A stretch of DNA of 64,000 nucleotides from an uncultured Candidatus Saccharibacteria bacterium (GTDB lineage: Bacteria; Patescibacteriota; Minisyncoccia; Phycocordibacterales; UBA9973), in assembly GCA_964591445.1 (NCBI GenBank), contig CAZQAW010000001.1, positions 83,010 to 147,009 on the forward strand, written 5' to 3'. Under the pieces are notes generated by a model. It made no database searches. It was not told the origin of the DNA and saw only the letters and a list, made by a program, of their open reading frames with translations. Positions within the stretch are counted from its first letter, which is position 1; every line of letters starts with the position of its first letter. The position numbers and the translations under genes were made by a program. Below are positions 1 to 64,000 of this stretch, piece after piece.

Positions 1-960
1 CGACAAGAAACGCTCGCACACAAGGCAATCGACGCTGGCGCAACGATCATCGCCGGCCATCACCCGCACGTTATCGAAGACGTAGAATACTACAAAGGCG
101 GACTTATTTTGTACAGCTTGGGCAACTACATTTTTGACCAATATTTTTCTCCTGAAACAATGGAAGGCTTGCTTGCATTCGTCACCGTCGACAAAAAAGG
201 CATCGCAAAAACAGAATTCAAAACAAGCGTGATGAATAAAAAGTATCAGCCGGAAATAGTGAAAACCGCAACCGCAAAAGGCATTTCCACACTTCCTGAC
301 TGGAGCAAAGGTTATGTGAACGAAGAAGAACCGATCACCAAAGCGCCGAGCACGTGCGAACCTGGCAACCCGGGCGCAGTTGATCCGTTCTACCTTGACG
401 TCGGACGAGATACCGCGATTCCCGTCAGCACATACGTTCCCGCAGATTTGAAACAAGTACACACAGCTTACACCGGTGGCAAAGTGATTTGCTTGCGTAA
501 AGATGCACAAGAACATATCATCGCGCTTATCGACGCTGCGAAAAAAGACGGGCTTTCGATCGTTGTTTCATCTGGCTTTCGAAGTTACGAAACACAAAAA
601 ACTATTTTGAATTATTGGCTTAACATTTCAGGCGACGACGCATATCGCCGCATCGCAAAACCTGGGCATTCTGAACATCAGCTTGGCACGGCTGTCGACT
701 TGTCTGGCGCAAGTATAAAGAACGAAAGCGCGACAGACAAATTTGAAGGAACTCCAGAAGAAATCTGGCTTGAACAAAATGCATTCAAATACGGCTTCGT
801 TCGCAGCTACCCAGAAGGCAAAGAAAGTACGACCGGCTACGCCTACGAACCATGGCACTATCGCTACGTCGGCACAACTTACGCGGAACGCATCCGCGAC
901 CTCGGCACCACCATCAACCTTTTCCTTCACGATTTGAACGATGATGAGATTGGCGGGTAA
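1..960 (+). CDS. 5'-partial CDS. CapA/PgsA-like metallophosphatase domain (continues upstream of window) fused to a C-terminal VanY/M15 D-Ala-D-Ala carboxypeptidase domain
   Basis: Frame 1 is open from nt 1 (RQETLAHKAIDAGATIIAGHHPHVIEDVEYYKGGLILYSLGNYIF = CapA motif). C-terminal half has SGFRSYETQ, HSEHQLGTAVDL and EPWHYRY (M15/VanY zinc-peptidase motifs). Confidence 0.7.
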   Translation, partial: RQETLAHKAIDAGATIIAGHHPHVIEDVEYYKGGLILYSLGNYIFDQYFSPETMEGLLAFVTVDKKGIAKTEFKTSVMNKKYQPEIVKTATAKGISTLPDWSKGYVNEEEPITKAPSTCEPGNPGAVDPFYLDVGRDTAIPVSTYVPADLKQVHTAYTGGKVICLRKDAQEHIIALIDAAKKDGLSIVVSSGFRSYETQKTILNYWLNISGDDAYRRIAKPGHSEHQLGTAVDLSGASIKNESATDKFEGTPEEIWLEQNAFKYGFVRSYPEGKESTTGYAYEPWHYRYVGTTYAERIRDLGTTINLFLHDLNDDEIGG

Positions 961-1001
961 ATAAAAAAGCGATCCGGATTTCCTGGATCGCTTTTTTATT
1001 T
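961..1001. terminator. Bidirectional rho-independent terminator hairpin (GCGATCCGG...CTGGATCGC, flanked by an A-run and a T-run)
   Basis: aaaaaagcgatccggatttcctggatcgcttttttatttttt seen directly after the stop codon. Confidence 0.7.
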
Positions 1002-1016
1002 TTTGCTTGAATTAAT

Positions 1017-1337
1017 TTAAGATTTTAAATGTACTGGAATAAAAATCCTGTCTTGTCCTGCAACCTTGTTTTTATTAGTAACTTCTTTTAGTTCCCCAAT
1101 ACTAACAAGCCAATCTACGCAAACCATTGCGTCCCACATGTCTGATATACCGCATTTACTTATAGCACAAGCCATAGTAACAGCTCCTGATACCTTGAGG
1201 ATTTTCTTAAGACGATCTCTCATTTTAATGAGTTCTAAGACATTTTCTTCCGACTCTTTAGTAGGAAAGAATTTCTTTTTTTCAGTTTCAAATTTGTACA
1301 TATTTTTATTTTTAAATTTAAATAAAACATATAACAA
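1017..1337 (-). CDS. Hypothetical small protein in an AT-rich patch
   Basis: ORF only; no recognisable motifs. Local AT-richness relative to flanks. Confidence 0.3.
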   Translation of the reverse strand: MLYVLFKFKNKNMYKFETEKKKFFPTKESEENVLELIKMRDRLKKILKVSGAVTMACAISKCGISDMWDAMVCVDWLVSIGELKEVTNKNKVAGQDRIFIPVHLKS

Positions 1338-1392
1338 AAACTATTTTATGTCAAGTGCTTATAGATTACCCATAAACACCCAAAAGTAACAT

Positions 1393-3654
1393 CTATTTCG
1401 CGAAAGCTGTTGCTTCGTCGAACTTTATAGAAAGGAGTTTGGATGCTCCGTCGGCGCCTAGAGTGACACCGTAGAGGACATTTGCTCGAGACATAGTCTC
1501 GCGGTTGTGGGTAACAACTACAAGCTGAGAATACGTTGCAAGCGTCTCGATCATGTCGCCATAGCGGCGAGAGTTTGATTCATCAAGAGCTGCGTCTGTT
1601 TCATCGAGCACCAAAAATGGCGGCGGGTTTACCTGAGAAATTGCAAACAAAAGTGCGATAGAAGTAAGAGAGCGTTCTCCACCAGAGAGCATTGTGAGTT
1701 CTTTCACTTTTTTCTGCGGTAAAGATATATTGATGTCGATACCGTGCTCGAAAGATTCTTCGCCATCTGTTTCTTCAACTTCTTCCTCCTCTTCCTCCAC
1801 CCCGGCGGACAAGCCTTTTTTCTTTTTCTTGGTTTCTACAATCACAGAGAGAAATGCCGTTCCCCCACCAAACATAAGCGCAAAGAATTTCTGGAATTGC
1901 ACGTTAATCTTTTCAATACCAGATTTGAATTCGGTATCAAGCTTGACTTTAAGCTCGCGAATAAGCGTGTCGATATCTTCCATACTTTTCGTCAAATCTT
2001 CAATTTCGCGAGACAAAAACGCATCACGCTCCGTCGCTTCTTGGTATTCTTTCATCACTTCCCCGCCGGAAGTTGCCCCCGCGTCTTCAAGCTTGATCTT
2101 GATGCGTTCAATTTTTTTATGAAGTTCGTCTTGCGAAAGCGCGTCGTCTTTCATTTCGTGCTGTTTGTATTCGAGCACGCGCGGGCCGACAAGCGCGGCA
2201 ATTTCTTTGACATCGTCCACAAAACGCACTTCTTTCTGCTTGAGCGCTTCTTCTTTCACGGCATTCATCGAAAGCGCGTTTGAAAGCTCGTTTTTCTTCA
2301 TCATGTGTTCAAAACGCGACTGATCTTTCTTGCGATTGTCTGCTTCCATATTTCGAAGCGCATCTTTATACGTCTCCACTTGTTTGTAGAGTTTATCTTC
2401 TTCAAGCGCAATCTTCTCAAGCTCGGCCACTATTTCAGCCTGCTTGCCTTTCATCTCGGCAATGAGTTCAGAGTTGATAGCTTCCACCGGTTTTGCTTCT
2501 ATGTCGTGCGGTAAAAGGTCTTGCACAATGCGACGGATATTTTCTAGATGCGGAGCGGCTTCTTTGATAGAGCCCAACCCAAGCACTTGCTCGATTTGAG
2601 AAACAACATCTCTAATGAACATTTCGATTTCTGTCTTTGTTTTTGTAACGCGTTGTATCGTTTCTGCGACAGGAGTATGTGCTTTTGATTCTTCAAATTC
2701 AATCACACCTTCAATGCGCCCAAGTTTGCGAGAAATGTCATCTTTGATCGATCGCAAGTCTCGAAGCGCTTGTTCAGTATTTTTCAAAAGTTCGTTCTTT
2801 TCTTCAACAAGCGGGTCCACACCTTCTTCCTTGTACGAAAGAGTTTCTTCAATATCTTTCAAGCTCAGAGTGAGCTTTTTCTTTTCTGTATCCAAATGTT
2901 CTTTCTCGTGAGCGATATCATGCTCTTCGCGCTTCAAATACGTGAGCGCAAGCATCTCGAGTTCGTTTCGCATTTCTTCGGCTTTCTCTATTTTTTCTAC
3001 CTGCTTTTTTAGGAATGCTATATGTGGCGCGATTTCTCTTCGGAGCGATGTCGCTTCTTTGATATTCTGCTTCGTCTTTTCCATTTTGCGTTCGCTTTCT
3101 TTCAAACGATATTGATACACTTTGAGCCCGAGCGCGTCTTCTACCATACCGCGACGATCTTTGGAAGACGCATTCAAAATGCGGTCCGCTTCGCCTTGCG
3201 AAATGATGTGGTGGCCAGAACTTCCAATATTCACGCTCGAGACAAGTTCGTGAACGTCTTTCAAGCGAACTTCTGTGCCGTTGATCAAATATTTGTTCGT
3301 ACCGTCAGCATACACTTCGCGAGAAATAGTAATTTCATCGTAGTCGAGTTTGATATTCGCGTTTGTGATAGTCGCCAAAGAAAATACTTTTTTTGTATTA
3401 TCAAAAACAATAGACACCGATGCACGCGAAAGTTTCGGCATCGACTTTGAACCTTTGAAAATCATATCTGCTCCAGACTTTCCGCGGAGCGATTTGATGG
3501 ATTGCTCACCCAAAACGAAACGGATCGATTCAACAACGTTTGATTTACCGGAACCATTCGGCCCGACAATAGAAGTAACCGGAGCATTGAAAGAAAGCGT
3601 GCTTTTCTTAGCAAAAGATTTAAATCCAGAAAGTTCAATGCTTTTTAAGTACAT
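1393..3654 (-). CDS. smc: SMC-family chromosome partition ATPase, unusually short (753 aa) with no recognisable hinge domain
   Basis: N-terminus MYLKSIELSGFKSF...GPNGSGKSNVVESIRFVLGEQS (SMC head, Walker A). C-terminus LSGGERSLTSIALLFAISQVNPPPFLVLDETDAALDE (signature + Walker B). Coiled-coil-like Lys/Glu-rich middle and an acidic EEEEEEVEETDGEE insert. Confidence 0.75.
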   Translation of the reverse strand: MYLKSIELSGFKSFAKKSTLSFNAPVTSIVGPNGSGKSNVVESIRFVLGEQSIKSLRGKSGADMIFKGSKSMPKLSRASVSIVFDNTKKVFSLATITNANIKLDYDEITISREVYADGTNKYLINGTEVRLKDVHELVSSVNIGSSGHHIISQGEADRILNASSKDRRGMVEDALGLKVYQYRLKESERKMEKTKQNIKEATSLRREIAPHIAFLKKQVEKIEKAEEMRNELEMLALTYLKREEHDIAHEKEHLDTEKKKLTLSLKDIEETLSYKEEGVDPLVEEKNELLKNTEQALRDLRSIKDDISRKLGRIEGVIEFEESKAHTPVAETIQRVTKTKTEIEMFIRDVVSQIEQVLGLGSIKEAAPHLENIRRIVQDLLPHDIEAKPVEAINSELIAEMKGKQAEIVAELEKIALEEDKLYKQVETYKDALRNMEADNRKKDQSRFEHMMKKNELSNALSMNAVKEEALKQKEVRFVDDVKEIAALVGPRVLEYKQHEMKDDALSQDELHKKIERIKIKLEDAGATSGGEVMKEYQEATERDAFLSREIEDLTKSMEDIDTLIRELKVKLDTEFKSGIEKINVQFQKFFALMFGGGTAFLSVIVETKKKKKGLSAGVEEEEEEVEETDGEESFEHGIDINISLPQKKVKELTMLSGGERSLTSIALLFAISQVNPPPFLVLDETDAALDESNSRRYGDMIETLATYSQLVVVTHNRETMSRANVLYGVTLGADGASKLLSIKFDEATAFAK

Positions 3655-3664
3655 AGTCTATATT

Positions 3665-4360
3665 CTAATCGAACCAGTCACGAGCCACAAGCGCTTTGCG
3701 TGCTGCTTCTTGTTCGGCTTCTTGTTTTGATTTGCCTTTGCCTGTTGCTATTTGTTCTTCGCCAAAGAAAATCGCCACAGTAAAATGTTTGTCGTGGTCA
3801 GGGCCAGACTCGGCAATGACTTTGTACGCCGGAGTTGTGCCTTCATATTCTTGCGCTTTTTCTTGCACTAAACTTTTCGAATCTCGCCACAATTTCTTTT
3901 CAACAATTTCATCGATGCGCGGGAAAAGTGAATCTGCGATGAAAGCGCGCGCGGATTCATACCCTTGATCAAGATAGAGCGCGCCGACATACGCTTCGTA
4001 TGTGTTTGCAAGAATGTATTGCCGAGCTTTACCCATGTCTTTTGCTTCGCCTTTAGACAAAAGCAAATAGTCGTTCATGCCAAGCTCGGATGCGATTTCA
4101 GAAATGATAACCGCATTCACCAGCGCGCTTCGGTACGCAGTAAGCTGGCCTTCGGGGCTATCTTGATATGTGTTGTACAAATAGTCTGTCACGACAAGTT
4201 CCAAAACCGCGTCGCCCAAAAACTCCAAGCGCTCGTTGTGAGCAAGCCCAGATTTTGGATTTTCATTGATATATGAGCGGTGAATAAATGCTTGCGTGAG
4301 AAGTTTTTTATCAGAAAAATAAATCCCTGTCTTCTCTTCAAATGCTGATGTGTCTTTCAT
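3665..4360 (-). CDS. rnc: Ribonuclease III
   Basis: ERLEFLGDAVLELVV RNase III signature. C-terminal dsRBD (KHFTVAIFFGEEQIATGKGKSKQEAEQEAARKAL). Confidence 0.92.
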   Translation of the reverse strand: MKDTSAFEEKTGIYFSDKKLLTQAFIHRSYINENPKSGLAHNERLEFLGDAVLELVVTDYLYNTYQDSPEGQLTAYRSALVNAVIISEIASELGMNDYLLLSKGEAKDMGKARQYILANTYEAYVGALYLDQGYESARAFIADSLFPRIDEIVEKKLWRDSKSLVQEKAQEYEGTTPAYKVIAESGPDHDKHFTVAIFFGEEQIATGKGKSKQEAEQEAARKALVARDWFD

Positions 4361-4440
4361 ATGTTGATATGAAGGAAGGATTATGAATCAACACAAGTTT
4401 CATTCACAATGCTTCATTCGTAAATACTAAATAATAATTG

Positions 4441-5379
4441 CTATTCTTTCACTTCCTGCTGCGACATGATGATCTCGATTGCTTTTGCGAAAAGCGGCAC
4501 AATGTCATCATACATTGTTAAACCAGCAATGTCTTCCATTGGAAACCACTGCGCTCCATCGAGACCTCCTGAACTTACAAGTTCAAGTTCTTGATAATGC
4601 GCTTTCGCCAAATAGTACGAAACCTGCTTGCGGATTTTTCCTTGCACCGGATGCGAAGCAATATATTCATTCTCGCCCAATTTTTCCACGATTTCAACAT
4701 CAAGACCGATCTCTTCTTTGATCTCGCGCTTGGTGCCTTCTTCGGGTGTTGGCGCATCATCGATGCCGCCCTTTGCTAAAGTCCAATATCCGAACACGTC
4801 ATGCACAAGCGCAAATTCGATCTTGCCATTGTGGTCCGCATAGACAATTGCGCTTCCCTTTTTTTCAATCGGAAAAGTTGAAGGATCTGCGTTTGGATCA
4901 AACTTTTTCTTGGTGACTTCGTCTTTGCCTGGCTCGCCGATTTCTTTGTACACAGCGCCAAGCACTCCGTTGACGAAGCGGCCGCTGTTTTCTCCACCAA
5001 AACTTTTTGCAAGTTCGATAGATTCGTTGATCGCAACTTTTGGAGGAACTTGGCTGTGGTCTCCAAACAAAAGCTCGCAAAGCCCCATGCGCAAAATGTT
5101 GCGGTCGATGATATTGATCTTGTCGATCGGCCAGTCCGGCGCAGCCTTCTCGATGATTTCATCCACAATCTTTTTCTTCTTGATAACAAGTTCAAGAAGC
5201 ATTGTGACGAATTCGGTGTCGTTCAAACCAGGGCCGAACTCTGCCATATTGCGATCCAAAATCGGGCCGATATCTGTATCGGGCTTCACATTGAAATCCC
5301 ACTCAAAGAGTGTTTGGAGAACTATTGATCTTGAAAGGTGCCTGTTTGCCATAGAGTGCCCCGTGGGGCGAAAGAACAA
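4441..5379 (-). CDS. nusB: NusB antitermination factor fused to a C-terminal NUDIX hydrolase domain
   Basis: N-terminal ~150 aa NusB-like (RSIVLQTLFEWDF...FVNGVLGAV). C-terminal half has the Nudix box GGIDDAPTPEEGTKREIKEEIGL. The start may be the internal MANRH at about 5352. Confidence 0.7.
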   Translation of the reverse strand: MFFRPTGHSMANRHLSRSIVLQTLFEWDFNVKPDTDIGPILDRNMAEFGPGLNDTEFVTMLLELVIKKKKIVDEIIEKAAPDWPIDKINIIDRNILRMGLCELLFGDHSQVPPKVAINESIELAKSFGGENSGRFVNGVLGAVYKEIGEPGKDEVTKKKFDPNADPSTFPIEKKGSAIVYADHNGKIEFALVHDVFGYWTLAKGGIDDAPTPEEGTKREIKEEIGLDVEIVEKLGENEYIASHPVQGKIRKQVSYYLAKAHYQELELVSSGGLDGAQWFPMEDIAGLTMYDDIVPLFAKAIEIIMSQQEVKE

Positions 5380-5383
5380 ACCA

Positions 5384-5620
5384 CTAAAGAAAACTTACTT
5401 CTTCTTTACTGCTTTTGCCTGCTTTTGCCTGCTTTTTCTCTACTTTCTTTACTACGTCGATAACCTGCTTGCCCTTGTAACGGCCGGTCTTCATGTCGAC
5501 GCGGTGTCGCAAGTGCATAGAACCTGTCTCTTTGTCTGTGCCTACACGAACTGCCGCAAGCGCGTGATGGCTGCGTCGGTTTTTCGTGTGCCCATGTGTA
5601 TGTCGCATTCGTACTGTCAT
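5384..5620 (-). CDS. rpmF: 50S ribosomal protein L32 with C-terminal Lys-rich extension
   Basis: NRRSHHALAAVRVGTDKETGSMHLRHRVDMKTGRYKGKQVI aligns with the bacterial L32 core (RRSHDALT...HLRHHIT..G.YRGRKV). Confidence 0.75.
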   Translation of the reverse strand: MTVRMRHTHGHTKNRRSHHALAAVRVGTDKETGSMHLRHRVDMKTGRYKGKQVIDVVKKVEKKQAKAGKSSKEEVSFL

Positions 5621-5663
5621 AATATGTCTACTCTACCTTATTTTGAAAAATAAATCAAATCTG

Positions 5664-5735
5664 AGCCGTCAATGAGAATCGGACTCATGGTCTCTGTCTT
5701 ACCAAGACAGTGCTTTACCACTAAGCTATGACGGC
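5664..5735 (-). tRNA. tRNA-Thr (anticodon GGU), 72 nt, no encoded CCA, atypical T-loop TCCGATT
   Basis: Hand-folded cloverleaf on minus strand: acceptor GCCGTCA/TGACGGC, D-stem GCTT/AAGC, anticodon stem CTGTC/GACAG, loop TTGGTAA, T-stem ATGAG/CTCAT. Confidence 0.7.
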
Positions 5736-5764
5736 ACATACAGAATGCGAAGCATACGCCCTAC

Positions 5765-5815
5765 CCCTCTCCTTTACAAGGAGAGGGTGCCCGAGGGATA
5801 CGGGCGGGTGAGGTC
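5765..5815 (+). repeat. Two-hairpin palindromic repeat element, copy A (CCCCTCTCCT-loop-AGGAGAGGG, second stem GCCCG..CGGGC, tail GGTGAGGT)
   Basis: Shares first stem, 3' tail and two-hairpin layout with the copies at 16529-16577 and 16930-16976. Confidence 0.6.
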
Positions 5816-5823
5816 TTTCAATC

Positions 5824-7083
5824 TTAAAACAATCCAACAATAACCGCAACTGCGGCCAAGCTCATAAGAAGAAATGTGATCCACCCTATTGCCGATTTCC
5901 ATGGACCACTTGCGTAATTCCCCATCACGTTTTTGTTTGAAGCAATTCTGACAATAAAATATAAAACGAACGGCGCAACAATGCCATTTCCAACAGCAGA
6001 ATAAATAAGCGCGTCGATCGGATCAATGCCAACGAAGTTTAAAATAATTCCAACAACGATCGAAAGCGCAATCACTCCATAAAACGCATATGCTTCACCA
6101 AGTTTTTTATTCAAACCGAAATTCCAGTGCATCATTTCTGAAAGCGCATACGCACTCGATCCGGCAAGCACTGGTATTGCAAGCATGCCCGTACCAATGA
6201 TGCCAACCGCAAAGAGCAGATACGCAAAATCTCCCGCAAAAGGTCGAAGTGCGCTTGCAGCATCAGCCGCAGACGCGATTGTATGGATACCCTGCATATG
6301 TAGCACTGCGCCCGAAACAGCGATGATGAAAAACATTACAACGTTTGAAACGAACATTCCGATCCACACGTCGGCATTCATATTTTTGAGATTTTGATCA
6401 ATCATGTTTTGAGTTCCTTCGCGCTCGTGCAACTCTTCTTCTTCAACTTCTTGCGACGTCTGCCAAAAGAAAAGATACGGAGAAATGGTCGTTCCAAGCA
6501 CAGCGCAGATAAGCAGCAGTTGGTCTTTTGCAAAAGTAATATGCGGAATCAGCGTGTGGCGAAAAATTTCCGACCAGTCAAACTTTATGAAAAACGCCGT
6601 TGCGATATATGACACAAGAACAAGCGCAAGGTACTTCAAATATTTCGCGTAATTTGCGTATGGGATAAACACTTGAAGCATAATACTGAGAACTCCAGCA
6701 AGGATAATAAATACATCCGGATGCACAGATGGAAATACAAGCTTCGCGGCTTCTCCTATCGCACCCAAGTCTGCACCAATGTTAAAAATATTTGTCGCAA
6801 GCAAAAGCACTGTCACTGTCATGAGCACAGGTTTTGGAAAATGTTCACGCATGTTCGCTGCCAACCCTTTTTTTGTAACGATACCAATGCGTGCACACAT
6901 TTCTTGTACCACGCCAGTAAGCGGAAATGTAAAAAGCGCAAGCCACAAAAAGCGAGTACCGTACTGGGCACCCGTTTGAGAATATGTTGCGATGCCTGAA
7001 GGATCATCGTCGGAAGCACCAACCACCAAGCCAGGCCCAAGTGTATGCCAGTATCGCTTCACGCGCTTTTTCATTTCGTCCAT
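5824..7083 (-). CDS. mntH: Nramp-family divalent metal (Mn2+/Fe2+) transporter
   Basis: 419-aa polytopic membrane protein. N-terminal GASDDDPSGIATYSQTGAQYG resembles the Nramp DPGN signature region. About 11 TM segments. Confidence 0.7.
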   Translation of the reverse strand: MDEMKKRVKRYWHTLGPGLVVGASDDDPSGIATYSQTGAQYGTRFLWLALFTFPLTGVVQEMCARIGIVTKKGLAANMREHFPKPVLMTVTVLLLATNIFNIGADLGAIGEAAKLVFPSVHPDVFIILAGVLSIMLQVFIPYANYAKYLKYLALVLVSYIATAFFIKFDWSEIFRHTLIPHITFAKDQLLLICAVLGTTISPYLFFWQTSQEVEEEELHEREGTQNMIDQNLKNMNADVWIGMFVSNVVMFFIIAVSGAVLHMQGIHTIASAADAASALRPFAGDFAYLLFAVGIIGTGMLAIPVLAGSSAYALSEMMHWNFGLNKKLGEAYAFYGVIALSIVVGIILNFVGIDPIDALIYSAVGNGIVAPFVLYFIVRIASNKNVMGNYASGPWKSAIGWITFLLMSLAAVAVIVGLF

Positions 7084-7129
7084 ATTAAGTAGTGTAACCT
7101 ATCACTACACAATTTGAAACGGAAAACTT

Positions 7130-8374
7130 TTAGATAAATGTAAGCGCAGTTCCCGTTCTGTCTCCTCTACCAGTTCGGCCAATGCGGTGAATATATGTAT
7201 CGTATGTTTGTGGAATGTCGTAGTTGATGACGTGCGAAATATCTGGAATGTCGATTCCTCGCGCAGCGACGTCAGTCGCAATGACTACTTGCACGTTTCC
7301 TGTTGCAAGAGCTTTGACCGCTCGCTCACGTTCGCGATTCCGCATATCTCCATGAAGCCCGAGAGCTTTGAACCCGCGTCCAGTCAATTCTTTTTCAAGT
7401 TCGTCCACGCTTCGTTTCATTTCTCGAAAGATCAGCACTTTTTTAGATTCTGGTCGAACCAAAATATCGTGAAGCATGTCGAGTTTTTCAGATTTGTTTT
7501 TAACCCGCACCACGTCTTGGTCGATAGAGCTTGAAGTGTCGCGAGTTTTGACAGAAACGGTTGTTGGATTTTTCAAAAAGTCTGAACACAATTTTTTAAT
7601 GTCTGGAGAAAATGTCGCAGAGAAAAACAAACCTTGCTTGTCCGCTGGCATTCCGCCCAAAATAGTTCGCATGTCATCCACGAACCCCATATCAAGCATT
7701 CGATCTGCTTCGTCAAGCACGATTGAACCATACATAGAAAGTTTAATCTTCCCGCGCTTGATCAAGTCTTTCACGCGGCCAGGAGTGCCGATGACGATAT
7801 GCACACCGAGTTCAAGCTCGCGCATTTGTTTGCCAATCGGCGCGCCTCCAACACACGACACACTAAAAAGTTTCATTCCAATAGTAAAAGCACGGAATTC
7901 TTCTTCGATCTGTTGCGCAAGTTCACGAGTTGGTGCAAGCACCATCACAGAATGCTTTTTGTCAGTCAAAAGTTTGTTGATAAGCGGAAGCAAAAACGCC
8001 GCTGTTTTTCCAGTTCCCGTGTTTGCAATTCCGATCACATCTACGCCAGTCATCACAAGCGGGATAGTTTGATCTTGAATCGGCGAAGGAGTTTTATATC
8101 CTTTTACTTCAATATTTTTCACCAAACGCGCATCCAAATTGAAATCGTTGAATGTATGTTTCGCATTGTAGATTTCTTTTTCTACTTTTTTTGCTTTGTT
8201 GATAAAGAGGTTCGCGTCGATATATTCTCCGCGTCCGCGCTTTTTGGGCGCACTTTTAAAACGAGGTCGTGCCCCGACATTTCCTCTATTCCCCCCAATG
8301 CTTCCTCCACGACCAAATCGCGAAGAACGTGAGCCTCCAGCCGGTTTCGGCGAGAAGCGATTTCGTATATTCAT
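7130..8374 (-). CDS. DEAD-box ATP-dependent RNA helicase with N-terminal RGG/Arg-rich tail
   Basis: Q-motif region KTPSPIQDQTIP, Walker A TGTGKTAAF, VLDEADRMLDMGF, SAT, HRIGRTGRGDRTG. N-terminus GGSRSSRFGRGGSIGGNRGNVGARPRF. Confidence 0.9.
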   Translation of the reverse strand: MNIRNRFSPKPAGGSRSSRFGRGGSIGGNRGNVGARPRFKSAPKKRGRGEYIDANLFINKAKKVEKEIYNAKHTFNDFNLDARLVKNIEVKGYKTPSPIQDQTIPLVMTGVDVIGIANTGTGKTAAFLLPLINKLLTDKKHSVMVLAPTRELAQQIEEEFRAFTIGMKLFSVSCVGGAPIGKQMRELELGVHIVIGTPGRVKDLIKRGKIKLSMYGSIVLDEADRMLDMGFVDDMRTILGGMPADKQGLFFSATFSPDIKKLCSDFLKNPTTVSVKTRDTSSSIDQDVVRVKNKSEKLDMLHDILVRPESKKVLIFREMKRSVDELEKELTGRGFKALGLHGDMRNRERERAVKALATGNVQVVIATDVAARGIDIPDISHVINYDIPQTYDTYIHRIGRTGRGDRTGTALTFI

Positions 8375-8566
8375 GTGTAATTCGTCTCTGTTATATGCAA
8401 ATCATCAGAGTAGAATTGAGCCCATACACAATGACATACATAGTATTTTATTAATGTTCCTATTGTAATATATTCTTACTTTTTTGTCAAGAAACCACAA
8501 TATTCTATTATACTTTTATTATTGACTTTTTATACAAAATAAGTATAGTTAAGAAAAAAAACAAAA

Positions 8567-9112
8567 ATGAAAAAACTACTCAAAAAGACACTGGGGGCAT
8601 TATACCTCTGGCTTATTACAAGAATTAGCTCACGAGTTATAAAAACAATAGGAAAAACTAAAAAATTGTCTAAAGATAATTTTTGTGTAACTCTTAAGAA
8701 CATCAAAAACGAGACTGACGAATTTCTTCTTCAGGTGATTGAATACAATAAAAATGGAACTATACGCAAATCAGGAAAAGAAACACTTATTAATCTAAAT
8801 GAAAATGACTTTAGCACGAATTTTCTCAATAAGGATTTTAAGTACCCTGATATACTAACTGCTTTCATTGGAGGAAAGGGTGGCGATTACATACTTGAGC
8901 ATATTTACTGCAATAAAGAACATGTCTTTACACTTGAATCTTATTTGGAATACGTCAGAAAATCGCACTATGCTGAGAAGCATGAACCCGCGGTATTCAC
9001 ACTAACCAATGTTTCATTACCAAACGCTCAAATGAAAATTCTTGGGTTTAATTATACTCATTTTGATACGCAATATTTAATTAAATGGTTTCCGTTAAAA
9101 AAGACAGCCTGA
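8567..9112 (+). CDS. Hypothetical protein (AT-rich orphan ORF next to the tRNA cluster)
   Basis: ORF with upstream TTGACT-16-TATAGT-like promoter and a downstream terminator; no known motifs. Confidence 0.4.
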   Translation: MKKLLKKTLGALYLWLITRISSRVIKTIGKTKKLSKDNFCVTLKNIKNETDEFLLQVIEYNKNGTIRKSGKETLINLNENDFSTNFLNKDFKYPDILTAFIGGKGGDYILEHIYCNKEHVFTLESYLEYVRKSHYAEKHEPAVFTLTNVSLPNAQMKILGFNYTHFDTQYLIKWFPLKKTA

Positions 9113-9132
9113 GTTAAAAACATTCACAAAAA

Positions 9133-9160
9133 AGTCCTTCACGAATGAAGGACTTTTTTT
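9133..9160 (+). terminator. Rho-independent terminator (GTCCTTCA-CGAA-TGAAGGAC + T7)
   Basis: aaaaagtccttcacgaatgaaggacttttttt. Confidence 0.8.
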
Positions 9161-9163
9161 CTG

Positions 9164-9237
9164 CGCGATCGAGCGGATTTGAACCGCCGACCTCCCGCGT
9201 GACAGGCGGGCGCTCTAACCAGCTGAGCTACGACCGC
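9164..9237 (-). tRNA. tRNA-Asp (anticodon GUC), 74 nt, CCA not encoded
   Basis: Hand-folded: acceptor GCGGTCG/CGATCGC, D-arm TAGCTCAGCTGGTTAGAGC, anticodon loop CTGTCAC, T-arm GGCGG-TTCAAAT-CCGCT. Confidence 0.8.
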
Positions 9238-9303
9238 ATAATTTTTAAAACAAAAACTGTGTCACTATTTCAAACTATCATATCAGGAAGTTATTCCCAA
9301 ATA

Positions 9304-9380
9304 TGGTGTCGGCGGGAGGAATCGAACCTCCGACCTTGGGCTTATGAGTCCCACGCTCTAACCGACTGAGCTACGCCGAC
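9304..9380 (-). tRNA. tRNA with CAU anticodon (elongator Met or Ile2-lysidine type), 3' CCA encoded
   Basis: Acceptor GTCGGCG/CGCCGAC with G1-C72 pair, D-arm TAGCTCAGTCGGTTAGAGC, anticodon loop CTCATAA, T-arm GGAGG-TTCGATT-CCTCC, discriminator A then CCA. Confidence 0.75.
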
Positions 9381-9536
9381 GTAAAGCAAATAGTTTTGCT
9401 TTACGTCGATGGATGCACCACGAACGCAAGCAATGCGACGCTGTGAGGCCAAAGGCCGAACCGTCGCTTTTATTTACTTATCTACTTCTTTTCCCGACAT
9501 AGGCGACGGGTACAAGGCCTGTCACGTGCCGGAATG
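9381..9536. other. 156-nt structured spacer between the two CAU tRNAs. Contains a plus-strand hairpin (GTAAAGCAAA..TTTGCTTTAC) and a terminator-like stem GCGACG..(GGCC-AAA-GGCC)..CGTCGC followed by TTTTATTT.
   Basis: Inverted repeats read directly in sequence; function unknown (possible small RNA or processing signal). Confidence 0.3.
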
Positions 9537-9607
9537 TTGCGGGGTCCGGAATCGAACCGGAGTCCTAAGGTTATGAGCCTTATGAGATGCCACTTCTCCA
9601 CCCCGCG
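9537..9607 (-). tRNA. Initiator-like tRNA-fMet (anticodon CAU) with C1xA72 mismatch, 71 nt, no encoded CCA
   Basis: Acceptor CGCGGGG/CCCCGCA gives the unpaired C1:A72 typical of bacterial initiator tRNA. Anticodon loop CTCATAA. T-arm TCCGG-TTCGATT-CCGGA. Only two G-C pairs at the base of the anticodon stem. Confidence 0.65.
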
Positions 9608-9664
9608 ATCTTTCTATGAACCCTCACATTGTACTAGAAAATCTGAAAAAAGCAAGAAAAAAGC

Positions 9665-10235
9665 CTACGTAGTATCTACGCAGGCTTCTTCACAATGTTT
9701 TTTAATCATCTCTATAACATACTTGTCACCACTTCGATAGATTTCTTGTAAAGTCATAAATGCATCTTTACGTAAATCAAAATTATCTTCGTCTGACATC
9801 AACACTTCCAACGCCCCTTCGAACATTCGTTTGTTCCTTGAAAAAATTGTAGGCAGCTGAAGACGAGTTTTTCTGTAAAAGATTTTTCTGTTCATCGGGA
9901 ATAAGGTTTGGATTAACTAACGTGGTTTCAATTTTGTTTTTTAAATAATAAGGACAATCAGAGCTAATTCTTCGCAAGTCTTTTATAATCTTGAGATAAT
10001 CAGGATGGTTATTGGGAATTTCATCAAGCAACTTAAGCAAACGATTGGCTTTATCAGCCTGACTTTCAAGCATACGATAGTAACACTTTTTAATCAATCG
10101 AATTGAATGGTGATAGATTTGTGAAAATCTTATTTCCCAGGGCAATACATAATGGTAGTATTTATTCATTGTTCTGTTGTTTTTTGTTCTTTCCAATACT
10201 ATACCACAAAATAGTAAAAACACAACCTTTTCCAC
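9665..10235 (-). pseudogene. Two overlapping minus-strand ORFs (9783..10235 and 9665..9895, different frames). Possibly one frameshifted hypothetical gene in an AT-rich patch.
   Basis: Adjacent ORFs in different frames overlap by about 110 nt; no recognisable domains. Confidence 0.25.
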
Positions 10236-10273
10236 CTTTAAAAAACCTCCTCTCTATGGTACTATTTCCCCAT

Positions 10274-12019
10274 ATGGATAAAGAACAACTCGCGCATTAT
10301 CGCCACACTTTGGCGCACCTTTTGGGGGCTTCGGTCATGGAGCTTTTCCCTGGAAGTAAGCTCACTCTCGGCCCGGCGGTGGACGACGGTTTTTACTACG
10401 ATGTAGATTTAAACGGAAAAATTACCGAAGAAGATTTGCCAAAGATCGAAGCGAAGATGCGCGAACTTTTGCCGACTTGGATCAAGTTCGACAAGCAATC
10501 TGTTTCAAAAGATGAAGCCGAAAAACTTTTTACTGGCAATGAATTCAAAAAAGAACTGATTGACGGCATTTCTGAAAAAGGCGAAGAAATTACTTTATAC
10601 ACTTCTGGAAACTTTACAGATCTTTGTCGCGGCGGACACAGCGAACATCCTGCGCAAGAAATAAAACCCGACTCTTTCAAACTCGACAGAATCGCCGGAG
10701 CGTACTGGCGAGGCGATGAAAAAAATAAAATGCTTACGCGCATTTACGGACTTGCATTTGAATCAAAAGAGAAGCTTGAAGAATATATTGCACAACAAGA
10801 AGAAGCAAAAAAACGCGACCACCGAAAACTTGGGGCAGAAATGGATATTTTCGCTTTTGATGATGACGTCGGCCCAGGACTTCCGCTTTGGTTGCCAAAT
10901 GGCGCAGTGATTGCAGAAGAATTGGAACGTCTTGCAAAAGAAACAGAATTCTTGGACGGATACGTGCGCGTGCGCTCTCCGCATATTGCAAAAGAAAGTA
11001 TGTATTTGAAGTCTGGCCACTTGCCATACTACGAAGAATCCATGTACCCTCCGATGGAATACGAGGGCGGTAAATATTATTTGAAAGCGATGAACTGCCC
11101 GCATCATCACAAAGTGTTTGCAGCACGGCCGCATAGCTACCGCGACCTGCCGCTTCGTCTTGCAGAATACGGCACAGTGTATCGACATGAAAAGTCTGGA
11201 GAATTGTTCGGCTTGATGCGCGTGCGAAGCTTGGAAATGAACGATGCGCACATTTATTGCACAGAAGAACAATTCGCCAGTGAGTTCAAGCGCGTGAACG
11301 AAATGTATTTGAAGTATTTCAAAATTTTCGGCATAGAAAAATACGTCATGCGTTTTTCAACCCACGCACCAGACAAGCTTGGCAAAAAATATGTTGATCA
11401 AGCAGAGCTTTGGAAAAAGACAGAAGACATGGTGCGAAATGTTTTGATTGATTCAAAAATCCCTTACGTAGAGATCCCAGACGAAGCTGCGTTCTATGGA
11501 CCAAAGATCGACGTACAAGTATGGAGCGCGATCGGCCGAGAATTTACTCTTGCCACAAACCAAGTCGACTTTGCAGTCCCAGCACGATTTGATCTTACTT
11601 ACACAGGGAAAGATGGGAAAGCAGAAACTCCGCTTTGTATCCATCGCGCGCCGCTTGGAACACATGAAAGATTTATTGGATTCTTGATCGAACACTTTGC
11701 AGGCAAATTCCCAACATGGCTCTCGCCTCTTCAAGTTGCAATCGTGCCAGTAAAGGAAACTCATGAAGTTGGCGCGCAAGATATTGCAAATAAAATGAAA
11801 GAGTTTTTTATCCGCACAGATGTGATTACAAACGGAGACAGCCTCGGCAAGCGCATCCACGCTGCGAAGAAATTACATACTCCATACGTCATCGTACTTG
11901 GAGACAAAGAAATCGCATCAGGGAATCTTACAATCGAAAAACGCGATGGAACGAAAATGGAGATGACTGGAGATGAATTCCAGAAAATGATTGTGGAAGA
12001 AATAAAGAGACGAACCTAA
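10274..12019 (+). CDS. thrS: Threonine--tRNA ligase lacking the N-terminal TGS domain (starts at the N2 editing-like domain)
   Basis: MDKEQLAHYRHTLAHLLGASVMELFPGSKLTLGPAVDDGFYYD (N2 domain). Class II core RVRSLEMNDAHIY (motif 2 region), HRAPLGTHERFIGFLIEH (motif 3). C-terminal anticodon-binding domain. The track ORF extends to 10103 but the likely start is ATG at 10274. Confidence 0.9.
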   Translation: MDKEQLAHYRHTLAHLLGASVMELFPGSKLTLGPAVDDGFYYDVDLNGKITEEDLPKIEAKMRELLPTWIKFDKQSVSKDEAEKLFTGNEFKKELIDGISEKGEEITLYTSGNFTDLCRGGHSEHPAQEIKPDSFKLDRIAGAYWRGDEKNKMLTRIYGLAFESKEKLEEYIAQQEEAKKRDHRKLGAEMDIFAFDDDVGPGLPLWLPNGAVIAEELERLAKETEFLDGYVRVRSPHIAKESMYLKSGHLPYYEESMYPPMEYEGGKYYLKAMNCPHHHKVFAARPHSYRDLPLRLAEYGTVYRHEKSGELFGLMRVRSLEMNDAHIYCTEEQFASEFKRVNEMYLKYFKIFGIEKYVMRFSTHAPDKLGKKYVDQAELWKKTEDMVRNVLIDSKIPYVEIPDEAAFYGPKIDVQVWSAIGREFTLATNQVDFAVPARFDLTYTGKDGKAETPLCIHRAPLGTHERFIGFLIEHFAGKFPTWLSPLQVAIVPVKETHEVGAQDIANKMKEFFIRTDVITNGDSLGKRIHAAKKLHTPYVIVLGDKEIASGNLTIEKRDGTKMEMTGDEFQKMIVEEIKRRT

Positions 12020-12022
12020 ATA

Positions 12023-12054
12023 AAAATCCCTGAATACTATTCAGGGATTTTTTA
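12023..12054 (+). terminator. Rho-independent terminator after thrS
   Basis: aaaaatccctgaatactattcagggatttttt. Confidence 0.8.
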
Positions 12055-12069
12055 ATGAAAAAAATAAAA

Positions 12070-12636
12070 TTAATTCAACTGCGGATCTTCCGGGAAATTT
12101 GCCATCATGGCGTATTCGTCACCCATGCTTTTAAGCACAGCACTCCATAAACGCCTTGGTGTTTCATAGAAAGTGAAGCCTGGTGTGGATTTTGTAACAA
12201 TCCATGCCTGGTCTTCTAATTCATCATTTATTTGCATTGGATCCCAGCCACTATATCCTGCATAAAATCTTATTTGAGCAGGTTTAACCTGCTTGGTATC
12301 CACCATCAATTTAAGTTGATCGTAGTCTCCACCCCAATATACACCTTCACAAATTTTTCTTGCGCCTGTAAGCTTATTGCCTAAAGTATGCACATAAAAT
12401 AATGTTTCGGTATCAACAGGGCCGCCAAAATAAAGTAGTGCATCAAATTCAGGGAAATCTTCGACTGCATTATTGATTTTTAGATCTGTTGGCTTATTTA
12501 ATATAAAACCAATTGTGCCATTTTTGTCATGTTCGGTTAACAAGACCACGGAACGCTTAAAACATGTATCTACAAGGAATGGTTCTGCTAATAGAAGCGA
12601 ACCGGTAGTAGGGAGTGAGGTGGGGAGCTGCTTCAT
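12070..12636 (-). CDS. YqgE/AlgH-family (UPF0301/DUF179) protein
   Basis: GSLLLAEPFLVDTCFKRSVVLLTEHDKNGTIGFILNKP matches the family N-terminal signature. Confidence 0.7.
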   Translation of the reverse strand: MKQLPTSLPTTGSLLLAEPFLVDTCFKRSVVLLTEHDKNGTIGFILNKPTDLKINNAVEDFPEFDALLYFGGPVDTETLFYVHTLGNKLTGARKICEGVYWGGDYDQLKLMVDTKQVKPAQIRFYAGYSGWDPMQINDELEDQAWIVTKSTPGFTFYETPRRLWSAVLKSMGDEYAMMANFPEDPQLN

Positions 12637-12757
12637 AACTAGGGGATTTAATTGTTCGACTTTTTAGAAAAATTTCATAAAGTATGCTCCCCGATAAAGA
12701 AAAAGTCAATACTTTCTCAAGTACTGACTTTTTGCAATAATCCTTTATTTTTTAAGC

Positions 12758-14827
12758 CTAGATATCAAGCTCTGCCATTTTTGCGTTTGATTGAATGAAA
12801 GATTTGCGCGGAGCAACTTCACTACCCATGAGCGTGTCGAAGACTTGGTCTGCAGATACAGCATCATCGATAGACACTTGTTTGAGTGTACGAGTTTCGT
12901 GCTTCATCGTTGTTTCCCACAATTCTTCTGGGTTCATTTCTCCCAAACCTTTGTATCGCTGGATAGAAACTTTTGGAGTTTTCTTCTTTGTTTCTTCTTC
13001 GTCAGCGTTTTCTTCGGCTCCCGCTTCTTCAGCAGATTCTATTTCTTCGATATCGTCCATATCTTTGCCAACGATTTTTATCTTTTCTTCGTCAGTAAAA
13101 GCGTACGTAATTTCTTTTCCTTTTTTAATCTTGTAAAGTGGTGGCTGCGCGATATAGAGATAGCCAGCTTCGATAACTTGCTTGAAGTATCTATAAAACA
13201 ACGTAAGCAAAAGTGTGCGAATGTGCGCTCCGTCAACATCGGCATCGGTCGCAATGATGATCTTATGGTAGCGCATTTTTTCGATATCAAACGTATCTCC
13301 GATCGAAGTCCCAAGCGCAATAACCAAAGACTTTACTTCTTTGGAAGCGAGCATTTTGTCGAGACGTGCACGTTCAACGTTCAAGATTTTTCCCTTAAGC
13401 GGAAGCACGGCTTGAGTTCGGCGGTCGCGACCTTGCTTTGCAGAACCACCCGCAGAATCTCCCTCCACAATGAAGAGTTCTGATTCTGAAGCGTCTTTTG
13501 TTTGACAATCGGCAAGCTTTCCAGGAAGTGTCATGCCTTCGAGCGCGCCTTTTCGCAAGATAGAATCCTTCGCAGCTTTTGCGGCTTTGCGAGCGCGGAG
13601 CGCGAGCACGGACTTGTTGATGATGACTTTTGCAGTATCCGGATTTTCTTCCAAGAAATTATTGAATGCTTCTCCGAATGCTGTTGCAGTTGCACCTTGC
13701 GCTTCTGTCGAACCAAGTTTTGCTTTTGTCTGTCCTTCAAACTGGATTTCGCGAAGCTTTACAGAGATGACCGCAGTCAAACCTTCGAGCACATCTTCGC
13801 CGGTAAAAGCGCCGTCAGACTCTTTAACCATGTTGTTCTTCTTGCTGTATGTGTTGATGAGACGCGTAAGCGCAGTTTTGAAACCTGTCACATGCGTACC
13901 GCCTTCGGGAGTATAAATGTTGTTTGCAAAAGGAGTGATGCGGTCTGCAATGTCGTCTACATATTGCAAAGCGATTTCAACCCCAACTCCGTCTACTTCT
14001 TTTTCAACGTAGAAAATGTTGTCGTGAAGCGGCTTTTGCACGCGATTGTAAAACTTAACAAGAGACATAAGTCCTCCTTCGAAATAAAACGTTGTTGAAG
14101 GCGCTTCGATGCCGAGTTCACTAAAATAGAAAAACCCGTCTTGCGGAAGCTTGCCAGTGAAAAGCATGTCAGTATCCAAAGTACGCGCGTCGATGATGTG
14201 AATGCGCAACCCTTTTACCAAATACGCCTGCTGTCGCAAACGGTTCACGATAGTATTCCAATCAAAATCAATGCCTTCTTTGAAAATTTCTGGATCTGGT
14301 TCAAAGGTAATGATCGTTCCATTCATCTTTGTTTTGCCGATATTTTTTACCTTCGCTTTTGTTTTGCCTTGCGCGTATTCTTGCATGAAAATACCACCGT
14401 CTTTGTGTACTTCTGCTCGAGTGTACGTCGAAAGCGCGTTTACCACAGACGCTCCCACACCGTGAAGACCTCCTGACACTTTGTATCCTTCGCCGCCAAA
14501 CTTTCCTCCGGCGTGAAGCGTCGTCATTATCGTTTCAAGCGCAGATACTTTTGTTTTTGGGTGAATGTCTACCGGAATACCTCGGCCGTTGTCGGTAACA
14601 CGAACACGATTGCCAGGCAGAAGTACGACTTCGATATGATCTGCAAAACCTCCCATCGCTTCGTCGCGAGAGTTGTCGAAAATTTCCCACACCAAGTGGT
14701 GCAAACCATCGATACCAGTGGTACCAATGTACATTCCCGGGCGTCGGCGTACAGGCTCAAGCCCTTCCAATACGGAGATCGATTCGGCCCCGTATTTGCT
14801 TTGTTTCTTTTTATCTTCGAGTGACAT
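12758..14827 (-). CDS. gyrB: DNA gyrase subunit B (type IIA topoisomerase B subunit)
   Basis: YGAESISVLEGLEPVRRRPGMYIGTTG, GHKL ATPase motifs, Toprim EGDSAGGSAKQGRDR, C-terminal GyrB tail. No gyrA adjacent. Confidence 0.9.
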   Translation of the reverse strand: MSLEDKKKQSKYGAESISVLEGLEPVRRRPGMYIGTTGIDGLHHLVWEIFDNSRDEAMGGFADHIEVVLLPGNRVRVTDNGRGIPVDIHPKTKVSALETIMTTLHAGGKFGGEGYKVSGGLHGVGASVVNALSTYTRAEVHKDGGIFMQEYAQGKTKAKVKNIGKTKMNGTIITFEPDPEIFKEGIDFDWNTIVNRLRQQAYLVKGLRIHIIDARTLDTDMLFTGKLPQDGFFYFSELGIEAPSTTFYFEGGLMSLVKFYNRVQKPLHDNIFYVEKEVDGVGVEIALQYVDDIADRITPFANNIYTPEGGTHVTGFKTALTRLINTYSKKNNMVKESDGAFTGEDVLEGLTAVISVKLREIQFEGQTKAKLGSTEAQGATATAFGEAFNNFLEENPDTAKVIINKSVLALRARKAAKAAKDSILRKGALEGMTLPGKLADCQTKDASESELFIVEGDSAGGSAKQGRDRRTQAVLPLKGKILNVERARLDKMLASKEVKSLVIALGTSIGDTFDIEKMRYHKIIIATDADVDGAHIRTLLLTLFYRYFKQVIEAGYLYIAQPPLYKIKKGKEITYAFTDEEKIKIVGKDMDDIEEIESAEEAGAEENADEEETKKKTPKVSIQRYKGLGEMNPEELWETTMKHETRTLKQVSIDDAVSADQVFDTLMGSEVAPRKSFIQSNAKMAELDI

Positions 14828-15016
14828 CCGGTGTTTTGTGGTTATTTTTTATAGCCTTATTATAGCATATTTGAAGCCCTTAAAGCGAGTGATTTATTAA
14901 CAGATTTCCTTGTATTTAGCCTTATTTTGTAAGGTTTTCTTGCTATTGACTTTTAACTATATATATGCTATTATGTATAGGAAATAAGTTAATTCTAACA
15001 ATTTAAAAATATACAT

Positions 15017-15304
15017 ATGAGCTATTTGAAAGTTAACAACCAACAGGAGTCAATTAGAACAACAGGGAGCTATTTGAGTTTCCTTAATTCTATTTCCTCA
15101 AACTCAACAAGTCCGGACTTTTTTAAAGTTACAACAGATGGCAGCAATAAGGCAAATGTTGATGAGTACTTATTAAGTATTCAAGAAATTAAGAAAGAAG
15201 ATGGTTCCGGTAAATCTTTTATGTTCAAAGCAACGGGTTATGCAGTTAAGAACGATAATCGCATACCAATAGCAGGAAACATTGAGGGTTACATACGATT
15301 TTAA
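15017..15304 (+). CDS. Hypothetical small protein (AT-rich)
   Basis: ORF with TTGACT-17-TATTAT promoter about 40 nt upstream and a terminator downstream. Confidence 0.35.
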   Translation: MSYLKVNNQQESIRTTGSYLSFLNSISSNSTSPDFFKVTTDGSNKANVDEYLLSIQEIKKEDGSGKSFMFKATGYAVKNDNRIPIAGNIEGYIRF

Positions 15305-15321
15305 TTATTAAGTTCAACACT

Positions 15322-15352
15322 AAAAACAGCAGGAAATTTCTTGCTGTTTTTT
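15322..15352. terminator. Bidirectional rho-independent terminator (between the small ORF and pheS)
   Basis: aaaaacagcaggaaatttcttgctgtttttt. Confidence 0.8.
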
Positions 15353-15354
15353 AT

Positions 15355-16494
15355 TTATCGAATAGTCGCATTAAAAACTTTTACTGTTTCCTCTTCAAGT
15401 TTTTTGTGCAGGTTGTTTACTTCTTCGTCTGTGAGTGTGCGGTCGAGAGATCGGTAGGTAATGCGGTACGCGTAGCTTTTCTTCCCTTCTCCAAATTTGG
15501 CGGCATTTTCATATTCGTCTACAAGCGCCATTTCTTCGGCCATGTCGCCTATCACGTCTCGAACCAAATCGAAATAATTGTTCGGCATGAAGTTTGCCGT
15601 ATCTACAACAAATGAAATGTCGCGAGTAACGGCTGGATATTTGCTGACTTCTTTAAATTTCTGTCCGAGTACAAGTTGCTTTGTAACGCGCTCGTCGTTA
15701 GACCAGAGCAAGCGAATGTCTGGAAGTTCCATAGAGATGATTGCGAGGCGTTCCAAGCCGAGCCCGAAAGCCCAACCAGTCCATTCGTCTGGGTTTACGC
15801 CAAGTTTTTTAAGCACACTTCCCTTCACAACTCCGGCGCCATTTACTTCAATCCACTTTCCGTCAACTTCAACTTCCATTTCCAAAGATGGATCGGTGTA
15901 CGGGAATGTGTCTGGGTTGAATCGGTATTTTACATCTTCTCCAAAAATTGCTTTTGCTGTATCCGCAAGCACACGTTCGAGTGTGTCGCGAGTAATGTTT
16001 TCTTTGTCTTTGCGCGCCAAATACCAGCCGTCGAGCTGATGAAAGACGTTCATATGACGGCGATCAATTTCGTCTTTTCTATATACTTTTCCGGTTGCAA
16101 ATGCGCCAACGCTTTCGCCCGACGCCATGCGTTTTTTAATTTCTTCGTTATGCAAATAGTAGTACCACATCACCGTCATCTGAGTGCGGAGAATGTGTTG
16201 TTCGTCTACATAGTACGTGTCAGATTTTGAGCGAGAAGGATGGTCGAGCGGAAAGTCGAAAAGATCGAAACCGATTTCAGTTGAAACAATTTCCGGAACT
16301 TCGATCATGTCAAAGTTTGCAAATTCTGCTCGAGAAGTTACTCGCTTTACCATTTCGTGGATCGGGCTGCCGGGAGTTCGAGCAAGGTCTGGCATGGCCA
16401 AATAGCGCTTCATGCGAGTAGCCTCGGCGTCAGAGCGCTCCAAAAGCATACCCATCAAAGCCTCCTTTTCTTCATTTGATATCTTGATTTCCAT
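15355..16494 (-). CDS. pheS: Phenylalanine--tRNA ligase alpha-type catalytic subunit with a C-terminal FDX-ACB (ferredoxin-fold anticodon-binding) domain, i.e. mitochondrial-like single-chain PheRS architecture
   Basis: Catalytic core motifs FPYTDPSLEMEV and GWAFGLGLERLAI. C-terminal about 100 aa SKYPAVTRDISFVVD...KKSYAYRITYRSLDRTLTDEEVN matches the FDX-ACB domain normally found at the PheT C-terminus. Confidence 0.85.
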   Translation of the reverse strand: MEIKISNEEKEALMGMLLERSDAEATRMKRYLAMPDLARTPGSPIHEMVKRVTSRAEFANFDMIEVPEIVSTEIGFDLFDFPLDHPSRSKSDTYYVDEQHILRTQMTVMWYYYLHNEEIKKRMASGESVGAFATGKVYRKDEIDRRHMNVFHQLDGWYLARKDKENITRDTLERVLADTAKAIFGEDVKYRFNPDTFPYTDPSLEMEVEVDGKWIEVNGAGVVKGSVLKKLGVNPDEWTGWAFGLGLERLAIISMELPDIRLLWSNDERVTKQLVLGQKFKEVSKYPAVTRDISFVVDTANFMPNNYFDLVRDVIGDMAEEMALVDEYENAAKFGEGKKSYAYRITYRSLDRTLTDEEVNNLHKKLEEETVKVFNATIR

Positions 16495-16524
16495 AGGGGG
16501 ATTATAGCGTAAAACGTGAGTTTT

Positions 16525-16929
16525 TCATACCTCACCCCGGACCTTCGGCCGACCCTCTCCTACCTCAGGAGAGGGGGAATTCAACTCTCTCATTATTTCC
16601 TGAACTACTACTTCTAAATTATTATTTATATCCTTATTCCAAAACCGCAGAACTTTTATACCAAACTCATTTAGAAATTGAGTACGTAATGTATCATACT
16701 CCTGATTTTCTAAATGCTGAGATCCATCAATTTCTATACATACCATTTTTCTTGGACAATAGAAATCAAGCACATAACCACCGACCGAATACTGTCTTCG
16801 AAATTTATACCCTAACTTATTATCTCGAATTTTTGCCCATAAAATAATCTCTTGCGGTGTTTGATTCTTTCGCAATTCTTTTCGCGCTATAATATTTGAT
16901 TTATCATTTCGTAAAAACATAGTGAGCAT
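16525..16929 (-). CDS. DUF559 (Vsr-like endonuclease fold) protein; ends of the ORF run into the flanking inverted repeats
   Basis: QTPQEIILWAKIRDNKLGYKFRRQYSVGGYVLDFYCPRKMVCIEIDGSQH typical DUF559. Confidence 0.7.
   Translation of the reverse strand: MLTMFLRNDKSNIIARKELRKNQTPQEIILWAKIRDNKLGYKFRRQYSVGGYVLDFYCPRKMVCIEIDGSQHLENQEYDTLRTQFLNEFGIKVLRFWNKDINNNLEVVVQEIMRELNSPSPEVGEGRPKVRGEV
16529..16577 (-). repeat. Two-hairpin palindromic repeat element, copy B (inverted relative to copy C); left terminal inverted repeat of the DUF559 unit
   Basis: Its reverse complement CCCCCTCTCCTGAGGTAGGAGAGGGT...GGGGTGAGGT is near-identical to copy C and related to copy A. Confidence 0.6.
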
Positions 16930-16976
16930 CCCCTTCTCCTGAGGTAGGAGAAGGTGGCCTTTAGGCCGGATGAGGT
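16930..16976 (+). repeat. Two-hairpin palindromic repeat element, copy C; right terminal inverted repeat of the DUF559 unit
   Basis: CCCCTTCTCCTGAGGTAGGAGAAGGTGGCCTTTAGGCCGGATGAGGT. Confidence 0.6.
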
Positions 16977-16979
16977 ATG

Positions 16980-18164
16980 TTAACTCAGCGGTTTCGAGCC
17001 CGTTTTCGCTTTCATACCCGAAAGCGGGATGGTGACGGTAAATGTCGTGCCTTGGTTTTCGCGAGACTCGAAGCTTATCATGCCACCAGATTGTTCAACA
17101 ATATTTTTAATGACGTAGAGGCCGAGGCCATTACCGTCGGTTACTTTGTCTGTGACGTTACTTGCACGATACAGCTTTGTAAACATTTTGCCTTGGTCAG
17201 CTTCCGGAATGCCGTAACCATTATCTTTGACTTTGATAACAAGGTCATTTGATTTTGTTTCAAGCACTACTTCGATAGTCCCTGACTCGGGAGTATATTT
17301 AATGGCGTTCGTTAACAAGTTTTGTATCACCATGCGTGAAAGCGTTGGGTCGGCGGAAACAATAGGAAGATCGGAAGCAATCGTTTTTATAAAATGCTGT
17401 TTCTTGGCATCGATACTTTGCTTGAGTTCGATTTCCAAACTCTCGACCATTTCTTTGAAGCTGGTCGGCGCAGGGTTTACTTGGAAAGTTCCAAGATCAA
17501 CACGAGAAACATTCAACAAATTATTTACAAGCGCAACCATGCGTTTATTGCTTTCATATACGTGAGTAATATATTCTTTCTGGTCTTCATTGAGCACACC
17601 TGCGTCTCCAGAAAGAAGCATTTCCGCGTACCAGCTGATGGTCGAAAGTGGGGTGCGAAGTTGATGGGCGGCAAGCGAAACGAATTCCGTTTTAGATTTG
17701 TCGACGGCTTTTTCGGCGGCAATGTTACGAAACATAACAATACCAGCAATACCAAGCGTCGCGTCGCGCCCAAGAAATGAAGTAACCGAAAGAACGATTG
17801 GGGCTTCTTCCTTTCCTGTATCTTTGATAGAAATATTGTTGTACGGATACATACGCACAATAGTTTGTTCCGATAGAGCTTGAAAAACAGGAGACTCTTC
17901 TTTTGGAAGTTCTTTGCCGTCTTTATAGAGCGGCATGATTTGGAAAATAGGCTTGCCCAACGCGTCGCCTTCGGCGACGCGCAGCATGATCGAAGCCGCC
18001 TGGTTCATAAGCACAATCTGATAGTTCGCATCAATACCAACTAAGCCTTCCGTCATCGAAGAGAAGATGACATTTGTCTTTCTTTGTTCGCGAGCAAGCG
18101 ACTCTTCAAGGGCATGAACACGGCCCGCAAGATCTTCAATTTTCCTGCCGTGATCGTTGTCCAT
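16980..18164 (-). CDS. Cytoplasmic sensor histidine kinase (PAS + HisKA + HATPase_c, no TM segments)
   Basis: H-box LAAHQLRTPLSTISWYAEML. N, G1/G2 boxes NLLTNAIKYT, DNGYGIP, GNGLGL. PAS-like N-terminus. Confidence 0.85.
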   Translation of the reverse strand: MDNDHGRKIEDLAGRVHALEESLAREQRKTNVIFSSMTEGLVGIDANYQIVLMNQAASIMLRVAEGDALGKPIFQIMPLYKDGKELPKEESPVFQALSEQTIVRMYPYNNISIKDTGKEEAPIVLSVTSFLGRDATLGIAGIVMFRNIAAEKAVDKSKTEFVSLAAHQLRTPLSTISWYAEMLLSGDAGVLNEDQKEYITHVYESNKRMVALVNNLLNVSRVDLGTFQVNPAPTSFKEMVESLEIELKQSIDAKKQHFIKTIASDLPIVSADPTLSRMVIQNLLTNAIKYTPESGTIEVVLETKSNDLVIKVKDNGYGIPEADQGKMFTKLYRASNVTDKVTDGNGLGLYVIKNIVEQSGGMISFESRENQGTTFTVTIPLSGMKAKTGSKPLS

Positions 18165-18176
18165 GTTAAAGCTCTG

Positions 18177-18617
18177 TTATCGAGTAACGCTAATGGTCGC
18201 ACTGTTTTCTGCACTTGGAGCAGTGACAGTTACTCGGTTATTTGCGTTCTTAAATATTGCATACTTTGTGGAATTCGAAGTAGCTGTTGAAGGATCACTT
18301 GGTAAAGCTACGAGATATTTTTCATTTGCAGTTAGGACACTCAGATCCACCAACCCTGTACATGTACCACCAGTTGCGCAAATTTCTGTTACTGATGTAG
18401 TAATATTTGCTGGAAGAGTGTTCGTATCAATAGTGTATTGATACACTGCATTCAAAATAGTGTTCACATCTGCTCGACGCTGAGCGTTGCGAGTATCGCC
18501 CAATTGCTTGATCGGGTTGATAGCAAGGATGACGATACCTGCCAAAATAGCGATAGCCGCAACCACAAGCAAAATTTCAATAAGCGTAAAACCTTTGTTT
18601 GTATGTATTTTATTCAT
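18177..18617 (-). CDS. Type IV pilin (prepilin-type N-terminal cleavage/methylation signal)
   Basis: MNKIHTNKGFTLIEILLVVAAIAILAGIV. Confidence 0.85.
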   Translation of the reverse strand: MNKIHTNKGFTLIEILLVVAAIAILAGIVILAINPIKQLGDTRNAQRRADVNTILNAVYQYTIDTNTLPANITTSVTEICATGGTCTGLVDLSVLTANEKYLVALPSDPSTATSNSTKYAIFKNANNRVTVTAPSAENSATISVTR

Positions 18618-18623
18618 ATAAAA

Positions 18624-19070
18624 TTAACTTTCTACTTCTTGCCACGATACGACTTCTATCATGGGATTAATCTTGGTAATGCGCACTTGTTCCTTTCGGA
18701 CGATGGTATTAACGATGCCTGTTGATAAAATATTTCTATCCGTTCCGCCGAGATTCGTAACAGTATATGTGCACGAACCATTTGTAAAGACGAGCGACCC
18801 AGTGCCTGTATATGAAGAGAGGTCGCGTATTTGCTGCAAAGCCTCTTCTGTGCATGCGTGTGAAAGCGCTTGCGCCTGGTTTGATTGAGTAAAGACAATA
18901 CTGTTTTGTGTGGCAATCACACCCGAAAGAAGCAGCGTTGCTGTTACGGCAATACCTACCGCACCAACAATGAGCACGGAAAGTAACGTCACATACCCAT
19001 GCTCTTTATTATACCAAGGATTATTCAACTGTAGGTTCTTTATATTGTGCATAACCACAGATACAATCAT
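18624..19070 (-). CDS. Putative minor pilin/pseudopilin-like protein (hydrophobic N-terminal helix, non-canonical leader)
   Basis: EHGYVTLLSVLIVGAVGIAVTATLLL followed by a Thr/Asn-rich beta region; located inside the pilin gene row. Confidence 0.45.
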   Translation of the reverse strand: MIVSVVMHNIKNLQLNNPWYNKEHGYVTLLSVLIVGAVGIAVTATLLLSGVIATQNSIVFTQSNQAQALSHACTEEALQQIRDLSSYTGTGSLVFTNGSCTYTVTNLGGTDRNILSTGIVNTIVRKEQVRITKINPMIEVVSWQEVES

Positions 19071-19579
19071 CTTAAGGATATCGAAGTCGTGAAGGACCTT
19101 GTAAACGAAGACTCTCCTCGACCAGAAGGGTTGGTAGTACTTATAGTAAATGTAACACGGACAATGCCTGGCGTGCTTGCTCGCGAGAGGTTGGTAAAAG
19201 TGAGTCCACTCACAGTTACTCTACTATTAGTAAGAGGCACTGCGGTGCTTGCGCCTTCTTGTATCTGAAGTACACCAGCAACATCGTTTATGACTGTCGG
19301 AGAAATTGAGGGAGTCAACGATGTAAGAGTAAGCGAAGAAGCGCTTGCACCAGTTGCGGGTGTTGTTACGGTTTCTGCATTTGCAATGGCACGTGAGATG
19401 ACTTCAAGTGCGAGCTGTCCTTGCTGGTCGACTTCGCGTATTGCGCGGTTCTTGATGCGCGCTTCTAACACAAGTTGGATGAAGAGCGATGATGCAGTAA
19501 GGATGATTGCCGAAAGCGCGAGATACAAAATAAGCTCGACAAGCGTAAATCCTTTTTGGTTGCTAGTGAAAGTATTCAT
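19067..19579 (-). CDS. Minor type IV pilin
   Basis: Start at internal MNTFTSNQKGFTLVELILYLALSAII (prepilin signal). The track ORF extends further upstream without support. Confidence 0.75.
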   Translation of the reverse strand: MNTFTSNQKGFTLVELILYLALSAIILTASSLFIQLVLEARIKNRAIREVDQQGQLALEVISRAIANAETVTTPATGASASSLTLTSLTPSISPTVINDVAGVLQIQEGASTAVPLTNSRVTVSGLTFTNLSRASTPGIVRVTFTISTTNPSGRGESSFTRSFTTSISLR

Positions 19580-19580
19580 A

Positions 19581-20996
19581 TTATTGCGAGTTGAAAATAC
19601 TAAATTCGTTTGTATCTGAAGAACCAACACCATATACTTTGTCGTGAGCCGAATCATAACACACACCTAAAAGCTGCGTACCGTTCGGAACATCACCAAG
19701 CGCAAGTACAGACATTGAAAGCGGATTGGAAACATTAACAACACTCAACTCTTTGGAAGTGATTTTTGTACCCACAAATGCAACCGTGTCGAGAAAACCA
19801 AATTGTTTTGAAATATCAGCCACAGTTCCTCCAAGTGTAATAGTTCCTCCAAGTGTCGGAGTGGAAGCAATATTCACACTATGAAATGAGGTGTCTTGAC
19901 CAACATATGCATAACTTCCCGCTACCCCAACTGCAATCGCATCGCTTGTACCAGGCAAATTGAGCGTGCTTGTAACAACAGGCAGAGATGCGCTTGAAAT
20001 ATTGATTTGGTACAACTCAGCGGTATCACTGTCGGTCGTCATATACAAATAACTACCGGAAATAGCAGTATCGTAGCCCGTCGGTGTATCAAGCGAACCT
20101 ACTTGAATAGGCAGAAGTGGATTTGAAACATCATACACAATAAAATCTTTTGAAGTTGTTGCTGAGCGAGAAATGTAAACATACGAACCGTCTTTGCTGA
20201 TACTGAGTGCATTTCCGCTCCCGGCAGCATCAGCAGATGCAACATACTGCGGACTTGCTGGATTGGAAATATTGACAATTTCAAGCTCCGAAGCATTGTC
20301 CGAACTTGAAATATACGCGTAATTACCAGAAACAACAATATCAATCGGCGCAAGAGGAAGTGTAAGCGAACTCACGACAGTTGGGTTGCTGCTGTCTGAA
20401 ATATTGATGATGACCAGATTTGAAGACGGCGGATCACGAAGCACGTACGCATAATCACCTTGATACGCAACTTTGACACTATTGTCGGTACCGCTCAAGT
20501 TGAGCGATGACAAATAGCTCACTCCCGCCCATGTACCAAGACCAGACGCAATCCAGTTCGACAAACGAGAAACCAAACTTACCGAACCAGTGCGCTGGGC
20601 ATTTTGCTGCCAAGAAACATGCGACGTAACAAGTTTGCGTTTTGCATCAACGCTAGCAATAGTAACACTTCGAGTATACAGGCCTTGTGTATCAGAGCTG
20701 CCGGACAAAGACCACTGATTTCCTGTTGTTGAAAGTCCATACGTGCCGTCGGTCAGATTTGCAAAACCAGCGTCACGGATATTTTTCACGGCTTCCAAAC
20801 CTTCTTCGGCAATATAGATAGCTCGGGCACGATTGCCTGAGAGCGCCGTTGATTCTTCTCCGTACAAATACGCGCCAACCATGGCAAGCACAAGCATGGC
20901 AAAAATCGAAGACGCAAGCAGCGCTTCAACGACGGAAAATCCTTTTTTAGTATGTGATAGTTCCTTTTGCATTAAGAGTAATAGTGCGCGTTTCAT
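19581..20996 (-). CDS. Large pilin-like protein: prepilin N-terminus fused to LVIVD-repeat beta-propeller (putative pilus-associated adhesin)
   Basis: KKGFSVVEALLASSIFAMLVLAMVGAY then repeated LVIINISDSSNP / LEIVNISNPASP / FIVYDVSNP / LSVVNVSNP units (LVIVD repeats). Confidence 0.75.
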   Translation of the reverse strand: MKRALLLLMQKELSHTKKGFSVVEALLASSIFAMLVLAMVGAYLYGEESTALSGNRARAIYIAEEGLEAVKNIRDAGFANLTDGTYGLSTTGNQWSLSGSSDTQGLYTRSVTIASVDAKRKLVTSHVSWQQNAQRTGSVSLVSRLSNWIASGLGTWAGVSYLSSLNLSGTDNSVKVAYQGDYAYVLRDPPSSNLVIINISDSSNPTVVSSLTLPLAPIDIVVSGNYAYISSSDNASELEIVNISNPASPQYVASADAAGSGNALSISKDGSYVYISRSATTSKDFIVYDVSNPLLPIQVGSLDTPTGYDTAISGSYLYMTTDSDTAELYQINISSASLPVVTSTLNLPGTSDAIAVGVAGSYAYVGQDTSFHSVNIASTPTLGGTITLGGTVADISKQFGFLDTVAFVGTKITSKELSVVNVSNPLSMSVLALGDVPNGTQLLGVCYDSAHDKVYGVGSSDTNEFSIFNSQ

Positions 20997-21381
20997 TGGA
21001 CGATGAAGTAAGAACGATCGGCGTAAGAGCGGTGGAAGGAAATCCTGTCAATCGGGCAAATGTAACATCAGACATTCCGCTTGGTATAACGTCAGGAGTG
21101 ATGGAAATGACTTCATCGTACGTCGTGTCGCGCGTCGCAAATGTCGAACCTTTATAAAGTATAATCGAACTTGTAGAAATGTTGACACTCCATGTTGAAT
21201 CCTCATAACCCCCTTGGGCAAGTATGCTTGCTCGGCGAAGGCTTTCGACAACATTGGAAGCAGCAATGTCCACATTGTTTCTCACCTGAAACTGCTGGTA
21301 AACAGGGATTGAAATACCGGCAATAAGCGACAGAAGCGCCACCGAAAGAAGTATCTCGACAAGTGTAAATCCGCGAGACAT
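20947..21381 (-). CDS. Type IV pilin/pseudopilin
   Basis: MSRGFTLVEILLSVALLSLIAGI. Confidence 0.85.
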   Translation of the reverse strand: MSRGFTLVEILLSVALLSLIAGISIPVYQQFQVRNNVDIAASNVVESLRRASILAQGGYEDSTWSVNISTSSIILYKGSTFATRDTTYDEVISITPDVIPSGMSDVTFARLTGFPSTALTPIVLTSSSNETRTITLNAKGTITY

Positions 21382-21382
21382 A

Positions 21383-22486
21383 TTATGAAGGAGAAAGCCC
21401 GCCGATCAAGCTGTAGATCGGAAGTATCACCGCAAGCGCAAGCCCGACGACGCCCAGCCATACGATGACCAGCAACACTGGCTCCAAAATCACCGAAAGG
21501 TCTTTGGTAGTTGTTTCAGTTTTTTCTTCATACGTTTTTCCTATTTCAATCAGAGTTTGAGAAAGCGTTCCTGACTGTTCGCTCGTCGTAACCAGCTGCT
21601 GAACGGACGCAGGCATGAGGCGGGATAAGTGTTTGTACGAAGCAAAACTTGCTCGAAATGAATTTCCGTCAGTGATGCTTTCCATCACATGCGTATACAA
21701 CTTTTTGTAATGCGGAAACGTCGTTGCGTCGCGCAAACAGCGAAGCGCTTCCGTCACAGGAAGCCCGGCGGCTAAAAGCGTACCGAGCAAATACCCAAAA
21801 CGAGAAAGCTCGATTTCGCGGATCAAGCGCTTGATAGCCGGTATGCGAAAAAGTATGTATTGGCCGGCAACTTTTGTTTTTTTGAATGCAAAAAGAAAAT
21901 AGAAAAGAAGTATGATGAATATGAGAGCGGCCGGAACGGCGATAGCGCCATGCGCTTCCAGAAAATCTCCTGTACCAATGAGCACTCGAGTAAGGAATGG
22001 TAGTTTCAAATTGAGCTGAGAGAAAATATGTGCGAGCTTGGGTAAGATGAACCATGAAATACCGACGCCGATCACCGCAGCCAAACCAAGCACGAATGCC
22101 GGATACATCATTGCCGAGCGGATCTTGGAATGAAATGCTCTGTTTTTAGATTCTTCCAAGCTGACCACTTTCAAGTTTTCTGACAACTTGCCTGACTCTT
22201 CGCCCACGCGCACAAGCGAAATTACGTGGTCTTGGAACAGACCTGTCTTCGCAAGCGCGTCGGAAAGCGTGGAGCCTGCGTCCACTTCTTCTCCAACAAA
22301 AACAAGAATTTTTTTCATCGCGGAACTTTTGACGTCTTCGCCGATAGTTGCAAGCGCGTCACGAATGCTCATACCCGAATGCACAAGCGTTGCGAGATTT
22401 TCAATAAAAAAATCCCGGTCGCTTCCGATGCCGAAATGTGAGAAGTGCGGCTCTCTTTTTTTTACTTGTGGTAAATCGGATTTCAT
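21383..22486 (-). CDS. pilC: Type IV pilus assembly platform protein PilC (GspF family)
   Basis: Two GspF-like repeats with 3 TM segments; position between pilB and pilins. Confidence 0.85.
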   Translation of the reverse strand: MKSDLPQVKKREPHFSHFGIGSDRDFFIENLATLVHSGMSIRDALATIGEDVKSSAMKKILVFVGEEVDAGSTLSDALAKTGLFQDHVISLVRVGEESGKLSENLKVVSLEESKNRAFHSKIRSAMMYPAFVLGLAAVIGVGISWFILPKLAHIFSQLNLKLPFLTRVLIGTGDFLEAHGAIAVPAALIFIILLFYFLFAFKKTKVAGQYILFRIPAIKRLIREIELSRFGYLLGTLLAAGLPVTEALRCLRDATTFPHYKKLYTHVMESITDGNSFRASFASYKHLSRLMPASVQQLVTTSEQSGTLSQTLIEIGKTYEEKTETTTKDLSVILEPVLLVIVWLGVVGLALAVILPIYSLIGGLSPS

Positions 22487-24153
22487 TTTATTCTAGACTT
22501 TTTTGCTCGAACATCTACAGGCGGCTCAGCAACGCGAAGCAATTCTTCTATCGTTGTTACTCCATTTTTTACTTTATCGATGCCGTCTTCAAACAGCGTT
22601 CGCGCGCCTTCTTTGCGAGCAAGATTCCATACTTCCTGTGTTGAAGGCGAATTCAGTACAAGATCTTTCATGTCAGGCGACATGAGGATGAATTCAAAAA
22701 TTGCAGTGCGGCCTTTATAGCCCGTGCCTCCACAGACGTTACAGCCTTTACCTTTGTATAATGTAAACTTTGTACCTAAAAATTTCTTTGTAAGATCTGC
22801 GTGCGGTGCACCCGGCGGAAGCTTGGACATGCTGTAGCGGCAGTTGTTGCAGATTTTGCGCACAAGTCGCTGAGCAATCACAAGTTCAAGCGTAGATGCA
22901 AGAAGAAACGGCTCGGCGCCCATCGTAAGGAGTCGAGGTACCGCAGTTGCAGCGTCGTTTGCGTGAAAAGTTGAAAAGAGTAAGTGCCCAGTCAACGCAG
23001 CATTCACGGAAATATCGACAGTTTCTTGATCGCGGATTTCTCCAACCAAAATAATATCCGGATCTTGGCGGACAATCGAACGCAAGCCTTTTGCAAATGT
23101 CAGGTTCGTTGCGGGGTTTACTTGTATTTGGTTCACGCCGACAAGTTTGTATTCTACTGGGTCTTCGATGGTAGTGATGTTTGTATCCGGAGTATTGAGC
23201 CGAGAAAGAAGCGCGTAAAGCGTCGTTGTTTTTCCAGAACCTGTCGGACCGGTGACAAGTATCATACCAAATGGCTTGTTCGAAGCTTTTTCAAGCATCG
23301 CTTGATTGACCGCAGAAAGTCCAAGCTCGCTCAAACTCAAGCCTTCGACATACGAAGACAACAGTCGAAGCACGATCTTTTCCCCTTCCACTGTTGGAAC
23401 GATAGAAGTTCGCAAGTCAACGACCATGTTATTTTTTTCGTAGCGCATCGAGCCGTCTTGTGTTGCAAAGTGCTCATCGATGCGAAGCCGGCTTTCAACT
23501 TTGATGCGGTTGGTGATGGTACCATAATATTCTTTTGGAATTCTTCCAGCATCTTGGAGCACGCCGTCTACGCGAAAACGCACAAGCACAGTATTTTTCT
23601 CAGGTTCGAGGTGAATATCGGAAGCGTGGAACATAAGCGCGTCGCCGATGATTTCTTCGATAAGCTCGGGCGCAATACGCTTTTCTGTTTCAATGATTTT
23701 TGAAAAACGTGTATCGAGCTGCTTGTGATACATCTGAAGCGTGTTCGTCACATCGTCAGGCAACGCAAATGCGGCTTCGATTTTGAGTTTTGGGAAAAAT
23801 ATCGCAAGCTCTTTTGCAAGTGTTGCTTGAGTTGGATCATCTGTTGCAACAGTTACCTTTTTCTTATCTTGGCTTACGTATATGACACGAAGTCGCTCTG
23901 CAACGTCTTTTGGAATTTTTTCAAGATCGGCTTGCGCTGGAGGTTTGGAAGCAAGGTCAACGTAGCGGACTTTGAGAAATTCTGCTACAGCTTGACCGAG
24001 AAGCGCATGATTGAGCAACCCTTCACCAAAAAGATATTCGACGATAGTTGCATCGTGTGACTTTGCAAATTCGATCGCGTTCGCCAAATCAGCCTCGGTC
24101 ACATAATGACCGTCTTTCAAAATCTTTTGTATTGTTTGCTCGTCAAATATCAT
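22483..24153 (-). CDS. pilB: Type IV pilus assembly ATPase PilB (GspE family)
   Basis: N-terminal GSPII_E_N-like domain. Walker A VTGPTGSGKTTTLYA. Asp box, His box and CxxC...CxxC tetracysteine motif (CNNC...CNVCGGTG). Confidence 0.9.
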   Translation of the reverse strand: MIFDEQTIQKILKDGHYVTEADLANAIEFAKSHDATIVEYLFGEGLLNHALLGQAVAEFLKVRYVDLASKPPAQADLEKIPKDVAERLRVIYVSQDKKKVTVATDDPTQATLAKELAIFFPKLKIEAAFALPDDVTNTLQMYHKQLDTRFSKIIETEKRIAPELIEEIIGDALMFHASDIHLEPEKNTVLVRFRVDGVLQDAGRIPKEYYGTITNRIKVESRLRIDEHFATQDGSMRYEKNNMVVDLRTSIVPTVEGEKIVLRLLSSYVEGLSLSELGLSAVNQAMLEKASNKPFGMILVTGPTGSGKTTTLYALLSRLNTPDTNITTIEDPVEYKLVGVNQIQVNPATNLTFAKGLRSIVRQDPDIILVGEIRDQETVDISVNAALTGHLLFSTFHANDAATAVPRLLTMGAEPFLLASTLELVIAQRLVRKICNNCRYSMSKLPPGAPHADLTKKFLGTKFTLYKGKGCNVCGGTGYKGRTAIFEFILMSPDMKDLVLNSPSTQEVWNLARKEGARTLFEDGIDKVKNGVTTIEELLRVAEPPVDVRAKKSRIK

Positions 24154-24184
24154 AATGGCGAAACTTCACAATAAGCTGGTATTC

Positions 24185-24556
24185 TTATTTCAAAAATGTG
24201 CGGACGTGCTCTACGATAGTTGCGATCGGCGTATCTGATTTGATATAAAAACCTTTTGCACCAAGTTCTTTGGCGCGCTTTTCATCTTCTTCCTGGCTTA
24301 AATTGGACAAAATAATAACTGGCGCTTTCATTCCTTTTTTCTTCACTGCTTCAAGAAAAGCAAAGCCGTCCATTTTGGGCATAATGAGGTCAGAAAGCAC
24401 AAGGTCGTACTTTTCTTTGCCAAGCATGTCGAGCGCTTCTTCTCCATTGCCAGCTTGATGCGCCTCAAAGCCTTCGTGTGTCAGCTTGAGTTCAAGCGCG
24501 CGCGCCATCGGCTTTTCATCTTCGACGATCAGGATTTTTTTTGGACTTGCAGTCAT
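24185..24556 (-). CDS. Single-domain response regulator (CheY-like receiver only)
   Basis: KKILIVEDEKPMARAL...DLVLSDLIMPKMDGF...KAPVIILSN. Start probably at MTASPKK (the track ORF extends to 24634). Confidence 0.8.
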   Translation of the reverse strand: MTASPKKILIVEDEKPMARALELKLTHEGFEAHQAGNGEEALDMLGKEKYDLVLSDLIMPKMDGFAFLEAVKKKGMKAPVIILSNLSQEEDEKRAKELGAKGFYIKSDTPIATIVEHVRTFLK

Positions 24557-24634
24557 GTATATATAGTATAGCATCAAAATACACGGATACGCTCCGTGTA
24601 TGTGAATAAAGCTTGAGTTATTTTTCAAGATCAA

Positions 24635-25555
24635 CTAAGCACTAACGACTTCTTTGTTATGACGAGAGATAGTGCACGTGCCCGGGCATTTGAGGGCGCC
24701 ACCATTTTCCTCAATACAACTTTCGCACAAAATAAAATGTCTATGACAGCCCTTTATGTCGCAGTTCACATAATGTTCTGATGCGTCTTTGCAGCCTTCG
24801 CATCGGCCAATGACTTCATGTTTTGGATCATCAGTATAAAATCCCATTGTGATGCGTCTATCAAACACGTAGAGCTTGCCTTTGAAATCTTCGTTCGGAT
24901 ATTGTTCCATATATGACACAATTCCTCCGTCGAGTTGGTACACGTCTGTAAAATCTTGCGTCAACAAATAGCCCGATGCTTTTTCGCAACGAACTCCACC
25001 GGTGCACACAGTAAGCACCGTTTTATTTTTCAAATGCGCGATAGATTCCAGGAATTTCGGCATGTCACGAAAGTTGTCCATCGGCGGACAGATAGAACCT
25101 TCAAAATGTCCGACGTTGTGTTCATATGCATTGCGCATATCGACAATGTAAAATTCTTTTTTATCAGCAATCCACTGATGAAGTTCCGCCGGCTTCAGAT
25201 GAATGCCTGTAACTTGGTTTGGGTCAACATCGCACACACCAAGATTGAGCGAGACAATTTCTTTACGCACTTTGACAGAAAGTTTTGGAAAAGCGTCTCC
25301 GGTTCCCATACTTCGCTTGAAATGAATATTCAAAAATCGCGGGTCGGTTTCGAGTTCTTTGATATAGCTTTCTGTGTCTTCCTTTTTCCCTTCTAAAGTA
25401 AAGTTAATACCTTCGTGCGCGACAATAAGCCGGCCTTTGAAACCGTATTTTTCACAAAGCTCACGCTGCCACGCCATAACAGCCGCCGGGTCATCGATGT
25501 GGACGTATTTGTAAAAAAGAAGTATTTGGTAGTTCGGGTCAAGCACGTTGTTCAT
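24635..25555 (-). CDS. trhO: Rhodanese-domain protein of the YceA/TrhO family (tRNA U34 hydroxylase-like)
   Basis: ILLFYKYVHIDDPAAV...AHEGINFTLEG N-terminus. Rhodanese CTGGVRCEKASGYL. C-terminal Cys cluster. Confidence 0.75.
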   Translation of the reverse strand: MNNVLDPNYQILLFYKYVHIDDPAAVMAWQRELCEKYGFKGRLIVAHEGINFTLEGKKEDTESYIKELETDPRFLNIHFKRSMGTGDAFPKLSVKVRKEIVSLNLGVCDVDPNQVTGIHLKPAELHQWIADKKEFYIVDMRNAYEHNVGHFEGSICPPMDNFRDMPKFLESIAHLKNKTVLTVCTGGVRCEKASGYLLTQDFTDVYQLDGGIVSYMEQYPNEDFKGKLYVFDRRITMGFYTDDPKHEVIGRCEGCKDASEHYVNCDIKGCHRHFILCESCIEENGGALKCPGTCTISRHNKEVVSA

Positions 25556-25675
25556 ACCGCTATACTACCCTTTCTCTCGCAGATTTTCAAGATTGGCTCT
25601 TTGTCAAAAGTTGTGCACATTGACACTTGTATTTCAGTGCTACAATAAAGTCAGGTCTATATTATTAGCTTCATT

Positions 25676-25891
25676 TTGTATATGCATATGCGAAAACTTA
25701 CTTGGATCCTCGTGATCGTGGGTGGTCTTAACTGGCTTCTCCTTGCCCTTACAGGTTGGGAAATTGGTATGCTCTTCGGCGGCATGGATGCAATGATCTC
25801 TAAGATCGTTTACATCCTCGTTGGAGTATCTGCAATCTACCAAATCTTTGCTGGAGCAAAATCTTCTGGCGCTATGGGTGGACAGATGTAA
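25676..25891 (+). CDS. DUF378-family small membrane protein
   Basis: LVIVGGLNWLLLAL...SKIVYILVGVSAIYQIF. Confidence 0.65.
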   Translation: MYMHMRKLTWILVIVGGLNWLLLALTGWEIGMLFGGMDAMISKIVYILVGVSAIYQIFAGAKSSGAMGGQM

Positions 25892-25917
25892 TATTGAACT
25901 CGTGTGTTGAACGTTCA

Positions 25918-25950
25918 CAAAACCTCGCTTCGGCGAGGTTTTGCTTTTTG
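25918..25950 (+). terminator. Rho-independent terminator
   Basis: aaaacctcgcttcggcgaggttttgctttttg. Confidence 0.8.
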
Positions 25951-25970
25951 TAACATGCTACAATACTGAT

Positions 25971-26081
25971 ATGAAAAAGATCTACCTCATCCTTATACTT
26001 GCAATTCTTGTCCTCCTCGGCATAGGCTACACCATCGGCTGGACAGACAATGGACCGGGAACTACTTTTACCGATAAGTAA
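25971..26081 (+). CDS. Possible 36-aa hydrophobic peptide (MKKIYLILILAILVLLGIGYTIGWTDNGPGTTFTDK); not in the ORF track (<60 aa)
   Basis: ATG preceded by a tacaat -10-like box; single TM helix; overlaps the 3' end of the convergent ATL gene by about 14 nt. Confidence 0.25.
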   Translation: MKKIYLILILAILVLLGIGYTIGWTDNGPGTTFTDK

Positions 26082-26388
26082 AAAGTACTTCGTCAAAATC
26101 TTGTATCTTTCCGGTTTTCTTGTCCACTCTGATTCCCTCTTTTTTATACAATGCCAAACGCTTGGTGCGATATTCATTGTTAAGCCACACTTTTCCGCCG
26201 GCATATACGATGCGATGAAATGGAATTTTCTTTTCTCCGGCGTCATAAGCTTTAGCCAAAATACCAGTAATACTCTGGCTCGCCATACCTCCCGACCCGC
26301 AAGCGCGAGCGATATGCCCATAAGTCGTCACCCGGCCCTTTGGAATAGCAAGCGCTGCTTCTACCACTCTTTGTGAGAAGGTTTTCAT
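26068..26388 (-). CDS. Alkyltransferase-like (ATL) protein: MGMT DNA-binding fold lacking the active-site cysteine (PFHRIV instead of PCHRV)
   Basis: TYGHIARACG...PFHRIVYAGGKV. Confidence 0.7.
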   Translation of the reverse strand: MKTFSQRVVEAALAIPKGRVTTYGHIARACGSGGMASQSITGILAKAYDAGEKKIPFHRIVYAGGKVWLNNEYRTKRLALYKKEGIRVDKKTGKIQDFDEVLFTYR

Positions 26389-26469
26389 GGTTTTAGTATA
26401 ACAAATCCGGAAGCTTGCTTTTTTATTTTATCTATGTTTTAATAAGGAAAATTAATAAAACACCAAAAT

Positions 26470-26667
26470 ATGGAGGAACAAATAATTTCAGAAACATTCG
26501 CCTACGGGGAAGACTACTACGATGTATTTAAAAAAATTATTGAATACCTCGAACGCAAAATTAAAAAACATCCGGGCAAGATATTGTCACACTCCTATTC
26601 CATTACTAAAACATCGGGATTCAATCAGGAGTACACAGGCTCAATAATTATTATACTAAAATACTAA
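26470..26667 (+). CDS. Hypothetical small protein (AT-rich)
   Basis: ORF followed by a terminator hairpin at 26678-26710. Confidence 0.3.
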   Translation: MEEQIISETFAYGEDYYDVFKKIIEYLERKIKKHPGKILSHSYSITKTSGFNQEYTGSIIIILKY

Positions 26668-26677
26668 CGGTGCTCGT

Positions 26678-26710
26678 GCTGCTAAACAACAAAAAGTTTA
26701 GCAGTTTTTT
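26678..26710 (+). terminator. Rho-independent terminator
   Basis: gctgctaaacaacaaaaagtttagcagtttttt. Confidence 0.75.
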
Positions 26711-26745
26711 ATTTATCCCGAAAAAGAGGCGAGTTGCTACCGCCT

Positions 26746-29700
26746 CTATCGGGACGAGTACATTTCAGCGAGTTTACAATACGGACACTCAGTCGCTCCA
26801 CTTCCCCACGGTTTGAAGTTGCATGTTCTCTCTGTCCATTTTCCATTTTGCATTTCTTGGTCGTAGTCTTGTATATCTTTTACTAACAGTTCAATATGCT
26901 CACCGGAAACGTGCGTTTCGTACACTGCTTTCTTTTCATCTTTTTCTTCCACAAAGTACAAACGTGATTTTGAAACTTCTTGACTGCCTTTTGACGCATT
27001 GTAAATGAGGTACGAATACATTGCGAGCTGGCGAAGGTAACTTGAAAGTCTTCCCTCGTCATCTTCCTTCTCCACATCTTTGCTTGTTCGAGTTTTTCCT
27101 GTTTTGAAATCCGTCACACGCAAGTCAGCACCCGCACTACTTTCGACAAGGTCGATTTTCCCGGTGATAAGTACGTTTGGAATTCGTGGATCTTTATACG
27201 AAAGTGCCTTTTCAGATTGAGATTCTTCCCACAAATCCGGAATAAAGTTTTCAAGAAATCTTTCTGCAACAGCTGTCGCTTCACGAGTAAAACGTGCAAT
27301 GGTTTTTTCTTCGACAAGATGGTTCTTTTTTATTTCATTTGCAATTGCAAGCTCAATCCCCTTTGTATTTCGAGCGTCTTCATATTTGACAAGTTGTTCA
27401 ATCGTTCCATGAACAATACTTCCAAACACCAAGCTCTCGGCCATCGGTTCGGGAACTTGGAGGAATGAACGGAAATACCATTTCCAAGGACATTCGTAGA
27501 AATTGTTAAGAAGTGTAACAGACACTTTTGTTTTGTGATACTGTTCGGCAACGAGTTCTCGAAGTTCATCACGAGAAACGTTCGGTGTTGCGCTTTGTGT
27601 TTTTTCAATATATTTCCCCGCTTGTACTATTTTGTTTTGTGTATCTGCGCCATCAGAAAATTCGAATAATGCTTTTGGCAATTCATCGATGATCATCGCC
27701 AAGCGTTCTTCATTGCCTTTGTGCGACATCCGCGCGTATGACAAAACACAAAACCGCTTTGCACGAGTAAGCGCAACGTAAAGCTCTCGTCTCGCCACGG
27801 CTTCATTTTTTTCTTCAATATGCTCTTTTACTTTTTCTGGAAGAGAAAAGCCAATAGACTTGCTCGACATGAGAGTGCGTTCGTTCATGTGCGCAATCCA
27901 CACGCAGTCGTATTCCAACCCTTTTGAAGCATGAAGTGTCATCACTCGCACGCCATGTTGTGTACCCAAAAGCGCAAGCGGAACGTCTTGGCCGTATTCT
28001 TGCATGCGTTTGATGAATGAAATAAATGTCGCCAAACTTGTATGTGCATCCCCGCCTGCTCCCGTAGAGCGGGCAGGCTTTTCTTCGAGCGTGAGCGCAA
28101 GGTGAAGAAGCGACCGCACGACTTCGACACGGCGAATGTATGATTCGTGTTCTGTAGCGTTTTCGAGCAAAAATGTGTAGCCGACATATTGCACAATATC
28201 GTACAAACTTTTTCCTTTTGACTCTACAATTGTAGTTTCAATTTTCTTGCCCCAACTATATATCGGGTCCGCGTCAGCAAGCAAACCGTGGCTGTGGCCT
28301 TCGTCGAGCAAATGCTGAAGTGAGAGTTCGCGAGTATACACGCGATGCAAAAATGCATGTGCGGCGAGCGGTGGAATGCCAGACATTTCATCAAGCACAC
28401 TTTCCGCAATGGCGACATTTGAAAATGGATCGTTCATGATTTGAAAAACATTGAAAAGCGAGACGAATTCTTTCGTTTCAAAAAGTCGGAGTGACTGACT
28501 CGACGCAACCGGCACGCCCATACCAGAAAGTATATGCATAGCTGTTCGCACGTGTGCATTTTTTGGAACAAGAAGCGCGCAATCGGAAGCATCTGTGCCG
28601 CCGGACATTTTTTCCAAGAAAAAATGTCCGGCTTGCATCACTTCATCTCGCGGATAATCCGCTTCGACAAGCTGTATCGGGTGCCTTTCCCTGCTCTGGC
28701 TTTTCAAACTTTCTTTGGTCAACACACTTTTCAAAAGTGTATCAGCGGCGTCAAGAATGATCTGCGTTGAACGATAATTCTCAGAAAGTGTAATGACTTT
28801 CGTGCCTTTAAACGTGTGTGTAAAATCTTCGAAATGCGAGAGCGACGCACCACCGAAGCCATAAATAAGCTGGCGGTCGTCTCCCACCACAAACACATTT
28901 GGCTTTTCAACGTCACCCCACACCGCACGCAAAAAGGCATTTTGTACGCCAGAAGAATCTTGATGCTCGTCGACAAGCACATACAAATACCGCTCACGCA
29001 AAGTATCACGCGCATTTTCAGAATCTGTAACGAGTTTGAGTAAGTATGAAAGAACGTCATCATAATCCATGACATTGCGCTCTTTTTTTACTTCTTCATA
29101 CAGCTCATAGAACCTGACCACTTCGCGTGTCTTTTCCAAGCTTTCTATTTTTGTAAGAATTTCTTTTTTAAGTTTGCCTTTGCTCACACCCTTGCTTGAA
29201 ATGCTTTCCGGATCGTTTGTAAGACGCTTTATATCTTTTTCTATTTCAGAAAGGAATGCGTCCGGGCTCATATTCTCGCGCTTCAAGAGTGAGATGAGAG
29301 ATTTCAAATCTTGAAAATACATCGCCGCATTTCCTCGCGGCCGCAAATGCGCCCATTCGTGTGAATGCAAAATATCATCCACGATACCAAGAAGTCCTGC
29401 ATCATCAAGAAGTTCCGGGGCGGATGCAAACCCAAGCGCATGATAAAACTCCTCGATTACTTGTATGCCGAACGAATGGAATGTGGTAATGGCAACTCGC
29501 CCGGCTTCGGCACCGATATACGAATGCAAACGTTTGCGCATTGCGTGCACACCCGAGTTCGTAAACGTAAGGCAAAGCACACCGTCTGGAGTCGTATCGG
29601 TTTTTTTCAAAATATTCCCAATGCGTAAAGATATGACCTGAGTCTTGCCAGTTCCCGGCCCAGCCACTACCATGACCGGACCTTCAATAGTATCCACCGC

Positions 29701-29748
29701 TTCTTTCTGTGCAGCATTCAAATTTTTATACGAAACTTCAAAATCCAT
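26746..29748 (-). CDS. UvrD/PcrA-family helicase fused to a C-terminal PD-(D/E)xK (RecB/Cas4-like) nuclease domain with Cys cluster
   Basis: Helicase motifs VVAGPGTGKTQV, LVDEHQDSSGVQ, VVGDDRQLIYGFGG, LSENYRSTQ, LHASKGLEYDCVWI, ALTRAKRF. C-terminus GKIDLVE...VTDFKTGK plus C...CNFKPWGSGATECPYC. A terminator hairpin (gaggcgagttgctaccgcctc) overlaps the 3' end. Confidence 0.85.
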   Translation of the reverse strand: MDFEVSYKNLNAAQKEAVDTIEGPVMVVAGPGTGKTQVISLRIGNILKKTDTTPDGVLCLTFTNSGVHAMRKRLHSYIGAEAGRVAITTFHSFGIQVIEEFYHALGFASAPELLDDAGLLGIVDDILHSHEWAHLRPRGNAAMYFQDLKSLISLLKRENMSPDAFLSEIEKDIKRLTNDPESISSKGVSKGKLKKEILTKIESLEKTREVVRFYELYEEVKKERNVMDYDDVLSYLLKLVTDSENARDTLRERYLYVLVDEHQDSSGVQNAFLRAVWGDVEKPNVFVVGDDRQLIYGFGGASLSHFEDFTHTFKGTKVITLSENYRSTQIILDAADTLLKSVLTKESLKSQSRERHPIQLVEADYPRDEVMQAGHFFLEKMSGGTDASDCALLVPKNAHVRTAMHILSGMGVPVASSQSLRLFETKEFVSLFNVFQIMNDPFSNVAIAESVLDEMSGIPPLAAHAFLHRVYTRELSLQHLLDEGHSHGLLADADPIYSWGKKIETTIVESKGKSLYDIVQYVGYTFLLENATEHESYIRRVEVVRSLLHLALTLEEKPARSTGAGGDAHTSLATFISFIKRMQEYGQDVPLALLGTQHGVRVMTLHASKGLEYDCVWIAHMNERTLMSSKSIGFSLPEKVKEHIEEKNEAVARRELYVALTRAKRFCVLSYARMSHKGNEERLAMIIDELPKALFEFSDGADTQNKIVQAGKYIEKTQSATPNVSRDELRELVAEQYHKTKVSVTLLNNFYECPWKWYFRSFLQVPEPMAESLVFGSIVHGTIEQLVKYEDARNTKGIELAIANEIKKNHLVEEKTIARFTREATAVAERFLENFIPDLWEESQSEKALSYKDPRIPNVLITGKIDLVESSAGADLRVTDFKTGKTRTSKDVEKEDDEGRLSSYLRQLAMYSYLIYNASKGSQEVSKSRLYFVEEKDEKKAVYETHVSGEHIELLVKDIQDYDQEMQNGKWTERTCNFKPWGSGATECPYCKLAEMYSSR

Positions 29749-29866
29749 AGGCTCATTATACCTTTTTCTAAGTTCTAACTCTATTTGACTTTTGATTTGC
29801 CAGAGGTATAATTGAATTCTAATTCTTTTTAATTCAATAATTTCTAACTAAAAAAACCATTTAGCT

Positions 29867-30130
29867 ATGCAACGAAACAAAAAGACTAAACATGCCCACC
29901 GGAACGACAGCAAAAAAAGCGTCCCAACAAACATCACCAACTTTATTAACACTGTCACCTCTTATGTCCAGCGAGGACCACGGGGAGCTAAAGCCCTGGC
30001 CTTTGGTGACAATAAGTTACGACTCACAGGAACGCTCACTAATTTAAAGAGAGAACATAAGAACTTAGGAGAACACCTTCCTGCCGATGTGGTAGTTTTT
30101 GTAAAAAATAAATTAGGTATTGCTGTTTAA
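29867..30130 (+). CDS. Hypothetical small basic protein
   Basis: ORF only; followed by a terminator. Confidence 0.3.
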   Translation: MQRNKKTKHAHRNDSKKSVPTNITNFINTVTSYVQRGPRGAKALAFGDNKLRLTGTLTNLKREHKNLGEHLPADVVVFVKNKLGIAV

Positions 30131-30146
30131 ACATTAAACTATTAAC

Positions 30147-30176
30147 AAAAAACCCCGCACAAAACGGGGCTTTTTT
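30147..30176. terminator. Bidirectional rho-independent terminator
   Basis: aaaaaaccccgcacaaaacggggctttttt. Confidence 0.8.
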
Positions 30177-30184
30177 ATTTCGTA

Positions 30185-31294
30185 TTATTCCACTTCCGCA
30201 GAAGTTTCAGTTTGAGTTTCAACTTCCATATTTCCGTTCAAGATATTTGTGAGCTTTTCAAGCGCTTGTGCGCGAGCTTCGACATTTGTATCTGCTTTGA
30301 CGTTCAAGTTATATTCAGCAATCGCGTTGTTGACTGATTCTTCATCCATGTGAGATTTCTGACTGAAGAGAAACCGGTACCATGGGCGCTTTACTGAAAC
30401 AGAGCCATCTGTGTGAACGACTGCTTTTGAAGTAAGTGCTGAAGAAAAGATGCCAAGGAATTTTGCAGGTTCTTTGTAAGCAATGTTGATGTCTGCACCC
30501 ACTTCTTCTTCGACAGTTGTAGTGCCGCCAAACGCGCTTTTGTGTTCATCCCAAGAAGTGTTTAGAGACACAAGCGCGTCTTTTACATTTTCATAATGCT
30601 CTTTGTTAGAAGGTTCTTCTACAGTTTTTGCTGGCATACAAGAAAGTGCACCAGAAGAAAGCGCGAGAAGATTTTGTACGCGAGTTGCATCAGGGCCACC
30701 ATTTTTCTTTGCTTCCATCGCAACGTCTATCATGCTTGAGCGGACAATCGTAGCAAGTTTTGTAGTGTTTGCGTATTCTGCATCGCCACCTTGCGGAGAG
30801 ATAAGATTGAGACTTGTATTTGCATCGGCGTACGCTTTGATGACATCACCATAAAGTTCTTTCTGATGGCCTTCGAGCGAAGTGTTTGCATCCAAGTTTG
30901 TTGCATAACTTCCCTTGTTCCAAGCGTAGCTTGTGCGGATATTTTCTGGAGCAGCATTGAAAGCTGTGAGAAGTGCGCTACAAAACGCATCGCCTTCTTT
31001 CATATCTTTTTTGATTGTTGCGTCAAGCAAAATATCAACACCTGCTTTCAAAGCGCCACCTGAACGCGGAACAACAGGAGCAGCGCTTGCTTCTGTGGAA
31101 AGCGTTGTCGAAGATGGAGCAGTTGTTTCTAACTGCATGTTTACTTCACTTGTAATGTCTTTGATCACATCACCAGTTACGGGATCGACTGCCTGTACTG
31201 TCAAACCTTGCGCAAGAACTTGAGCACCAAAACCACTGATAAATAAGCCTATAATTGCAATTGCTGCATAGAAACCACGGTTATTCTTGTTCAT
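30185..31294 (-). CDS. Secreted/membrane-anchored hypothetical protein
   Basis: N-terminal signal/TM (FYAAIAIIGLFISGFGAQVLAQG); no recognisable domain. Confidence 0.5.
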   Translation of the reverse strand: MNKNNRGFYAAIAIIGLFISGFGAQVLAQGLTVQAVDPVTGDVIKDITSEVNMQLETTAPSSTTLSTEASAAPVVPRSGGALKAGVDILLDATIKKDMKEGDAFCSALLTAFNAAPENIRTSYAWNKGSYATNLDANTSLEGHQKELYGDVIKAYADANTSLNLISPQGGDAEYANTTKLATIVRSSMIDVAMEAKKNGGPDATRVQNLLALSSGALSCMPAKTVEEPSNKEHYENVKDALVSLNTSWDEHKSAFGGTTTVEEEVGADINIAYKEPAKFLGIFSSALTSKAVVHTDGSVSVKRPWYRFLFSQKSHMDEESVNNAIAEYNLNVKADTNVEARAQALEKLTNILNGNMEVETQTETSAEVE

Positions 31295-31357
31295 ATACTA
31301 AAAGTGTATCACTAAGCCCCTAGGCGTACAACCCTTTACAAAAAGGCGTTTTCGGGC

Positions 31358-31906
31358 TCAAAAACCGAGCTTTTCCAGCACTTCGTCGACCTTTTTATAC
31401 AAACTTTCAAGGTCGCCATCGTTCTCTATCGTATAGTCGGCTTGCTTCATGCATTCAAACAGTCGCATCGGGCTTTTAGGGTCAGTGTTCTCGTGTTCTT
31501 CGTGCGCAAGAAATGCAACGAGCGTTGGAAGTTCGAGAACTGTGCCGCGCGCTTGCACACGAGCGAAGCGCAGTGCGCCATCTGCCGTCACCGCAATCAT
31601 CGTAAAGTCTGAATTCGTTTTCAAATATTCTATTTGCTTGAGCTGGCGGATGCCGGACACAATACCGAGCTCGCCTGCTTGTTCCAGAAACAGTTTTGCC
31701 AAATAGTCTTCACCATGCTCGGCCGCGATTTTGTACCCCATATCCATGACGTTCTCGCGCGACACCACAAGCCCGGCTTCGCGGACTTTGTCTTTAAGCG
31801 GCGCGCTGATCTGCCATACAGAGACACCAAGCTTGTGAGCCATATACTCGGCCGCAGTATCTTTGCCGGACCCAATAGGCCCGGTTATTCCGATGATTCG
31901 TTTCAT
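31358..31906 (-). CDS. P-loop nucleotide kinase (dephospho-CoA kinase / dNMP kinase-like)
   Basis: IIGITGPIGSGKDTAAEY Walker A at N-terminus; 182 aa. Confidence 0.55.
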   Translation of the reverse strand: MKRIIGITGPIGSGKDTAAEYMAHKLGVSVWQISAPLKDKVREAGLVVSRENVMDMGYKIAAEHGEDYLAKLFLEQAGELGIVSGIRQLKQIEYLKTNSDFTMIAVTADGALRFARVQARGTVLELPTLVAFLAHEEHENTDPKSPMRLFECMKQADYTIENDGDLESLYKKVDEVLEKLGF

Positions 31907-31909
31907 TTT

Positions 31910-32344
31910 TTACATCCAAAGCCCGAGAACAATACCGAAGATGACGAAAGTCACAAGTTGGTATCCTGCGGTGATGAGGAACAAATTCCATGCCAACTTT
32001 TTCGGTTTACCACTCCACATCGCGTTCATCGCAGCAAGCGGCATGATGAATCCGAGCCACATGAGAAGTGCGATCTTCACACCTTCGACTGCGTCCATCA
32101 CCATGTATTGACGAAGCACACATGAAAGAACGAGAATAGTAACGATACTTACGATGATATTCAAGACGTAGACCGGACGCATCTGTTTGTCCATCTCTTT
32201 GCATTCCTTGTCAGACATTTCTTCGCGTTTCTTGCCACCGATAACTGCCATGTACGACTTGCCAAATATCGGCCCGTACCACAAAAAGCCGAGCACCTGA
32301 GCCACTACCACACACACTACAACTGCCAATATATTGATTTCCAT
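31910..32344 (-). CDS. DUF1761-family membrane protein
   Basis: LGFLWYGPIFGK and 4 TM helices. Confidence 0.6.
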   Translation of the reverse strand: MEINILAVVVCVVVAQVLGFLWYGPIFGKSYMAVIGGKKREEMSDKECKEMDKQMRPVYVLNIIVSIVTILVLSCVLRQYMVMDAVEGVKIALLMWLGFIMPLAAMNAMWSGKPKKLAWNLFLITAGYQLVTFVIFGIVLGLWM

Positions 32345-32428
32345 ATGATTATTTTCAGCCCGAGGCTGATCCGCCTTGGGCGGAAAAAATTATTTGTTAA
32401 AACAAAACCCCGTGAAGGGGTTTTGGAA

Positions 32429-32917
32429 TTATTTCATTTCATGGCCATTGCAGCCACTTTTGCATGTATCACAATTGTCGCACGTATTTGACTGACCGCA
32501 GACCATGCAATTGTCGCATCCGCACATGCGTCGGCCGAGAGCCCATTTGCCTGGACCAGCAAGCGCAACTGAAAGCGATGCCGCCAAAAGCATAAGGTCG
32601 ATCTCGTATCCGCCAGGAACAATGAAGCCGACTTTCAACTTCACGATAAAAATTGCAACCACCATTGTAACTGCAAGAAGCATACCCATCACTCCGGTAA
32701 AAAATCCGAGGATAAGTGCAACACCTCCGACTGTTTCAACGATAGCAACAACGTATGCCCAGAAAGATGCCAAGCCGAGCATACCAAAGAAAGCGATCGT
32801 GCCTTCCATATTTTGTAATTTCGCAATACCGTGCGCGAGGAACACCGCACCAGCCGCAATGCGGACGAGCATAAGCCCAAACCCAGGATTGCAGCATTTT
32901 GACAACATGTGTTTCAT
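32429..32917 (-). CDS. DoxX-family membrane protein with Cys-rich C-terminal tail
   Basis: DoxX-like 4-TM core, then CGCDNCMVCGQSNTCDNCDTCKSGCNGHEM (10 Cys in about 30 aa). Confidence 0.65.
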   Translation of the reverse strand: MKHMLSKCCNPGFGLMLVRIAAGAVFLAHGIAKLQNMEGTIAFFGMLGLASFWAYVVAIVETVGGVALILGFFTGVMGMLLAVTMVVAIFIVKLKVGFIVPGGYEIDLMLLAASLSVALAGPGKWALGRRMCGCDNCMVCGQSNTCDNCDTCKSGCNGHEMK

Positions 32918-32961
32918 AAAAAGTAAATACTAACTAATAATCGTCCTTACAGTATACCACA

Positions 32962-34209
32962 CTACGCTTTGGTAATGTCACGTGGATAAAAAAGGTCCAC
33001 CGTCCAGTCGACAGCGATTTTGATGCGCTTTGAACCAGAAAGGAATTTGAAAAGATAGATGGTGCGCCAGATGAACCAGGCAACAACACCGGAAAAAGTG
33101 ATCCCAAAAATCCGCGCGACGGCATTGCCGCGGCCAAGCGACACCAGCTCCCCTTTTGATTCGTATCGAAATGTCTCAAGTGCTTTACCGCGAATACTTT
33201 GTGCAATATTGTGCGCAACATACGGCGCTTGTTCGACGGCAACTTGGGCAAGCATTGGGATCGGTTTCCCGTCTTGTAAAAGCAGTGCGCTGTCGCCAAG
33301 CACAAACACATTTTTATAATTGTGCATTTGCAAATATGTGGTAACAGGAATTCTCCCGCTTGGGTCTTTTGCAAAATTTCCCACAAGTTCCGGATACTGC
33401 GCTTTCACGCCAGCTGTCCAGACAACGTGTGGACTTGTAAGCATGTCGCCCGACTCTGTCAGCACGCCTTCTTTTGTTACTTCTTTTACTTTTGTGTTAA
33501 GCATCACTTTGATGCCTTTGTCGCGAATAATACGGAGCGCATTTCTCTGCAAACTTTCGTGAAGCGGAGTCAGAAGTTCCGCGCCTTGAGTCACAAGCGT
33601 AAGGCTGATGTCTTCTTTTTGTATCACACCTTTATATAGTCTTTTGAATGTAATAAAAAAGAAATCAGCCATTTCGGTGACCATTTCTACTCCAGTTGCG
33701 CCGCCTCCGACAACGACAAACGAAAGCATTTTTCTGCGTTCTTCGCGGTCGGACATCATCGAAGCTTTTTCAAAAATATCTATCACATAGTTGCGAAGCT
33801 TGATCGCATCCCGCAGATCTTTGAGTATAAAAGTATGTTCTTGAGCGCCGGGTGTGCCGAAAAAATTTGTCGTTGCGCCTGTAGCAATCACCAAGTAATC
33901 ATACGCAATTTCTTTATCCCCGACTATTACTTTTTTATTTTCTAAATCAACTTTGTCTGCCGCGCCAACAATAAGACGTGTCGTATCGTCTTTCACTATT
34001 TCGCGAAGTGCTTCGACAACTTGATGATGAGCGAGGCCGCCGGTTGCCACTTCGTGGAGCATCGGTGTGAAAAGAAAATAGTTTGTCTTGTTGATGATAG
34101 TGATGCGCGCTTTGTCGCCCAACTCTTCAAGTAGATGCTTGTACGTATAAATACCAGCGAAGCCTGCGCCGATAATGACGATATGTGGTTTATTCTGCGA
34201 AGCGGACAT
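32962..34209 (-). CDS. ndh: Type II NADH:quinone oxidoreductase (NDH-2) with C-terminal membrane anchor
   Basis: KPHIVIIGAGFAGIYTYK (FAD GxGxxG), second dinucleotide fold VVVGGGATGVE, C-terminal amphipathic/TM region. Confidence 0.85.
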   Translation of the reverse strand: MSASQNKPHIVIIGAGFAGIYTYKHLLEELGDKARITIINKTNYFLFTPMLHEVATGGLAHHQVVEALREIVKDDTTRLIVGAADKVDLENKKVIVGDKEIAYDYLVIATGATTNFFGTPGAQEHTFILKDLRDAIKLRNYVIDIFEKASMMSDREERRKMLSFVVVGGGATGVEMVTEMADFFFITFKRLYKGVIQKEDISLTLVTQGAELLTPLHESLQRNALRIIRDKGIKVMLNTKVKEVTKEGVLTESGDMLTSPHVVWTAGVKAQYPELVGNFAKDPSGRIPVTTYLQMHNYKNVFVLGDSALLLQDGKPIPMLAQVAVEQAPYVAHNIAQSIRGKALETFRYESKGELVSLGRGNAVARIFGITFSGVVAWFIWRTIYLFKFLSGSKRIKIAVDWTVDLFYPRDITKA

Positions 34210-35006
34210 TAGTGGTAAGCTTCAGCAAGAAATGGTGCAACTTTTTCCCAAGCGACTGGGGTGCGAACATGGCCAAAGGCGTACGCCGCAACTTGGTAAG
34301 GATTGTACACGACATCGAGACTTTCTTCGGTGACGATAAATACGCCGTAGTTGTCTGCCGTTGGAGCGGAGCCGTCGATAGCAACACTGTCATAATCTGC
34401 GCCACGTTTAACCAATTCTTTTTTCAAAGATTCGCGATACATCGGCACGAGAAGCGACAAACATGTTGAGCTGTCTTTGCATAAATCTGTGAGCGAAAGT
34501 TCAGCGCCTGTTGCAACAGAAAAGTTGAGTGTGCCGACAAAACTGTTCGGATGCGCGGCACCGGCTGCATAGTCGGATACATCAAACGCAACCGTCTCTA
34601 TGCCGTGCGCTGGTGCGTACACTTTGTATCGAATAGTGAGCGTGCTTTTTTCACTGCCGGCAAGCATGTTGTCTGTAGCACCTTCGATAAATTCAGATTT
34701 TGCATGTGCGATATATGAAGAGATGCGCGCATTCATTGCTTTGACTTGCGTGCCGGCATTGGGAGATGAAAGCACTGGGTATTCGATATCGATGTCATAT
34801 GTTTTTTCGCTTACCTTTTGAGTTTTCTTTTCAGAATTGATTGTAACATCGACTTTTGGAGCGGGAATTTCTGCTTCTATATCTTTGACGATTACATCTT
34901 CAGATTTTTCATCTCCCTTGTGCGTTCCCAAATAATACGCACCAGCAATGAGCGCAAGTACAAGCACTATAAGAAAAAACTTTGCTCCTTTTGATTGTGT
35001 AGCCAT
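34209..35006 (-). CDS. DUF3298/DUF4163 domain protein (RsiV-like), membrane anchored
   Basis: N-terminal TM; DVVYNPYQVAAYAFGHV typical of DUF3298. Confidence 0.6.
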   Translation of the reverse strand: MATQSKGAKFFLIVLVLALIAGAYYLGTHKGDEKSEDVIVKDIEAEIPAPKVDVTINSEKKTQKVSEKTYDIDIEYPVLSSPNAGTQVKAMNARISSYIAHAKSEFIEGATDNMLAGSEKSTLTIRYKVYAPAHGIETVAFDVSDYAAGAAHPNSFVGTLNFSVATGAELSLTDLCKDSSTCLSLLVPMYRESLKKELVKRGADYDSVAIDGSAPTADNYGVFIVTEESLDVVYNPYQVAAYAFGHVRTPVAWEKVAPFLAEAYH

Positions 35007-35021
35007 ATAGATAGTATATCA

Positions 35022-38000
35022 CTAAAGTGGGTGGCTATTGAAATATGCACGAGTGATCGCACCAAAGGTGCCAGCCGCCGGGCTTATCTTATGTTCTTTT
35101 TGGAATTCAATGAGTGCAGCTTCGGTACCCTTGCCGAATATGCCATCGACGTCGAGCGTGAGGTCAAGCGCTTTGTTCAAATACTTTTGAATTTCTTTGA
35201 TTTCAGCATTTTTTGCACCACGTTTGAAATACCCCTTAAACGTATAGGTTCCCGTGTTGGCTGGGGTTTCAGATTGTGTGTGTGTTTTCTTCCATTTTTC
35301 TATCGCCGCCTGACTTAGCTTGCCAAACAAACCATCAACCGCAAGACCGGCATTGATTTCTGTATTCAGATACGTTTGCAAAGCTTTGATCTCATCTTTT
35401 GAAATTCCAGCTTTGTAATATCCGGCAAGAATTTTTTGGGCAATCGTATCAACCGATGCTCCAGGATTTTGTGGTGTCTGAATATTTGTCGGTGGTGTTG
35501 GAATAATGATTACAGCTCCGCCAGGCGCTCCACCAGAGACAGGCGCCGAGCTTGTTGTAAATGTCTGATCTGAGCTTGTAGCCAAGTTACTTGAAGCATC
35601 ATTTGATTGTACTCTAAAGTGATAAAGGGTGCTTGAAGTCAGACTGTTGATCGTTACCGAGTGACTTGTGACTCGAGGCGACGTATCGGCTTCTGTTGTT
35701 GAAGTTCCATAGGAAATTGTCGGGCCATAATCAACGACCGATGAGGCAATTTCATCCGTATCCCATGTGATAGTGACGCTATTATACGTCGGCGTTGCAA
35801 CAATGTTTGAAATAACTGGTGGAGTTACGTCTGGCGCAGCAGTTGTTGTAAAGGTTTGATCTGTTGATGTTCCCAAATTACTTGCCGCGTCGTTTGATTT
35901 CACGCGGAAGTGGTACGTTGTTGAAGACGAAAGACTGTTTATCGTAACAGAATGAGAAGTAACTCTCGGCGAAGTATCTGCCTCAGATGTACTTGTACCA
36001 TAGCTTGCTGTTGGTCCGTAGTCGACAATTGAAGATGCTGCCTCATCTGTATCCCATGTAATCTGCACGCTATTGTGCGTCGGAGTTGCAACAATGTTTG
36101 AAATGACCGGAGCAGTTACATCTGGCGCAACAGTTGTTGTAAAGGTTTGATCGCTTGAAATTCCTTCGTTTGGAGTTCCGGCATCATCTTTTGACTTTAC
36201 GCGGAAATGGTATGTTGTAGAACCAGTCAAGCCAGACAGATTGACGGTGTGAGAAATCACGCGAGTTGAAGTATCTGTTTCTGTTGTTGAAGTGCCATAC
36301 GACACAGTCGTACCGTATTCAACCAAAGACGACCCACGTTCATCGCTGTCCCATGTTATCGTTGCGCTCGTAGCGGTAATACTTGATACAACAATATTTG
36401 AAATAGCCGGTGCAGTTGTGTCTGTAACTGTTGATTCGCTGAACGTACCATTTGATCCATTTGAAGACCCGGTTCCGCTTGTGCCAGTACCCGCATTTGC
36501 AACCGGAGCAGTACCTGAATATGTTTTATTCGTATAATCAAAACGGATGCGTCCACCACCACCCGAAGCCGCACCGGCAATTGCGCCCGATCCACCCGCT
36601 CCTCCGTTTGCCGTAATCACACCAGTAGTACCGGCATAATTTTTTACAGCACCCCAGATACTTCCACCGGCAGCACCCACATCACCATTCGCAGACAAAG
36701 TACCGTCAACAGTAAGAGTGTCGGTCACATTTAATTTCATTGCTCCACCACCACGTGCGGTTGCAGTATAAGAACTTGTTGCCGTTGTACCACCCAAGTG
36801 TCCTGCTCCAAGCGTAACCGGTGCAGTCGAAGATCCGTATGACTGACTATCACTTGCAGTAATAGTAGGACACAAAGGTGTAGAAGTTGTCTGTCCTTGT
36901 CCGCCGGCACCACCATGACCTGCTCCGTTAAATCGGTTTGAACTACACGCTGCACCGCGACCAGTTGTCGTCGTATCTGTGTCATGATGCCCCATGGCGT
37001 TTACCGTCAATGTTCCACCACTATTGATCGTAAGGTATGTTGCATTCAAGGTACCGCCGGTTCCCATATTACTTGAAGCAGTTGGATCAGAATCGAGTGT
37101 AAGCGTACCACCGGAAGCGATCGTAAGAGTGCCGAAAGTATAAGAAATATCATTACCAAGCTTAAGAGCATTTGAAAGTGTGAAAGTTGAAGACGGATAT
37201 TGTGTTGGGAAATAGACAGTACCAGTGTAACCAGCATGTCCACCCGTTGTTGAAGTGACAGTTCCCCCGTTTACTTGCAGCGTCCCAGTAAATGAATACG
37301 TCGCTCCGTTAAAAGAGACGCGTCCGCCGCCGCCGGCGCCGCCGCCTTGATTTCCATCACCACCGTTTGCACGAATAGTTCCGCCACCGGCTACAGTGCC
37401 AGAAGAAAACCAAATACTTCCTCCCGAACCACCGCCGCGCTCGGCTAGGCCGGTTGCAATTGATCCATTTGAAGAAATAGTTCCGTCAACAGTTGTCGTT
37501 CCGGACACAACAAACTTGAGTGCGCCACCACCGGCACCGCCTTTTGCACGTCCCGCCCCAGAACCAAGAGACACCGGAGAGGAAGCGGATCCGTATTTTG
37601 CTCCACCAGTTCCTGCATACGAAAGCGCAGTGTTTCCACCACGACCACCGTATCCACCACCTGCTGCTCGGTTGGAACTATTACCTGTTGCACCAACTCC
37701 TGACGCAGAGGTATACCCTCCCGGAAAGCCAAGTCCGTCCCCTACAATACTTCCACCGCTATTTACATTGAGTGTTGTTGCAGTCAAAGTGTAGCCTGTA
37801 CCAGCAACAATGTCGCCATCAAGCGTAAGAGTGTAGCCATTTGGAACAGTGAGTGTACCAAATGTCTGTTGTAAATCATTACCAAGAGTAAGATTGCTTG
37901 TCAGCGTAAAATTGGAAAGCGTAGCTGATGGGAAATACACCGTACCTGCTTGCCCACGACTACCGACTGAAGTTGCAGCAGTATTGACCGTACCACCAGA

Positions 38001-41000
38001 AACATCAACTGTCCCAGTAAATGAATACGTCGCTCCGTTAAAAGAGACGCGTCCGCCGCCGCCGGCGCCTGAAGTTGTGGTATCAGTATGAGAAGGGATA
38101 CTTCCACCTTTTGCTGAGATAGTACCCGAACCAGACACACTACCATTTGAAAACCAAATACTTCCTCCCGAACCACCGCCGTTTCGCGTACCACCCGTAC
38201 CAGAAGAAGCGTCTTCACCATTTGCAGAAAGAGTACCGTTGACAGTGACAGTTGAAGCAACGAGTTTGAGTGCGCCACCACCGGCACCGCCTTGTCCATT
38301 TGCTTGACTAGCACAAGTAACACCCGGATAACATCCAGCACCAAAAGCACCTCCTGACCCAAGAGCAACCGGAGACGCACTTGAACCATATGGTGCACCA
38401 GCTGAATATGTAAAGTTGGAATCAAATCCTCCACGGCCACCGTATGATCCGCCAGGAGAACCAATAGACCCCGGAGAACCTACGTTTGAAATATATGAAC
38501 CAGGGCCGAGAGCTTGCGGAAAACCTTCAGCATTTGTAGTAAGAGTTCCTGATGCGCCTATCGTAATACTCCCCGCGTTGATGACATATCCAGTTCCATC
38601 ATTTGCAACAGTTGAAAGATCGCCATCGATATGCATGTCGTTTTGGAAACGAAGAGTACCTGCCGTCACTGTAATTGCGCCAGTAACAGTCAAAGAACCA
38701 AGCCCGCCCATGACAGCATATGGAGTATAAGTAACAGTATTCGTAAATCCAGTATCAAGCGTGAGCGAAGCAATGTTGTTTGCGCTGTAGTCGACGATGA
38801 CATCTTCACTTCGAGTTGAATCAAAAATAACAGCATGACCAGTATCAGGAACTACCACACCGCTCCAGTTTGATGCATCGCTCCAATAACCGCTTTGTCC
38901 AAGACCTGTCCATACACGAGTTGTCGAACTGACACCGCGAATCGTTTTTGAATCGTTTGCGTCGACACTGCCATCATTGTTTATATCAAGCCCAAGATAC
39001 GTTGCCGAAAACGTTCCGGAAAATGTCGTAAATGAAAGTCCGGAAATAACCAAAGTATCATTTGCAGAGAAACTTGAAGTGACATCGATCACCAATGTTT
39101 TATCAGAATCAGCGTAACTAACTGTCGTACTTGCTTTAGCACTCGCTGTTCCAGAAAATGTCGCGGTCGTATCTGTCGTATCCCACACCATTGCAGCACC
39201 AGCGGGGATCTTTATGCGTATGTCGTTGGTAGAAGTAATAACCGGAGTTTGACCATCCACAACAGTGATCGTCTGGATCGCTTGAGCTGCTTGGCTTTGA
39301 CTGAACACTTGGTTGTACGCACTATATATACCAGCAGCGGCGGCAGACGAAATAGTCATTGTACGGTTGTCGAGTGCATCGCTTCCGCCATCGTTACTTG
39401 TATCAATGCCAAGATTGGTCGGCGCAGAAACTTGAGAGAACGTTGTAAGCGAAAGTCCTGAAACTGTTATGGCATCATTTGCAGAAAAATTACTTGTTAC
39501 GTTAAGCACGAGTACCTTGCCTGACTCTTCATAGCTCACGGTTGTTGAAACTTTTGCGGCAGCTCCCCCGCCGATCGTCACAGTTGTGTCTGTCGTATCC
39601 CACAACATATTGAGTTCAGTCGGAATGCGAACGCGGATATCGTTTGTCGCAGTGATGGTTGCAGTTGAAGCATCGGTAATAGTAAGAGTACTGATTGCAG
39701 TTGTAGAGCCAGACACAGTATATACCTGACTCGCCGCAGAAGACACAGTCGCGGTGCTCGGTGAAAGTGTAGCTACTGTGTATGTTTGATCACATATTAA
39801 AGTATGACTTCCAGCACCAGTGTTTCCAGCATTGACATAAGGCGCAGCCCGATATGATTTTAAGTTCACTTGTGGAGTGCCTGTTGTATCGACACTAATG
39901 ATACCGTAGTGGTTACCGCTAGTAGAGTTACTACACACAAGTTCAGCACCTGCACCGGCCGGCGTAGTAGCTTTGATACTTGAATTCAAAGGGGACGCAC
40001 CAAACTCTGCGTAGTTATGAGATGTTGAAAGAGGGTTCTTATAGGAAACTGTATTGTGTTGATCTGCAGAAAGTACAAAAACATTCTTAAGGTTATTGCG
40101 TTTTAAAAAAGTATATATCTCTTGACGCTCAGTGTTGAAAGTATAAAAGCTATCATTTGCGTTTGCGACAGCATCAGACCATGGAGTTGGAGAAAGGATA
40201 AACTTAAAAGTTGCAGTGCTATTCTTGAGCCAGCTTTTTAGATGCGCCATTTGTGCTGCACCCAACATGCGATTTGAGTTACTTTCATATCCACGATCTT
40301 TACCACGATGTGTACGTGTGTCAAGCATGAAAAATGATGTATCACATACATTGAAACTATAGTAGAGTTCGTTCGGAACTCGAACAGACGGATTGACTTG
40401 TCCTTGGTAATTGTCAAAAGCAAGACGACTCACGCTGTAGCCGCTGGTCTTTCCAGCATCCCAATCGTGGTCATTGAGAGAAAGAGTTACGTGATCGTCT
40501 GGAGTGAGAAGTTCGTGATCATCCCACATAAAAACTGAGCCGATGGCTTTTGTAAAAGTCTTCATGGCAGAGTCTATCCAGTTTGCTTTGTAGTATGTTT
40601 CGATATCGGCTTGTGTTCCAGAACTTGGACCATAAATCTGATCTCCAAGAAACACATTGAAGTTTGGTGTTGCTGTGTTTACAATTTCATCGAAGTTTAA
40701 AGTTTCATTTCCAGCACTCACTGCCCCGGTGTCTATATCGGCAGAAAGCGAGAACACATAACTACATGCAGTACCAGAAGTCTTGAGTGTCACAAATGTT
40801 CCAGACGAGCCATTGCCTGATTGCACCACATCGTCAATGAGCACACGGTAATCATAGGAAGTATCCGGAAGAAGACCAGTGATAGAAATAGTACCTGTAT
40901 AATCTGTGCCTGAGCTGAGCGCAACTCCAGAAGTGATCGTGCCCGGATATGCATCACCTGTGAGCTTGTATTCAACTTTGTATGTTGAAGCAGAATCAGA

Positions 41001-41153
41001 ACGCACCCAGATCTTGATCGAAGTGTCAGTCGGTGCGCCGAGTACCGCTCCATATGAAAGTGTTGCTGCATGTGTCGACGCAGGCACGAACAAAAATGTG
41101 CATAGTATCATGCACACAAAAAGAATATAGGTAATGTATTTCGTGAACTTCAT
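35022..41153 (-). CDS. Giant secreted cell-surface protein (2043 aa): signal peptide, PhoD-like alkaline phosphatase, Gly-rich beta-helix repeats, 3x fibronectin type III, 2x peptidoglycan-binding domain
   Basis: Signal MKFTKYITYILFVCMILCTFLFVPASTHA. PhoD_N-like segment then FMWDDHE metallophosphatase. Repeated GGAGGGGRVSFNGATYSFTGT modules. Three about 95-aa FN3 repeats (PVISNIVATPT...TYHFRVKSND). Tandem LAVDGLFGK / LDVDGIFGK PG_binding_1 repeats at the C-terminus. Confidence 0.85.
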   Translation of the reverse strand: MKFTKYITYILFVCMILCTFLFVPASTHAATLSYGAVLGAPTDTSIKIWVRSDSASTYKVEYKLTGDAYPGTITSGVALSSGTDYTGTISITGLLPDTSYDYRVLIDDVVQSGNGSSGTFVTLKTSGTACSYVFSLSADIDTGAVSAGNETLNFDEIVNTATPNFNVFLGDQIYGPSSGTQADIETYYKANWIDSAMKTFTKAIGSVFMWDDHELLTPDDHVTLSLNDHDWDAGKTSGYSVSRLAFDNYQGQVNPSVRVPNELYYSFNVCDTSFFMLDTRTHRGKDRGYESNSNRMLGAAQMAHLKSWLKNSTATFKFILSPTPWSDAVANANDSFYTFNTERQEIYTFLKRNNLKNVFVLSADQHNTVSYKNPLSTSHNYAEFGASPLNSSIKATTPAGAGAELVCSNSTSGNHYGIISVDTTGTPQVNLKSYRAAPYVNAGNTGAGSHTLICDQTYTVATLSPSTATVSSAASQVYTVSGSTTAISTLTITDASTATITATNDIRVRIPTELNMLWDTTDTTVTIGGGAAAKVSTTVSYEESGKVLVLNVTSNFSANDAITVSGLSLTTFSQVSAPTNLGIDTSNDGGSDALDNRTMTISSAAAAGIYSAYNQVFSQSQAAQAIQTITVVDGQTPVITSTNDIRIKIPAGAAMVWDTTDTTATFSGTASAKASTTVSYADSDKTLVIDVTSSFSANDTLVISGLSFTTFSGTFSATYLGLDINNDGSVDANDSKTIRGVSSTTRVWTGLGQSGYWSDASNWSGVVVPDTGHAVIFDSTRSEDVIVDYSANNIASLTLDTGFTNTVTYTPYAVMGGLGSLTVTGAITVTAGTLRFQNDMHIDGDLSTVANDGTGYVINAGSITIGASGTLTTNAEGFPQALGPGSYISNVGSPGSIGSPGGSYGGRGGFDSNFTYSAGAPYGSSASPVALGSGGAFGAGCYPGVTCASQANGQGGAGGGALKLVASTVTVNGTLSANGEDASSGTGGTRNGGGSGGSIWFSNGSVSGSGTISAKGGSIPSHTDTTTSGAGGGGRVSFNGATYSFTGTVDVSGGTVNTAATSVGSRGQAGTVYFPSATLSNFTLTSNLTLGNDLQQTFGTLTVPNGYTLTLDGDIVAGTGYTLTATTLNVNSGGSIVGDGLGFPGGYTSASGVGATGNSSNRAAGGGYGGRGGNTALSYAGTGGAKYGSASSPVSLGSGAGRAKGGAGGGALKFVVSGTTTVDGTISSNGSIATGLAERGGGSGGSIWFSSGTVAGGGTIRANGGDGNQGGGAGGGGRVSFNGATYSFTGTLQVNGGTVTSTTGGHAGYTGTVYFPTQYPSSTFTLSNALKLGNDISYTFGTLTIASGGTLTLDSDPTASSNMGTGGTLNATYLTINSGGTLTVNAMGHHDTDTTTTGRGAACSSNRFNGAGHGGAGGQGQTTSTPLCPTITASDSQSYGSSTAPVTLGAGHLGGTTATSSYTATARGGGAMKLNVTDTLTVDGTLSANGDVGAAGGSIWGAVKNYAGTTGVITANGGAGGSGAIAGAASGGGGRIRFDYTNKTYSGTAPVANAGTGTSGTGSSNGSNGTFSESTVTDTTAPAISNIVVSSITATSATITWDSDERGSSLVEYGTTVSYGTSTTETDTSTRVISHTVNLSGLTGSTTYHFRVKSKDDAGTPNEGISSDQTFTTTVAPDVTAPVISNIVATPTHNSVQITWDTDEAASSIVDYGPTASYGTSTSEADTSPRVTSHSVTINSLSSSTTYHFRVKSNDAASNLGTSTDQTFTTTAAPDVTPPVISNIVATPTYNSVTITWDTDEIASSVVDYGPTISYGTSTTEADTSPRVTSHSVTINSLTSSTLYHFRVQSNDASSNLATSSDQTFTTSSAPVSGGAPGGAVIIIPTPPTNIQTPQNPGASVDTIAQKILAGYYKAGISKDEIKALQTYLNTEINAGLAVDGLFGKLSQAAIEKWKKTHTQSETPANTGTYTFKGYFKRGAKNAEIKEIQKYLNKALDLTLDVDGIFGKGTEAALIEFQKEHKISPAAGTFGAITRAYFNSHPL

Positions 41154-41248
41154 ACGGCTGCTTCAAAAATGTATTTGTATTATATCACCGAAGATATGAC
41201 ATGCCTATATTGGCAAATACAATAAACAATATATAATGGAAAAATCAA

Positions 41249-42640
41249 ATGATGAGCAGAACAAAGACCTATATTATAGTAGCAATTGCATTCATCCTCA
41301 TTGGCGGCATCGGCTTTTTGTCTGTGAAGAAAAATGCGCATACCGAAGTCGCAACCACAACGACAGAACTTCCTGCAAGCGACACTCTTGATTCAAAAAA
41401 TGAAACGATTGCCTCTGAAAAAACATCCGAGCACACCGAAGGAGAAGCGAAGATATTTTCAGACAACTTGGCAAGCGTCGGCAAAAACGAACACGGTCAG
41501 CGCGGCGAAACAACAAGCACAGAGACAACATCGCTTCTTATGCCGGTTGAAATCGACAAAACATTTACAAAGATCGGCGCAGGAAGAAGCCATGGAGTAG
41601 GCATAACAAGCGACGGAGATGTGTATACATGGGGTCGCAACAACTTGGGACAGCTCGGCTACAAAACTGACGATACGCAGTACAATCCGATTCCCCATCT
41701 TGTCATGTCAGACGCAAGCGACATAGCTGTAGGCCAAGACCACACTCTCGTATTGAAGAAAGACGGCACAGTATGGGGCTTTGGCTCAAACTACACGGGA
41801 GCGCTTGGAGATGGTACAAACACTGACCAGGCGACTCCAGTCAAAGTCAAAGATATGTTAGGTATTGTACATATTTTTACTGGATATAAATTCTCGATGG
41901 CAATTGCAAACGATGGCAAGGTCTATGCATGGGGCGCAACATGTGCACCTTCATCTGTGCGTGTTGCAGCAGATATTGCGGCGCGTATCAACACCCTGGA
42001 TGGAGGATATTACGACCCAGTTCCGTCCATCAACCCGAACGGCTACGACCATAACCAAGATTGCATCAACGAAGCTGTCATTGGTATTCACAGTAAATCT
42101 CCAGTGGAAATGAAGTCACTTTCTGGTGTGACAAAAGATATTTCGATCGGCTACGGACATGCACTTATACTTCAAAAAGACGGGTCAGTCTGGAGCTTCG
42201 GCTGTAACTTGTACGGACAAATGGGCAACCGCACATACAACAACAAAGTTGAAAATGCCAAGCCACAGAAGATCCTCGATATCGCAAACGTAAAAGCTGT
42301 TTCAGCAGGCTTCAGACATTCACTTGCGGTTACCGAAGACGGCAAGGTGTACATGTGGGGCATCAATGCAAAATTGGAAGACGGAAAACGGCTGCTGAAC
42401 AGCTCTTCGCCTGTTGAAATGAAAACACTTGATGTCAAAAATCTAGCAAGCGTCCACGCCGGCTATGATATTTCGTTTGCACTTATGAAAGATGGTGCGG
42501 TGTATGCATGGGGCGCAAACACAAACCATGTTGTGAACAATGCACCAGACCAAATGCTCGCACCAACTCTCATGCAACTTTCTAAGAAAATAAAGGTACT
42601 TGCGCCAGGCATAGACACCGTGCTTTTCCTCACGAAATAA
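41249..42640 (+). CDS. Membrane-anchored RCC1-repeat (beta-propeller) protein
   Basis: N-terminal TM, then repeated GxxHxxxLxxDGxVYxWGxNxxGQLG units. Confidence 0.8.
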   Translation: MMSRTKTYIIVAIAFILIGGIGFLSVKKNAHTEVATTTTELPASDTLDSKNETIASEKTSEHTEGEAKIFSDNLASVGKNEHGQRGETTSTETTSLLMPVEIDKTFTKIGAGRSHGVGITSDGDVYTWGRNNLGQLGYKTDDTQYNPIPHLVMSDASDIAVGQDHTLVLKKDGTVWGFGSNYTGALGDGTNTDQATPVKVKDMLGIVHIFTGYKFSMAIANDGKVYAWGATCAPSSVRVAADIAARINTLDGGYYDPVPSINPNGYDHNQDCINEAVIGIHSKSPVEMKSLSGVTKDISIGYGHALILQKDGSVWSFGCNLYGQMGNRTYNNKVENAKPQKILDIANVKAVSAGFRHSLAVTEDGKVYMWGINAKLEDGKRLLNSSSPVEMKTLDVKNLASVHAGYDISFALMKDGAVYAWGANTNHVVNNAPDQMLAPTLMQLSKKIKVLAPGIDTVLFLTK

Positions 42641-42641
42641 T

Positions 42642-43823
42642 ATGAAAACATTCCTTACGCCAACTCTACTTGTTGTTTCGTTTATTAGTTTCTGTACCGA
42701 CATCGCAACTGAGATGCTCTATCCGGTGCTTCCACTGTATCTTGCATCTGTCGGGTATGGGGTTGTGGTGATCGGTGCGCTCGAAGGATTTTCTGAAGCG
42801 TTTTCCGGACTCAATAAAGTTTTTTTCGGACATATTTCCGACCAGACAGGCAAGCGGAATATTTTTATGAAAATTGGGTACGCGCTTTCTGCCATTTCTC
42901 GCCCGCTCATGGGTGCAACAACTTCAGCGTGGGGAATTTTTGGCGCAAAATTTGCAGACCGAATTGGGAAAGGAATTCGTACTGCTCCGCGTGATGCGAT
43001 CATTGTTTCAGAATCAACTCCCGAAACTCGCGGACGCGCATTTGGTTTTCATCGAACGCTCGATGCATTGGGCGCAGTGATTGGCCCGATACTTGGAGCA
43101 CTAATACTTATAGTGCATCCAGGTAACTATCGCGCAGTATTTTTCTACGCTGTGATTCCCGGCGTTATCGCAGTTGCGCTGACGTTTCTTCTCAAAAAAG
43201 AACCAGCCTTGCCGACCGGTGCTATAAAAAAACGCGGACCAAGCTTGAAAGCATTTGCAACTTTTTGGAAACAATCTTCTAAAACTTACAAACAAATGGT
43301 GGTGGGTTTTACGCTCTTTGCGCTCATCAACAGCTCAAATGTATTTCTGATTCTGCGCGCAAAAGAACTCGGGCTCTCTGACTTGTGGGTGCTTGGCGCA
43401 TACGTGGTGTTCAACATTGTTGCGGCGCTGTTTGCATTTCCACTTGGAATATGGGGAGACAAATATGGCTTCAAATGGATGTATGTTTTTGGACTTTTCG
43501 TCTTTGCGCTTTCGTATGGGTTGTTCGGATTCGGACTTGCTTCAACATGGGCGCTCATCGCTCTGTTTGCTTTGTATGGCATTTTTGCATCTGTAAATGA
43601 CGGAACTGCACATGCTTGGCTTTCGCTCCATGTGCCAGCCGAGTATAAAGCAACCGGGCTCGGTCTTCAGATGACGCTTTCTTCGCTCGCTTTTTTTGCA
43701 GCGTCTTTATTCACAGGAATCTTGTGGAAACAGGTCGGTTCATCACTTACTTTTACCATACTGTCTTTAGCTACAGTAATAATGATCCTATACTTTGCGT
43801 TGCTTCGCTTCGAGAGCAAGTAG
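42642..43823 (+). CDS. MFS transporter
   Basis: 12 predicted TM helices; GKRNIFM / DRIGKG loop motifs. Confidence 0.75.
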   Translation: MKTFLTPTLLVVSFISFCTDIATEMLYPVLPLYLASVGYGVVVIGALEGFSEAFSGLNKVFFGHISDQTGKRNIFMKIGYALSAISRPLMGATTSAWGIFGAKFADRIGKGIRTAPRDAIIVSESTPETRGRAFGFHRTLDALGAVIGPILGALILIVHPGNYRAVFFYAVIPGVIAVALTFLLKKEPALPTGAIKKRGPSLKAFATFWKQSSKTYKQMVVGFTLFALINSSNVFLILRAKELGLSDLWVLGAYVVFNIVAALFAFPLGIWGDKYGFKWMYVFGLFVFALSYGLFGFGLASTWALIALFALYGIFASVNDGTAHAWLSLHVPAEYKATGLGLQMTLSSLAFFAASLFTGILWKQVGSSLTFTILSLATVIMILYFALLRFESK

Positions 43824-44108
43824 TTTTTTCTTTTTCGCAATTCCCCATCGATACCCGCCGAGACTTCCATCTTTGCGGATGACGCGGTGACAAGGAACAA
43901 CAACCGGCAAACTATTTTTTCCAATTGCATGTGCAACCGCGCGAATTGCCGTCGGCTTACCGATTTTCTTTGCAATGTCTTCGTAAGTCCGAGTCTGACC
44001 ATAAGGGATGTTGCAAAGTTCTGCCCAGACTTTTTGCTGAAATGGCGTGCCCGTCTGCGCGGGCACGCCTCTTTTTTTAGTTGTATTTTTTATAGAATTA
44101 CTTTTCAT
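43788..44108 (-). CDS. ogt: Methylated-DNA--protein-cysteine methyltransferase (active PCHRV site)
   Basis: YGQTRTYEDIAKKIGKPTAIRAVAHAIGKNSLPVVVPCHRVI. Confidence 0.85.
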   Translation of the reverse strand: MKSNSIKNTTKKRGVPAQTGTPFQQKVWAELCNIPYGQTRTYEDIAKKIGKPTAIRAVAHAIGKNSLPVVVPCHRVIRKDGSLGGYRWGIAKKKKLLALEAKQRKV

Positions 44109-44176
44109 ATCTGCGCTATAAGCTTCTACTGTAACACGACTTTCCGAGTTATTTCATTGACACAATGTTGTTATTT

Positions 44177-44440
44177 TTATTTCTTCTTCCACCGAGGAGC
44201 AAAGCCCGCCATGAATGCAAAAAGTTTTGCTTTCCATTTTGGTTCGCCTCGCGCAATGATCGCTTCTTTCATCGCTTTTTTGAATTCTTTTACGTCAGTA
44301 CCCTGGTAGCACAAAGCGCCGTTCGTGTAGCAGTACGAGCAGTATTTTTCATGTTCGCGGTTTGCGCCCATAGGGTCTTTTCTAAATGGCATCAAACAAC
44401 TTTCGCAATTCCCTTTCATTGTTTTTGGTTGGGGGTCCAT
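44177..44440 (-). CDS. Small zinc-ribbon domain protein
   Basis: CESCLMPF...CSYCYTNG pattern. Confidence 0.5.
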   Translation of the reverse strand: MDPQPKTMKGNCESCLMPFRKDPMGANREHEKYCSYCYTNGALCYQGTDVKEFKKAMKEAIIARGEPKWKAKLFAFMAGFAPRWKKK

Positions 44441-44464
44441 AAATAATTAAAAATTACTGATAAA

Positions 44465-45397
44465 TTACGCTTTCAATTGTTCTTTTAAGAACCTATTCAT
44501 GATTTCTGAAATTTCTTTTGCGTGAGGACTTTTAGGATTATTGAAACTATGTCCTCCTTCTTTAAATTCGTGATACTCTACATGGTTTCCGTTTGACTCT
44601 AGTAATCCGACAAGCTTTCTTGCCTGATCTACAGAAACTCTTGTATCATCTTCTGTATGCATAATAAGAAGCGGAATATCTTTTGGTATTTCTTTATAAA
44701 ATTCCGTCGCAGACCTTTTTTTCATTTCTTCTTCTCCACCACCAAATGCTTTAGTAAATATTTCTCGCATTTCTGGCCTTTCTTCTGCAGATTGAGCTAT
44801 ATCTGTTGTCCCTGCCAAAGACACAATGGCTTTTACCCAAGGCTCGCGTGCAGCAAGCAAATAGCTCATCATACCACCTCTGCTTCTTCCAACGACAACA
44901 GATTTGCCTGGCTTTGACATTGGCAATTGATCTGCAATTTCTTTTACACGCACAACATCATTCAAATCGTTACCACCCCATTCATCTTTTCCTTCGGAAC
45001 CAATTGCTCCTCTATATTCTGACCCCACAACAATTGCACCATTCTTGACCAACTCACAAGGAATATCTATGTATGCATTTCCAATTTTTTGCCCCGTACT
45101 CCCTATTTCTGAGCTACCTCCTCTATTCCAAACTATTACCGGCAGTTTTTCTTTTATTTCTTTTGGCACCCACAAATAACCGGCAATATTCAAATCGTCC
45201 GACAAGTATTTGTATTTATAAGCATCTATTGATGCATAATTTTCTTCAATTCTTTTATAATCTTCTTTAGAAAAATGTTCCTTTGCCCATGTAAAATACT
45301 CTTCGTCGAGCTCTACTTTTTCAACATCAGAAACAGTGGCAATATTTTCAAGAGATTGCTGAACATTGAATACTGGTTTTCTTTCCGGAGATTCCAT
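44465..45397 (-). CDS. Alpha/beta hydrolase of the prolyl-oligopeptidase (S9)/dienelactone-hydrolase type
   Basis: Nucleophile elbow GRSRGG. Catalytic Asp/His region HTEDDTRVSVDQ ... GGHSF. Confidence 0.7.
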   Translation of the reverse strand: MESPERKPVFNVQQSLENIATVSDVEKVELDEEYFTWAKEHFSKEDYKRIEENYASIDAYKYKYLSDDLNIAGYLWVPKEIKEKLPVIVWNRGGSSEIGSTGQKIGNAYIDIPCELVKNGAIVVGSEYRGAIGSEGKDEWGGNDLNDVVRVKEIADQLPMSKPGKSVVVGRSRGGMMSYLLAAREPWVKAIVSLAGTTDIAQSAEERPEMREIFTKAFGGGEEEMKKRSATEFYKEIPKDIPLLIMHTEDDTRVSVDQARKLVGLLESNGNHVEYHEFKEGGHSFNNPKSPHAKEISEIMNRFLKEQLKA

Positions 45398-45435
45398 GTG
45401 TGCATTTTAGCATACCTTGCAATGTAAATACTTAT

Positions 45436-45464
45436 TTGACTACTCAAATATTATGTGATACAAT
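45436..45464 (+). promoter_or_regulatory. Sigma70-like promoter TTGACT-17-TACAAT with TG extended -10, upstream of the HD-domain gene
   Basis: ttgactactcaaatattatgtgatacaat. Confidence 0.5.
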
Positions 45465-45559
45465 GAGTATAAGAATGGTTGCCCTATTATGAGCAAAAGA
45501 TACATTCCCGAGGCTCGCTGAAAACTCACTAGAGTAGGCAAACTTAAATACATTTACAA

Positions 45560-46465
45560 ATGAATAGAACTCAATTCAAAGCAAGAATGTTACAAACATT
45601 CTCTAAAAAAGACGTAATGTTACTTATGGCAGCTTATGATTTTGGAAAGGCTGCACACAGAACACAAGAAAGAGAGTCCGTCCCCTCTCATGCTTTAAAG
45701 GAAGAAAAAAGGTATTTTAACCACCCTAAACGTATTGCCTTACAAATGTTTGAGGATGGCGTCAGAGATATTGCGACTCTCTGCATTGCTTTTCTTCATG
45801 ACTCATTTGAAGATAGTGGTATATTTGGAAACCAGAAAGTAGATGGGTATGACGAAGCTCTGGAAGATGTATTTTTCCGCTTAGAGAGAATGTTTAGCAA
45901 AGATATTGCATGGGGAGTTATTGACCTTACGATGCCTATTGTTCAACAGGACTTGCAAAACTTGGGCAGGTTTAGCTCAAAGAACAAGTGCTTGGCATTT
46001 TACAAAAACAATCTTAAAAAAGCAGACATACGTTCTTTACTGGTAAAACTGTATGACCGTTTAGACAATCTCGAAACCATCGAGGTTAAACCTCCGAAGG
46101 TTGTGAAGATGAAACTCGAAGAAACAGAAGGATTTTATATTCCTCTATTTTCTAAAAGTTTTTCAACTCATAACAAGGAATACCGTGAACTTGCAGAAAT
46201 TGGATGGAAGAAAAATTCTGAATTAGAGAAGCTGGTTAAGGAGAAGAAGTTAGCACCGCCAGCATTTCAAAACAGGTACGGAATAATAAAAGTTGGCACT
46301 CGTGTATCATTTCTTGTTGAAAACCAGGATTCTTGGGGTGGAGATAACAACGGAATATTGATTTATGAGAAAAATGAGTTTAAAATCAAGACCCAAAATA
46401 GTGGTATTTTAACCATCGACAAAGGTTATGATGCATACTCCGGGACCATACAACCTGTGAGTTAG
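45560..46465 (+). CDS. HD-domain hydrolase of the RelA/SpoT (ppGpp hydrolase-like, small alarmone hydrolase) type with C-terminal extension
   Basis: KAAHRTQER...HPKRIA...IAFLHDSFEDSG. Confidence 0.65.
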   Translation: MNRTQFKARMLQTFSKKDVMLLMAAYDFGKAAHRTQERESVPSHALKEEKRYFNHPKRIALQMFEDGVRDIATLCIAFLHDSFEDSGIFGNQKVDGYDEALEDVFFRLERMFSKDIAWGVIDLTMPIVQQDLQNLGRFSSKNKCLAFYKNNLKKADIRSLLVKLYDRLDNLETIEVKPPKVVKMKLEETEGFYIPLFSKSFSTHNKEYRELAEIGWKKNSELEKLVKEKKLAPPAFQNRYGIIKVGTRVSFLVENQDSWGGDNNGILIYEKNEFKIKTQNSGILTIDKGYDAYSGTIQPVS

Positions 46466-46482
46466 TTAATGAACTTCAGTAA

Positions 46483-46518
46483 TCGCTGTGTTTTTAAAAC
46501 ACAGCGATTTTTTTTATT
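46483..46518 (+). terminator. Rho-independent terminator
   Basis: aatcgctgtgtttttaaaacacagcgatttttttt. Confidence 0.8.
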
Positions 46519-46565
46519 TAACCTCGCTTATTAAATTAACTGCTTGTAAGCCCCACATTGTACCA

Positions 46566-47135
46566 CTACTTCTTCCTCTTGATAAATATCGTCATTAAGG
46601 TATTTGTGCATATCATGGCGATCGAGTGGAAGGTCGTCGCGATGTTGTACGCATTCAGAGAAAACAATGTAAGTACGTGACGCGCAACGTTCATTTCGTA
46701 CAGCAAAGGCTGCTCGGTCTCCGGATGCTGCCATGTTTTTCGCAAAGTAGGAATAAAAGCGATGATGTCGATAATCACCACGATCACAACAGAAATAGTG
46801 GGGTCTTTCGTAAGAGCCCATGGTATAAGCCCGAGAAGCGCAAAAGCAAGAAAGTAGTGGTCGATAGTGCGGATATGTCCTACCCTTTTTTTGAAAAGAT
46901 ATTTGAGCGAGAAAAGAAAAATAATGATCGTAAAACCTTCTGCAACCCCCGTCGGCAAAGCTCCGATACCGGCGCCTTTGGCAAGCCCACCAAAAAAAGT
47001 TGTCATGGAAACGATAGACCAAATAAACCATGTATAAGGATGCGGGTGTACTTTATTACGCACCACATCTTTGAGATAAGAAATGTTTCCAACAAAAGCC
47101 AGCACCGCGGCAATGATAGCAAGAGTTTCTTTCAT
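46566..47135 (-). CDS. Hypothetical polytopic membrane protein
   Basis: About 6 hydrophobic helices; preferred over the overlapping 46531..47031 ORF. Confidence 0.5.
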   Translation of the reverse strand: MKETLAIIAAVLAFVGNISYLKDVVRNKVHPHPYTWFIWSIVSMTTFFGGLAKGAGIGALPTGVAEGFTIIIFLFSLKYLFKKRVGHIRTIDHYFLAFALLGLIPWALTKDPTISVVIVVIIDIIAFIPTLRKTWQHPETEQPLLYEMNVARHVLTLFSLNAYNIATTFHSIAMICTNTLMTIFIKRKK

Positions 47136-47316
47136 GAGTTATAGTGTAGCATTTTAATAGATAATGATTTAGGTTTTCTGCGGTGTACTCGGGTATGGTA
47201 CCCGTGGGTGCAACCCTTGTAAGGACATTTTAGCATCTTTTTAAGAGTAAGACTAAGGTTTGTGGGTCGCTATCTGCAAATGCCAACAAATGCCAATTTT
47301 TTGATATAATGCAAAT

Positions 47317-48012
47317 ATGAAGATGACAGTCGGCGAATTAATAGCAAAAGAAATGAAAGAAGGAAAAAGCTCTGTGACCCTTCCAAATGGGGTTCTTCCG
47401 CCTGGGGCTAAAGAAGCATTTGAATCGCTTGCTAATATGAAGAAAAACATAGAAGAACCACTTAAAAAACAACTTGGTGCGATAAGATCTATAACTGATA
47501 TATATGGACCACAATTACAACGAATGGCTGAAGCTCAAAAGATAATTGAAGAAAATTACATCATTCCAGAAAGAAGAATTCAAAATGTTAGAATAGTTAA
47601 TTCTGAAGACATGATAGTCAGATCAAACAGAAAGGAAAATAATGTAGTTGTTGCATCATATCTGTTGCCTAAAAATGCTAATTGGGAAAGTTTAAGTGTT
47701 CAATTTTTAGATGGACACATTGTTAACGTCTCTTATTCAGGAATGAAATCACAAAAGTTTGATTTTAAAGATATGGGCTTTATGAACATGAAGACGAACA
47801 AGCCAGATTTAAAATGGGAATTACTCCTAGCAATTGCGGAAAATAGTGGAGCATTAACTAAGTCTAAATGGAACAGAAAATTTGGGCGAAACGTTAAATA
47901 TGAACTTAATGAGAGATTAAAGAAATTTTTTGGTATGGATTCAAATCCTATTTCTCACTACACTAAAAAAGGAGGATATCGAGCCACTTTTTCTCTCACA
48001 GAAGTTAAATAG
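47317..48012 (+). CDS. Hypothetical protein (first gene of AT-rich island)
   Basis: ORF; terminator hairpin at 48035-48072 (aaagggactttttcttgtttaagcaaaagtcccttta). Confidence 0.45.
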   Translation: MKMTVGELIAKEMKEGKSSVTLPNGVLPPGAKEAFESLANMKKNIEEPLKKQLGAIRSITDIYGPQLQRMAEAQKIIEENYIIPERRIQNVRIVNSEDMIVRSNRKENNVVVASYLLPKNANWESLSVQFLDGHIVNVSYSGMKSQKFDFKDMGFMNMKTNKPDLKWELLLAIAENSGALTKSKWNRKFGRNVKYELNERLKKFFGMDSNPISHYTKKGGYRATFSLTEVK

Positions 48013-48124
48013 TCATTGGGTATTAAATGACGATAAAGGGACTTTTTCTTGTTTAAGCAAAAGTCCCTTTATATTTGGGTTATTTTTAATATCTATTGAA
48101 TTGAAATAAAAAGAAATTGTCATT

Positions 48125-49483
48125 TTGTCATTCAATGACGAATATGTTTTAGAAGAGCAGCTAAGAACCTCTTCCGAAGAACATATTATGAAAAAGCAAA
48201 AGTTAGTATGGTCAATTACTTCTCGTAAAGTAAGTGATCTAACAAAAAACGGATACAATCCGAGAAAACTAGGTGAGGGCGAAAAAAGAGATTTAGAAAA
48301 GTCTATCAAGGAATTTGGAACAGTAGTTCCTGTTATCCTTAATATTGGTTCCAGAGCCAATATACTTATTGGCGGTGAACAGCGTGTAAAAGTCTACGCC
48401 GATCTCGGTATAGAAGATGTTGAGTGTATGATACCTTCTCGAGAGTTAACACTTGAAGAAGAAAAAGAACTCAATCTTAGACTTAATAAAAACACGGGAT
48501 CATGGGATGAAGAGCTTCTAAAAGAGTTCGAAATGGATATGCTTCTTAATGTTGGTTTTGGAGATGAAGAATTACAAAATCTTTTTGATGACGTGGATCT
48601 TGTAGAAGATGATTTTGATATTGAAAAAGCTATTAAAGAAACCATTACTCCAAAAGTAAAAATTGGCGAGATATGGGAGCTTGGAAAACACAGGTTACTT
48701 GTGGGCGACTCTACTGACATAACCTCTGTACAAAAGTTAATGGATGGTGACCTTGCAGACATAATCTACTGTGATCCCCCATATAACATTGGCTTGGACT
48801 ATTCAAAGGGTGTTGGTAATAAAGAAAAATATCAAGGTTCATATTCTGCTAAAGATGATTCAAAAAAAGATTCTGACTACATGGATTTTTTAGATAAGAG
48901 TATGGAAGTAACTAAAATCATAGCCAAGAAAGATACTCATTTCTTTTATTGGTCTGATTCTTCGTATCTCTGGATGACTCAGGAATTATACAAAAAACAC
49001 GACATTCAAAATAAGAGGGTTTGCCTCTGGTTAAAAAACAATCAAAATTGTACTCCTAAAATTGCCTTCAATAAAGTTTATGAACCGTGTGTCTATGGAA
49101 TCATTGGTAAGCCTTACATAAATCCCAATATGAATAATGCCAACGAAATTCTTAATCAAGAAATAACAACTGGCAATCAAGCTCACGACGAGATACTTGA
49201 AATGATAGATATTTGGATTGAAAAAAGAGATAGTGCTCAATCATATCAACATCCAACACAGAAACCAGTTACCTTAAACGAAAAACCAATTAAACGTTGT
49301 AGTGCCCCATTGCACATTGTATTCAGTGGCTTCGGCGGAAGTGGTAGTGATTTAATTGCTTGTGAAGAACTCGGTAGATGTTGGAGAGGGGTTGAAAAAG
49401 ATCTTATTTTCGCAACCATCATAATCGAAAGATGGGAAAAATTTACCAACCTTAAGGCAAAGAAAATCTATGAAAATAAATAA
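48125..49483 (+). CDS. ParB-like nuclease N-terminal domain fused to a beta-class N4/N6 DNA methyltransferase
   Basis: N-terminus SDLTKNGYNPRKL...LIGGEQRVKVYADLG (ParB/Srx fold). MTase motif IV IIYCDPPYN upstream of motif I region HPTQKPVTL...FSGFGGSGSD. Start likely at MKKQKLV (about 48188). Confidence 0.8.
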   Translation: MSFNDEYVLEEQLRTSSEEHIMKKQKLVWSITSRKVSDLTKNGYNPRKLGEGEKRDLEKSIKEFGTVVPVILNIGSRANILIGGEQRVKVYADLGIEDVECMIPSRELTLEEEKELNLRLNKNTGSWDEELLKEFEMDMLLNVGFGDEELQNLFDDVDLVEDDFDIEKAIKETITPKVKIGEIWELGKHRLLVGDSTDITSVQKLMDGDLADIIYCDPPYNIGLDYSKGVGNKEKYQGSYSAKDDSKKDSDYMDFLDKSMEVTKIIAKKDTHFFYWSDSSYLWMTQELYKKHDIQNKRVCLWLKNNQNCTPKIAFNKVYEPCVYGIIGKPYINPNMNNANEILNQEITTGNQAHDEILEMIDIWIEKRDSAQSYQHPTQKPVTLNEKPIKRCSAPLHIVFSGFGGSGSDLIACEELGRCWRGVEKDLIFATIIIERWEKFTNLKAKKIYENK

Positions 49484-50219
49484 AGGAGAAATCTATAAGG
49501 TTGGAAATCATGTGATCGGTTGTGGCGATTCTACAGATCAAGTGTTTGTGTCTAAAGTAATTGGAAAAAATAAAATACGGGCTATCATTGCCGATCCACC
49601 ATACGGCGTTGCGTATGTAGAAAATAAAAAAGGTTTTGCAAAGCTTGGAGTTAAAGATGAGAAAATAATTGCAGGCGATCATATTCAAAGTGAAGATGAC
49701 TATGAAGAATTCACTAGAAAATATCTGGGGGCAGTTGTTCCATATTTAGAAGAATATAATGCATGCTACATATTTAATGCTGATCCAATGTTTCCATCAC
49801 TTCGTATTGGCATGAAAAATGCAGGTTTTTATTATAGTCAGATGCTCATTTGGATTAAGAACCAACCTGTGATGAGTCGGAAAGATTACCTGTCGCAATA
49901 TGAACTCATAGCATATGGATGGTTTGGTAAACATAAAACAGAAAGATCTAAAGCTAAAAATGTCATCTATTATCCAAGACCAAACAAATCTAAACTTCAC
50001 CCAACTCAAAAACCAATTGGTTTGCTTCGTAAAATTATTCCTGACAATACATCCATAGGAGATATTATTTATGATCCATTTTTAGGAAGTGGTTCTACTG
50101 CTATAAGTGCTGAACATTTAGGTCGAAAATGTATTGGTATAGAAATAGATGAGAAGTATGTGTCTATTGTACTTCAAAGGCTAGAAAAATTGACTGGAGA
50201 AAAACCAGTTAAGATATAA
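49470..50219 (+). CDS. Beta-class N4/N6 DNA methyltransferase (orphan)
   Basis: IIADPPYGV (motif IV) ... HPTQKPIGLLRKII ... DPFLGSGSTAISAEHLGRKCIGIEID (motif I). Confidence 0.85.
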   Translation: MKINKGEIYKVGNHVIGCGDSTDQVFVSKVIGKNKIRAIIADPPYGVAYVENKKGFAKLGVKDEKIIAGDHIQSEDDYEEFTRKYLGAVVPYLEEYNACYIFNADPMFPSLRIGMKNAGFYYSQMLIWIKNQPVMSRKDYLSQYELIAYGWFGKHKTERSKAKNVIYYPRPNKSKLHPTQKPIGLLRKIIPDNTSIGDIIYDPFLGSGSTAISAEHLGRKCIGIEIDEKYVSIVLQRLEKLTGEKPVKI

Positions 50220-50223
50220 ATGT

Positions 50224-50598
50224 ATGAGCGAAGAAGACTTTATTAAGGATCCATACAAAAAACAAACATACGAGACGTATGCTCTTTGGAAGTCTCTTCC
50301 CTCATTTCTTAAGGGTCAACCGAGAGTAGCTCTTGAGAAATTTGGAATCAGTGAAGAAGTAATATTTGAACTTCTATCAATCAAGACTCAAGCTGAATTT
50401 TCAAAGGAATACAATATTGATGTTGGAACACTCACTGATTGGAATAAAAGATTAGAAAAGGATGGTTTAGTCAAAAATATCAATAGTTGGGCTAGAAAGT
50501 TAACTCCAAACGTTATCTTTGCTCTATACAAAAATATTACTAAACATGGCAGAGCTCACGAAGTAAGAGCTTGGTATGAATTAATTGAAAATAATTAA
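50224..50598 (+). CDS. Hypothetical protein
   Basis: ORF only. Confidence 0.4.
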   Translation: MSEEDFIKDPYKKQTYETYALWKSLPSFLKGQPRVALEKFGISEEVIFELLSIKTQAEFSKEYNIDVGTLTDWNKRLEKDGLVKNINSWARKLTPNVIFALYKNITKHGRAHEVRAWYELIENN

Positions 50599-50794
50599 TA
50601 TGGAAAACATTAATTTAGCTGAAATAAATACAATTCTCTCTGATACTCTTCGTAAGGTAGTAGGTAAAGAGATATCACTAAAGCAAGCGAGTATGATAGC
50701 GAAACTTGCCTATACACTTTCAAAGAATATTGTGAATGTGGAATTAAAAGACAGGGTCGAATTCCTTGAACAAGCACTTAAAGTAAGACGATAA
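50585..50794 (+). CDS. Hypothetical small protein
   Basis: ORF only. Confidence 0.3.
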   Translation: MKIINMENINLAEINTILSDTLRKVVGKEISLKQASMIAKLAYTLSKNIVNVELKDRVEFLEQALKVRR

Positions 50795-50797
50795 TAT

Positions 50798-52315
50798 ATG
50801 AAAAATCTAGCAAACATTTTAAGAAAATCTAACCTTTCTCCCAAAGAAAGAATTATTACTATCATTCAAAACGAAGTATATAAAGAAAAGAACGGTAAAG
50901 GAACTCTCACTGATTCAGAAATTTATGCTTTATCACAAGGATGGAGACCCAGAGATTCTCATGAGGCTAAAGAATACAATAGATATTTAGATGCTTCTAA
51001 GTTAGAAAGATCCATGAGATTAGATGCCCGAATGTTTGCGTACCGATCAGAGAATTTCTTATTACGAAGTAATATGTTGATTAATTACACAGCATACCTA
51101 GATGATACCTTAGAGGATTTTAAGAAAAATGACACTGTAAATAAATACATATCACAAGAAGAAATAATAAATTTCATTATAGAAAATACTTATCTCAAAT
51201 ATGAGAAATTAATTCATATAGTTACTTTCAATAATCTTCCCAAAAATATTAAAGATGACCTACTTCTTCTAGATGAATATGCATCTTATGATGGAAAGTA
51301 TTTAGAAGATGAGGTTTTTCTTTATGAGATATTTAAGAAATCAAAAAAATTAAGCGTGCAGGATAAAAATATTCTTATTGATTATATATTTTCTCGTATG
51401 TATAATGACGGTTTTAGAAAAATCAAAAATGGCTCTGAAAAAGATGGCTTTATGATGCTACAATCTTTTGCTGAACTTCCAATGCGGAATGTTTTTGAAA
51501 AATGGACAGAATATGCTCATATTAATCTTGATGAACAAAATATCAGTACTGAAAATTATTTACTTAATAAGTTTGAAGAATATGCAAAAAATAAAAATCA
51601 AACAATGGAGATGGTTATAAAAGAAACCTTATCTAAATGGATAGATGATGGGTTGTTTGTGTCTGAATATATGCCAATATTTTTTAGTAACAAAAAAGAT
51701 ACATGGAATGGAGATACAAGACTTACACACAAAGAAATTTTTATAAAATGGTATACAGAGTTACAAAAGACAAAAATATTTATTGATAAACTTGTTTCAA
51801 AAAATGATATAGAGGTTAAATTTATAGATAGAGAAATTTTTAGTGACACAAAAAAGATTAAAATAGTAACAGGAGAAAGTTTGTATAAATCTAAAATAGA
51901 TATTGATTTTGTGAAAGAATATAGAAATCAGATAACAGTGCTATCACCTGTAGTAGGATTATTTTTGTTTATTAAAAAGAATAATAATCCATTGAGTAGT
52001 TACAAAACACTTAAATCTTTTTGTGAAATGGCACAATTTTTTTCTGATATATTTGATGTTGATATGACAGATAAATACACAGAATCTTTGCATTCTTTTG
52101 AACAAGAATTATCTATGGTCAATCAAACTTTTAGTAAGTTACTTGATAAAGTAAGTGGACTTTTGTATACAAATGACAACATTAAATATGTCTTAGAAAT
52201 AGAAGAAGATAATTTGTCTTTTGATTTAAATAAAGAATCTCTTGAACCAACAGATGAAATGATCGCTGATTACAAGGGTGAGCTTAAAAAGATGGGTTTT
52301 ATAGTTGATATATAA
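50798..52315 (+). CDS. Hypothetical 505-aa protein (no recognisable motif)
   Basis: Long AT-rich ORF with coding-like composition. Confidence 0.45.
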   Translation: MKNLANILRKSNLSPKERIITIIQNEVYKEKNGKGTLTDSEIYALSQGWRPRDSHEAKEYNRYLDASKLERSMRLDARMFAYRSENFLLRSNMLINYTAYLDDTLEDFKKNDTVNKYISQEEIINFIIENTYLKYEKLIHIVTFNNLPKNIKDDLLLLDEYASYDGKYLEDEVFLYEIFKKSKKLSVQDKNILIDYIFSRMYNDGFRKIKNGSEKDGFMMLQSFAELPMRNVFEKWTEYAHINLDEQNISTENYLLNKFEEYAKNKNQTMEMVIKETLSKWIDDGLFVSEYMPIFFSNKKDTWNGDTRLTHKEIFIKWYTELQKTKIFIDKLVSKNDIEVKFIDREIFSDTKKIKIVTGESLYKSKIDIDFVKEYRNQITVLSPVVGLFLFIKKNNNPLSSYKTLKSFCEMAQFFSDIFDVDMTDKYTESLHSFEQELSMVNQTFSKLLDKVSGLLYTNDNIKYVLEIEEDNLSFDLNKESLEPTDEMIADYKGELKKMGFIVDI

Positions 52316-52328
52316 TACAGGGTAGCAG

Positions 52329-52356
52329 TTGACAAAAAGGTTGAATATGATATAAT
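52329..52356 (+). promoter_or_regulatory. Near-consensus sigma70 promoter TTGACA-16-TATAAT with TG extended -10, followed by a structured 5' UTR, driving the DGR target gene
   Basis: ttgacaaaaaggttgaatatgatataat; downstream nested inverted repeats CCCGACCTC...GAGG...GTCGGG; RBS aaaggataag before ATG 52446. Confidence 0.6.
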
Positions 52357-52445
52357 TAGACTTAGTAAACGATACCCGACCTCTATCAAACAATCGAGGA
52401 CTTGGGTGTCGGGACCCAGTTCTTTAAATTTAAAAGGATAAGACA

Positions 52446-53363
52446 ATGACAACAGAAAAGTTGATCACGTCTGAACAAACAGACAAAGTCGCAGATCTTG
52501 GCAGAGAAGCTGTAAAGACTGCAGTTGGTAAAGTAAATCCAACAAGAGTAAACGTTCAAACTGGCATCATCAGCAACGGGCGTGAGTTTAAAAACAGAGT
52601 GGAAGAAGCTGTAAAAGCAATCATTCTGGAAATGACAACTCCCAACCAGTATGCTAACGAGGTGGTTAGCTCAAACTACACCTACCCCAGTGAGTATAAG
52701 ATGAAGCCGATTTCAGAACAGGTACAATCCATTGCTGAAAAGTTTGGACTTGATCCAACATCGGCATTGGAGTTTATCAAAACATTGCCTGCATTACCTG
52801 ACGGTGCCGAAGGATGGTTCGCCATTCCAAAAGTATCATCAGTTGCAAAAAAACATTTTTCTGCGATTACCGATTCTGCCGAACAGTATTGCGAAGCTAC
52901 AAAGTTGGTTCACAGCAAACTTGCTGAAAGCCGTAGCTTCTACAATTACCGTGAAGGTCAGATTACCACCGCACAGATTCGCCAACATCCCCGTACCATC
53001 AGTTTCCTCGAACAATTGGAATCTGAACAACAGGGTGACATTCTGATTCTCGCCGTTCAATACGGAATGAGACATCGTGGCAAATCAGTTCGTCGTGCAA
53101 GAGAAACGTTCTCAGGTAATGAATTCGGACTTGGAGCATTCGCTCTTGGCTGTATGGCATTGGTTCACCCCGATCGTTATGTTCGTTGGGAAGAACTTGA
53201 TACCGATTGTGCAGGTGACGAATTTGCTCCTGATGCTGCTGGCGTGTTCTCGAAGGCTCCGATCTTCTACTTCAGCGATGACGGGCTTGAGTTCGTCGCG
53301 AACGTTGTGTCCTTTGCCTACGTTTACTATGGTTCTGCCTCGGCGTTCGTTCCGCAGAATTGA
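52446..53363 (+). CDS. DGR target protein (variable protein); C-terminal 43 codons are the variable repeat
   Basis: VR occupies the last 131 nt before the stop; see VR/TR features. Confidence 0.8.
   Translation: MTTEKLITSEQTDKVADLGREAVKTAVGKVNPTRVNVQTGIISNGREFKNRVEEAVKAIILEMTTPNQYANEVVSSNYTYPSEYKMKPISEQVQSIAEKFGLDPTSALEFIKTLPALPDGAEGWFAIPKVSSVAKKHFSAITDSAEQYCEATKLVHSKLAESRSFYNYREGQITTAQIRQHPRTISFLEQLESEQQGDILILAVQYGMRHRGKSVRRARETFSGNEFGLGAFALGCMALVHPDRYVRWEELDTDCAGDEFAPDAAGVFSKAPIFYFSDDGLEFVANVVSFAYVYYGSASAFVPQN
53227..53357 (+). repeat. DGR variable repeat (VR)
   Basis: 131-bp ungapped alignment to TR: 116 identities and 15 mismatches, every mismatch at a TR adenine (VR carries C/T/G). The 3' 35 bp (ctatggttctgcctcggcgttcgttccg) is identical (IMH-like). 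Confidence 0.85.
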
Positions 53364-53426
53364 TCCTTGTACTTTGAATTCTTGAATCTTTTGTTTCCTT
53401 GATTCTTGATCTCAAAAATTTTTTTG

Positions 53427-53460
53427 AATAGGGTTATCCACATGGATGACCCTATTTTTG
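53427..53460 (+). terminator. Hairpin + T-run downstream of VR (target-gene terminator and/or DGR cruciform element)
   Basis: aatagggttatccacatggatgaccctatttttg. Confidence 0.6.
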
Positions 53461-53731
53461 CGTTTAATTCAAAAACTGATATAGTAACTATGAGTCTAGG
53501 TTAGTGTATAGTCGTTTACGGATGACTATCACCGAACTCTTTCTCTTATGAGAAATCTCCAACCAGAATCATGAAGATCAAGGTTTTCATGAGAGTGTTG
53601 TTGTGATAAGGGATACTGCTTACTACTTTTTAAGGCAAGCATGTAAATGTGTTGCCAGATAAAATACAGAATTGTGATTCATGTGCAATATCATGTTTCG
53701 TGATTTGTGACTTGGATAGAAAGTAGTAAAA

Positions 53732-53862
53732 CTCCTGATGCTGATGGCGTGTTCTCGAAGGCTCCGATCTTCAACTTCAACGATGACAAGCTTAAGTTCG
53801 ACACGAACGATGTGTCCAATGCCAACGATAACTATGGTTCTGCCTCGGCGTTCGTTCCGAAG
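53732..53862 (+). repeat. DGR template repeat (TR), non-coding
   Basis: See VR. The ORF-track ORF 53707..53964 spanning it is judged spurious. Confidence 0.85.
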
Positions 53863-53908
53863 TATCCAATATACACAAAAGGTATCCTGTTAGGGATACC
53901 TTTTGCTT

Positions 53909-54256
53909 TTATCGTTCAACTGAACGAATCCATCCACCAAGCATTCTACCGATCTCGTCGGTAATATTTTGAAGCAGAGTGTACTTCTTTACATCAAGCG
54001 TTTTACTTTCTTTCATTAATCGAACAAAGAAACGAAAAATGTTTAATTTTACACTAGCTTTTTCAAGTAAAAGTAATTTGCGTTCTTTTGAAGAATAACT
54101 AGCTTCTAGGACATATTCGAGAATATCAATCATTACATTTTCAGATCGTTCATAGATTAAAAATCTTTCATGTTTTGGGACTAATGTTCTGTATTCATGA
54201 AATGTTTTATATAACTCGTGAATTTTTCTTAGAATTGGCACATCATTTTCATTCAT
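53909..54256 (-). CDS. avd: Avd-like accessory variability determinant (four-helix-bundle / 23S rRNA IVS-protein family), encoded antisense between TR and RT
   Basis: VPKHERFLIYERSENVMIDILEYVLEA ... ITDEIGRMLGGWIRSV resembles the family pattern FPKEE.Y.L.SQ.RR...SI..NIAEG ... EIGRML.GLI. Confidence 0.7.
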   Translation of the reverse strand: MNENDVPILRKIHELYKTFHEYRTLVPKHERFLIYERSENVMIDILEYVLEASYSSKERKLLLLEKASVKLNIFRFFVRLMKESKTLDVKKYTLLQNITDEIGRMLGGWIRSVER

Positions 54257-55312
54257 ATGCGTGTATTTATCAATTTATTTAATTCATTAATTCAGCCAGA
54301 ACACCTATTTTATTCATGGGAGGAATTTAAACGTGACAAAGGTTTAAAGGAAGATATCCTCTTATTTGAGAAAAATCTTGAAAGTGAGATATTTAAACTT
54401 CACCGAGAACTAAAAGGAGGAGTGTATAAACATAGTGGATATGAAAGTTTCTTTATTTCAGATCCAAAACGAAGACATATCCATAAAGCAACAGTAAGAG
54501 ACCGTGTAGTACATCATGCAATTATGCATACGTTGTATCCTCTCTACGACAAAACATTTATTAATAATTCATTTTCTTGTCGTGTTGGTAAAGGAACTCA
54601 TAAAGGTGTTCTTGCCCTTAGATCTATGATTGCCAAGGCGAGTAAAAATAATACTCAAACTGTTTACATTCTCAAGTGTGATGTTGAGAAATTTTTTGAT
54701 TCAGTTCATCATATTATTTTAATTGATATACTTAGAAAAAGAATTAGGGACAAAAAACTCATGGATTTACTGATAGAAGTAATTGAGAGTTTTATAAGTG
54801 ATCGTTCTACTTTATTTGATCATGTAGGTTTACCAATTGGAAATCTTACATCTCAACTTTTTGCAAACATATACATGGATAAATTTGACCAATATATGAA
54901 GCATGAATTGAAAGTAAAATACTATGCTCGTTACACAGATGACTTTGTTATTGTGAGTGAAAATAAAGAATACTTGTCTAACCTTAAATTAGATATTTCT
55001 AAATTCCTTAGTGAGTCACTAAGACTTACTATTCACCCAAAGAAAATTACCATTCGTAAGTATACTCATGGTATTGATTTTCTAGGACATGTTTCTTTTC
55101 CACATCATGTATTGATAAGAAAAAGAACCTTAGAAAGAGCTACGAGAAGAATTAATGAGAAGATTGTTTTGTATAAAGCAGGATCTCTTGAGAAAGAGAA
55201 ACTTGAAGCCACTTTATATTCATATCTTGGAGTTCTTTCTCACGCCAATGCTTATAGATTTTCTGAGAAACTGAAGAATGACTATTTTCTTTCGGTTAAT
55301 AATCCTGATTAA
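54257..55312 (+). CDS. DGR reverse transcriptase
   Basis: RT motifs: KRRHIHKATVRDRVVHHAI (motifs 1-2), CRVGKGTH (3), LPIGNLTSQLFANIY (DGR-specific IGxxxSQ motif 4), YARYTDDFVI (YxDD, motif 5). 351 aa. Confidence 0.9.
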   Translation: MRVFINLFNSLIQPEHLFYSWEEFKRDKGLKEDILLFEKNLESEIFKLHRELKGGVYKHSGYESFFISDPKRRHIHKATVRDRVVHHAIMHTLYPLYDKTFINNSFSCRVGKGTHKGVLALRSMIAKASKNNTQTVYILKCDVEKFFDSVHHIILIDILRKRIRDKKLMDLLIEVIESFISDRSTLFDHVGLPIGNLTSQLFANIYMDKFDQYMKHELKVKYYARYTDDFVIVSENKEYLSNLKLDISKFLSESLRLTIHPKKITIRKYTHGIDFLGHVSFPHHVLIRKRTLERATRRINEKIVLYKAGSLEKEKLEATLYSYLGVLSHANAYRFSEKLKNDYFLSVNNPD

Positions 55313-55364
55313 AAAAATTCGACTAGGTTTTATAATCAGCTAATTTGATTAAGACTTTACTGAA

Positions 55365-56456
55365 TTACTGGCATTGAGGGCTTAATGTACGACTAGGAAA
55401 TGAAGAAAGTAACGACTCTAAAGAAGTAAAGGATTTTATATATTTTTCATTTAATGACTTCCAGCCATCACATGTTTCTGGATAATAATATTTAGAAGTT
55501 GAATATGACGATGTGTAATACTTTCCAGTTGAATTGGTGGTACTTGTAGAAGTAGAAGAGGATGTTGGAGTCGCAGTAACAGCAGAAGTTGTAGTATTAC
55601 CATTACATGTATTAATAGACCATAATCCTAAAAGATTTGCTTGAGCATATTTTTGTGCTGTTTTAAATTCAGATTGATATTTATATGGCGAGTTATAAGT
55701 ATACTCATGTGCATATCCCTGTTCAATCATGTATTTATTATAAAATAGACCATCTTCTCTATATACATATGCTAAAGTACGTCCGTATTTATCGAGAGTG
55801 TCTTGAGTTGAATCAGTCTCAATTCTAACTTTTTTCCCTGATAATAATTCTTTTGCTTTATTGGATGCCTCTTTACCAAAGCATTGAACTGGCTTCCTTG
55901 GATCAAGTGTTTCTGGGGTGTCTAATCCAATAAGACGAAGTGTTATGATTGCTCCGTCTTTATTTATTTTAATAGTATCCCCATCAACAACGCTTGAAAC
56001 TGCATAATATTTATATTGAGAATTAGGTGAAGTTGTAGGTGTTTGTGCAGAAGTCACCGATTTAACTTCTTGTACATTTTTTACTTCTTGTTTAACGGGT
56101 ATTATTTCATTATTTATCTGTTGAGCTGAATTTTCTGTTTTTACTTGAGTATTTATATTTTCTAAAACATTATTATTTTGTGGAGCAGGTATTATTTCTG
56201 TTTTCTTTGGAAGAAAAATAGAAGAAACAACTAATAAGACAATTACAGCAACAATTTTTATTGTTCTTGAAAGGGAAAAATTAAATTTCCTTTGAATAAA
56301 TTTAGAAATGGCAGGAATTGTAATTAGTGAAGCAAGAATCATAAATATTCCACCCAGAATACTTTTTTCTAAAGTACTAAGACCAGCTATTAACAACAAT
56401 ATACCTATAGTCCAAGATAGAAAGTTGATTAGATTTAATTTAATATTTTTATTCAT
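55365..56456 (-). CDS. Membrane-anchored thermonuclease (staphylococcal nuclease-like) with Ser/Thr-rich linker and Cys-containing C-terminal domain
   Basis: N-terminal TMs; SNase core VVDGDTIKI...LRLIGLDTPE...KYGRTLAYVY. Confidence 0.75.
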   Translation of the reverse strand: MNKNIKLNLINFLSWTIGILLLIAGLSTLEKSILGGIFMILASLITIPAISKFIQRKFNFSLSRTIKIVAVIVLLVVSSIFLPKKTEIIPAPQNNNVLENINTQVKTENSAQQINNEIIPVKQEVKNVQEVKSVTSAQTPTTSPNSQYKYYAVSSVVDGDTIKINKDGAIITLRLIGLDTPETLDPRKPVQCFGKEASNKAKELLSGKKVRIETDSTQDTLDKYGRTLAYVYREDGLFYNKYMIEQGYAHEYTYNSPYKYQSEFKTAQKYAQANLLGLWSINTCNGNTTTSAVTATPTSSSTSTSTTNSTGKYYTSSYSTSKYYYPETCDGWKSLNEKYIKSFTSLESLLSSFPSRTLSPQCQ

Positions 56457-56471
56457 AATTTATTAAATTAC

Positions 56472-56840
56472 TTAAGAAATAATATTGATTAAAATAATTA
56501 GTCCTATAAAAATGGCTATAGCAATAAGAATCATTTTTCTCTGTTTGATATTTTTTACTTCTGCCTTTTTGTCCTCTGAAACAGCTTTTTCTATTTCTTC
56601 TTTAGACATAACCTCGCTTATTATCTTTTGTGCTCTTGGGGAGTCCATAGGTATTAGACTTGGACTTTTACATTTAGGACATATTTTATGTCTTGATGAA
56701 GACCTCCAGATTGAGTAGATTAGCCCTGGGATAATAAAACAAAGCCAAAGGATTACTTCTATACAACCATTCCCTCCAATCGCACCCTTTGGTTCACCGA
56801 CATAATTACATTGAGTACAAACTAATATTTTTGATGACAT
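56472..56840 (-). CDS. Hypothetical zinc-ribbon membrane protein
   Basis: CTQCNY...CPKCKS with two TM helices. Confidence 0.45.
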   Translation of the reverse strand: MSSKILVCTQCNYVGEPKGAIGGNGCIEVILWLCFIIPGLIYSIWRSSSRHKICPKCKSPSLIPMDSPRAQKIISEVMSKEEIEKAVSEDKKAEVKNIKQRKMILIAIAIFIGLIILINIIS

Positions 56841-56864
56841 ATTTAAAAAATTAATTAATAATAT

Positions 56865-57578
56865 TTATTCATATAAAACAGTTAAAATGCCAGTACCAGA
56901 GAAATCACCTTGGTTTGGGGTATGGATTGTTATTACAGATTTTCCATATTTGTAATCTATGTTAGGATTAACATTTATTTTTTCCTCTGGAATTCGTATC
57001 TTTGGATAAATACCGCCAAAAATAATTTGGTCTGAGTTGAAATGCTGAGTGTAAACAAGTTTATCGTTCTTTGACATTGAATTACTGCCAGCATATAACT
57101 TTACATCGGCGGTAATTAACATTTTTTCTGTTGCGTCACTAGTTATAATATCTCCATTTTTATCTAAATATACTACTTCAAGAACAGGTCCATCATTTTC
57201 AACATCAGCATCCCAATTATCCTGTAGTCCTCCACTAACTCGTATAGCAGATAGTCCGTCTATCTGTAAAGTTTTATTAGATGATATTGGTGTTGTTGGG
57301 ACAACTTGAGTATTTGCGACCACTGGTACAGTTTTTGGAGTGGTAACTATTTTATTTTGAACCACTGTATCTTTTTGTATTACGTTAGTTTCTGCTACCG
57401 CAACAGGACTACTTACTGTTGATTCGACAATTGGAATCTCATCTTGTATTGGAATTTGAGCAATAGGTTCTTTTTTGTTTGAGAATTTAGAACCAACAAA
57501 TAGACCAATAACAAGTATTGCAACTATAACAACAATCTTACCTGTTATAGTTTCCATAAATTGTTTTACATCTTTCAT
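56865..57578 (-). CDS. Hypothetical membrane-anchored secreted protein
   Basis: N-terminal TM (IVVIVAILVIGLFVG); no domain recognised. Confidence 0.45.
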   Translation of the reverse strand: MKDVKQFMETITGKIVVIVAILVIGLFVGSKFSNKKEPIAQIPIQDEIPIVESTVSSPVAVAETNVIQKDTVVQNKIVTTPKTVPVVANTQVVPTTPISSNKTLQIDGLSAIRVSGGLQDNWDADVENDGPVLEVVYLDKNGDIITSDATEKMLITADVKLYAGSNSMSKNDKLVYTQHFNSDQIIFGGIYPKIRIPEEKINVNPNIDYKYGKSVITIHTPNQGDFSGTGILTVLYE

Positions 57579-57878
57579 ATTAGATTTACTTTTGCGTTTT
57601 TAGTGATAAAACCTAGTGATAAGACGCAAAAAGCCCACCACATAGGTAGAGACCGAAGTCTCTCATATCAGTTTCCCGATACGGCATATCACGCGACCCC
57701 ATATGATGGGTTCTTTATGCGTGATATGACTAACTTTCACCATGCCTTTATTTCTAAAGGTTTAGGCTACTTAAACTATTAACTTGTAAAGAAATTATAC
57801 CTTATTTTTTAAGGTTGCACCATATTAGCTCACATTTAAATATTTGTGTAGTCTAGTTATCAACAGGTTAGTAGCATG

Positions 57879-59381
57879 CTATACGAGCATTTCTTTTTCT
57901 TTTGTAAAATTTATAGCAACTTGTCTATTTTTAACCTTTTCTTTTTCTCCTCTATTAAATCCGTCTTTTACAGCATTTATTATAAAACTCATTTTATAGT
58001 AAGATGTTATTGCAAAGAATATCAAAGTTATTGGTATGACAGAATGATAGGTTCCATGATCGTTTGATTTTGATATTTTTAAAAAATCTTCACATGGAAT
58101 TTCACACATAAAATCCTTAATCAACCCAACTCCTGGTCTCTCTATTTTTTTGTTGCTTTCACGGTCTAAATATTCGACTTTCCATCCATCATTTTCAAAT
58201 TTATTTTTAAGAGCATCAACACTAAGGAAAACCTTAATTTCAAGGCATCCCATCATCATACGAATGCAATCCCTTGGAGAGAAAGGCAAAACAGACTGAG
58301 GGGTTAAATTTCTAGGATACTGGTTATCTTCCATATAAAATGATTCAGTGCTAGATAAATCTATGACTTTACTAGTTTTATTTTTTAACCATTCTGGTCT
58401 ATTATTTCTTGCATTTTTCTTCTTCTGCATAATACTATCAGCATTTTTGTTAGAAATAGAAAGACTATCACTAATTTTATCCCAAGCAGTTATTTCTATA
58501 AAATATCCATCTTCTAATTCTTTTTGTTCAAAACCACTTTTATTGGCTTTTTTAATAATCTTTTTAATTTCACGAACATGAGCTTGTATTTTGATATCAG
58601 AGTTAACAATATCAGCTCTTTTAATAAAATCAGGGGTTCCATCTTCTTTAAATATTGGAATCTCAATGGAATTGTTTATTATTCCCATTTGAGCAATTAA
58701 ATGTCTTTGATCTTGACGGCTAACACCACTAGGTCCATGGTTTTTTATTTTTTCAAAAATATCTGATGTTTCAATTATTTTCTTGCCATCCTTTTTTAGT
58801 TCATAAAGTAAAATTTTTTCATCCTTAGTAATATGAGTTATATCGCCTATACGCAAACAATGAGTTAGATCGTTTATAATATTTATACCGTGTCTGGTAC
58901 TTGTAAATTTAGTAAGAATTTTTGCGTAAGAATTAGAGATAAAGCCAGAACCTTGATTTTCTGAAAGTAATCTAATGACTGGGCGGTTGAAATTTAAAAC
59001 ACGCCAAGCTATACCATCCATTATTGTGTGAAAAATTCTAATCCACTCTTGATAAATAATTATTTTATCTTCAAGATCTTTTTTTGTTTTTTCATCTAAA
59101 TCTAATTTTTTATATTCAATTTTAAATTTCTGTAAATCTTCTTGAAATTTTGGTAAATTCCTTAATGCTCCCATTTGTATTACGCCTATCCAAAAACCGT
59201 TCCTTTTTAAAAAAGGTATACGAGTTCTTTTAAGTAATTTTGTAAAATATCTCAAAAGTTGGGTGTAGTTTTTTGATGACACAAGAGAAATTCTTTTACT
59301 TATATAATCAAGAAATTTCTTTGCATCTTTTTCATTATCGGTAGTTTCCACAATCCAATTATAGCAAAAAGTTACCAACAT
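57879..59381 (-). CDS. Hypothetical 500-aa protein next to the serine recombinase
   Basis: Long ORF; no recognisable motif. Confidence 0.45.
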   Translation of the reverse strand: MLVTFCYNWIVETTDNEKDAKKFLDYISKRISLVSSKNYTQLLRYFTKLLKRTRIPFLKRNGFWIGVIQMGALRNLPKFQEDLQKFKIEYKKLDLDEKTKKDLEDKIIIYQEWIRIFHTIMDGIAWRVLNFNRPVIRLLSENQGSGFISNSYAKILTKFTSTRHGINIINDLTHCLRIGDITHITKDEKILLYELKKDGKKIIETSDIFEKIKNHGPSGVSRQDQRHLIAQMGIINNSIEIPIFKEDGTPDFIKRADIVNSDIKIQAHVREIKKIIKKANKSGFEQKELEDGYFIEITAWDKISDSLSISNKNADSIMQKKKNARNNRPEWLKNKTSKVIDLSSTESFYMEDNQYPRNLTPQSVLPFSPRDCIRMMMGCLEIKVFLSVDALKNKFENDGWKVEYLDRESNKKIERPGVGLIKDFMCEIPCEDFLKISKSNDHGTYHSVIPITLIFFAITSYYKMSFIINAVKDGFNRGEKEKVKNRQVAINFTKEKEMLV

Positions 59382-59437
59382 CTAGAACTCGGGACGCTCT
59401 GGACTCCTAGGGACGGTTGCGTCATTAATGTAGGTAT

Positions 59438-60766
59438 ATGAAAATAGATAACCCAAATCAAGATAAAGGTGTCGAGAAAATTAAGGTCGAACCAAAGAAG
59501 ATCAGGTACTGCCTTTATGCAAGAAAATCAACAGAATCAGAGGAAAGACAAGTCCTTTCCATAGACAGCCAAATCAGCGAGATGCTCCAATTAGCCGATC
59601 GTGAGGGGCTTGAGGTGGTCACCATGAAGCGTGAAAGCCATAGTGCTAAAGAGACTGGACAAAGACCTGTATTTAACGAAATTATTGAAGAAATCAAACA
59701 AGACAAATTTAATGCAATCCTCACTTGGGCACCCGATCGTATTTCAAGAAATGCGGGTGATCTTGGAAAAATAGTAGACTTAATGGATTCAGGTAAACTA
59801 CACATGATAAGAACCTTCGGACAAACATTTGGGAATAATCCTAATGAGAAATTTCTTCTTATGATTCTTGGTTCACAAGCAAAACTAGAAAATGATAACA
59901 GAGGAATAAATGTGAAGAGAGGGTTACGAACGAGAGTAGAGATGGGATTATGGCCTGGGATGGCACCACTTGGCTACTTAAATCAAAAGTTAATGGATAG
60001 GAAGTGTCAGATAGTAATTGATCCAGATAGAGCACCTATTATAAAGAAAATGTTTGAGAAAGTGGTATATGAACACTGGAGTGGAAGAAAGGTATACAAC
60101 TGGTTAAGATTTGATTTAAACTTCTATACTCGAGGAAACAAACCCCTGACACTCTCAGGGGTTTATCGTATCTTTAATATGCCAATCTATTATGGACCAT
60201 TTGAATATCCTAGAAATTCTGATAACTGGTATCAAGGAAGTCATACACCAATAATTACTCAAGAGTTATTTGAAAAAGCTCAGGCACAATTAAAGAGAGA
60301 TAGAATTGTAAGAGAAAATAGAGAGTTTACCTTCACTAAATTATTTACATGTGGAATGTGTAGTTCAGGGATATCCGCTCAAGAAAAATATAAAGAACTT
60401 AAAGATGGAACAACTGCTAAATATGTCTACTACTCTTGTTCAAAATCTAGAGATAGGAATTGTAAAAATAAATACATACGAGAAGAAGAATTGATAGATG
60501 AATTATTTAAAGTAATTGATAAGGTAAGTATTAACGAGCTAGGGATGAGAATAAAACTTGAAGAAGAAATCAAACGATTCAATCGACTTCAAAGATTAGC
60601 AACAAAAGGCACACCAAAATACTCAATAAATGAGGACGATGTAAACACTAGAGAATATGCCAAGTATGTACTTAGAGAAGGCACACCGCTCGAAAAAAGA
60701 GAATTGCTTGGACATTTAAGGAGTAGGTTGATACTGAATGATAAAAAAATCACATTAGTAACTTAA
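59438..60766 (+). CDS. Large serine recombinase (resolvase catalytic domain + recombinase domain + zinc ribbon); putative integrase of the AT-rich island
   Basis: YCLYARKSTESEERQVLSIDSQ (catalytic Ser region), TWAPDRISRN; C-terminal CGMCSSG...YYSCSKSRDRNC zinc ribbon. Confidence 0.85.
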   Translation: MKIDNPNQDKGVEKIKVEPKKIRYCLYARKSTESEERQVLSIDSQISEMLQLADREGLEVVTMKRESHSAKETGQRPVFNEIIEEIKQDKFNAILTWAPDRISRNAGDLGKIVDLMDSGKLHMIRTFGQTFGNNPNEKFLLMILGSQAKLENDNRGINVKRGLRTRVEMGLWPGMAPLGYLNQKLMDRKCQIVIDPDRAPIIKKMFEKVVYEHWSGRKVYNWLRFDLNFYTRGNKPLTLSGVYRIFNMPIYYGPFEYPRNSDNWYQGSHTPIITQELFEKAQAQLKRDRIVRENREFTFTKLFTCGMCSSGISAQEKYKELKDGTTAKYVYYSCSKSRDRNCKNKYIREEELIDELFKVIDKVSINELGMRIKLEEEIKRFNRLQRLATKGTPKYSINEDDVNTREYAKYVLREGTPLEKRELLGHLRSRLILNDKKITLVT

Positions 60767-60812
60767 TACTATAATATTTCAAAAAATCATTGAAAATGGT
60801 AATATTTAATAT

Positions 60813-61493
60813 ATGAAAAAAGTAATTATCTTAGGGGCTAGCGATGGACTTGGTAAGGCAATTGCCAGCTTGTGTATTAATGAAAAGATAGAAGTAATTA
60901 ATATAAGTAGAACACCTTGTGACATATCAGGTGTTACTAATTTTGCTTGTGACTTATCAATAGAAAAAGACATCGATAACGCTGTTAATACTATAAAAGA
61001 GAAACATCGTGATTTTGATGCAATTATAAATTGTGTCGCCATTGTGGCAATGGAAAAGATAAATGAAATTACATATCCTAAATTTGAAAAAGCATTTAAA
61101 ATAAACACGATCGCACCTTTATACTTTTTATCCTCCTTATTTGATAACATTGTAAAAAATGAAGCTGATATATTGAATATTGGCACAACAGCAGATTTAA
61201 AAGCTGGATTTGTTGATCAACTAGCATATACCTCAACTAAATACGGATTAAGGGGTGGTTCATATAACCTTGGGTTAGAATTAGCAAAAACAAAAAGCAG
61301 AATGATATATGTCCACTGTGGTGGGATGAATACACAAATGCATGAAAAAGATTACGGAAAGAAAATAGAAGACCCAGAAGAATGGATGAACCCTAGTGAT
61401 GTAGCTGGTATAGTTTTGTATTTATTAAAGCTACCAAAACAAGTAGAAATAACAGAAATTACTATCAGTCGCAAGAAAAGAAGATTAATGTAA
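60813..61493 (+). CDS. Short-chain dehydrogenase/reductase (SDR)
   Basis: KKVIILGASDGLGKAIA (TGxxxGxG) and YTSTKYGLRG (YxxxK). Confidence 0.75.
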   Translation: MKKVIILGASDGLGKAIASLCINEKIEVINISRTPCDISGVTNFACDLSIEKDIDNAVNTIKEKHRDFDAIINCVAIVAMEKINEITYPKFEKAFKINTIAPLYFLSSLFDNIVKNEADILNIGTTADLKAGFVDQLAYTSTKYGLRGGSYNLGLELAKTKSRMIYVHCGGMNTQMHEKDYGKKIEDPEEWMNPSDVAGIVLYLLKLPKQVEITEITISRKKRRLM

Positions 61494-61508
61494 AAAATAT
61501 AAAATTTT

Positions 61509-61907
61509 ATGATAGAAAATATTTATCCAGAAGATTGGCAACAAACAAGAGGTTTCTATTCACCAGCAAAAAAGATTGATATGGGGAGTTTTTATATGAT
61601 CTATGTATCTGGTCAACAGGTTGGTAAGAATGAAAACAACGAAGCTATAACAGATGATATAGAAGAACAAACAGAGCTTGTTTTTCAGTCAATTGAAAGT
61701 ATATTAAAACCTGCTGGTGCCTCAATGAAAGATGTTGTTAAAGCTCAAATATTTTTGACTGATATAAATGACTTTCCAAAAGTTTCTGCTATTAGAGATA
61801 AATGGTTTGCGGAGAGTAAGCCAGTTAGCACTTTACTTGAAGTTAATGCAATGACTCGCAAAGGTGCAAAGATTGAAATTGAAGTGACTGCAATTATCAA
61901 AAAATAA
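61509..61907 (+). CDS. RidA/YjgF/TdcF-family protein
   Basis: 132 aa; GFYSPAKKIDMGSFYMIYVSGQ...IEVTAI pattern. Confidence 0.6.
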   Translation: MIENIYPEDWQQTRGFYSPAKKIDMGSFYMIYVSGQQVGKNENNEAITDDIEEQTELVFQSIESILKPAGASMKDVVKAQIFLTDINDFPKVSAIRDKWFAESKPVSTLLEVNAMTRKGAKIEIEVTAIIKK

Positions 61908-61911
61908 TATT

Positions 61912-62514
61912 ATGAAATACGAATTTATAGCAGTTGATATACAAAATGATTTTGCGACAGAGGGTGGTAAATTTTATACTTATAAACCCTCAATTACTTT
62001 TCTTAAAGAAAATATTTTTCCTTATCTAAAAGAAAAGAATATAAAAGTAAATGAAATTGTTTCTGATTATAGACAACCTAGACCTGGTGATTACGGTGAG
62101 GGGTGTATCCCTGGAGAGTGGAGCTATGAATCAGTAATGCCTAAAGATTTACAGAAATCATTATGGGTAAAATGCATGAATTCTCCAATATGGATAAGAA
62201 AAAACGGAGGAAATCCTAAAAAGAAAGCTGGTTTACCTTATGCAGACTCTAAAAAGTTTGGTAAATGGATAAAGAAGAATATAGGTAATCGAGAAGATAA
62301 AACACCAGTTATTTTTGGTCTAACTATTGATTGTTGTGTATTGTCTACTGTTCAAGAATTTAGATGGAGAGGTTTTAATCCCATTGTTATTAGAGAAGCA
62401 GTTGATACATCAAATGGAATAATAGAAGATAGAGATATTATATTAGAAAAAACGGCACTTCGTTGGTGGGGTAAAACTATGAATTGGGAAGATTTTAAAA
62501 AACTTATAGATTAA
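61912..62514 (+). CDS. Isochorismatase-family cysteine hydrolase
   Basis: EFIAVDIQNDF and VIFGLTIDCCVLST. Confidence 0.65.
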   Translation: MKYEFIAVDIQNDFATEGGKFYTYKPSITFLKENIFPYLKEKNIKVNEIVSDYRQPRPGDYGEGCIPGEWSYESVMPKDLQKSLWVKCMNSPIWIRKNGGNPKKKAGLPYADSKKFGKWIKKNIGNREDKTPVIFGLTIDCCVLSTVQEFRWRGFNPIVIREAVDTSNGIIEDRDIILEKTALRWWGKTMNWEDFKKLID

Positions 62515-62518
62515 ATTT

Positions 62519-62911
62519 ATGGAAAATTATAGAGGTGTAATAATTGAAGAAAGCCTAGAAAATAAAGAAGTGCTTAAAAAGGTGCAGATTTTGGAAACCG
62601 AGATAAGTGTTGTTACAGAAAAACATAAGACTCCTTGGATCAAACAATGGACATTGCATACTGTTTTAATTCCAGAAAACGAAGCTGAGAGCATAGCTAA
62701 GGAGCTGAGCGTTTCTTTGGATACAGAGCATAATTGGTATGCTGATTATAGAAGTAAAACTCATCATTATATTATTTTTAGGGATAAAGTTTTTTATATA
62801 AACAGAAAGAGTATAGAAGAATATAATAAAGCAAAAGAATACGGTCTTTCTTTGGGTATTCCGTCATATCAAGTAGATTTTCATCCAGATATTAAGGATT
62901 GGGAAAAATAA
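62519..62911 (+). CDS. Hypothetical protein
   Basis: ORF only. Confidence 0.35.
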   Translation: MENYRGVIIEESLENKEVLKKVQILETEISVVTEKHKTPWIKQWTLHTVLIPENEAESIAKELSVSLDTEHNWYADYRSKTHHYIIFRDKVFYINRKSIEEYNKAKEYGLSLGIPSYQVDFHPDIKDWEK

Positions 62912-63399
62912 ATAATATGATTAATCAAAAACAACTTTGTGAATTTTTAGTAAAAGCCAAAAAGGCAGGATACGCCAGTGGAAATAATGCTAACAAACTC
63001 AAAGAAAAGAATAGATCCAAAACGATAACTTTTAAAAGTGGTAATTGGTTGTATTACGACAACTACTTTGGCGGTGAACCGTATGGTGGAGAAGAAATAG
63101 TTTTCTTTAAAAATCAACCAGTTTATATGATGGTTTACTATGGTTCTGTCGATAAATCAGTTAAGGATTTTAAGGAAGTATATAAATGCTTACAAGAAGC
63201 TCTTACTCTCATACTTAAAGATAAACCTTTTCGTGGCCCTAAATTTTATAAGAATGGAAACTATGCGTATAGAAATTGGTTTAATGGAAAAATAGATAAT
63301 TTTTCTGGTATAGAGAAAATATATTTCGGAAAAAAGAAAATTTACGAAGCCAGATATGTCGGTGGCTTAGTTGATCAAAGAAAAGAAAAAAATGGATAA
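62899..63399 (+). CDS. Hypothetical protein
   Basis: ORF only. Confidence 0.35.
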   Translation: MGKINNMINQKQLCEFLVKAKKAGYASGNNANKLKEKNRSKTITFKSGNWLYYDNYFGGEPYGGEEIVFFKNQPVYMMVYYGSVDKSVKDFKEVYKCLQEALTLILKDKPFRGPKFYKNGNYAYRNWFNGKIDNFSGIEKIYFGKKKIYEARYVGGLVDQRKEKNG

Positions 63400-63985
63400 A
63401 AAAACTATAGATACGTATAACCAAATGGCAAAAGAATATGATGATGAAACCATTGATTTTTGGGATAGATTTCCACGAACATTTTTTGATGAATTTATTA
63501 ATTCTGTTAATGGAAAAGTAATAGACATAGGAAGCGGACCTGGTCGTGATGGAATGGTACTTAAAGAAAAAGGATTGGAAGTTGTTTGTTTAGATGCTTC
63601 AGAAGCGATGGTACAACTTTCTAAACAAAAAGGATTGGAATCTATTGTTGGGGATCTATTAAATCTTCCTTTCCCTAATGAGACCTTTAGTGGAGCTTGG
63701 GCATATACATCCTTACTGCATGTTTCAAAGAAAGATGTAGATAAAGCTTTTTCTGAAATAAATAGAATTTTAAATAAAGATGGTATTCTGGGTCTAGGAA
63801 TGATAGAAGGAGAAACTGAAGAATATAGAGAAAGTTCTGGAGTAAATATGCCTCGTCTCTTTAGTTTTTACACAAAAGAAGAATTAGAAACATTATTAAA
63901 CAAACATGGCTTTAAAGTTATATACTTTGAAACTTTTAAACCAGGGAGTAAAAATTACTTAAATTTTATTGCAAAGAAAATATAA
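63371..63985 (+). CDS. Class I SAM-dependent methyltransferase
   Basis: KVIDIGSGPGRDG (motif I), VVCLDASEAM, LLHVSKKD. Confidence 0.75.
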   Translation: MIKEKKKMDKKTIDTYNQMAKEYDDETIDFWDRFPRTFFDEFINSVNGKVIDIGSGPGRDGMVLKEKGLEVVCLDASEAMVQLSKQKGLESIVGDLLNLPFPNETFSGAWAYTSLLHVSKKDVDKAFSEINRILNKDGILGLGMIEGETEEYRESSGVNMPRLFSFYTKEELETLLNKHGFKVIYFETFKPGSKNYLNFIAKKI

Positions 63986-64000
63986 AAAATATGCAAACCA

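What the first reader, a model, noticed from the sequence alone, without database searches (positions are those of the whole stretch)
15355..16494. PheS with fused FDX-ACB anticodon-binding domain: mitochondrial-like single-chain PheRS
The 379-aa protein has the class II PheRS alpha catalytic core plus a C-terminal about 100-aa domain (SKYPAVTRDISFVVD ... KKSYAYRITYRSLDRTLTDEEVN) that normally sits at the C-terminus of the bacterial beta subunit PheT and in monomeric mitochondrial PheRS. The N-terminal coiled-coil typical of bacterial PheS is short. No pheT is adjacent. Together these suggest a minimal monomeric PheRS without the editing beta subunit.
Basis: partly seen in the sequence, partly recalled or inferred. 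Interest (0 to 1): 0.6.

Follow-up and report, generated by a model that had tools for sequence, protein, structure and literature searches.

The report
Single-chain mitochondrial-type PheRS in a CPR bacterium
This small candidate-phyla-radiation bacterium makes its phenylalanine-tRNA ligase as one 379-residue chain, like mitochondria, instead of the four-subunit proofreading enzyme expected in bacteria, and a large branch of Parcubacteria inherits the same gene.

Summary
Window 15355-16494 (minus strand) encodes a 379-aa protein. It has a PheRS class II catalytic core (Pfam tRNA-synt_2d, aa 43-273) fused to an FDX-ACB anticodon-binding domain (aa 284-379). It has no long N-terminal coiled coil, and the 64 kb hold no pheT.

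The protein passes the curated cut-off of the mitochondrial PheRS model TIGR00469. It fails those of bacterial PheS and of the 'SrmL mystery ligase'. Its AlphaFold model superposes full-length on human mitochondrial PheRS (TM 0.78). Phe-pocket, ATP and anticodon-contact residues are invariant in 121 relatives.

The host is a Parcubacteria/Paceibacteria bacterium. Orthologues occur in hundreds of such genomes, are as conserved as GyrB, and are almost always followed by gyrB, even at 48% identity.

No canonical pheS or pheT lies in 1.34 Mb of flanks from 84 related genomes. Four near-complete genomes carrying this gene are listed with one 'PheRS alpha' gene. One Paceibacterales genome with canonical pheST lacks it.

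It is most likely the only PheRS, and it has no editing domain. Whole-genome absence of pheT could not be tested here. I found no paper describing this. Some relatives carry a stand-alone PheT-B2-like gene directly upstream.

The parts
15355..16494 (-). Gene for the 379-aa single-chain (M-type) phenylalanine--tRNA ligase, including the TAA stop at 15355-15357
   Evidence: ORF; Pfam; NCBIfam TIGR00469 263.9 bits against a cut-off of 258.35; more than 120 full-length homologues at 65-97% identity
16369..16494 (-). Short N-terminal helical segment (aa 1-42) in place of the roughly 100-aa coiled-coil domain of bacterial PheS
   Evidence: No PF02912 hit; the AF2 model shows helices at about aa 8-19 and 23-33
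15676..16368 (-). Class II PheRS catalytic core (aa 43-273). Motif 2 is GKVYRKDEIDRRHMNVFHQLDGW (aa 135-157). The Phe-pocket segment is FPYT (aa 197-200). Motif 3 is GWAFGLGLERLA (aa 240-251).
   Evidence: Pfam tRNA-synt_2d E 9.6e-55. R139, H147, F151, H152, Q153, F197, T200, A242, G244 and R249 align with E. coli PheS R195, H202, F206, H207, Q208, F248, T251, A294, G296 and R301 and are invariant in 121 relatives.
15646..15675 (-). Linker/hinge between the core and the anticodon-binding domain (aa 274-283)
   Evidence: Gap between the two Pfam envelopes; non-regular segment in the model
15358..15645 (-). FDX-ACB (B8-type, RRM-like) anticodon-binding domain (aa 284-379)
   Evidence: Pfam FDX-ACB E 8.6e-23 over the full profile. 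It aligns with the last 100 aa of TIGR00472 PheT and with the PheT C-termini of PDB entries. D326, Y328, S340 and R379 align with the D, Y, S and R of the E. coli PheT B8 domain and are at least 98% conserved.
16501..16528 (-). Promoter-like -35/-10 pair (ATGAAA, 16 nt spacer, TATAAT) ending 7 nt before the start codon. Consensus match only.
   Evidence: 10 of 12 matches. The region as a whole is not enriched over shuffles.
15322..15351 (.). 13-bp hairpin flanked by A and T runs, 4 nt after the stop codon. It looks like a bidirectional intrinsic terminator.
   Evidence: sequence read
12758..14827 (-). gyrB, the conserved downstream partner of this gene. Here it is separated by 527 nt; in relatives the gap is 5-155 nt.
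   Evidence: ORF. The PheRS-then-gyrB order is seen in L001-L003, L088, L133 and L134.

Best explanation
The gene encodes a functional single-chain phenylalanyl-tRNA synthetase of the mitochondrial ('PheRS-M') architecture, and it is most likely the only PheRS of this Parcubacteria/Paceibacteria bacterium.

Inferred mechanism, by homology to human mitochondrial PheRS:
- The class II core binds Phe and ATP and forms Phe-AMP.
- The C-terminal FDX-ACB domain reads the GAA anticodon of tRNA-Phe. It swings away from the core, from a closed to an open state, so that the acceptor end can reach the active site.
- Phe is then transferred to A76.

The protein has no B3/B4 domain, so it cannot hydrolyse Tyr-tRNA-Phe or meta-Tyr-tRNA-Phe itself. 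Fidelity must rest on the synthetic site alone.

Shown here: the architecture, the fold, conservation of the catalytic and anticodon-contact residues, the wide vertical distribution, and the gyrB linkage.

Inferred, not shown: monomeric state, Phe specificity, lack of editing in trans, and absence of pheS/pheT elsewhere in this genome.
For: 1. Domains and family scores. Pfam finds tRNA-synt_2d plus FDX-ACB. TIGR00469 pheS_mito scores 263.9 against a cut-off of 258.35, TIGR00468 pheS scores 161 against 237, and SrmL scores 254.9 against 300.
2. Solved structures. The best matches by sequence are human mitochondrial PheRS at E 6e-61, against 3e-37 for the best bacterial PheS.
3. Predicted structure. 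The AF2 model has pLDDT 90.6 and pTM 0.84. Foldseek gives the top 6 matches as human mitochondrial PheRS in the closed form, full length, TM 0.78-0.80, rmsd 3.2-3.9 A. Bacterial PheS chains match the core only, TM about 0.55.
4. Active site. All ATP and Phe contact positions that I aligned to E. coli PheS are invariant in 121 relatives, including A242, which aligns with the specificity residue A294. The two differences are D155 for E210 and Y199 for F250. The E/D alternation is common across all M-type proteins, including the long, eukaryote-like ones.
5. Anticodon-contact positions D326, Y328, S340 and R379 are conserved with E. coli PheT and with human FARS2.
6. Housekeeping behaviour. Identity to relatives is 69-77%, similar to GyrB at 71-78% and above RNase III, NusB, SMC and UvrD. 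The PheRS-then-gyrB gene pair is kept even in a second CPR clade only 48-49% identical.
7. Distribution. 213 relatives were found in GTDB species genomes labelled Nomura-, Kaiser-, Zambryski-, Doudna-, Vogel- and Spechtbacteria and Paceibacterota. A second clade covers Wolfe-, Staskawicz-, Nealson- and Portnoybacteria.
8. Sole-enzyme evidence.
- tblastn with E. coli PheS and PheT on 1.34 Mb around the gene in 84 genomes plus the window finds only the M-type gene and, in some loci, a B2-only gene.
- The published single-copy-gene table lists exactly one 'PheRS alpha' in four near-complete genomes that carry the M-type gene: Kaiserbacteria RIFCSPHIGHO2_12_FULL_56_13, Doudnabacteria RIFCSPHIGHO2_01_48_18, Nealsonbacteria RIFOXYB1_FULL_40_15 and Wolfebacteria RIFCSPHIGHO2_01_FULL_48_22 (PMC5079060).
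- Conversely, the fully listed 866-gene genome of Ca. Yanofskyibacterium PMX_810_sub has canonical pheS plus pheT and only one PF01409 hit and one FDX-ACB hit, so it has no M-type gene (PMC10936435).
Against: 1. Only 64 kb of this genome were available, so a pheS/pheT pair elsewhere is not excluded.
2. Canonical PheST does exist in some Parcubacteria. A 'Nealsonbacteria'-labelled genome is cited as having a PheT, while another so-labelled genome has the M-type gene.
3. The count of one 'PheRS alpha' would also fit a canonical PheS if that pipeline failed to recognise the M-type protein. NCBI's pipeline calls the M-type proteins 'hypothetical protein', whereas JGI/IMG calls them 'PheRS alpha chain'.
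4. The TIGR00469 cut-off is passed by only 5.5 bits, and the SrmL 'mystery ligase' model scores almost as high.
5. Two pocket positions differ from canonical PheS (D155 and Y199), and their effect on specificity is unknown.
6. No tRNA-Phe gene lies in the window or in the 40 related loci scanned, so identity elements could not be checked.
7. No activity or oligomeric state was measured.
Confidence: 0.8

Rival explanations
1. It is an extra PheS-related paralogue with a different, unknown job, like NCBI's 'PheS-related mystery ligase SrmL'. It would sit alongside a normal PheS/PheT pair encoded outside the window.
For: NF051887 SrmL scores 254.9 bits over nearly its whole length. Related proteins occur in a non-CPR Oligoflexia genome assembled from a metagenome, in a metabolic-gene context. 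Canonical PheST exists in some Parcubacteria. Two pocket positions differ from canonical PheS.
Against: The SrmL score is below the curated cut-off of 300, while the mitochondrial PheRS model is passed. The Phe pocket, including the residue aligned with A294, and the anticodon-contact residues are invariant. Conservation equals that of GyrB, and the gyrB linkage spans the whole radiation. Genomes of 0.5-0.9 Mb list a single PheS-family gene. The one fully listed canonical genome lacks the M-type gene.
Confidence: 0.1
2. It is the catalytic chain of a two-piece minimal PheRS. In this reading it works with a small stand-alone tRNA-binding protein derived from the B2 domain of PheT, a 'mini-beta' that would be encoded elsewhere in this genome.
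For: In 10 of 84 related loci, and on a 1.21-Mb contig, a gene of about 140 aa with a tRNA_bind domain lies 27-214 nt upstream on the same strand. Its best family match is the B2 region of TIGR00472 PheT, at 105 bits, ahead of YtpR and TapR. Its best PDB matches are E. coli-type PheT residues 37-149. It has 667 homologues, and the best 120 are all stand-alone proteins of 127-170 aa.
Against: No such gene lies in the 64-kb window or next to the gene in the closest relatives at 66-77% identity. Human mitochondrial PheRS is reviewed as active on its own as a monomer (PMC3275996). By my own recollection of Roy and Ibba 2006, which cites only by title, the B2 domain is dispensable for aminoacylation in E. 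coli. This rival adds to the main explanation and does not exclude it.
Confidence: 0.1
3. It is a recent horizontal acquisition from a eukaryote or giant virus, or eukaryotic or viral contamination of the assembly, and not a long-standing bacterial gene.
For: The closest characterised relatives are mitochondrial. Short M-type genes are common on large viral contigs, including giant-virus genomes assembled from metagenomes. Nucleocytovirus PheRS is reported to group with organellar PheRS (PMC11304981).
Against: The gene sits between bacterial housekeeping genes: gyrB, thrS, a histidine kinase and type IV pilus genes. The same gene pair is kept through two deep CPR clades. In neighbour-joining trees the CPR sequences form their own branch, with 78-98% bootstrap, outside the viral and eukaryote-like branch and not nested within it.
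Confidence: 0.03

Closest known systems
Mitochondrial/organellar phenylalanyl-tRNA synthetase (human FARS2, yeast MSF1; 'PheRS-M' in AARS Online; TIGR00469; PDB 3CMQ, 3TUP)
   Same: Same two-module chain: a PheS-type class II core plus a B8/FDX-ACB domain. There is no coiled coil and no B1-B7 domains. The curated family cut-off is passed. Identity is about 32% over the full length, and the predicted fold superposes with TM 0.78 on the closed form. Motif 2, motif 3 and the anticodon-contact residues are the same.
   Different: It is encoded in a bacterial (CPR) chromosome next to gyrB. It has no transit peptide and lacks the insertion after motif 2 that splits the alignment to human FARS2 into two stretches. 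At 379 aa it is shorter than the 415-aa human construct. Y199 replaces the second pocket Phe in 112 of 121 relatives. It branches outside the eukaryote and virus group in neighbour-joining trees. A 2010 review calls the mitochondrial enzyme the only monomeric enzyme with a class II catalytic module (PMC3275996).
Bacterial heterotetrameric PheRS (PheS TIGR00468 plus PheT TIGR00472)
   Same: The catalytic core is homologous to PheS (about 34% identity to E. coli PheS, with all key residues). The C-terminal domain is homologous to the last domain of PheT.
   Different: The two parts are fused in one chain. The N-terminal coiled coil and the B1-B7 domains, including the B3/B4 editing site, are missing. 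Both curated cut-offs are failed (161 against 237, and 66.5 against 403). There is no pheT neighbour.
NCBIfam NF051887 'PheS-related mystery ligase SrmL'
   Same: The match runs nearly end to end (profile positions 14-343 of 349) at 254.9 bits, so SrmL has the same core-plus-C-terminal-domain layout.
   Different: The score is below the curated cut-off of 300. None of the 10 representatives I scanned reached it either. I found no paper on SrmL, so its genomic setting and function could not be compared.
Nucleocytovirus (giant virus) PheRS
   Same: Same fused architecture in 335-370 aa, 37-40% identical to the query. Found on 43 IMG/VR contigs of up to 1.47 Mb. Reported to group with organellar PheRS (PMC11304981).
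   Different: These sequences group with the eukaryote-like sequences and not with the CPR branch. They keep FPF at the pocket position where the CPR clade has FPY.

Membership tests
PheRS-M / mitochondrial-type PheRS (TIGR00469) | Whole-protein score above the curated equivalog cut-off | tested here: met
   263.9 bits against 258.35. The margin is small. The 63%-identical representative P0121 also passes, at 264.3.
PheRS-M / mitochondrial-type PheRS (TIGR00469) | PheS-type class II core with motifs 2 and 3 and the Phe pocket | tested here: met
   Pfam E 9.6e-55. R139, H147, FHQ151-153, F197, T200, A242, G244 and R249 are invariant. The differences are D155 for Glu and Y199 for Phe.
PheRS-M / mitochondrial-type PheRS (TIGR00469) | FDX-ACB (B8) anticodon-binding domain fused to the C-terminus of the same chain | tested here: met
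   Pfam FDX-ACB E 8.6e-23, aa 284-379. The conserved D, Y, S and R positions are present.
PheRS-M / mitochondrial-type PheRS (TIGR00469) | No coiled-coil N-domain and no beta-subunit domains B1-B7 (no editing site) | tested here: met
   No PF02912, B3_4, B5 or tRNA_bind hit in the protein. Only 42 residues precede the core.
PheRS-M / mitochondrial-type PheRS (TIGR00469) | Overall fold and closed domain arrangement of the solved mitochondrial enzyme | tested here: met
   AF2 pLDDT 90.6. Foldseek against 3cmq/5mgh gives TM 0.78, rmsd 3.2-3.3 A over 388 columns.
PheRS-M / mitochondrial-type PheRS (TIGR00469) | Forms one clade with organellar PheRS, apart from canonical PheS | tested here: inconclusive
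   Nearly all of the best 150 representatives in 1.84 billion proteins have the fused architecture. The neighbour-joining trees use a single outgroup and put the CPR branch beside the virus-plus-eukaryote-like branch, with 98% and 67.5% bootstrap. No maximum-likelihood tree was made and no CPR canonical PheS was included.
PheRS-M / mitochondrial-type PheRS (TIGR00469) | Active as a monomer; charges tRNA-Phe with Phe | not testable with these tools
   Needs biochemistry.
PheRS-M / mitochondrial-type PheRS (TIGR00469) | Replaces the heterotetramer: no pheS/pheT in the same genome or compartment | tested here: inconclusive
   None in the 64-kb window or in 1.34 Mb of related flanks. Published tables list one 'PheRS alpha' in four M-type genomes. 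The whole genome could not be searched.
Bacterial PheS, alpha subunit (TIGR00468) | Score above the curated cut-off; N-terminal coiled-coil domain; pheT partner gene | tested here: not met
   161.4 bits against 237.45. No PF02912 hit. No pheT in the window.
SrmL, PheS-related mystery ligase (NF051887) | Score above the curated cut-off of 300 bits | tested here: not met
   254.9 bits.

The most novel reading that the evidence does not exclude
The single-chain PheRS is an old bacterial invention and not a eukaryotic one. On this reading it is the sole, editing-free PheRS of a large part of the Parcubacteria radiation, inherited vertically as a PheRS-gyrB pair. The organellar and giant-virus enzymes form its sister branch, so mitochondria would have acquired the monomeric enzyme and not created it. 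In some lineages a stand-alone PheT-B2 gene upstream would make a previously undescribed two-piece minimal PheRS.
Probability: 0.3. Interest if true: 0.8.

Novelty: new member of a known kind. Interest (0 to 1): 0.55.

Why it matters
The reviewed view is that bacterial PheRS is an (alpha-beta)2 heterotetramer with a proofreading beta subunit, and that the monomeric form is particular to organelles (PMC3275996). If the reading here is right, four things follow.

1. A major bacterial radiation would run translation with the smallest known PheRS and with no Tyr or meta-Tyr proofreading. That bears on how far translational quality control can be stripped down in reduced genomes.
2. It would give bacterial, readily expressed relatives of FARS2, the human gene whose pathogenic mutants are the subject of several of the matched crystal structures.
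3. It would reopen the question of where the mitochondrial enzyme came from.
4. Annotation is inconsistent. NCBI names these proteins 'hypothetical protein'. JGI names them 'PheRS alpha chain' and names the B2-only protein 'PheRS beta chain'. Name-based inventories could therefore make such genomes look either PheRS-less or canonical.

Tried and rejected
1. An exact look-up of the protein found nothing on record. The best relative in GTDB species genomes is 76% identical. So this organism's own genome was not found in either collection, and its other contigs could not be reached.
2. I could not obtain a CPR PheT sequence to seed a search. A direct co-occurrence test (pheT in M-type genomes) was therefore not possible.
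3. Ten full-text searches found no description of a bacterial monomeric PheRS and nothing on SrmL. The terms covered monomeric or mitochondrial-like PheRS, SrmL, FDX-ACB, K01889/K01890, TIGR00472, Parcubacteria and Patescibacteria.
4. Supplementary tables of three further papers held no PheRS entries.
5. tRNA scans of the window and of 40 related loci found no tRNA-Phe, so identity elements were not examined.
6. Rfam found no T-box or other leader near the gene.
7. I at first took the 340-kb contig carrying P0279 for a huge phage. The IMG/VR scan includes contigs named as giant-virus genome assemblies, and the literature describes nucleocytovirus PheRS, so that branch probably includes giant viruses and is already described.
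8. I considered that D155 (for Glu) marks a change of substrate. I rejected this because Asp and Glu alternate across M-type proteins, including the long eukaryote-like ones.
9. A first tree run and a Biopython bootstrap run timed out. They were redone with a faster script.
Full report
**Observation.** The ORF is real and lies exactly where stated: 15355..16494, minus strand, ATG to TAA, 379 aa.
- Pfam finds the PheRS class II core (tRNA-synt_2d, aa 43-273, E 9.6e-55) and a complete FDX-ACB domain (aa 284-379, E 8.6e-23).
- The PheS N-terminal coiled-coil domain is not detected, and only 42 residues precede the core.
- A promoter-like -35/-10 pair ends 7 nt before the ATG, and a 13-bp hairpin follows the stop.
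- The 64-kb window holds no pheT: ORF map, Pfam on the larger unassigned ORFs, and tblastn with E. coli PheT.
- Numbering note: in several calls I gave 15355-16491 on the minus strand, which removed the start Met. Residue numbers are therefore one lower than the true numbering used here.

**What the protein is.** Against NCBI's curated models it passes only the mitochondrial PheRS equivalog, TIGR00469 (263.9 bits, cut-off 258.35). It fails three others:
- bacterial PheS, TIGR00468: 161 against 237;
- PheT, TIGR00472: 66.5 against 403, last domain only;
- the 'PheS-related mystery ligase SrmL', NF051887: 254.9 against 300.

Among solved structures the best sequence matches are human mitochondrial PheRS (E 6e-61). 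Bacterial PheS chains follow at 3e-37 or weaker, and PheT chains match only aa 274-379. An AlphaFold2 model built on 42 family members is confident (pLDDT 90.6, pTM 0.84). It superposes over its full length on the closed form of human mitochondrial PheRS (3cmq/5mgh, TM 0.78, rmsd about 3.3 A). It fits the tRNA-bound open form worse (3tup, TM 0.58), and bacterial PheS matches the core only (TM about 0.55).

**Active site and tRNA-binding residues.** I aligned the protein with E. coli PheS.
- The motif 2 Arg and His (R139, H147), the FHQ triplet (151-153), F197, T200, motif 3 (G244, R249) and A242 are invariant in 121 relatives. A242 aligns with A294, which I recall as the residue that sets pocket size.
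- Two positions differ. D155 replaces Glu; Asp and Glu alternate throughout M-type proteins, including the long eukaryote-like ones. Y199 replaces the second pocket Phe in 112 of 121 relatives; this change is specific to the CPR branch.
- In the FDX-ACB domain, D326, Y328, S340 and R379 align with the D, Y, S and R of the E. coli PheT B8 domain. Human FARS2 shares the D and S and has Phe at the Tyr position; its sequence as typed in stops before the R. All four are at least 98% conserved in the family.
- From my own memory of the T. thermophilus PheRS-tRNA structure, these are the residues that hold anticodon base G34. I did not verify that here.

**Organism and distribution.** Homologue names and neighbouring genes place the window in the CPR/Patescibacteria, in Parcubacteria/Paceibacteria.
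- The best species-genome match is a 'Candidatus Nomurabacteria' genome assembled from a metagenome, at 76%.
- The 120 best homologues listed, at 65-97% identity, all have both domains and are 368-393 aa long.
- 213 relatives were found in GTDB species genomes labelled Nomura-, Kaiser-, Zambryski-, Doudna-, Vogel- and Spechtbacteria and Paceibacterota.
- A search seeded with the Oligoflexia protein P0125 uncovered a second large CPR clade of 380-384 aa (Wolfe-, Staskawicz-, Nealson- and Portnoybacteria). It is 48-49% identical to the query.
- NCBI names these proteins 'hypothetical protein', and JGI names them 'PheRS alpha chain'.

**Housekeeping behaviour.**
- The gene is followed by gyrB in the window (527-nt gap) and, with 5-155 nt between them, in relatives at 75% (L001-L003), 54% (L088) and 48% identity (L133, L134).
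- Its identity to orthologues in related contigs (69-77%) matches GyrB (71-78%). It exceeds RNase III, NusB-NUDIX, SMC and UvrD.
- This is the pattern of an old, vertically inherited core gene. It is not the pattern of a recent import.

**Is it the only PheRS?** This could not be settled, because only 64 kb of the genome are available and I had no CPR PheT sequence to search with. The indirect evidence points one way.
- tblastn with E. coli PheS and PheT over 1.34 Mb of flanks in 84 related genomes plus the window finds only the M-type gene, and in some loci a B2-only gene.
- In the single-copy-gene table of Anantharaman et al. 2016, four near-complete genomes that carry the M-type gene are listed with exactly one 'Phenylalanyl tRNA synthetase alpha'. 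They are Kaiserbacteria RIFCSPHIGHO2_12_FULL_56_13 (my locus L039), Doudnabacteria RIFCSPHIGHO2_01_48_18 (L051), Nealsonbacteria RIFOXYB1_FULL_40_15 (P0487) and Wolfebacteria RIFCSPHIGHO2_01_FULL_48_22 (P0468) (PMC5079060).
- The fully listed 866-gene genome of Ca. Yanofskyibacterium PMX_810_sub has canonical pheS and pheT (B3/4, CLM, B5, FDX-ACB). It has only one PF01409 hit and one FDX-ACB hit, so it has no M-type gene (PMC10936435).
- Caveats. The count of one would also fit a canonical PheS if the M-type had gone unrecognised. Canonical PheST clearly exists in some Parcubacteria. A Liptonbacteria genome in the same table lists two.
- My estimate is about 0.8 that this genome has no canonical PheRS.

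**Relation to other M-type proteins.**
- In a scan of 1.84 billion representatives, only 243 score below E 1e-30, and almost all of the best 150 have the fused architecture.
- They fall into long forms (400-870 aa) that pass TIGR00469 strongly and look eukaryotic, and short forms of 335-370 aa.
- The short forms sit on large viral contigs, up to 1.47 Mb, some named as giant-virus genome assemblies. This agrees with the published grouping of nucleocytovirus and organellar PheRS (PMC11304981).
- Neighbour-joining trees rooted on E. coli PheS give these bootstrap values: the query clade 100%, the two CPR clades together 78%, the CPR clades plus two unnamed proteins (P0124, P0127) 98%, and the virus-plus-eukaryote-like remainder 67.5%.
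- So the CPR genes are not nested among eukaryotic or viral ones. With a single outgroup and a distance method, this is suggestive only.

**A stand-alone B2-like gene.**
- In 10 of 84 related loci, and on a 1.21-Mb contig, a gene of about 140 aa lies 27-214 nt upstream of the M-type gene on the same strand.
- It is a tRNA_bind domain whose best family match is the B2 region of PheT (TIGR00472, 105 bits, profile positions 38-152). It scores higher there than for YtpR (84 bits, below its cut-off of 100) or TapR.
- Its best solved relatives are residues 37-149 of E. coli-type PheT.
- It has 667 homologues. The best 120 are all stand-alone, and JGI calls them 'PheRS beta chain'.
- It is absent from the window and from the closest relatives, so it is not part of this locus. 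It suggests that some lineages keep a trans-acting piece of the old beta subunit.

- The core forms Phe-AMP.
- The FDX-ACB domain binds the GAA anticodon and rotates away from the core, from a closed to an open state. The model is in the closed state.
- Phe is then transferred to A76.
- Without a B3/B4 domain there is no cis editing of Tyr- or meta-Tyr-tRNA-Phe.

**Known or new.** The enzyme type is known: a monomeric organellar PheRS, reviewed as the only monomeric enzyme with a class II catalytic module (PMC3275996). Ten full-text searches found no description of a bacterial member. I therefore file it as a new member of a known kind, of moderate interest. The most interesting open reading is that the single-chain enzyme is an old bacterial form and a sister of the organellar one.

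Noticed in passing
Related loci: L076 9468-9884, L088 10001-10432, also L031, L034, L044, L048, L060, L062, L065, L068, L073. Not in the window.: A stand-alone gene of about 140 aa with a tRNA_bind domain most like the B2 domain of PheT lies 27-214 nt upstream of the M-type PheRS gene on the same strand (695 nt in L034). It has 667 homologues, and JGI labels them 'PheRS beta chain'. It may be a trans-acting remnant of the beta subunit.
   Followed up: partly
window 44000-64000: GC content falls from about 0.45 to about 0.31. The region carries a ParB-methylase fusion (48125-49483), a second DNA methylase (49470-50219), a reverse transcriptase (54257-55312) and a large serine recombinase (59438-60766). 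It is probably an integrated mobile element, or the assembly is chimeric here.
   Followed up: partly
window 57648-57768 (-): Rfam finds a full-length LOOT RNA (RF03000, 73.6 bits against a gathering score of 46.4) inside the low-GC region, between a 238-aa membrane-like ORF and a 501-aa ORF with no Pfam match.
   Followed up: no
window 16525-16929 (-): A DUF559 endonuclease-like gene (134 aa) ends 30 nt upstream of the PheRS start. The relatives whose upstream neighbours I looked at carry other genes at that position, so it looks like a local insertion.
   Followed up: no
window 14828-15354, ORF 15017-15304 (+): The PheRS-gyrB spacer is 527 nt here, against 5-155 nt in relatives. It is AT-rich and holds a 95-aa ORF on the opposite strand with no Pfam match.
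   Followed up: no
window 4441-5379 (-): A NusB-NUDIX fusion protein (312 aa). The same fusion is present in the relatives L001 and L002.
   Followed up: no
IMG/VR loci L090-L132; L005 (340-kb contig): Short (335-370 aa) fused core-plus-FDX-ACB PheRS genes occur on 43 large viral contigs, 200-540 kb and up to 1.47 Mb, some named as giant-virus genome assemblies. This fits the published link between nucleocytovirus and organellar PheRS.
   Followed up: partly
L007 (GCA_019694465.1, Oligoflexia); proteins P0125, P0404-P0412: A small group of M-type proteins of 394-447 aa includes P0125, which sits in a non-CPR Oligoflexia genome among metabolic genes. The group branches within the second CPR clade, which suggests transfer out of CPR. 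Whether that genome also has pheST is unknown.
   Followed up: no
window 35022-41153 (-): A 2,043-aa secreted-looking protein with PhoD-like phosphatase, purple-acid-phosphatase N-terminal, fibronectin type III and peptidoglycan-binding domains.
   Followed up: no
window 9163-9607 (-): A cluster of tRNA-Asp and two tRNA-Met genes lies near the locus. The same trio recurs within 10 kb of the PheRS gene in several relatives, for example L009, L012, L027, L035 and L044.
   Followed up: no

Follow-up and report, generated by a model that had tools for sequence, protein, structure and literature searches.

The window analysed here is a stretch of 64,000 nt from an uncultured Candidatus Saccharibacteria bacterium, in which a small DUF559 gene lies between a histidine-kinase (HK) gene and pheS. 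A structured repeat of 47-52 nt lies on either side of this gene in inverted copies (Table 1), and the sequence is as described in the initial annotation, which had reported near-identical inverted repeats around the gene. The same annotation had placed a third copy beside tRNA-Thr, where a solo unit (copy A) indeed occupies the 88 nt that separate tRNA-Thr (5663-5735, minus strand) from an ORF of 419 aa (5824-7083). All three units are located outside host genes, and copy C adjoins the 5' end of DUF559 without overlapping its conserved start. The core repeat pattern is found in the window at these three sites only, versus 0.00 expected from 100 shuffles, and an inverted-repeat search returned a 27-nt arm with 93% complementarity and the terminal arm CATACCTCA/TGAGGTATG. 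The second, smaller hairpin of the repeat (hp2) varies in sequence among the window copies, while its pairing is kept. Searches of Rfam at the cassette locus, at the gathering threshold and at an E-value threshold, retrieved no family. The locus is, in short, a compact and dispensable cassette, consisting of a DUF559 nuclease gene between two inverted triplex-motif modules.

Table 1. Coordinates of the DUF559 cassette, its junctions and the repeat units in the window.
Feature	Position	Strand	Remarks
DUF559 (Vsr-like PD-(D/E)xK) gene, predicted nuclease of 131 aa	16525-16920	minus	Pfam PF04480
Copy C, upstream of DUF559 in gene orientation	16930-16979	+	triplex-motif unit
Copy C, Y arm	16930-16940	+	
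Copy C, loop	16941-16945	+	
Copy C, R arm	16946-16954	+	
Copy C, hp2	16956-16967	+	
Copy C, third strand/tail	16968-16976	+	GGATGAGGT
Copy C, terminal ATG	16977-16979	+	
Copy B, at the 3' end of DUF559	16526-16577	-	triplex-motif unit
Copy B, hp1	16553-16577	-	
Copy B, hp2	16539-16551	-	
Copy B, third-strand (tail) complement	16529-16538	-	ACCTCACCCC
Copy B, terminal CAT	16526-16528	-	
Copy A, solo	5764-5814	+	triplex-motif unit
Copy A, Y arm	5764-5774	+	
Copy A, R arm	5778-5787	+	
Copy A, hp2	5789-5805	+	
Copy A, third strand	5806-5814	+	GGGTGAGGT
Right junction and spacer to pheS	16495-16525	-	holds the pheS -10 box TATAAT, 7 nt before the pheS ATG
Left junction	16980-16988	-	final HK codons synonymously re-coded

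The DUF559 gene and its predicted nuclease

The DUF559 ORF offers an alternative upstream ATG at 16929 (ORF 16525-16929, minus strand), but the ATG at 16920 (MFLRND...), which is common to two relatives of the window (L001 and L002), appears the more likely conserved start. Exact-match protein searches with either start choice gave no entry. The encoded protein matches PF04480 with 120.7 bits, far above the curated cut-off of 20.6 (E = 3.2e-35), and Pfam recognizes DUF559 and MTES_1575 in it and nothing else. Residues D52, E63, D65 and H69, as well as R92/F93, are invariant in 45 DUF559 sequences. A PDB sequence search retrieves 3HRL (E = 7e-32), and the AF2 model (pLDDT 83) is matched by Foldseek to 3HRL (TM 0.88) and to the homing endonuclease I-Bth0305I (TM 0.78, probability 1.00), and only weakly to Vsr. 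The Vsr-fold identity assigned in the initial annotation is thereby upheld; sequence and model predict the catalytic residues and the restriction-endonuclease-like fold expected for the family, and nuclease activity itself is inferred. No biochemical activity data for the DUF559 family were present in the literature found, and the activity or target of any member remains undemonstrated.

The closest structure-characterised or named relatives of the window protein are NGO0050 of N. gonorrhoeae (PDB 3HRL) and YcjD (NF007294), both functionally uncharacterised. Since the score against NCBIfam NF007294 (E = 1.5e-27, 96 bits) falls below the equivalog cut-off of 218 bits, the window protein is not a YcjD orthologue. 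Its final ~17 codons (SPSPEVGEGRPKVRGEV) are encoded by repeat copy B and yield a tail that is disordered in the AF2 model (pLDDT about 40). The earlier suggestion that both ends of the ORF read into the repeats consequently stands for the 3' end and not for the 5' end, which merely abuts copy C. The GC content of the gene (32-33%) differs from that of the neighbouring genes (44-49%). Carriage by phages was rejected as a possibility, since only 3 weak DUF559 matches were obtained in 50,697 phage records.

The repeat as a variant triplex motif

On the basis of its sequence and layout, the repeat belongs, as a variant, to the already described box C/PIT/"TM" intrastrand-triplex motif (class II purine motif). 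This class was described in 2015 with reference to older work on box C and to the PIT work of the Maher group (PMC4666352), and box C is also treated in PMC2267715. The order of the module is a pyrimidine (Y) arm, a loop, a purine (R) arm, a second loop with a small GC hairpin, and a third strand rich in G. The latter corresponds to the conserved GGTGAGGT tail, while the "second small hairpin" noted previously lies inside loop 2. The window repeat shares with box C/PIT/TM the order of arms, loops and third strand, the G∗G.C, A∗A.T and T∗A.T triads, the dispersed copies, the frequent inverted pairs and the tie to local genome variability, and it nearly matches the consensus GGGAGAGGG...GGGTGAGGG. 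However, loop 2 of the window copies, at 13-18 nt and with a hairpin of its own, does not meet the short-loop definition of the ITxF search (1-6 nt), and hence the window repeat represents a variant architecture (loop 1 has 3-5 nt). It further differs in its host, a Patescibacteria-type genome, and in that units are found in frame within genes in related genomes, whereas TMECOs are always intergenic.

Stems of 9-10 bp and nine out of nine allowed purine-motif triads are present in each of copies A, B and C, including a three-way covariation in which C.G∗G in copy B becomes T.A∗A in copy C. In relatives, the Y arm is the 5' arm in 156 of 159 flanking hairpins. Among hairpin-strand instances from all loci, 21% precede a perfect third strand, versus 0.6% in shuffled flanks (~34-fold), and tails match their own purine arm better (7.2/8) than permuted partners (4.5/8; 100 arm types), a test restricted to units pre-selected at >= 7/8 triads. 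No excess of G.U was observed on the sense strand (9 GT vs 17 AC), and RNA does not form purine-motif triplexes (PMC4666352). Third-strand covariation and the absence of a G.U excess point to a structure at the DNA rather than the RNA level, and a sense-strand RNA structure was rejected on the same grounds. Triplex formation was shown by Holder et al. for TMECO single strands in vitro, and was undetected in duplex DNA or in vivo (PMC4666352).

Association of DUF559 genes with the repeat

The pairing of DUF559 with a box C-type repeat is seen in 80 genome loci of many phyla. A Y/R hairpin is found at <=150 bp upstream of 68 of 84 DUF559 genes (81%) from many phyla and downstream of 52, with 44 genes flanked on both sides, compared with a background rate of 0.035 hairpins per 160 bp. 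The geometry is fixed, the downstream arm beginning between -5 and +30 nt from the domain end in 44 genes, and the last DUF559 codons enter the pyrimidine arm at an unchanged position in bacteria from E. coli to Patescibacteria. With orientation read from the side on which the third strand lies, 31 of the 36 orientable loci (86%) have inverted and the other 5 direct flanking units, and the inverted loci fall into two opposite configurations, with tails pointing inwards (24) or outwards (7). A first orientation test by Smith-Waterman comparison of the flanks had returned 25 inverted and 23 direct cases, although the palindromic hairpin and the presence of multiple units confounded this comparison. 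Moreover, predicted inversion targets are enriched in DUF559 genes, with an odds ratio of 14.3 (PMC9881135). The evidence for a general association across many bacterial phyla, as drawn from these genome comparisons, is strong and bears out the earlier proposal of a REP/BIME-like structured repeat with which DUF559 genes associate.

Beyond the genes themselves, more than 120 metagenome stretches match the repeat, which, together with solo copy A, excludes that it is unique to this locus. A DUF559 gene is present in only 2 of 80 metagenome loci fetched by the repeat pattern, and solo repeats thus far outnumber DUF559 genes, which makes the relation between repeat and gene closer to that of REP and RAYT than to that of terminal inverted repeats (TIRs) and a transposase. 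A high-copy, REP-like abundance near DUF559 was nevertheless rejected, as a further copy within about 10 kb was found in only 34 of 84 loci.

The cassette can also reside within reading frames. In-frame DUF559 cassettes were identified in Rickettsiales valS, in a methylase and in an MpaA-like peptidase (two Bacteroidales), and solo units in ftsK and truB. The boundaries of the in-frame cassettes consist of repeat-encoded peptides rich in P, S and G, and PDB sequence searches with two of the host ORFs retrieved nothing but the host enzyme and 3HRL, the DUF559 structure. No Hint splicing blocks were seen at the insert boundaries in the boundary peptides and the PDB searches, no Pfam run having been made on the host ORFs. 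An intein or intron was rejected, as neither Hint blocks nor intron-sized structured RNA were seen. No reading frame meets a stop codon in arms made up solely of pyrimidines or solely of purines, which explains why the ORF reads into the repeat and why in-frame cassettes and solo modules survive.

A similar junction is found in E. coli K-12, where ycjD adjoins the original box C and, like the window gene, ends within a Y/R hairpin (product ...SPSP*, stop inside the hairpin); its GTG start is buried in a hairpin of 15 bp. The repeats might alternatively control or insulate a toxic nuclease gene in cis, for example by translational masking, mRNA ends or barriers to replication and transcription, while the nuclease works elsewhere, for instance in mismatch repair or in defence alongside restriction-modification genes. 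Such a role would agree with this buried start, with the Shine-Dalgarno-like purine arm, with the hairpins that sequester the ribosome-binding site upstream of free-standing Vsr-like homing endonuclease genes (PMC2677866), and with the many DUF559 genes located in restriction-modification or methylase loci. Weak PADLOC matches to DpdF, mREase_II and Hhe would also fit, but these are domain-level matches alone, and membership of DUF559 in a defence system was rejected for this reason; the window cassette itself lacks restriction-modification neighbours. Moreover, the distance from hairpin to start is too variable (-2 to 130 nt by estimate, or 42-173 nt from the hairpin end to conserved codon 13), and masking of the ribosome site was rejected as a general function for the upstream hairpin given this variation and the occurrence of the module downstream and as solo units, distant from any DUF559 gene. 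A third strand that covaries with the purine arm is sensible for DNA and not for RNA, a G.U bias is lacking, and PIT elements showed neither promoter nor terminator activity (PMC4666352). Control in cis is, on balance, an improbable account of the association.

Filled and empty alleles of the cassette

A contig (L083) with flanks 95-100% identical to the window carries the HK gene directly followed by pheS, without the DUF559 gene and without repeats. Close relatives are thus polymorphic for presence or absence at the same site, and by alignment with this empty allele the cassette entered as a whole between the HK gene and pheS and is dispensable. Because the empty allele lacks both components, the repeats came with the gene and did not form a pre-existing hotspot. 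In the more distant relatives L001 and L002, the cassette is kept at the same site, repeats included. Neither finding that would have refuted the initial annotation was therefore obtained, namely a repeat confined to this locus or a DUF559 gene at this position without repeats. Still more distant pheS relatives (75-79% identity) have different upstream neighbours and are uninformative for the cassette site.

The difference between the filled and empty alleles is a substitution rather than a clean insertion, and no target-site duplication, which the earlier reading had suggested looking for, was found in this comparison; the joining chemistry is unknown for both reasons. On the right, the spacer to pheS is homologous to that of the empty allele, with a divergence above background when the window is aligned with L083, L001 and L002. 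On the left, the last HK codons read CTG AGT TAA in the window versus CTT TCG TAG in the empty allele, and identity between the window and L083 falls to 93-95% over 200 bp on the HK side.

Divergence of the cassette matches that of its flanks against L001 and L002 (82/80/82% and 74.5/66/66% nt). The dN/dS of DUF559 against these two relatives is 0.10-0.16, a ratio that places the gene under purifying selection. The repeat cores are ~100% conserved although dS is 0.9-1.6, copy C differing by at most one substitution from the matching units of L001 and L002, whose flanking genes are 66-82% identical. In copy B, hp1 and tail are identical in both relatives, and hp2 is replaced in L002. Judging from these alignments, the cassette at this locus has long been inherited vertically, and recent movement is not shown.

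Terminal inverted repeats, the presence/absence polymorphism and solo units resembling fused ends are all features of a classical cut-and-paste element, in which DUF559 would be the transposase and the solo copies MITEs. TnsA of Tn7 exemplifies a PD-(D/E)xK nuclease that can participate in transposition. However, apart from the missing target-site duplication, no DDE, HUH or recombinase partner exists near the window cassette, and a nuclease domain of 115 aa has no known strand-transfer chemistry. The two opposite end configurations, the direct flanks in some loci, and a single-copy gene that co-diverged with its flanks also stand against such an element, which is very improbable. Within the earlier notion of a mobile or homing-type mini-element, the strict reading as a MITE or TIR transposon is unsupported for want of a target-site duplication.

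Unstable triplex repeats could instead be fragile sites that gather small accessory genes, the nuclease being a passenger that does not act on them. In E. coli, rearrangement around TM motifs is far more extensive than in control intergenic regions (PMC4666352), and the window holds a second variable islet 1.2 kb from the cassette. In E. coli, ycjD is present in 3378 of 5426 genomes, versus 5148 genomes with box C-like copies, and such copies persist in genomes without ycjD; solo units also greatly outnumber DUF559 genes. The sapF-fabI site carries either eefRABCD or ycjD (PMC12817139). A ycjD-less strain that was inspected holds an island of MFS/efflux genes there; E. coli thus offered no clean empty site, since ycjD-less strains contain a different island. 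Nonetheless, a passenger would not be expected to show so specific an association, with hairpins close to 81% of the genes, a fixed geometry, a gene end that enters the pyrimidine arm at one position in distant bacteria and a large majority of inverted pairs, nor an empty allele devoid of repeats as well as of the gene. This explanation is unlikely, without being negligible.

A possible partnership of nuclease and repeats

The reading preferred here, to which a probability of roughly 0.5 is given, is a nuclease-repeat partnership of the REP/RAYT or homing type, whose mechanism is inferred by analogy and in which the link between nuclease and repeats is purely associative. In this partnership, the DUF559 protein would be a Mg-dependent nickase or endonuclease of the Vsr fold, an activity that is itself inferred, and would act on the triplex-motif module in folded or palindromic form, most plausibly while replication or repair leaves that module single-stranded. 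A cut at the module or at the empty allele could then trigger recombinational repair, which would copy or retain the cassette and homogenise or disperse the modules, in functional parallel to a RAYT nuclease with its REP repeats or to a free-standing homing endonuclease. Signs of mobility in its favour are the in-frame cassettes, the presence of ycjD in only part of the E. coli genomes and the enrichment of DUF559 among predicted inversion targets. The scarcity of DUF559 neighbours around most repeat copies speaks against this partnership, as do the box C-like copies of E. coli genomes devoid of ycjD, the triplex that went undetected in duplex DNA and in vivo, the missing target-site duplication, the two inverted configurations and the long vertical inheritance at this locus.

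Like the window repeats, REPs are short palindromes rich in GC, which fold when the DNA is single-stranded. As in REP/RAYT systems (TnpA_REP; REPtrons, REPINs), one nuclease gene lies between inverted copies of a dispersed repeat of much higher copy number, and the gene is vertically inherited and kept under selection. However, RAYTs are HUH/Y1 transposases (IS200/IS605-like) and DUF559 has a Vsr-like PD-(D/E)xK fold; REPs carry a GTAG/CGTC tag in place of the triplex third strand, and the DUF559 system is without demonstrated activity. By these sequence and model features, the window system would be at most REPtron-like in its working and, as the HUH/Y1 criterion is unmet, not a member of REP/RAYT.

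The catalytic fold of DUF559 is related to that of the Vsr-like (EDxHD) homing endonucleases, such as I-Bth0305I (PDB 3R3P) and those of "fractured genes" (Dassa et al. 2009, PMC2677866). Both types of gene are inserted in or between conserved genes, vary in presence among close relatives and have hairpins directly upstream. Homing enzymes differ in their extra DNA-binding domains and occur mainly in phages, introns and split inteins, with the host gene broken in two, whereas the window protein is a bare domain of ~115 aa from a family almost absent from phages, and the cassette is bounded by triplex repeats and is read through in frame when inside a gene. The in-frame placement of the solo units in ftsK and truB and of the cassette in valS also resembles that of Rickettsia palindromic elements (RPE), short palindromic repeats translated in frame in essential genes; the three window units differ in lying outside host genes. 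To our knowledge, no nuclease is associated with RPE.

Significance for the repeats and the DUF559 family

Box C/PIT/triplex repeats have been known from catalogues of E. coli since the 1990s and of hundreds of genomes since 2015, while their function and route of spread remain unknown and their link to instability is only statistical; DUF559, a very large family, is likewise without a known function. A link between DUF559 and box C was not found in the searchable literature, and ycjD, DUF559 and "endonuclease" each appear 0 times in PMC4666352. The coupling merges two open questions into one, namely whether YcjD binds or cuts box C. It is a candidate explanation for the instability around the motifs and the enrichment of DUF559 among predicted invertible segments, as well as for the "PSP...GEG"-type tails of annotated DUF559 proteins and the in-frame inserts in several host genes.

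More tentatively, and with less confidence than in the partnership itself, DUF559 proteins might be the missing cognate nucleases of box C/PIT/triplex repeats, forming a second, HUH-independent repeat-nuclease system, domesticated or selfish and analogous to REP-RAYT, that would span Patescibacteria, Proteobacteria (ycjD, NGO0050), Bacteroidota, Chloroflexi and others. In such a system, the enzyme would recognize an intrastrand DNA triplex or hairpin and drive repeat spread, inversion and local instability, while the stop-free arms would let cassettes persist in frame in essential genes such as valS. If the enzyme does recognize the folded triplex, it would be a kind of structure-specific nuclease undescribed in bacteria. 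The nuclease is thus a testable candidate partner for repeats of unknown function.

Organization of the DUF559 Locus

On the minus strand, the histidine kinase gene (HK) is followed by repeat copy C, the DUF559 ORF (PF04480, E = 3.2e-35; conserved start ATG at 16920), repeat copy B, and pheS. This DUF559 gene is the only one in the window, and the GC content of its body is 32–33% vs. 44–49% in its neighbours. The initial annotation placed inverted repeats around the gene and a third copy elsewhere, and both statements hold, since copies B and C are mutually inverted, copy A adjoins tRNA-Thr, and the core pattern of the repeat matches at these three sites only, with none expected by chance.

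Table. Coordinates of the features described (window positions unless another contig is named)
Feature	Position	Strand	Remarks
Histidine kinase	18164-16980	minus	first in minus-strand gene order
pheS	16494-15355	minus	last in minus-strand gene order
Repeat copy B	16529-16577	minus	inverted vs. copy C
Repeat copy C	16930-16976		inverted vs. copy B
Repeat copy A (solo)	5764-5814		gap from tRNA-Thr to a 419-aa ORF
pheS -10 box region	16495-16510	minus	L001 700-716; L002 813-829; L083 1000-1016
pheS–gyrB islet	14841-15365		strain-variable
ORF in pheS–gyrB islet	15017-15304	plus
Two small ORFs	18177-19070	minus	146 and 148 aa, adjoining HK
LOOT RNA	57648-57768	minus	Rfam RF03000
220-bp tandem repeats	L045 9140-9990		four repeats
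ftsK with solo doublet	L008 14871-17141
truB with solo doublet	L020 5562-6431
ycjD start hairpin and DUF559 3'-end remnant	L210 (E. coli K-12 NC_000913.3) 5180-5800

The Repeat as a Triplex Motif

In each repeat unit, a pyrimidine arm on the 5' side pairs with a purine arm on the 3' side to form a hairpin of 9–10 bp; then come a second, small GC hairpin, which varies in sequence among copies with its pairing kept, and the tail GG(G/A)TGAGGT. Set antiparallel to the purine arm, this tail gives 9/9 purine-motif triads (G*G.C, A*A.T, T*A.T) in all three copies, and copy C displays a three-way covariation in which T.A replaces C.G in the stem and A replaces G in the tail. Across all gathered loci, 21% of hairpin-strand instances are followed by a third strand with a perfect 8/8 match, vs. 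0.6% in shuffled flanks. Moreover, among units chosen beforehand for at least 7/8 triads, the tail fits its own purine arm at 7.2/8, compared with 4.5/8 for permuted partners (100 arm types). Triplex-type covariation is thus evident in these data, as is the architecture of a cassette with the nuclease gene packed between inverted repeats.

As far as sequence can tell, this unit has the architecture of box C, later termed PIT elements or 'TM' motifs (Holder et al. 2015, PMC4666352), of which it is a variant carrying an extra hairpin inside loop 2. E. coli MG1655 contains 23 TM copies, always intergenic and five of them in inverted pairs; TM single strands form a stable triplex in vitro, their function is unknown, and local genome variability is statistically linked to them (PMC4666352).

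Association of DUF559 Genes with the Repeat

The suggestion that the repeat accompanies DUF559 genes is supported by 80 genome loci encoding relatives (84 genes) from Patescibacteria, alpha-, gamma-, and delta-proteobacteria, Chloroflexi, Bacteroidota, Nitrospirota, and others. Such a hairpin lies within 150 bp upstream of 68 of the 84 genes, downstream of 52, and on both sides of 44, vs. a background of 0.035 per 160 bp, and the association spans many phyla. In 44 genes, the downstream pyrimidine arm starts -5 to +30 nt from the end of the conserved domain, and this tight placement explains the SPSP, PSPLQGEG, PLLNKERVG, and PPPNVGGG tails of database proteins. When orientation is scored by the side on which the third strand lies, 31 of the 36 orientable loci have inverted flanking units, with third strands directed toward the gene in 24 and outward in seven, including the window. 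At locus L045, in a type I restriction-modification operon, four tandem repeats, each made up of the 3' end of hsdS, a pair of triplex-motif units, and DUF559 codons 1–7, lie just upstream of an intact DUF559 gene located between hsdS and hsdR.

The association is weak in the reverse direction. A search of metagenomes for the two-part unit gave at least 120 stretches; among the matches listed, a DUF559 gene is nearby in only 2 of 80 loci (102 units), and 41 of the 102 units have at least 600 nt free of DUF559 on both sides. Therefore, the repeats are far more numerous than the gene, much as REPs exceed RAYTs in number. This excess, together with the persistence of box C in E. coli lacking ycjD, speaks for the main rival explanation, that DUF559 is a mere passenger in fragile sites, whereas the fixed junction geometry and the inversion of the flanking units speak against it. 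An outer stem (ACCTCACCCC/GGGGTGAGGT) encloses each complete solo unit, and some units are symmetric, with a central hairpin and one hairpin per side; they look like a cassette minus its gene. Near-identical symmetric units are densely arrayed on two hot-spring metagenome contigs without DUF559, L091 (5 pattern matches) and L136 (10 pattern matches), spaced about 120–220 bp apart (about 175 bp in L136).

Empty and Filled Alleles

The comparison with an orthologous locus lacking the insert, proposed initially, was provided by L083, a Logan contig 95–100% identical to the window across more than 3 kb, in which the HK stop and pheS are 28 nt apart, without DUF559 or repeat. The absence of the repeats from this empty allele is a further point against a passenger gene. 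The window has about 500 nt where L083 has 14 nt; the target-site duplications also to be sought were not found in this comparison, and a classical transposon with terminal inverted repeats is considered less likely. Since the last HK codons are synonymously re-coded and the junction spacer diverges above background, the junction suggests that recombination has swapped two old alleles. In the more distant relatives L001 and L002, the cassette occupies the same site, and nucleotide identities of DUF559 and its flanks run in step (82/80/82% and 74.5/66/66%). The dN/dS of DUF559 is 0.10–0.16 in these comparisons, and the protein is therefore under purifying selection; hairpin and third strand are essentially unaltered, although synonymous sites are saturated. 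The cassette is dispensable yet old, and has been retained vertically for long under selection.

Several neighbouring features were also recorded. The pheS product is a single-chain PheRS (tRNA-synt_2d core and C-terminal FDX-ACB domain) of mitochondrial-like architecture, common to more than 100 Patescibacteria-type homologues. A -10 box located 7 nt upstream of its ATG (TATAAT in filled alleles vs. TGcTAAAGT in the empty one) and the missing Shine–Dalgarno sequence suggest that its mRNA may be leaderless. The pheS–gyrB islet is the second strain-variable one; L083, otherwise 95–100% identical around it, has unrelated sequence with an opposite-strand 129-aa ORF in place of the ORF at 15017-15304. 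Of the two small ORFs next to HK, the first resembles type IV pilins/pseudopilins at its N-terminus (FTLIEILLVVAAIAILA), and a hydrophobic segment lies at the N-terminus of the second. The LOOT RNA match is full-length (73.6 bits vs. a gathering score of 46.4).

Cassettes and Units Inside Genes

At several loci, a host ORF contains the cassette and continues through it in frame: a Rickettsiales valS has an insert of ~212 aa where the T. thermophilus enzyme has 13 residues, and other hosts are an MmeI/PglX-like methylase, an Anaerolineae methylase, a Mur-ligase-like gene, and, at an identical position in two Bacteroidales, an MpaA-like peptidase. Solo doublets of triplex-motif hairpins are likewise translated in frame within the conserved housekeeping genes ftsK and truB, with no DUF559 nearby, and are reminiscent of Rickettsia palindromic elements. 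All-pyrimidine or all-purine arms cannot contain a stop codon in any frame on either strand, which explains both the tolerance of these insertions and the earlier remark that the window ORF reads into its repeats.

A Putative Nuclease–Repeat System

D52, E63, D65, and H69 are invariant in 45 homologues, the closest match among solved structures is NGO0050, itself uncharacterised (3HRL, E = 7e-32), and no activity of the family is reported in the open-access literature. In Foldseek searches, the window DUF559 model also matches Toxoplasma and Tetrahymena mitoribosomal large-subunit proteins and the restriction-like endonuclease domain of an R2 retrotransposon, which suggests, at the level of models, that similar folds may have been reused there.

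E. coli K-12 ycjD has the same cassette-type packaging. Its C-terminus (...ELNRRSPSP*) falls inside a degenerate hairpin; beyond it lie the remnant 3' end of a further DUF559 gene and then, upstream of fabI, a perfect box C, at the place where box C was first described. Of 5426 complete E. coli genomes, 3378 carry ycjD. Its GTG start lies within a 15-bp hairpin that is AT-rich and perfectly paired.

It is inferred that the predicted nuclease would act on the triplex motif in a REP/RAYT-like or homing-like manner, and that this action could maintain or spread cassette and repeats, although the activity of the family is not known. Such action would fit the published instability of regions around these motifs, the enrichment of DUF559 genes among predicted inversion targets (odds ratio 14.3; PMC9881135), and the replacement of eefRABCD by ycjD at one E. 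coli site, which occurred at least twice (PMC12817139). A purely regulatory role of the repeats is regarded as less likely.

No paper linking box C and DUF559 was found in the open-access literature: PMC4666352 does not mention ycjD, DUF559, or an endonuclease, and open-access work on ycjD or DUF559 never mentions box C. Both components were already known, neither with a function; together they are judged a variant within an existing category, in which a nuclease gene is paired with dispersed palindromic repeats cognate to it. E. coli K-12 makes the pairing of DUF559 with the repeat directly accessible to experiment.

Follow-up and report, generated by a model that had tools for sequence, protein, structure and literature searches.

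A probable tRNA-Ser-associated serine-recombinase island carrying a complete DGR in a Paceibacteria-class patescibacterium

The right-hand part of the 64,000-nucleotide stretch of DNA analysed here (the 'window') is AT-rich, and the question is what this block is and how it came to lie there. The initial annotation read it as an integrated phage-like or integrative element carrying a DGR. This reading holds in a refined form, that of a large-serine-recombinase integrative island and not a prophage. It is very likely that the chromosome of a Paceibacteria-class patescibacterium carries here, from window position 47,179 to at least 64,000 (at least 16.8 kb), an integrative genomic island that is a member of a widespread family of serine-recombinase elements linked to tRNA-Ser. 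No published description of this family was found in the literature searched.

The left 47 kb of the window carries host genes (SMC, ThrRS, GyrB, PilB), and the nearest named relatives of its GyrB, at 77-79%, belong to Paceibacterota, Nomurabacteria and Minisyncoccia. Mean GC falls from 44.2% at 1-44 kb to 32.6% between 47,179 and the end of the window (1-kb windows: 0.442 +/- 0.029 compared to 0.326 +/- 0.038, Mann-Whitney p = 9e-9). The GC drop noted earlier at about 47.2 kb, and its persistence to the window end, are thus real, but it is not the sharp single step described: the fall is stepwise, with 37-40% already reached at 44-47 kb. GC remains low up to 64,000 because the island extends past the window to a right end predicted to be a tRNA-Ser gene; the contigs available past that point were short Logan contigs only, extending 39 nt beyond 64,000. 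Island genes have a GC3 of 0.15-0.29, compared to 0.50 for the flanking TM189 gene, and within the AT-rich island the DGR target gene stands out by its high GC (45.6%). The tetranucleotide profile, proposed in the initial annotation as a check, marks the island as foreign to its host: usage correlates at 0.91 between the two host halves, and at 0.14-0.26 between island and host. The AT-rich block is horizontally acquired, with a composition foreign to its ultra-small Patescibacteria host. Its source may have been a low-GC Paceibacteria donor. L018, a sister element in a 32%-GC Paceibacterota MAG, correlates in tetranucleotide usage at 0.76-0.86 with the two parts of the island.

A large GC step within a metagenome-derived contig could also be produced by an assembly or binning chimera of two organisms, or could mark a native AT-rich chromosomal region. 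Both are scarcely credible here. A 2.1-kb Logan contig from SRR12762304, independently assembled, crosses the host/island junction, which rules out an assembly chimera at this boundary; moreover, the breakpoint is, to the base, the end of a mobile element seen in other genomes. The same genes in the same context in related genomes had been named as evidence against an island; the comparison favours an island, since L018 holds the same element in a different chromosomal context.

The left end was placed by aligning the window with L018 and a second sister element, L020. The three sequences are identical rightwards from TGCGGTG and unrelated to the left, giving a breakpoint at 47,179. The attL site (47179..47209, plus strand) consists of the shared core TGCGG (47179-47183) followed by an element-side (P') arm with ACTCGGGTA and the palindrome CGGGTA-TGG-TACCCG. 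This palindrome (gggtatggtacccgtggg, 47191-47208) is located within the element, rightward of the breakpoint, and is conserved in L018; its earlier placement at the left junction was therefore correct, as part of the left attachment site. The direct repeat TGCCAA-CAAA-TGCCAA (47281..47296, plus strand), also proposed as a junction repeat, is instead an internal motif, placed in the leader of p231, the first gene of the element. It is 100% conserved upstream of the p231 homologues of L018 and a further locus, L025, although the L025 homologue itself is only 37% identical, and it could possibly be an operator. At the L020 junction a canonical P arm, TGCGG and the P' arm form an intact, attP-like site. 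L018 has the same (A)TGCGG at its right end, directly against a tRNA-Ser 3' end, and in more than 30 family loci a conserved P-arm consensus abuts the tRNA. In the window/L018 subgroup, attL and the tRNA end have a common core of no more than 5-6 nt, so that the crossover position is one that we infer rather than prove. No long flanking repeat was found at the island boundary. A lack of boundary repeats had been held to speak against an island, an argument that is invalid for serine integrases, which leave few shared bases (here TGCGG). Synteny with the closest host strains ends at window position 46,556, before the junction; the contigs of these strains stop 620 nt left of attL, and no empty site (attB) was seen in close relatives.

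The large serine recombinase (59438..60766, plus strand) has Resolvase, Recombinase and Zn_ribbon_recom domains and matches the phrog_95 integrase (2.7e-64). It is 99% identical in L018, and its catalytic motif Y-A-R-K-S31 is invariant across the recombinase alignment. Species-representative genomes, nearly all of them Patescibacteria MAGs, yielded more than 580 relatives. A convergent tRNA-Ser lies downstream of the recombinase in about 60 of 80 loci (62), at a distance of only 114-130 nt in 12 of these tRNA-Ser-linked loci. In L072, L085 and L092 the far side of the element bears repeats (17-21 nt) that match the 3' end of tRNA-Ser, and L084 and L087 have similar repeats spanning the P-arm/tRNA junction.

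In the model that we favour, the large serine recombinase would insert the element, in circular form, into a tRNA-Ser gene at its 3' end, with a crossover in or beside the shared bases TGCGG. Insertion would yield an attL made of host flank, TGCGG and the palindromic P' arm (47,179-47,209), and an attR in which the P arm of the element (ACTCGGGTC...CGATACTAAATTGTC) abuts the tRNA. The attR of this genome would have to sit to the right of the window, at the tRNA-Ser predicted there. The recombinase presumably catalysed this insertion itself, and the island may still be able to excise; no recombination directionality factor or excision factor was identified.

The order of Resolvase, Recombinase and Zn ribbon, and the catalytic serine, are those of other large-serine-recombinase elements and prophages (SPbeta SprA/YokA, TP901-1, phiC31, Bxb1), which likewise have short att sites with inverted distal motifs and few shared core bases. 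By sequence the window recombinase is related to YokA, the TP901-1 integrase and CcrB, the first two (SPbeta YokA, TP901-1 integrase) being its PDB relatives. The family differs from these systems in its target, the tRNA-Ser 3' end, and in its Patescibacteria hosts, and the window recombinase is internal to the element, with cargo to its left and right. As in SCCmec (CcrAB), a conserved recombinase is combined with highly variable cargo beside a conserved host gene. Targeting of tRNA 3' ends is typical of tyrosine integrases and unusual for serine integrases. Islander/TIGER-type tRNA islands share with the family integration at a tRNA 3' end, foreign composition and accessory cargo, as well as the displaced tRNA 3' end repeat at the far boundary, seen here in L072, L085 and L092. 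They differ in using a tyrosine recombinase and in having a long duplicated tRNA segment, compared to 5-6 shared nt in the window/L018 subgroup.

L018 and the window share about 90% nucleotide identity over window positions 47179-52319, 57590-57870 and 59370-61521. The family has a backbone made up of a ParB-MTase fusion, a second MTase, a small HTH protein and a TerL-like terminase (in this subgroup p505), followed by the LOOT sRNA, a conserved leader, the recombinase and the P arm; cargo is exchanged in slots between these conserved pieces. The first element gene, p231 (47317..48012, plus strand; 93% identical in L018), had no match in Pfam, PHROG, NCBIfam or PDB. It is followed by a ParB_N-DNA methyltransferase fusion, an orphan beta-class N6/N4 MTase (48125..49483, plus strand; N6_N4_Mtase 1.5e-17, ParB_N 3.7e-5, phrog_498 9e-86), whose homologue lies on the same strand upstream of the recombinase in 22 loci. 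A second orphan beta-class DNA methyltransferase (49470..50219, plus strand; Pfam N6_N4_Mtase 3e-31, phrog_498 1.5e-59) is present in 21 loci; its class was read directly from DPPY preceding FxGxG. The earlier identification of these two enzymes is borne out, as is the remark that no cognate restriction enzyme is seen: no restriction-endonuclease model matched any island ORF. The MTases may protect the element DNA against restriction. Next come HTH124 (50224..50598, plus strand), a small helix-turn-helix protein with weak HTH_28 and MarR matches that is 99% identical in L018 and found in 6 loci, and p505 (50798..52315, plus strand), an all-alpha protein (AF2 model, pLDDT 90.8). The 73 p505 homologues all lack Pfam domains; those with a name are few, are annotated as hypothetical proteins and come mostly from Patescibacteria MAGs.

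These left-hand genes bear on a possible phage connection. HTH124 sits at the position of the TerS-like HTH of other family members, and p505 in the slot where others encode a TerL-like terminase. This exact correspondence with the TerS/TerL slot is what one would expect if the island were a PICI-like phage satellite using helper capsids through the TerS/TerL module of the family, its own terminase having been lost or replaced. A compact integrative element with a terminase and without virion genes is a satellite hallmark, PICI/cf-PICI satellites being likewise small; some family members do encode TerS-like and TerL-like proteins with no virion genes, and the TerL-like gene lies directly upstream of the recombinase in L008, L013, L015, L068 and L096. 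However, a TerL-like gene is found in only about 12 of 80 loci, and no gene for replication, a primase, capsid remodelling or helper interference could be recognised; the window copy has no terminase, and no helper phage is known. As candidates, HTH124 proved unrelated to the TerS-like HTH of L008, and p505 had no similarity to TerL, no fold similarity to terminases and no fold neighbours in PDB or BFVD. We regard the satellite reading as unlikely. Less likely still, and by a good measure improbable, is a prophage, complete or decayed, with structural genes beyond the window or lost. Several relatives are classed as viral by IMG/VR, family members combine the ParB-MTase, a TerS-like HTH and a TerL-like gene, and the intact attP-like site of L020 is on a 42-kb contig that also bears a TerL-like gene. 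Against this, a PHROGs search, as the initial annotation had advised, gave matches limited to the two MTases and the integrase, and the island ORFs of the window include no TerL, TerS-like, capsid, portal, tail or lysis gene. L085, an element delimited by tRNA-Ser repeats, measures only 12 kb and gave no capsid, portal or tail match among 10 ORFs compared with Pfam, and a second bounded element, L092, spans merely 3.5 kb.

An integrative island thus remains the preferred reading, and its extent to the right of the recombinase has to be considered. The recombinase gene is followed by a short-chain dehydrogenase (SDR) gene (60813..61493, plus strand; adh_short 9.6e-25), which is 93% identical in L018 and is the last gene common to both. 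A third slot (C), 3' of the recombinase and SDR genes, here holds small-molecule enzymes: RidA, isochorismatase-like, a 130-aa ORF, DUF5680 and a SAM methyltransferase (61509..64000, plus strand; Pfam), which run to the window end with a GC of 30-33% and island-like tetranucleotide usage. Homology to L018 breaks off at about 61,521, at the start of the gene after the SDR (13 nt into it), as it might if the locus were a flexible one with two or more separately acquired islands, for example an element at 47.2-61.5 kb and an insertion from 61.5 to beyond 64 kb. Several loci contain degenerate tRNA-Ser fragments or additional copies of the P arm, which suggests repeated insertion, and host strains are variable left of attL. 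Such a composite is nevertheless doubtful. The canonical P arm and tRNA-Ser of L018 are found 4.5 kb past the recombinase, and analogous enzyme cargo lies in the interval, so that such cargo is internal to the element there; the matching slot contains other small-molecule enzymes and then tRNA-Ser(TGA). Moreover, the 47.2-60.8 kb and 60.8-64 kb parts of the window island are alike in tetranucleotide usage (r = 0.67). The recombinase gene is accordingly not at the element end, the low-GC enzyme genes to its right being cargo before the predicted tRNA-Ser.

Upstream of the recombinase, a conserved non-coding block (59370..59430, plus strand; AGTTACCAAC...GGGACGCTCTGGACTC...TTGCGTCATTAAT) is kept in the window, L006, L007, L013 and L015 despite differing upstream genes, and in about 20 further loci. 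The adjacent slot (B) is occupied by the 500-aa protein p500 (57879..59381, minus strand), variable cargo that had no match in Pfam, PHROGs, PADLOC, NCBIfam or PDB; an unrelated 920-aa ORF takes its place in L018. Beyond it lies a LOOT small RNA (Rfam RF03000; 57648..57768, minus strand), detected at full length with 73.6 bits (gathering score 46.4); the segment that holds it is 93.6% conserved in L018. The RNA occurs in 22 of 85 family loci, nearly always antisense to the recombinase. We know of no biological context assigned earlier to the LOOT motif, which here is a recurrent component of recombinase/tRNA-Ser elements. It is reportedly a candidate sRNA of Weinberg et al. 2017.

Slot A comprises in this copy a complete CPR-type DGR, a membrane-anchored nuclease and two membrane proteins. 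The domain matches uphold the DGR, nuclease, recombinase and small-molecule enzyme genes of the initial annotation. The staphylococcal-nuclease-like protein (55365..56456, minus strand; Pfam SNase 7.9e-25, PADLOC 'SNc+LTD' 2.6e-44) has N-terminal hydrophobic helices evident in the translation, and its homologues belong to the cargo of L042 and L068 as well. The translated ORFs show one of the two small membrane proteins (56472..57578, minus strand) to be a 122-aa Zn-ribbon/TM protein and the other a 237-aa TM protein; they have at most a weak Pmp3 match and are both missing from L018.

The DGR, a retroelement that diversifies a protein, is complete, with an A-specific mutagenesis footprint and the avd-inverted architecture typical of CPR bacteria. 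The target gene (52446..53363, plus strand) has its VR at the C-terminus (53227-53360) and is flanked by a perfect sigma-70 consensus (52329-52356) and a terminator hairpin (53426-53457). Its homologues, about 300 aa long, number more than 1800; among the matches listed none has a Pfam domain, and the named ones are from Paceibacteria/Patescibacteria. The template repeat (TR; 53732..53865, plus strand) is followed by a hairpin (53876-53905). Over 134 nt, TR and VR differ at 16 positions, 15 of them TR adenines and the sixteenth at the repeat edge; all 16 fall at codon positions 1 or 2. The accessory gene avd (53909..54256, minus strand; Pfam bAvd 1.3e-15, NCBIfam DivGenRetAVD 8.8e-22) is inverted, head-to-head with zero spacer to the reverse transcriptase gene (54257..55312, plus strand; Pfam RVT_1 9.7e-25), whose translation contains the DGR-type IGNLTSQ motif and a YTDD box. 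We take this avd-inverted arrangement to be architecture B3 of Wu et al. 2018. The order target-VR, TR, avd, RT, with avd inverted relative to RT, is also that of CPR/Patescibacteria DGRs (clade 2, Roux et al. 2021), which share the adenine-specific mutagenesis; CPR DGR targets are, like the one in the window, proteins of about 300 aa without recognisable domains (PMC8144416). Wu et al. 2018 reported 'essentially no information' on phage association of CPR/Patescibacteria DGRs. Such DGRs have been described as 'cellular-encoded', whereas the one in the window is cargo of a mobile island: it occupies a variable slot, being absent from L018 and carried by about 10 of 80 related loci, with the avd(-)/RT(+) pair in the same arrangement in about 10 family loci.

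GC content averages 0.442 ± 0.029 over the first 44 kb of the window and 0.326 ± 0.038 from 47,179 to 64,000 (1-kb windows; Mann-Whitney p = 9e-9). For the deviation of tetranucleotide usage, the correlation is r = 0.91 when one half of the host part is set against the other, only 0.14 to 0.26 between island and host, and 0.67 between the island parts at 47.2 to 60.8 kb and 60.8 to 64 kb. GC3 is 0.15 to 0.29 in island genes, compared to 0.50 in the adjoining TM189 gene on the host side. The shift announced by the initial annotation is therefore real by all three measures, but it is stepwise rather than sharp, since the 44 to 47 kb segment is already down to 37 to 40% GC; within the island, the target gene of the diversity-generating retroelement (DGR) is a GC-rich exception (45.6%). 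A 2.1-kb Logan contig from an independent assembly (SRR12762304) crosses the host/island junction, which is therefore not an assembly chimera. The left 47 kb, which encodes SMC, ThrRS, GyrB, PilB and a UvrD-like helicase, is chromosomal. The closest named relatives of GyrB, 77 to 79% identical, belong to Candidatus Paceibacterota, Nomurabacteria and Minisyncoccia, which points to a Paceibacteria-class patescibacterium of about 44% GC as the host. Near the junction, the host gene at 45560-46465 had no match in genome contigs, and nothing better than a 33% match in metagenome contigs.

If the low-GC block were an ordinary chromosomal region, relatives should carry the same genes in the same context. 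Such is not the case. The closest sister element, L018, from Ca. Paceibacterota SO_2016_GW1_104 (32% GC throughout), is about 90% identical at the nucleotide level to window positions 47179-52319, 57590-57870 and 59370-61521, and its flanks are unrelated; more widely, members of the family are found beside tRNA-Ser genes of the four standard anticodons. The composition of the island matches that of low-GC Paceibacteria such as the L018 host, and the recombinases of the two elements are 99% identical, compared to only 77 to 79% between the host GyrB and its nearest named relatives, which suggests a recent horizontal transfer.

The left end could be placed by a three-way alignment of the window with L018 and a second sister element, L020: the three are identical rightwards from TGCGGTG (47,179) and unrelated leftwards, which places attL at this position. 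At the other end of L018, the same (A)TGCGG, preceded by P-arm motifs, abuts a tRNA-Ser(TGA) gene, 4.5 kb past the recombinase, with small-molecule enzyme genes in between. In L020, the sequence left of the breakpoint is a canonical P arm, giving an intact attP-like junction made of P arm, TGCGG and P' arm (L020 1072-1130). The palindrome noticed earlier at the left junction (47191-47208) turns out, from the alignment and the L020 junction, to be the P' arm of the attachment site; compared to the P-arm copy, its distal C(A/T)CGGGT(A/C) motif stands in inverted orientation, as would be expected in the attP of a serine integrase. The L020 junction lies on a 42-kb MAG contig with TerL-like and TerS-like genes, and L020 could represent a larger member of the family, in free or tandem form.

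In 62 of the recombinase loci fetched for comparison, a convergent tRNA-Ser gene was found downstream of the recombinase, at a distance of only 114 to 130 nt in 12 of them. From recombinase to tRNA, the spacer contains a terminator, (C)ACTCGGGTC, about 27 nt, and ACTCGGGTC-N2-4-CGATA(C/A)TAAATTGTC-N2; in more than 30 loci, the last motif directly abuts the tRNA 3' end (plus strand GGCGGAG). Counted alone, ACTCGGG shows no enrichment in the window (5 found, 3 expected), and it is from position and conservation across genomes, not from counts, that this motif derives its significance. At the far side of the element, a 17 to 21-nt repeat of the tRNA 3' end was found in three loci (L072, L085 and L092), and a similar repeat spanning the P-arm/tRNA junction in two others (L084 and L087); such repeats are far beyond chance. 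The tRNA anticodons were GCT, TGA, GGA and CGA, with some called 'ACT': ARAGORN placed a tRNA-Ser with this unusual anticodon next to the recombinase in L031, L050, L059, L061, L073 and L090, sometimes beside a normal tRNA-Ser(GCT). These ACT genes could be element-modified or decayed copies of the target.

Sequence comparison thus yields candidates for four sites: attP (L020), attL (window and L018), attR (L018 and many other loci), and an attB predicted at the tRNA-Ser 3' end. The attR, known from L018 and more than 30 relatives, lies beyond the window here: the window contains no tRNA-Ser gene, and the right end of the element would therefore be past position 64,000. This would account for the low GC up to the window end and for the island-like character of the 'small-molecule' genes. 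On this side, the best Logan contig continues beyond position 64,000 for 39 nt. No long repeats, direct or inverted, were found on either side of the island, as expected for a serine integrase, and a degenerate pattern search of IMG/VR returned no excised attP junction.

The nearest strains of the host (loci L099-L103; sister-strain samples 3300045398, 3300045395 and SRR30862795) are 95% identical at the nucleotide level over 44475-46556. Synteny is lost at 46,556, that is, 620 nt left of attL and before the host-like TM189 gene; beyond this point, the sister strains have an unrelated 169-aa membrane gene, then a similar AGGTT...GCGGTGT junction. In these strains, GCGGTGT... is preceded by ...GGTTATAA, and the window host flank left of attL reads ...AGGTTTTC. 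Four of the five sister contigs reach the 46,556 region, and all four stop no more than about 700 nt away, three of them within about 100 nt of the junction. Such contig ends suggest a variable or repeated locus, which may be a hotspot with older remnants. No empty attachment site was recovered from a close relative.

Domain and profile searches and translations confirmed all gene calls of the initial annotation. The island encodes a fusion of ParB_N with an N6/N4 methyltransferase (MTase), a second, beta-class MTase, a small HTH protein, four proteins without assigned function (231, 505, 237 and 500 aa), the DGR, a TM-anchored SNase (PADLOC 'SNc+LTD' model, 2.6e-44), a large serine recombinase, and genes for SDR, RidA, an isochorismatase-like protein, DUF5680 and a SAM-MTase. 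The nuclease and membrane proteins are cargo. A restriction-modification system would require a cognate endonuclease adjoining the MTases; PADLOC and Pfam gave MTase models only over the island ORFs, in agreement with the earlier reading of these MTases as orphans. A REase_II match (E = 0.007) in a 130-aa ORF at 62519-62911 was marginal and not credible.

Two phage-related identities were also considered. A tailed prophage would bring capsid, portal, terminase, tail and lysis genes: PHROGs matches in the island were confined to the MTases and the integrase, and no virion, terminase (TerL included) or lysis genes were found among the island genes in the window. A PICI-like satellite would bring packaging or capsid-redirecting genes of its own and depend on a helper; the window copy has neither TerS-like nor TerL-like genes, and is unlikely to be one. 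The 505-aa protein, p505, is not terminase-like; it is all-alpha in a confident model (pLDDT 90.8) and has no relative by sequence or fold in PDB or BFVD.

Window and L018 differ at three slots, each bounded by conserved sequence. The first (52320-57589) contains the DGR, the SNase and two membrane proteins in the window, and a single 328-aa membrane protein in L018. The second (57871-59369) contains the 500-aa protein in the window and a 920-aa ORF in L018. The third starts at 61,522, 13 nt into the gene after the SDR, a gene that begins with MIEN in both elements. Related DGR cassettes, of about 72 to 73% nucleotide identity, occupy the same relative position in L048 and L061. Elsewhere in the family, the cargo slots of L006, L007, L008 and L013 contain type I, II or III restriction-modification systems, OLD-like ATPases and TIR-like proteins, so that the family also carries defence genes.

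The DGR comprises a reverse transcriptase (RT) gene (54257-55312; RVT_1, 9.7e-25 in Pfam), whose product shows the DGR-type IGNLTSQ ([I/L/V]GxxxSQ) and YTDD motifs; an avd gene (53909-54256), on the opposite strand; and a 134-nt repeat pair. Residues 261-305, the C-terminus of a 305-aa target ORF, are encoded by the variable repeat (VR, 53227-53360), and the template repeat (TR) lies at 53732-53865. VR and TR differ at 16 positions, all at codon position 1 or 2; 15 of them fall on TR adenines, of which there are 31, and the sixteenth is at the repeat edge. The last 25 nt or so, GC-rich, are the same in both copies, and hairpins are found 3' of the VR (53426-53457) and of the TR (53876-53905). 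This A-specific footprint is that of a DGR, from which we read that the target C-terminus would be diversified by A-specific mutagenic retrohoming. Avd scored 58.2 bits with Pfam bAvd (cutoff 40) and 77.4 bits with NCBIfam DivGenRetAVD, slightly under its cutoff of 80. With a DGR-type RT, an adenine-specific repeat pair at an ORF 3' end and Avd, together with the recombinase, attL and the different context in L018, the early view of an integrative element carrying a DGR is upheld.

The target belongs to a family that counts over 1800 members, about 300 aa in length; no Pfam domain is assigned to the listed members or to the target itself, and those with names come from Paceibacteria or other Patescibacteria. 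The confidence of its AF2 model (pLDDT 67.6, less than 50 in the VR) is too low for a meaningful fold search, such as would recognise a C-type-lectin or Ig fold around the VR, and the model gave no PDB match. A perfect 12/12 sigma-70 consensus with extended TG, the best promoter match of the island, lies just upstream of the target gene (52329-52356). A scan limited to the non-A positions of the TR found one VR only in the window; it ruled out as a second VR an exact 16-nt match between VR positions 53322-53337 and the DUF5680 gene (63133-63148), which is probably due to chance. Between VR and TR lies a weak partial match (53562-53624, plus strand) to RT-7, an Rfam RNA motif that occurs close to reverse transcriptase genes; its 27 bits are far under the gathering score of 116.8.

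The avd and RT genes are head-to-head with no spacer, their start codons being back-to-back (cat then atg, 54254-54259), so that each promoter must sit within the other gene. The same inverted pair was seen in about 10 related loci, and is presumably the arrangement named B3. [quoted passage not shown] 2018). CPR DGRs have been called 'cellular-encoded' (Roux 2021, PMC8144416), and essentially no information on their association with phages was available (Wu 2018).

The recombinase (59438..60766, plus strand; 442 aa) has a Resolvase catalytic domain with the nucleophilic Ser, a Recombinase domain and a Zn-ribbon; among solved structures, its relatives are SPbeta YokA and the TP901-1 integrase, and S31 of the YARKS motif is unchanged throughout alignment A5. 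More than 580 relatives were found in one-genome-per-species contigs, nearly all of them Patescibacteria MAGs, and others, 61 to 86% identical, on IMG/VR contigs. Over the 88 loci fetched, ParB-MTase was present upstream of the recombinase on the same strand in 22, the second MTase in 21, a TerS-like HTH in about 25, a TerL-like terminase (frequently directly upstream of the recombinase) in about 12, a DGR in about 10, and SNase in 2. In a subgroup made of L018, L019, L025, L052 and L056, the HTH124 protein and p505 stand in place of the TerS-like HTH and TerL. A LOOT RNA (Rfam RF03000) is present at 57648-57768 on the minus strand of the window, full length (model positions 1-121 of 121) and well scored (73.6 bits, gathering threshold 46.4), and has a terminator-like hairpin of its own. 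Of 85 recombinase loci, 22 contain this RNA, nearly always on the strand antisense to the recombinase gene, and this orphan motif thereby gains a mobile-element context.

Genomic islands mobilised by a large serine recombinase, here one with a CPR-type DGR as cargo, are of a kind already known. Targeting of tRNA genes is a typical habit of tyrosine integrases. What looks unusual is the dedication of a serine-recombinase family to tRNA-Ser genes, its very wide spread in Patescibacteria, and its recurrent link to DGRs, LOOT RNA and a phage-derived packaging/MTase module. Family-wide linkage and the anatomy of the att sites suggest that a circular element entered the 3' end of a tRNA-Ser gene through the action of the recombinase; the orphan MTases, by analogy with the known role of ParB-MTase fusions of phages and plasmids, would probably protect its DNA from host restriction after transfer. 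Our broadest proposal is tentative, and we consider it somewhat more doubtful than probable: these mosaic mobile elements would form a family not described before and spread across the Patescibacteria, combining a tRNA-Ser-targeting large serine recombinase, a phage-derived ParB-MTase/TerS/TerL module and LOOT. Clade-2 DGRs, supposedly 'cellular', would owe much of their movement from one CPR lineage to another to this family, as would restriction-modification systems and other cargo, and the elements might travel as phage satellites. Full-text literature searches, of partial coverage and thus not proof of novelty, found no description of the family.

In Patescibacteria (CPR), genomes are tiny and mobile elements have seldom been recognised; the DGRs, abundant there, have been regarded as chromosomal, and to our knowledge no route for their spread is known. 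The present locus, with its relatives, would offer a concrete vehicle for them: an island with a serine recombinase and with att sites placed to the base at tRNA-Ser, present in hundreds of species, whose exchangeable slots are repeatedly occupied by DGRs, restriction-modification systems and nucleases. The predicted attP/attB pairs make this recombinase family a candidate genetic tool for organisms that now have none.

Two conserved non-coding stretches deserve mention. A block of about 60 nt (59370-59430) lies immediately upstream of the recombinase ATG, and its GGGACGCTCTGGACTC core is invariant where the recombinases themselves are only 65 to 86% identical. Its use as an att site was rejected, since integration does not split the block: it was found complete in all contexts, that of the integrated window copy included. 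An operator or a 5' UTR element is the more probable role. Two of six IMG/VR matches to its 16-mer, in unrelated high-GC phages, were attributed to chance. The second stretch, the direct repeat TGCCAA-CAAA-TGCCAA (47281-47296) upstream of the 231-aa protein gene, is 100% conserved in L018 and L025, even where this protein is only 37% identical. It resembles the sequence (A/T)T(T/G)(A/G)CCAAC found on the left edge of the first stretch, a likeness suggesting that the two may share a common operator.
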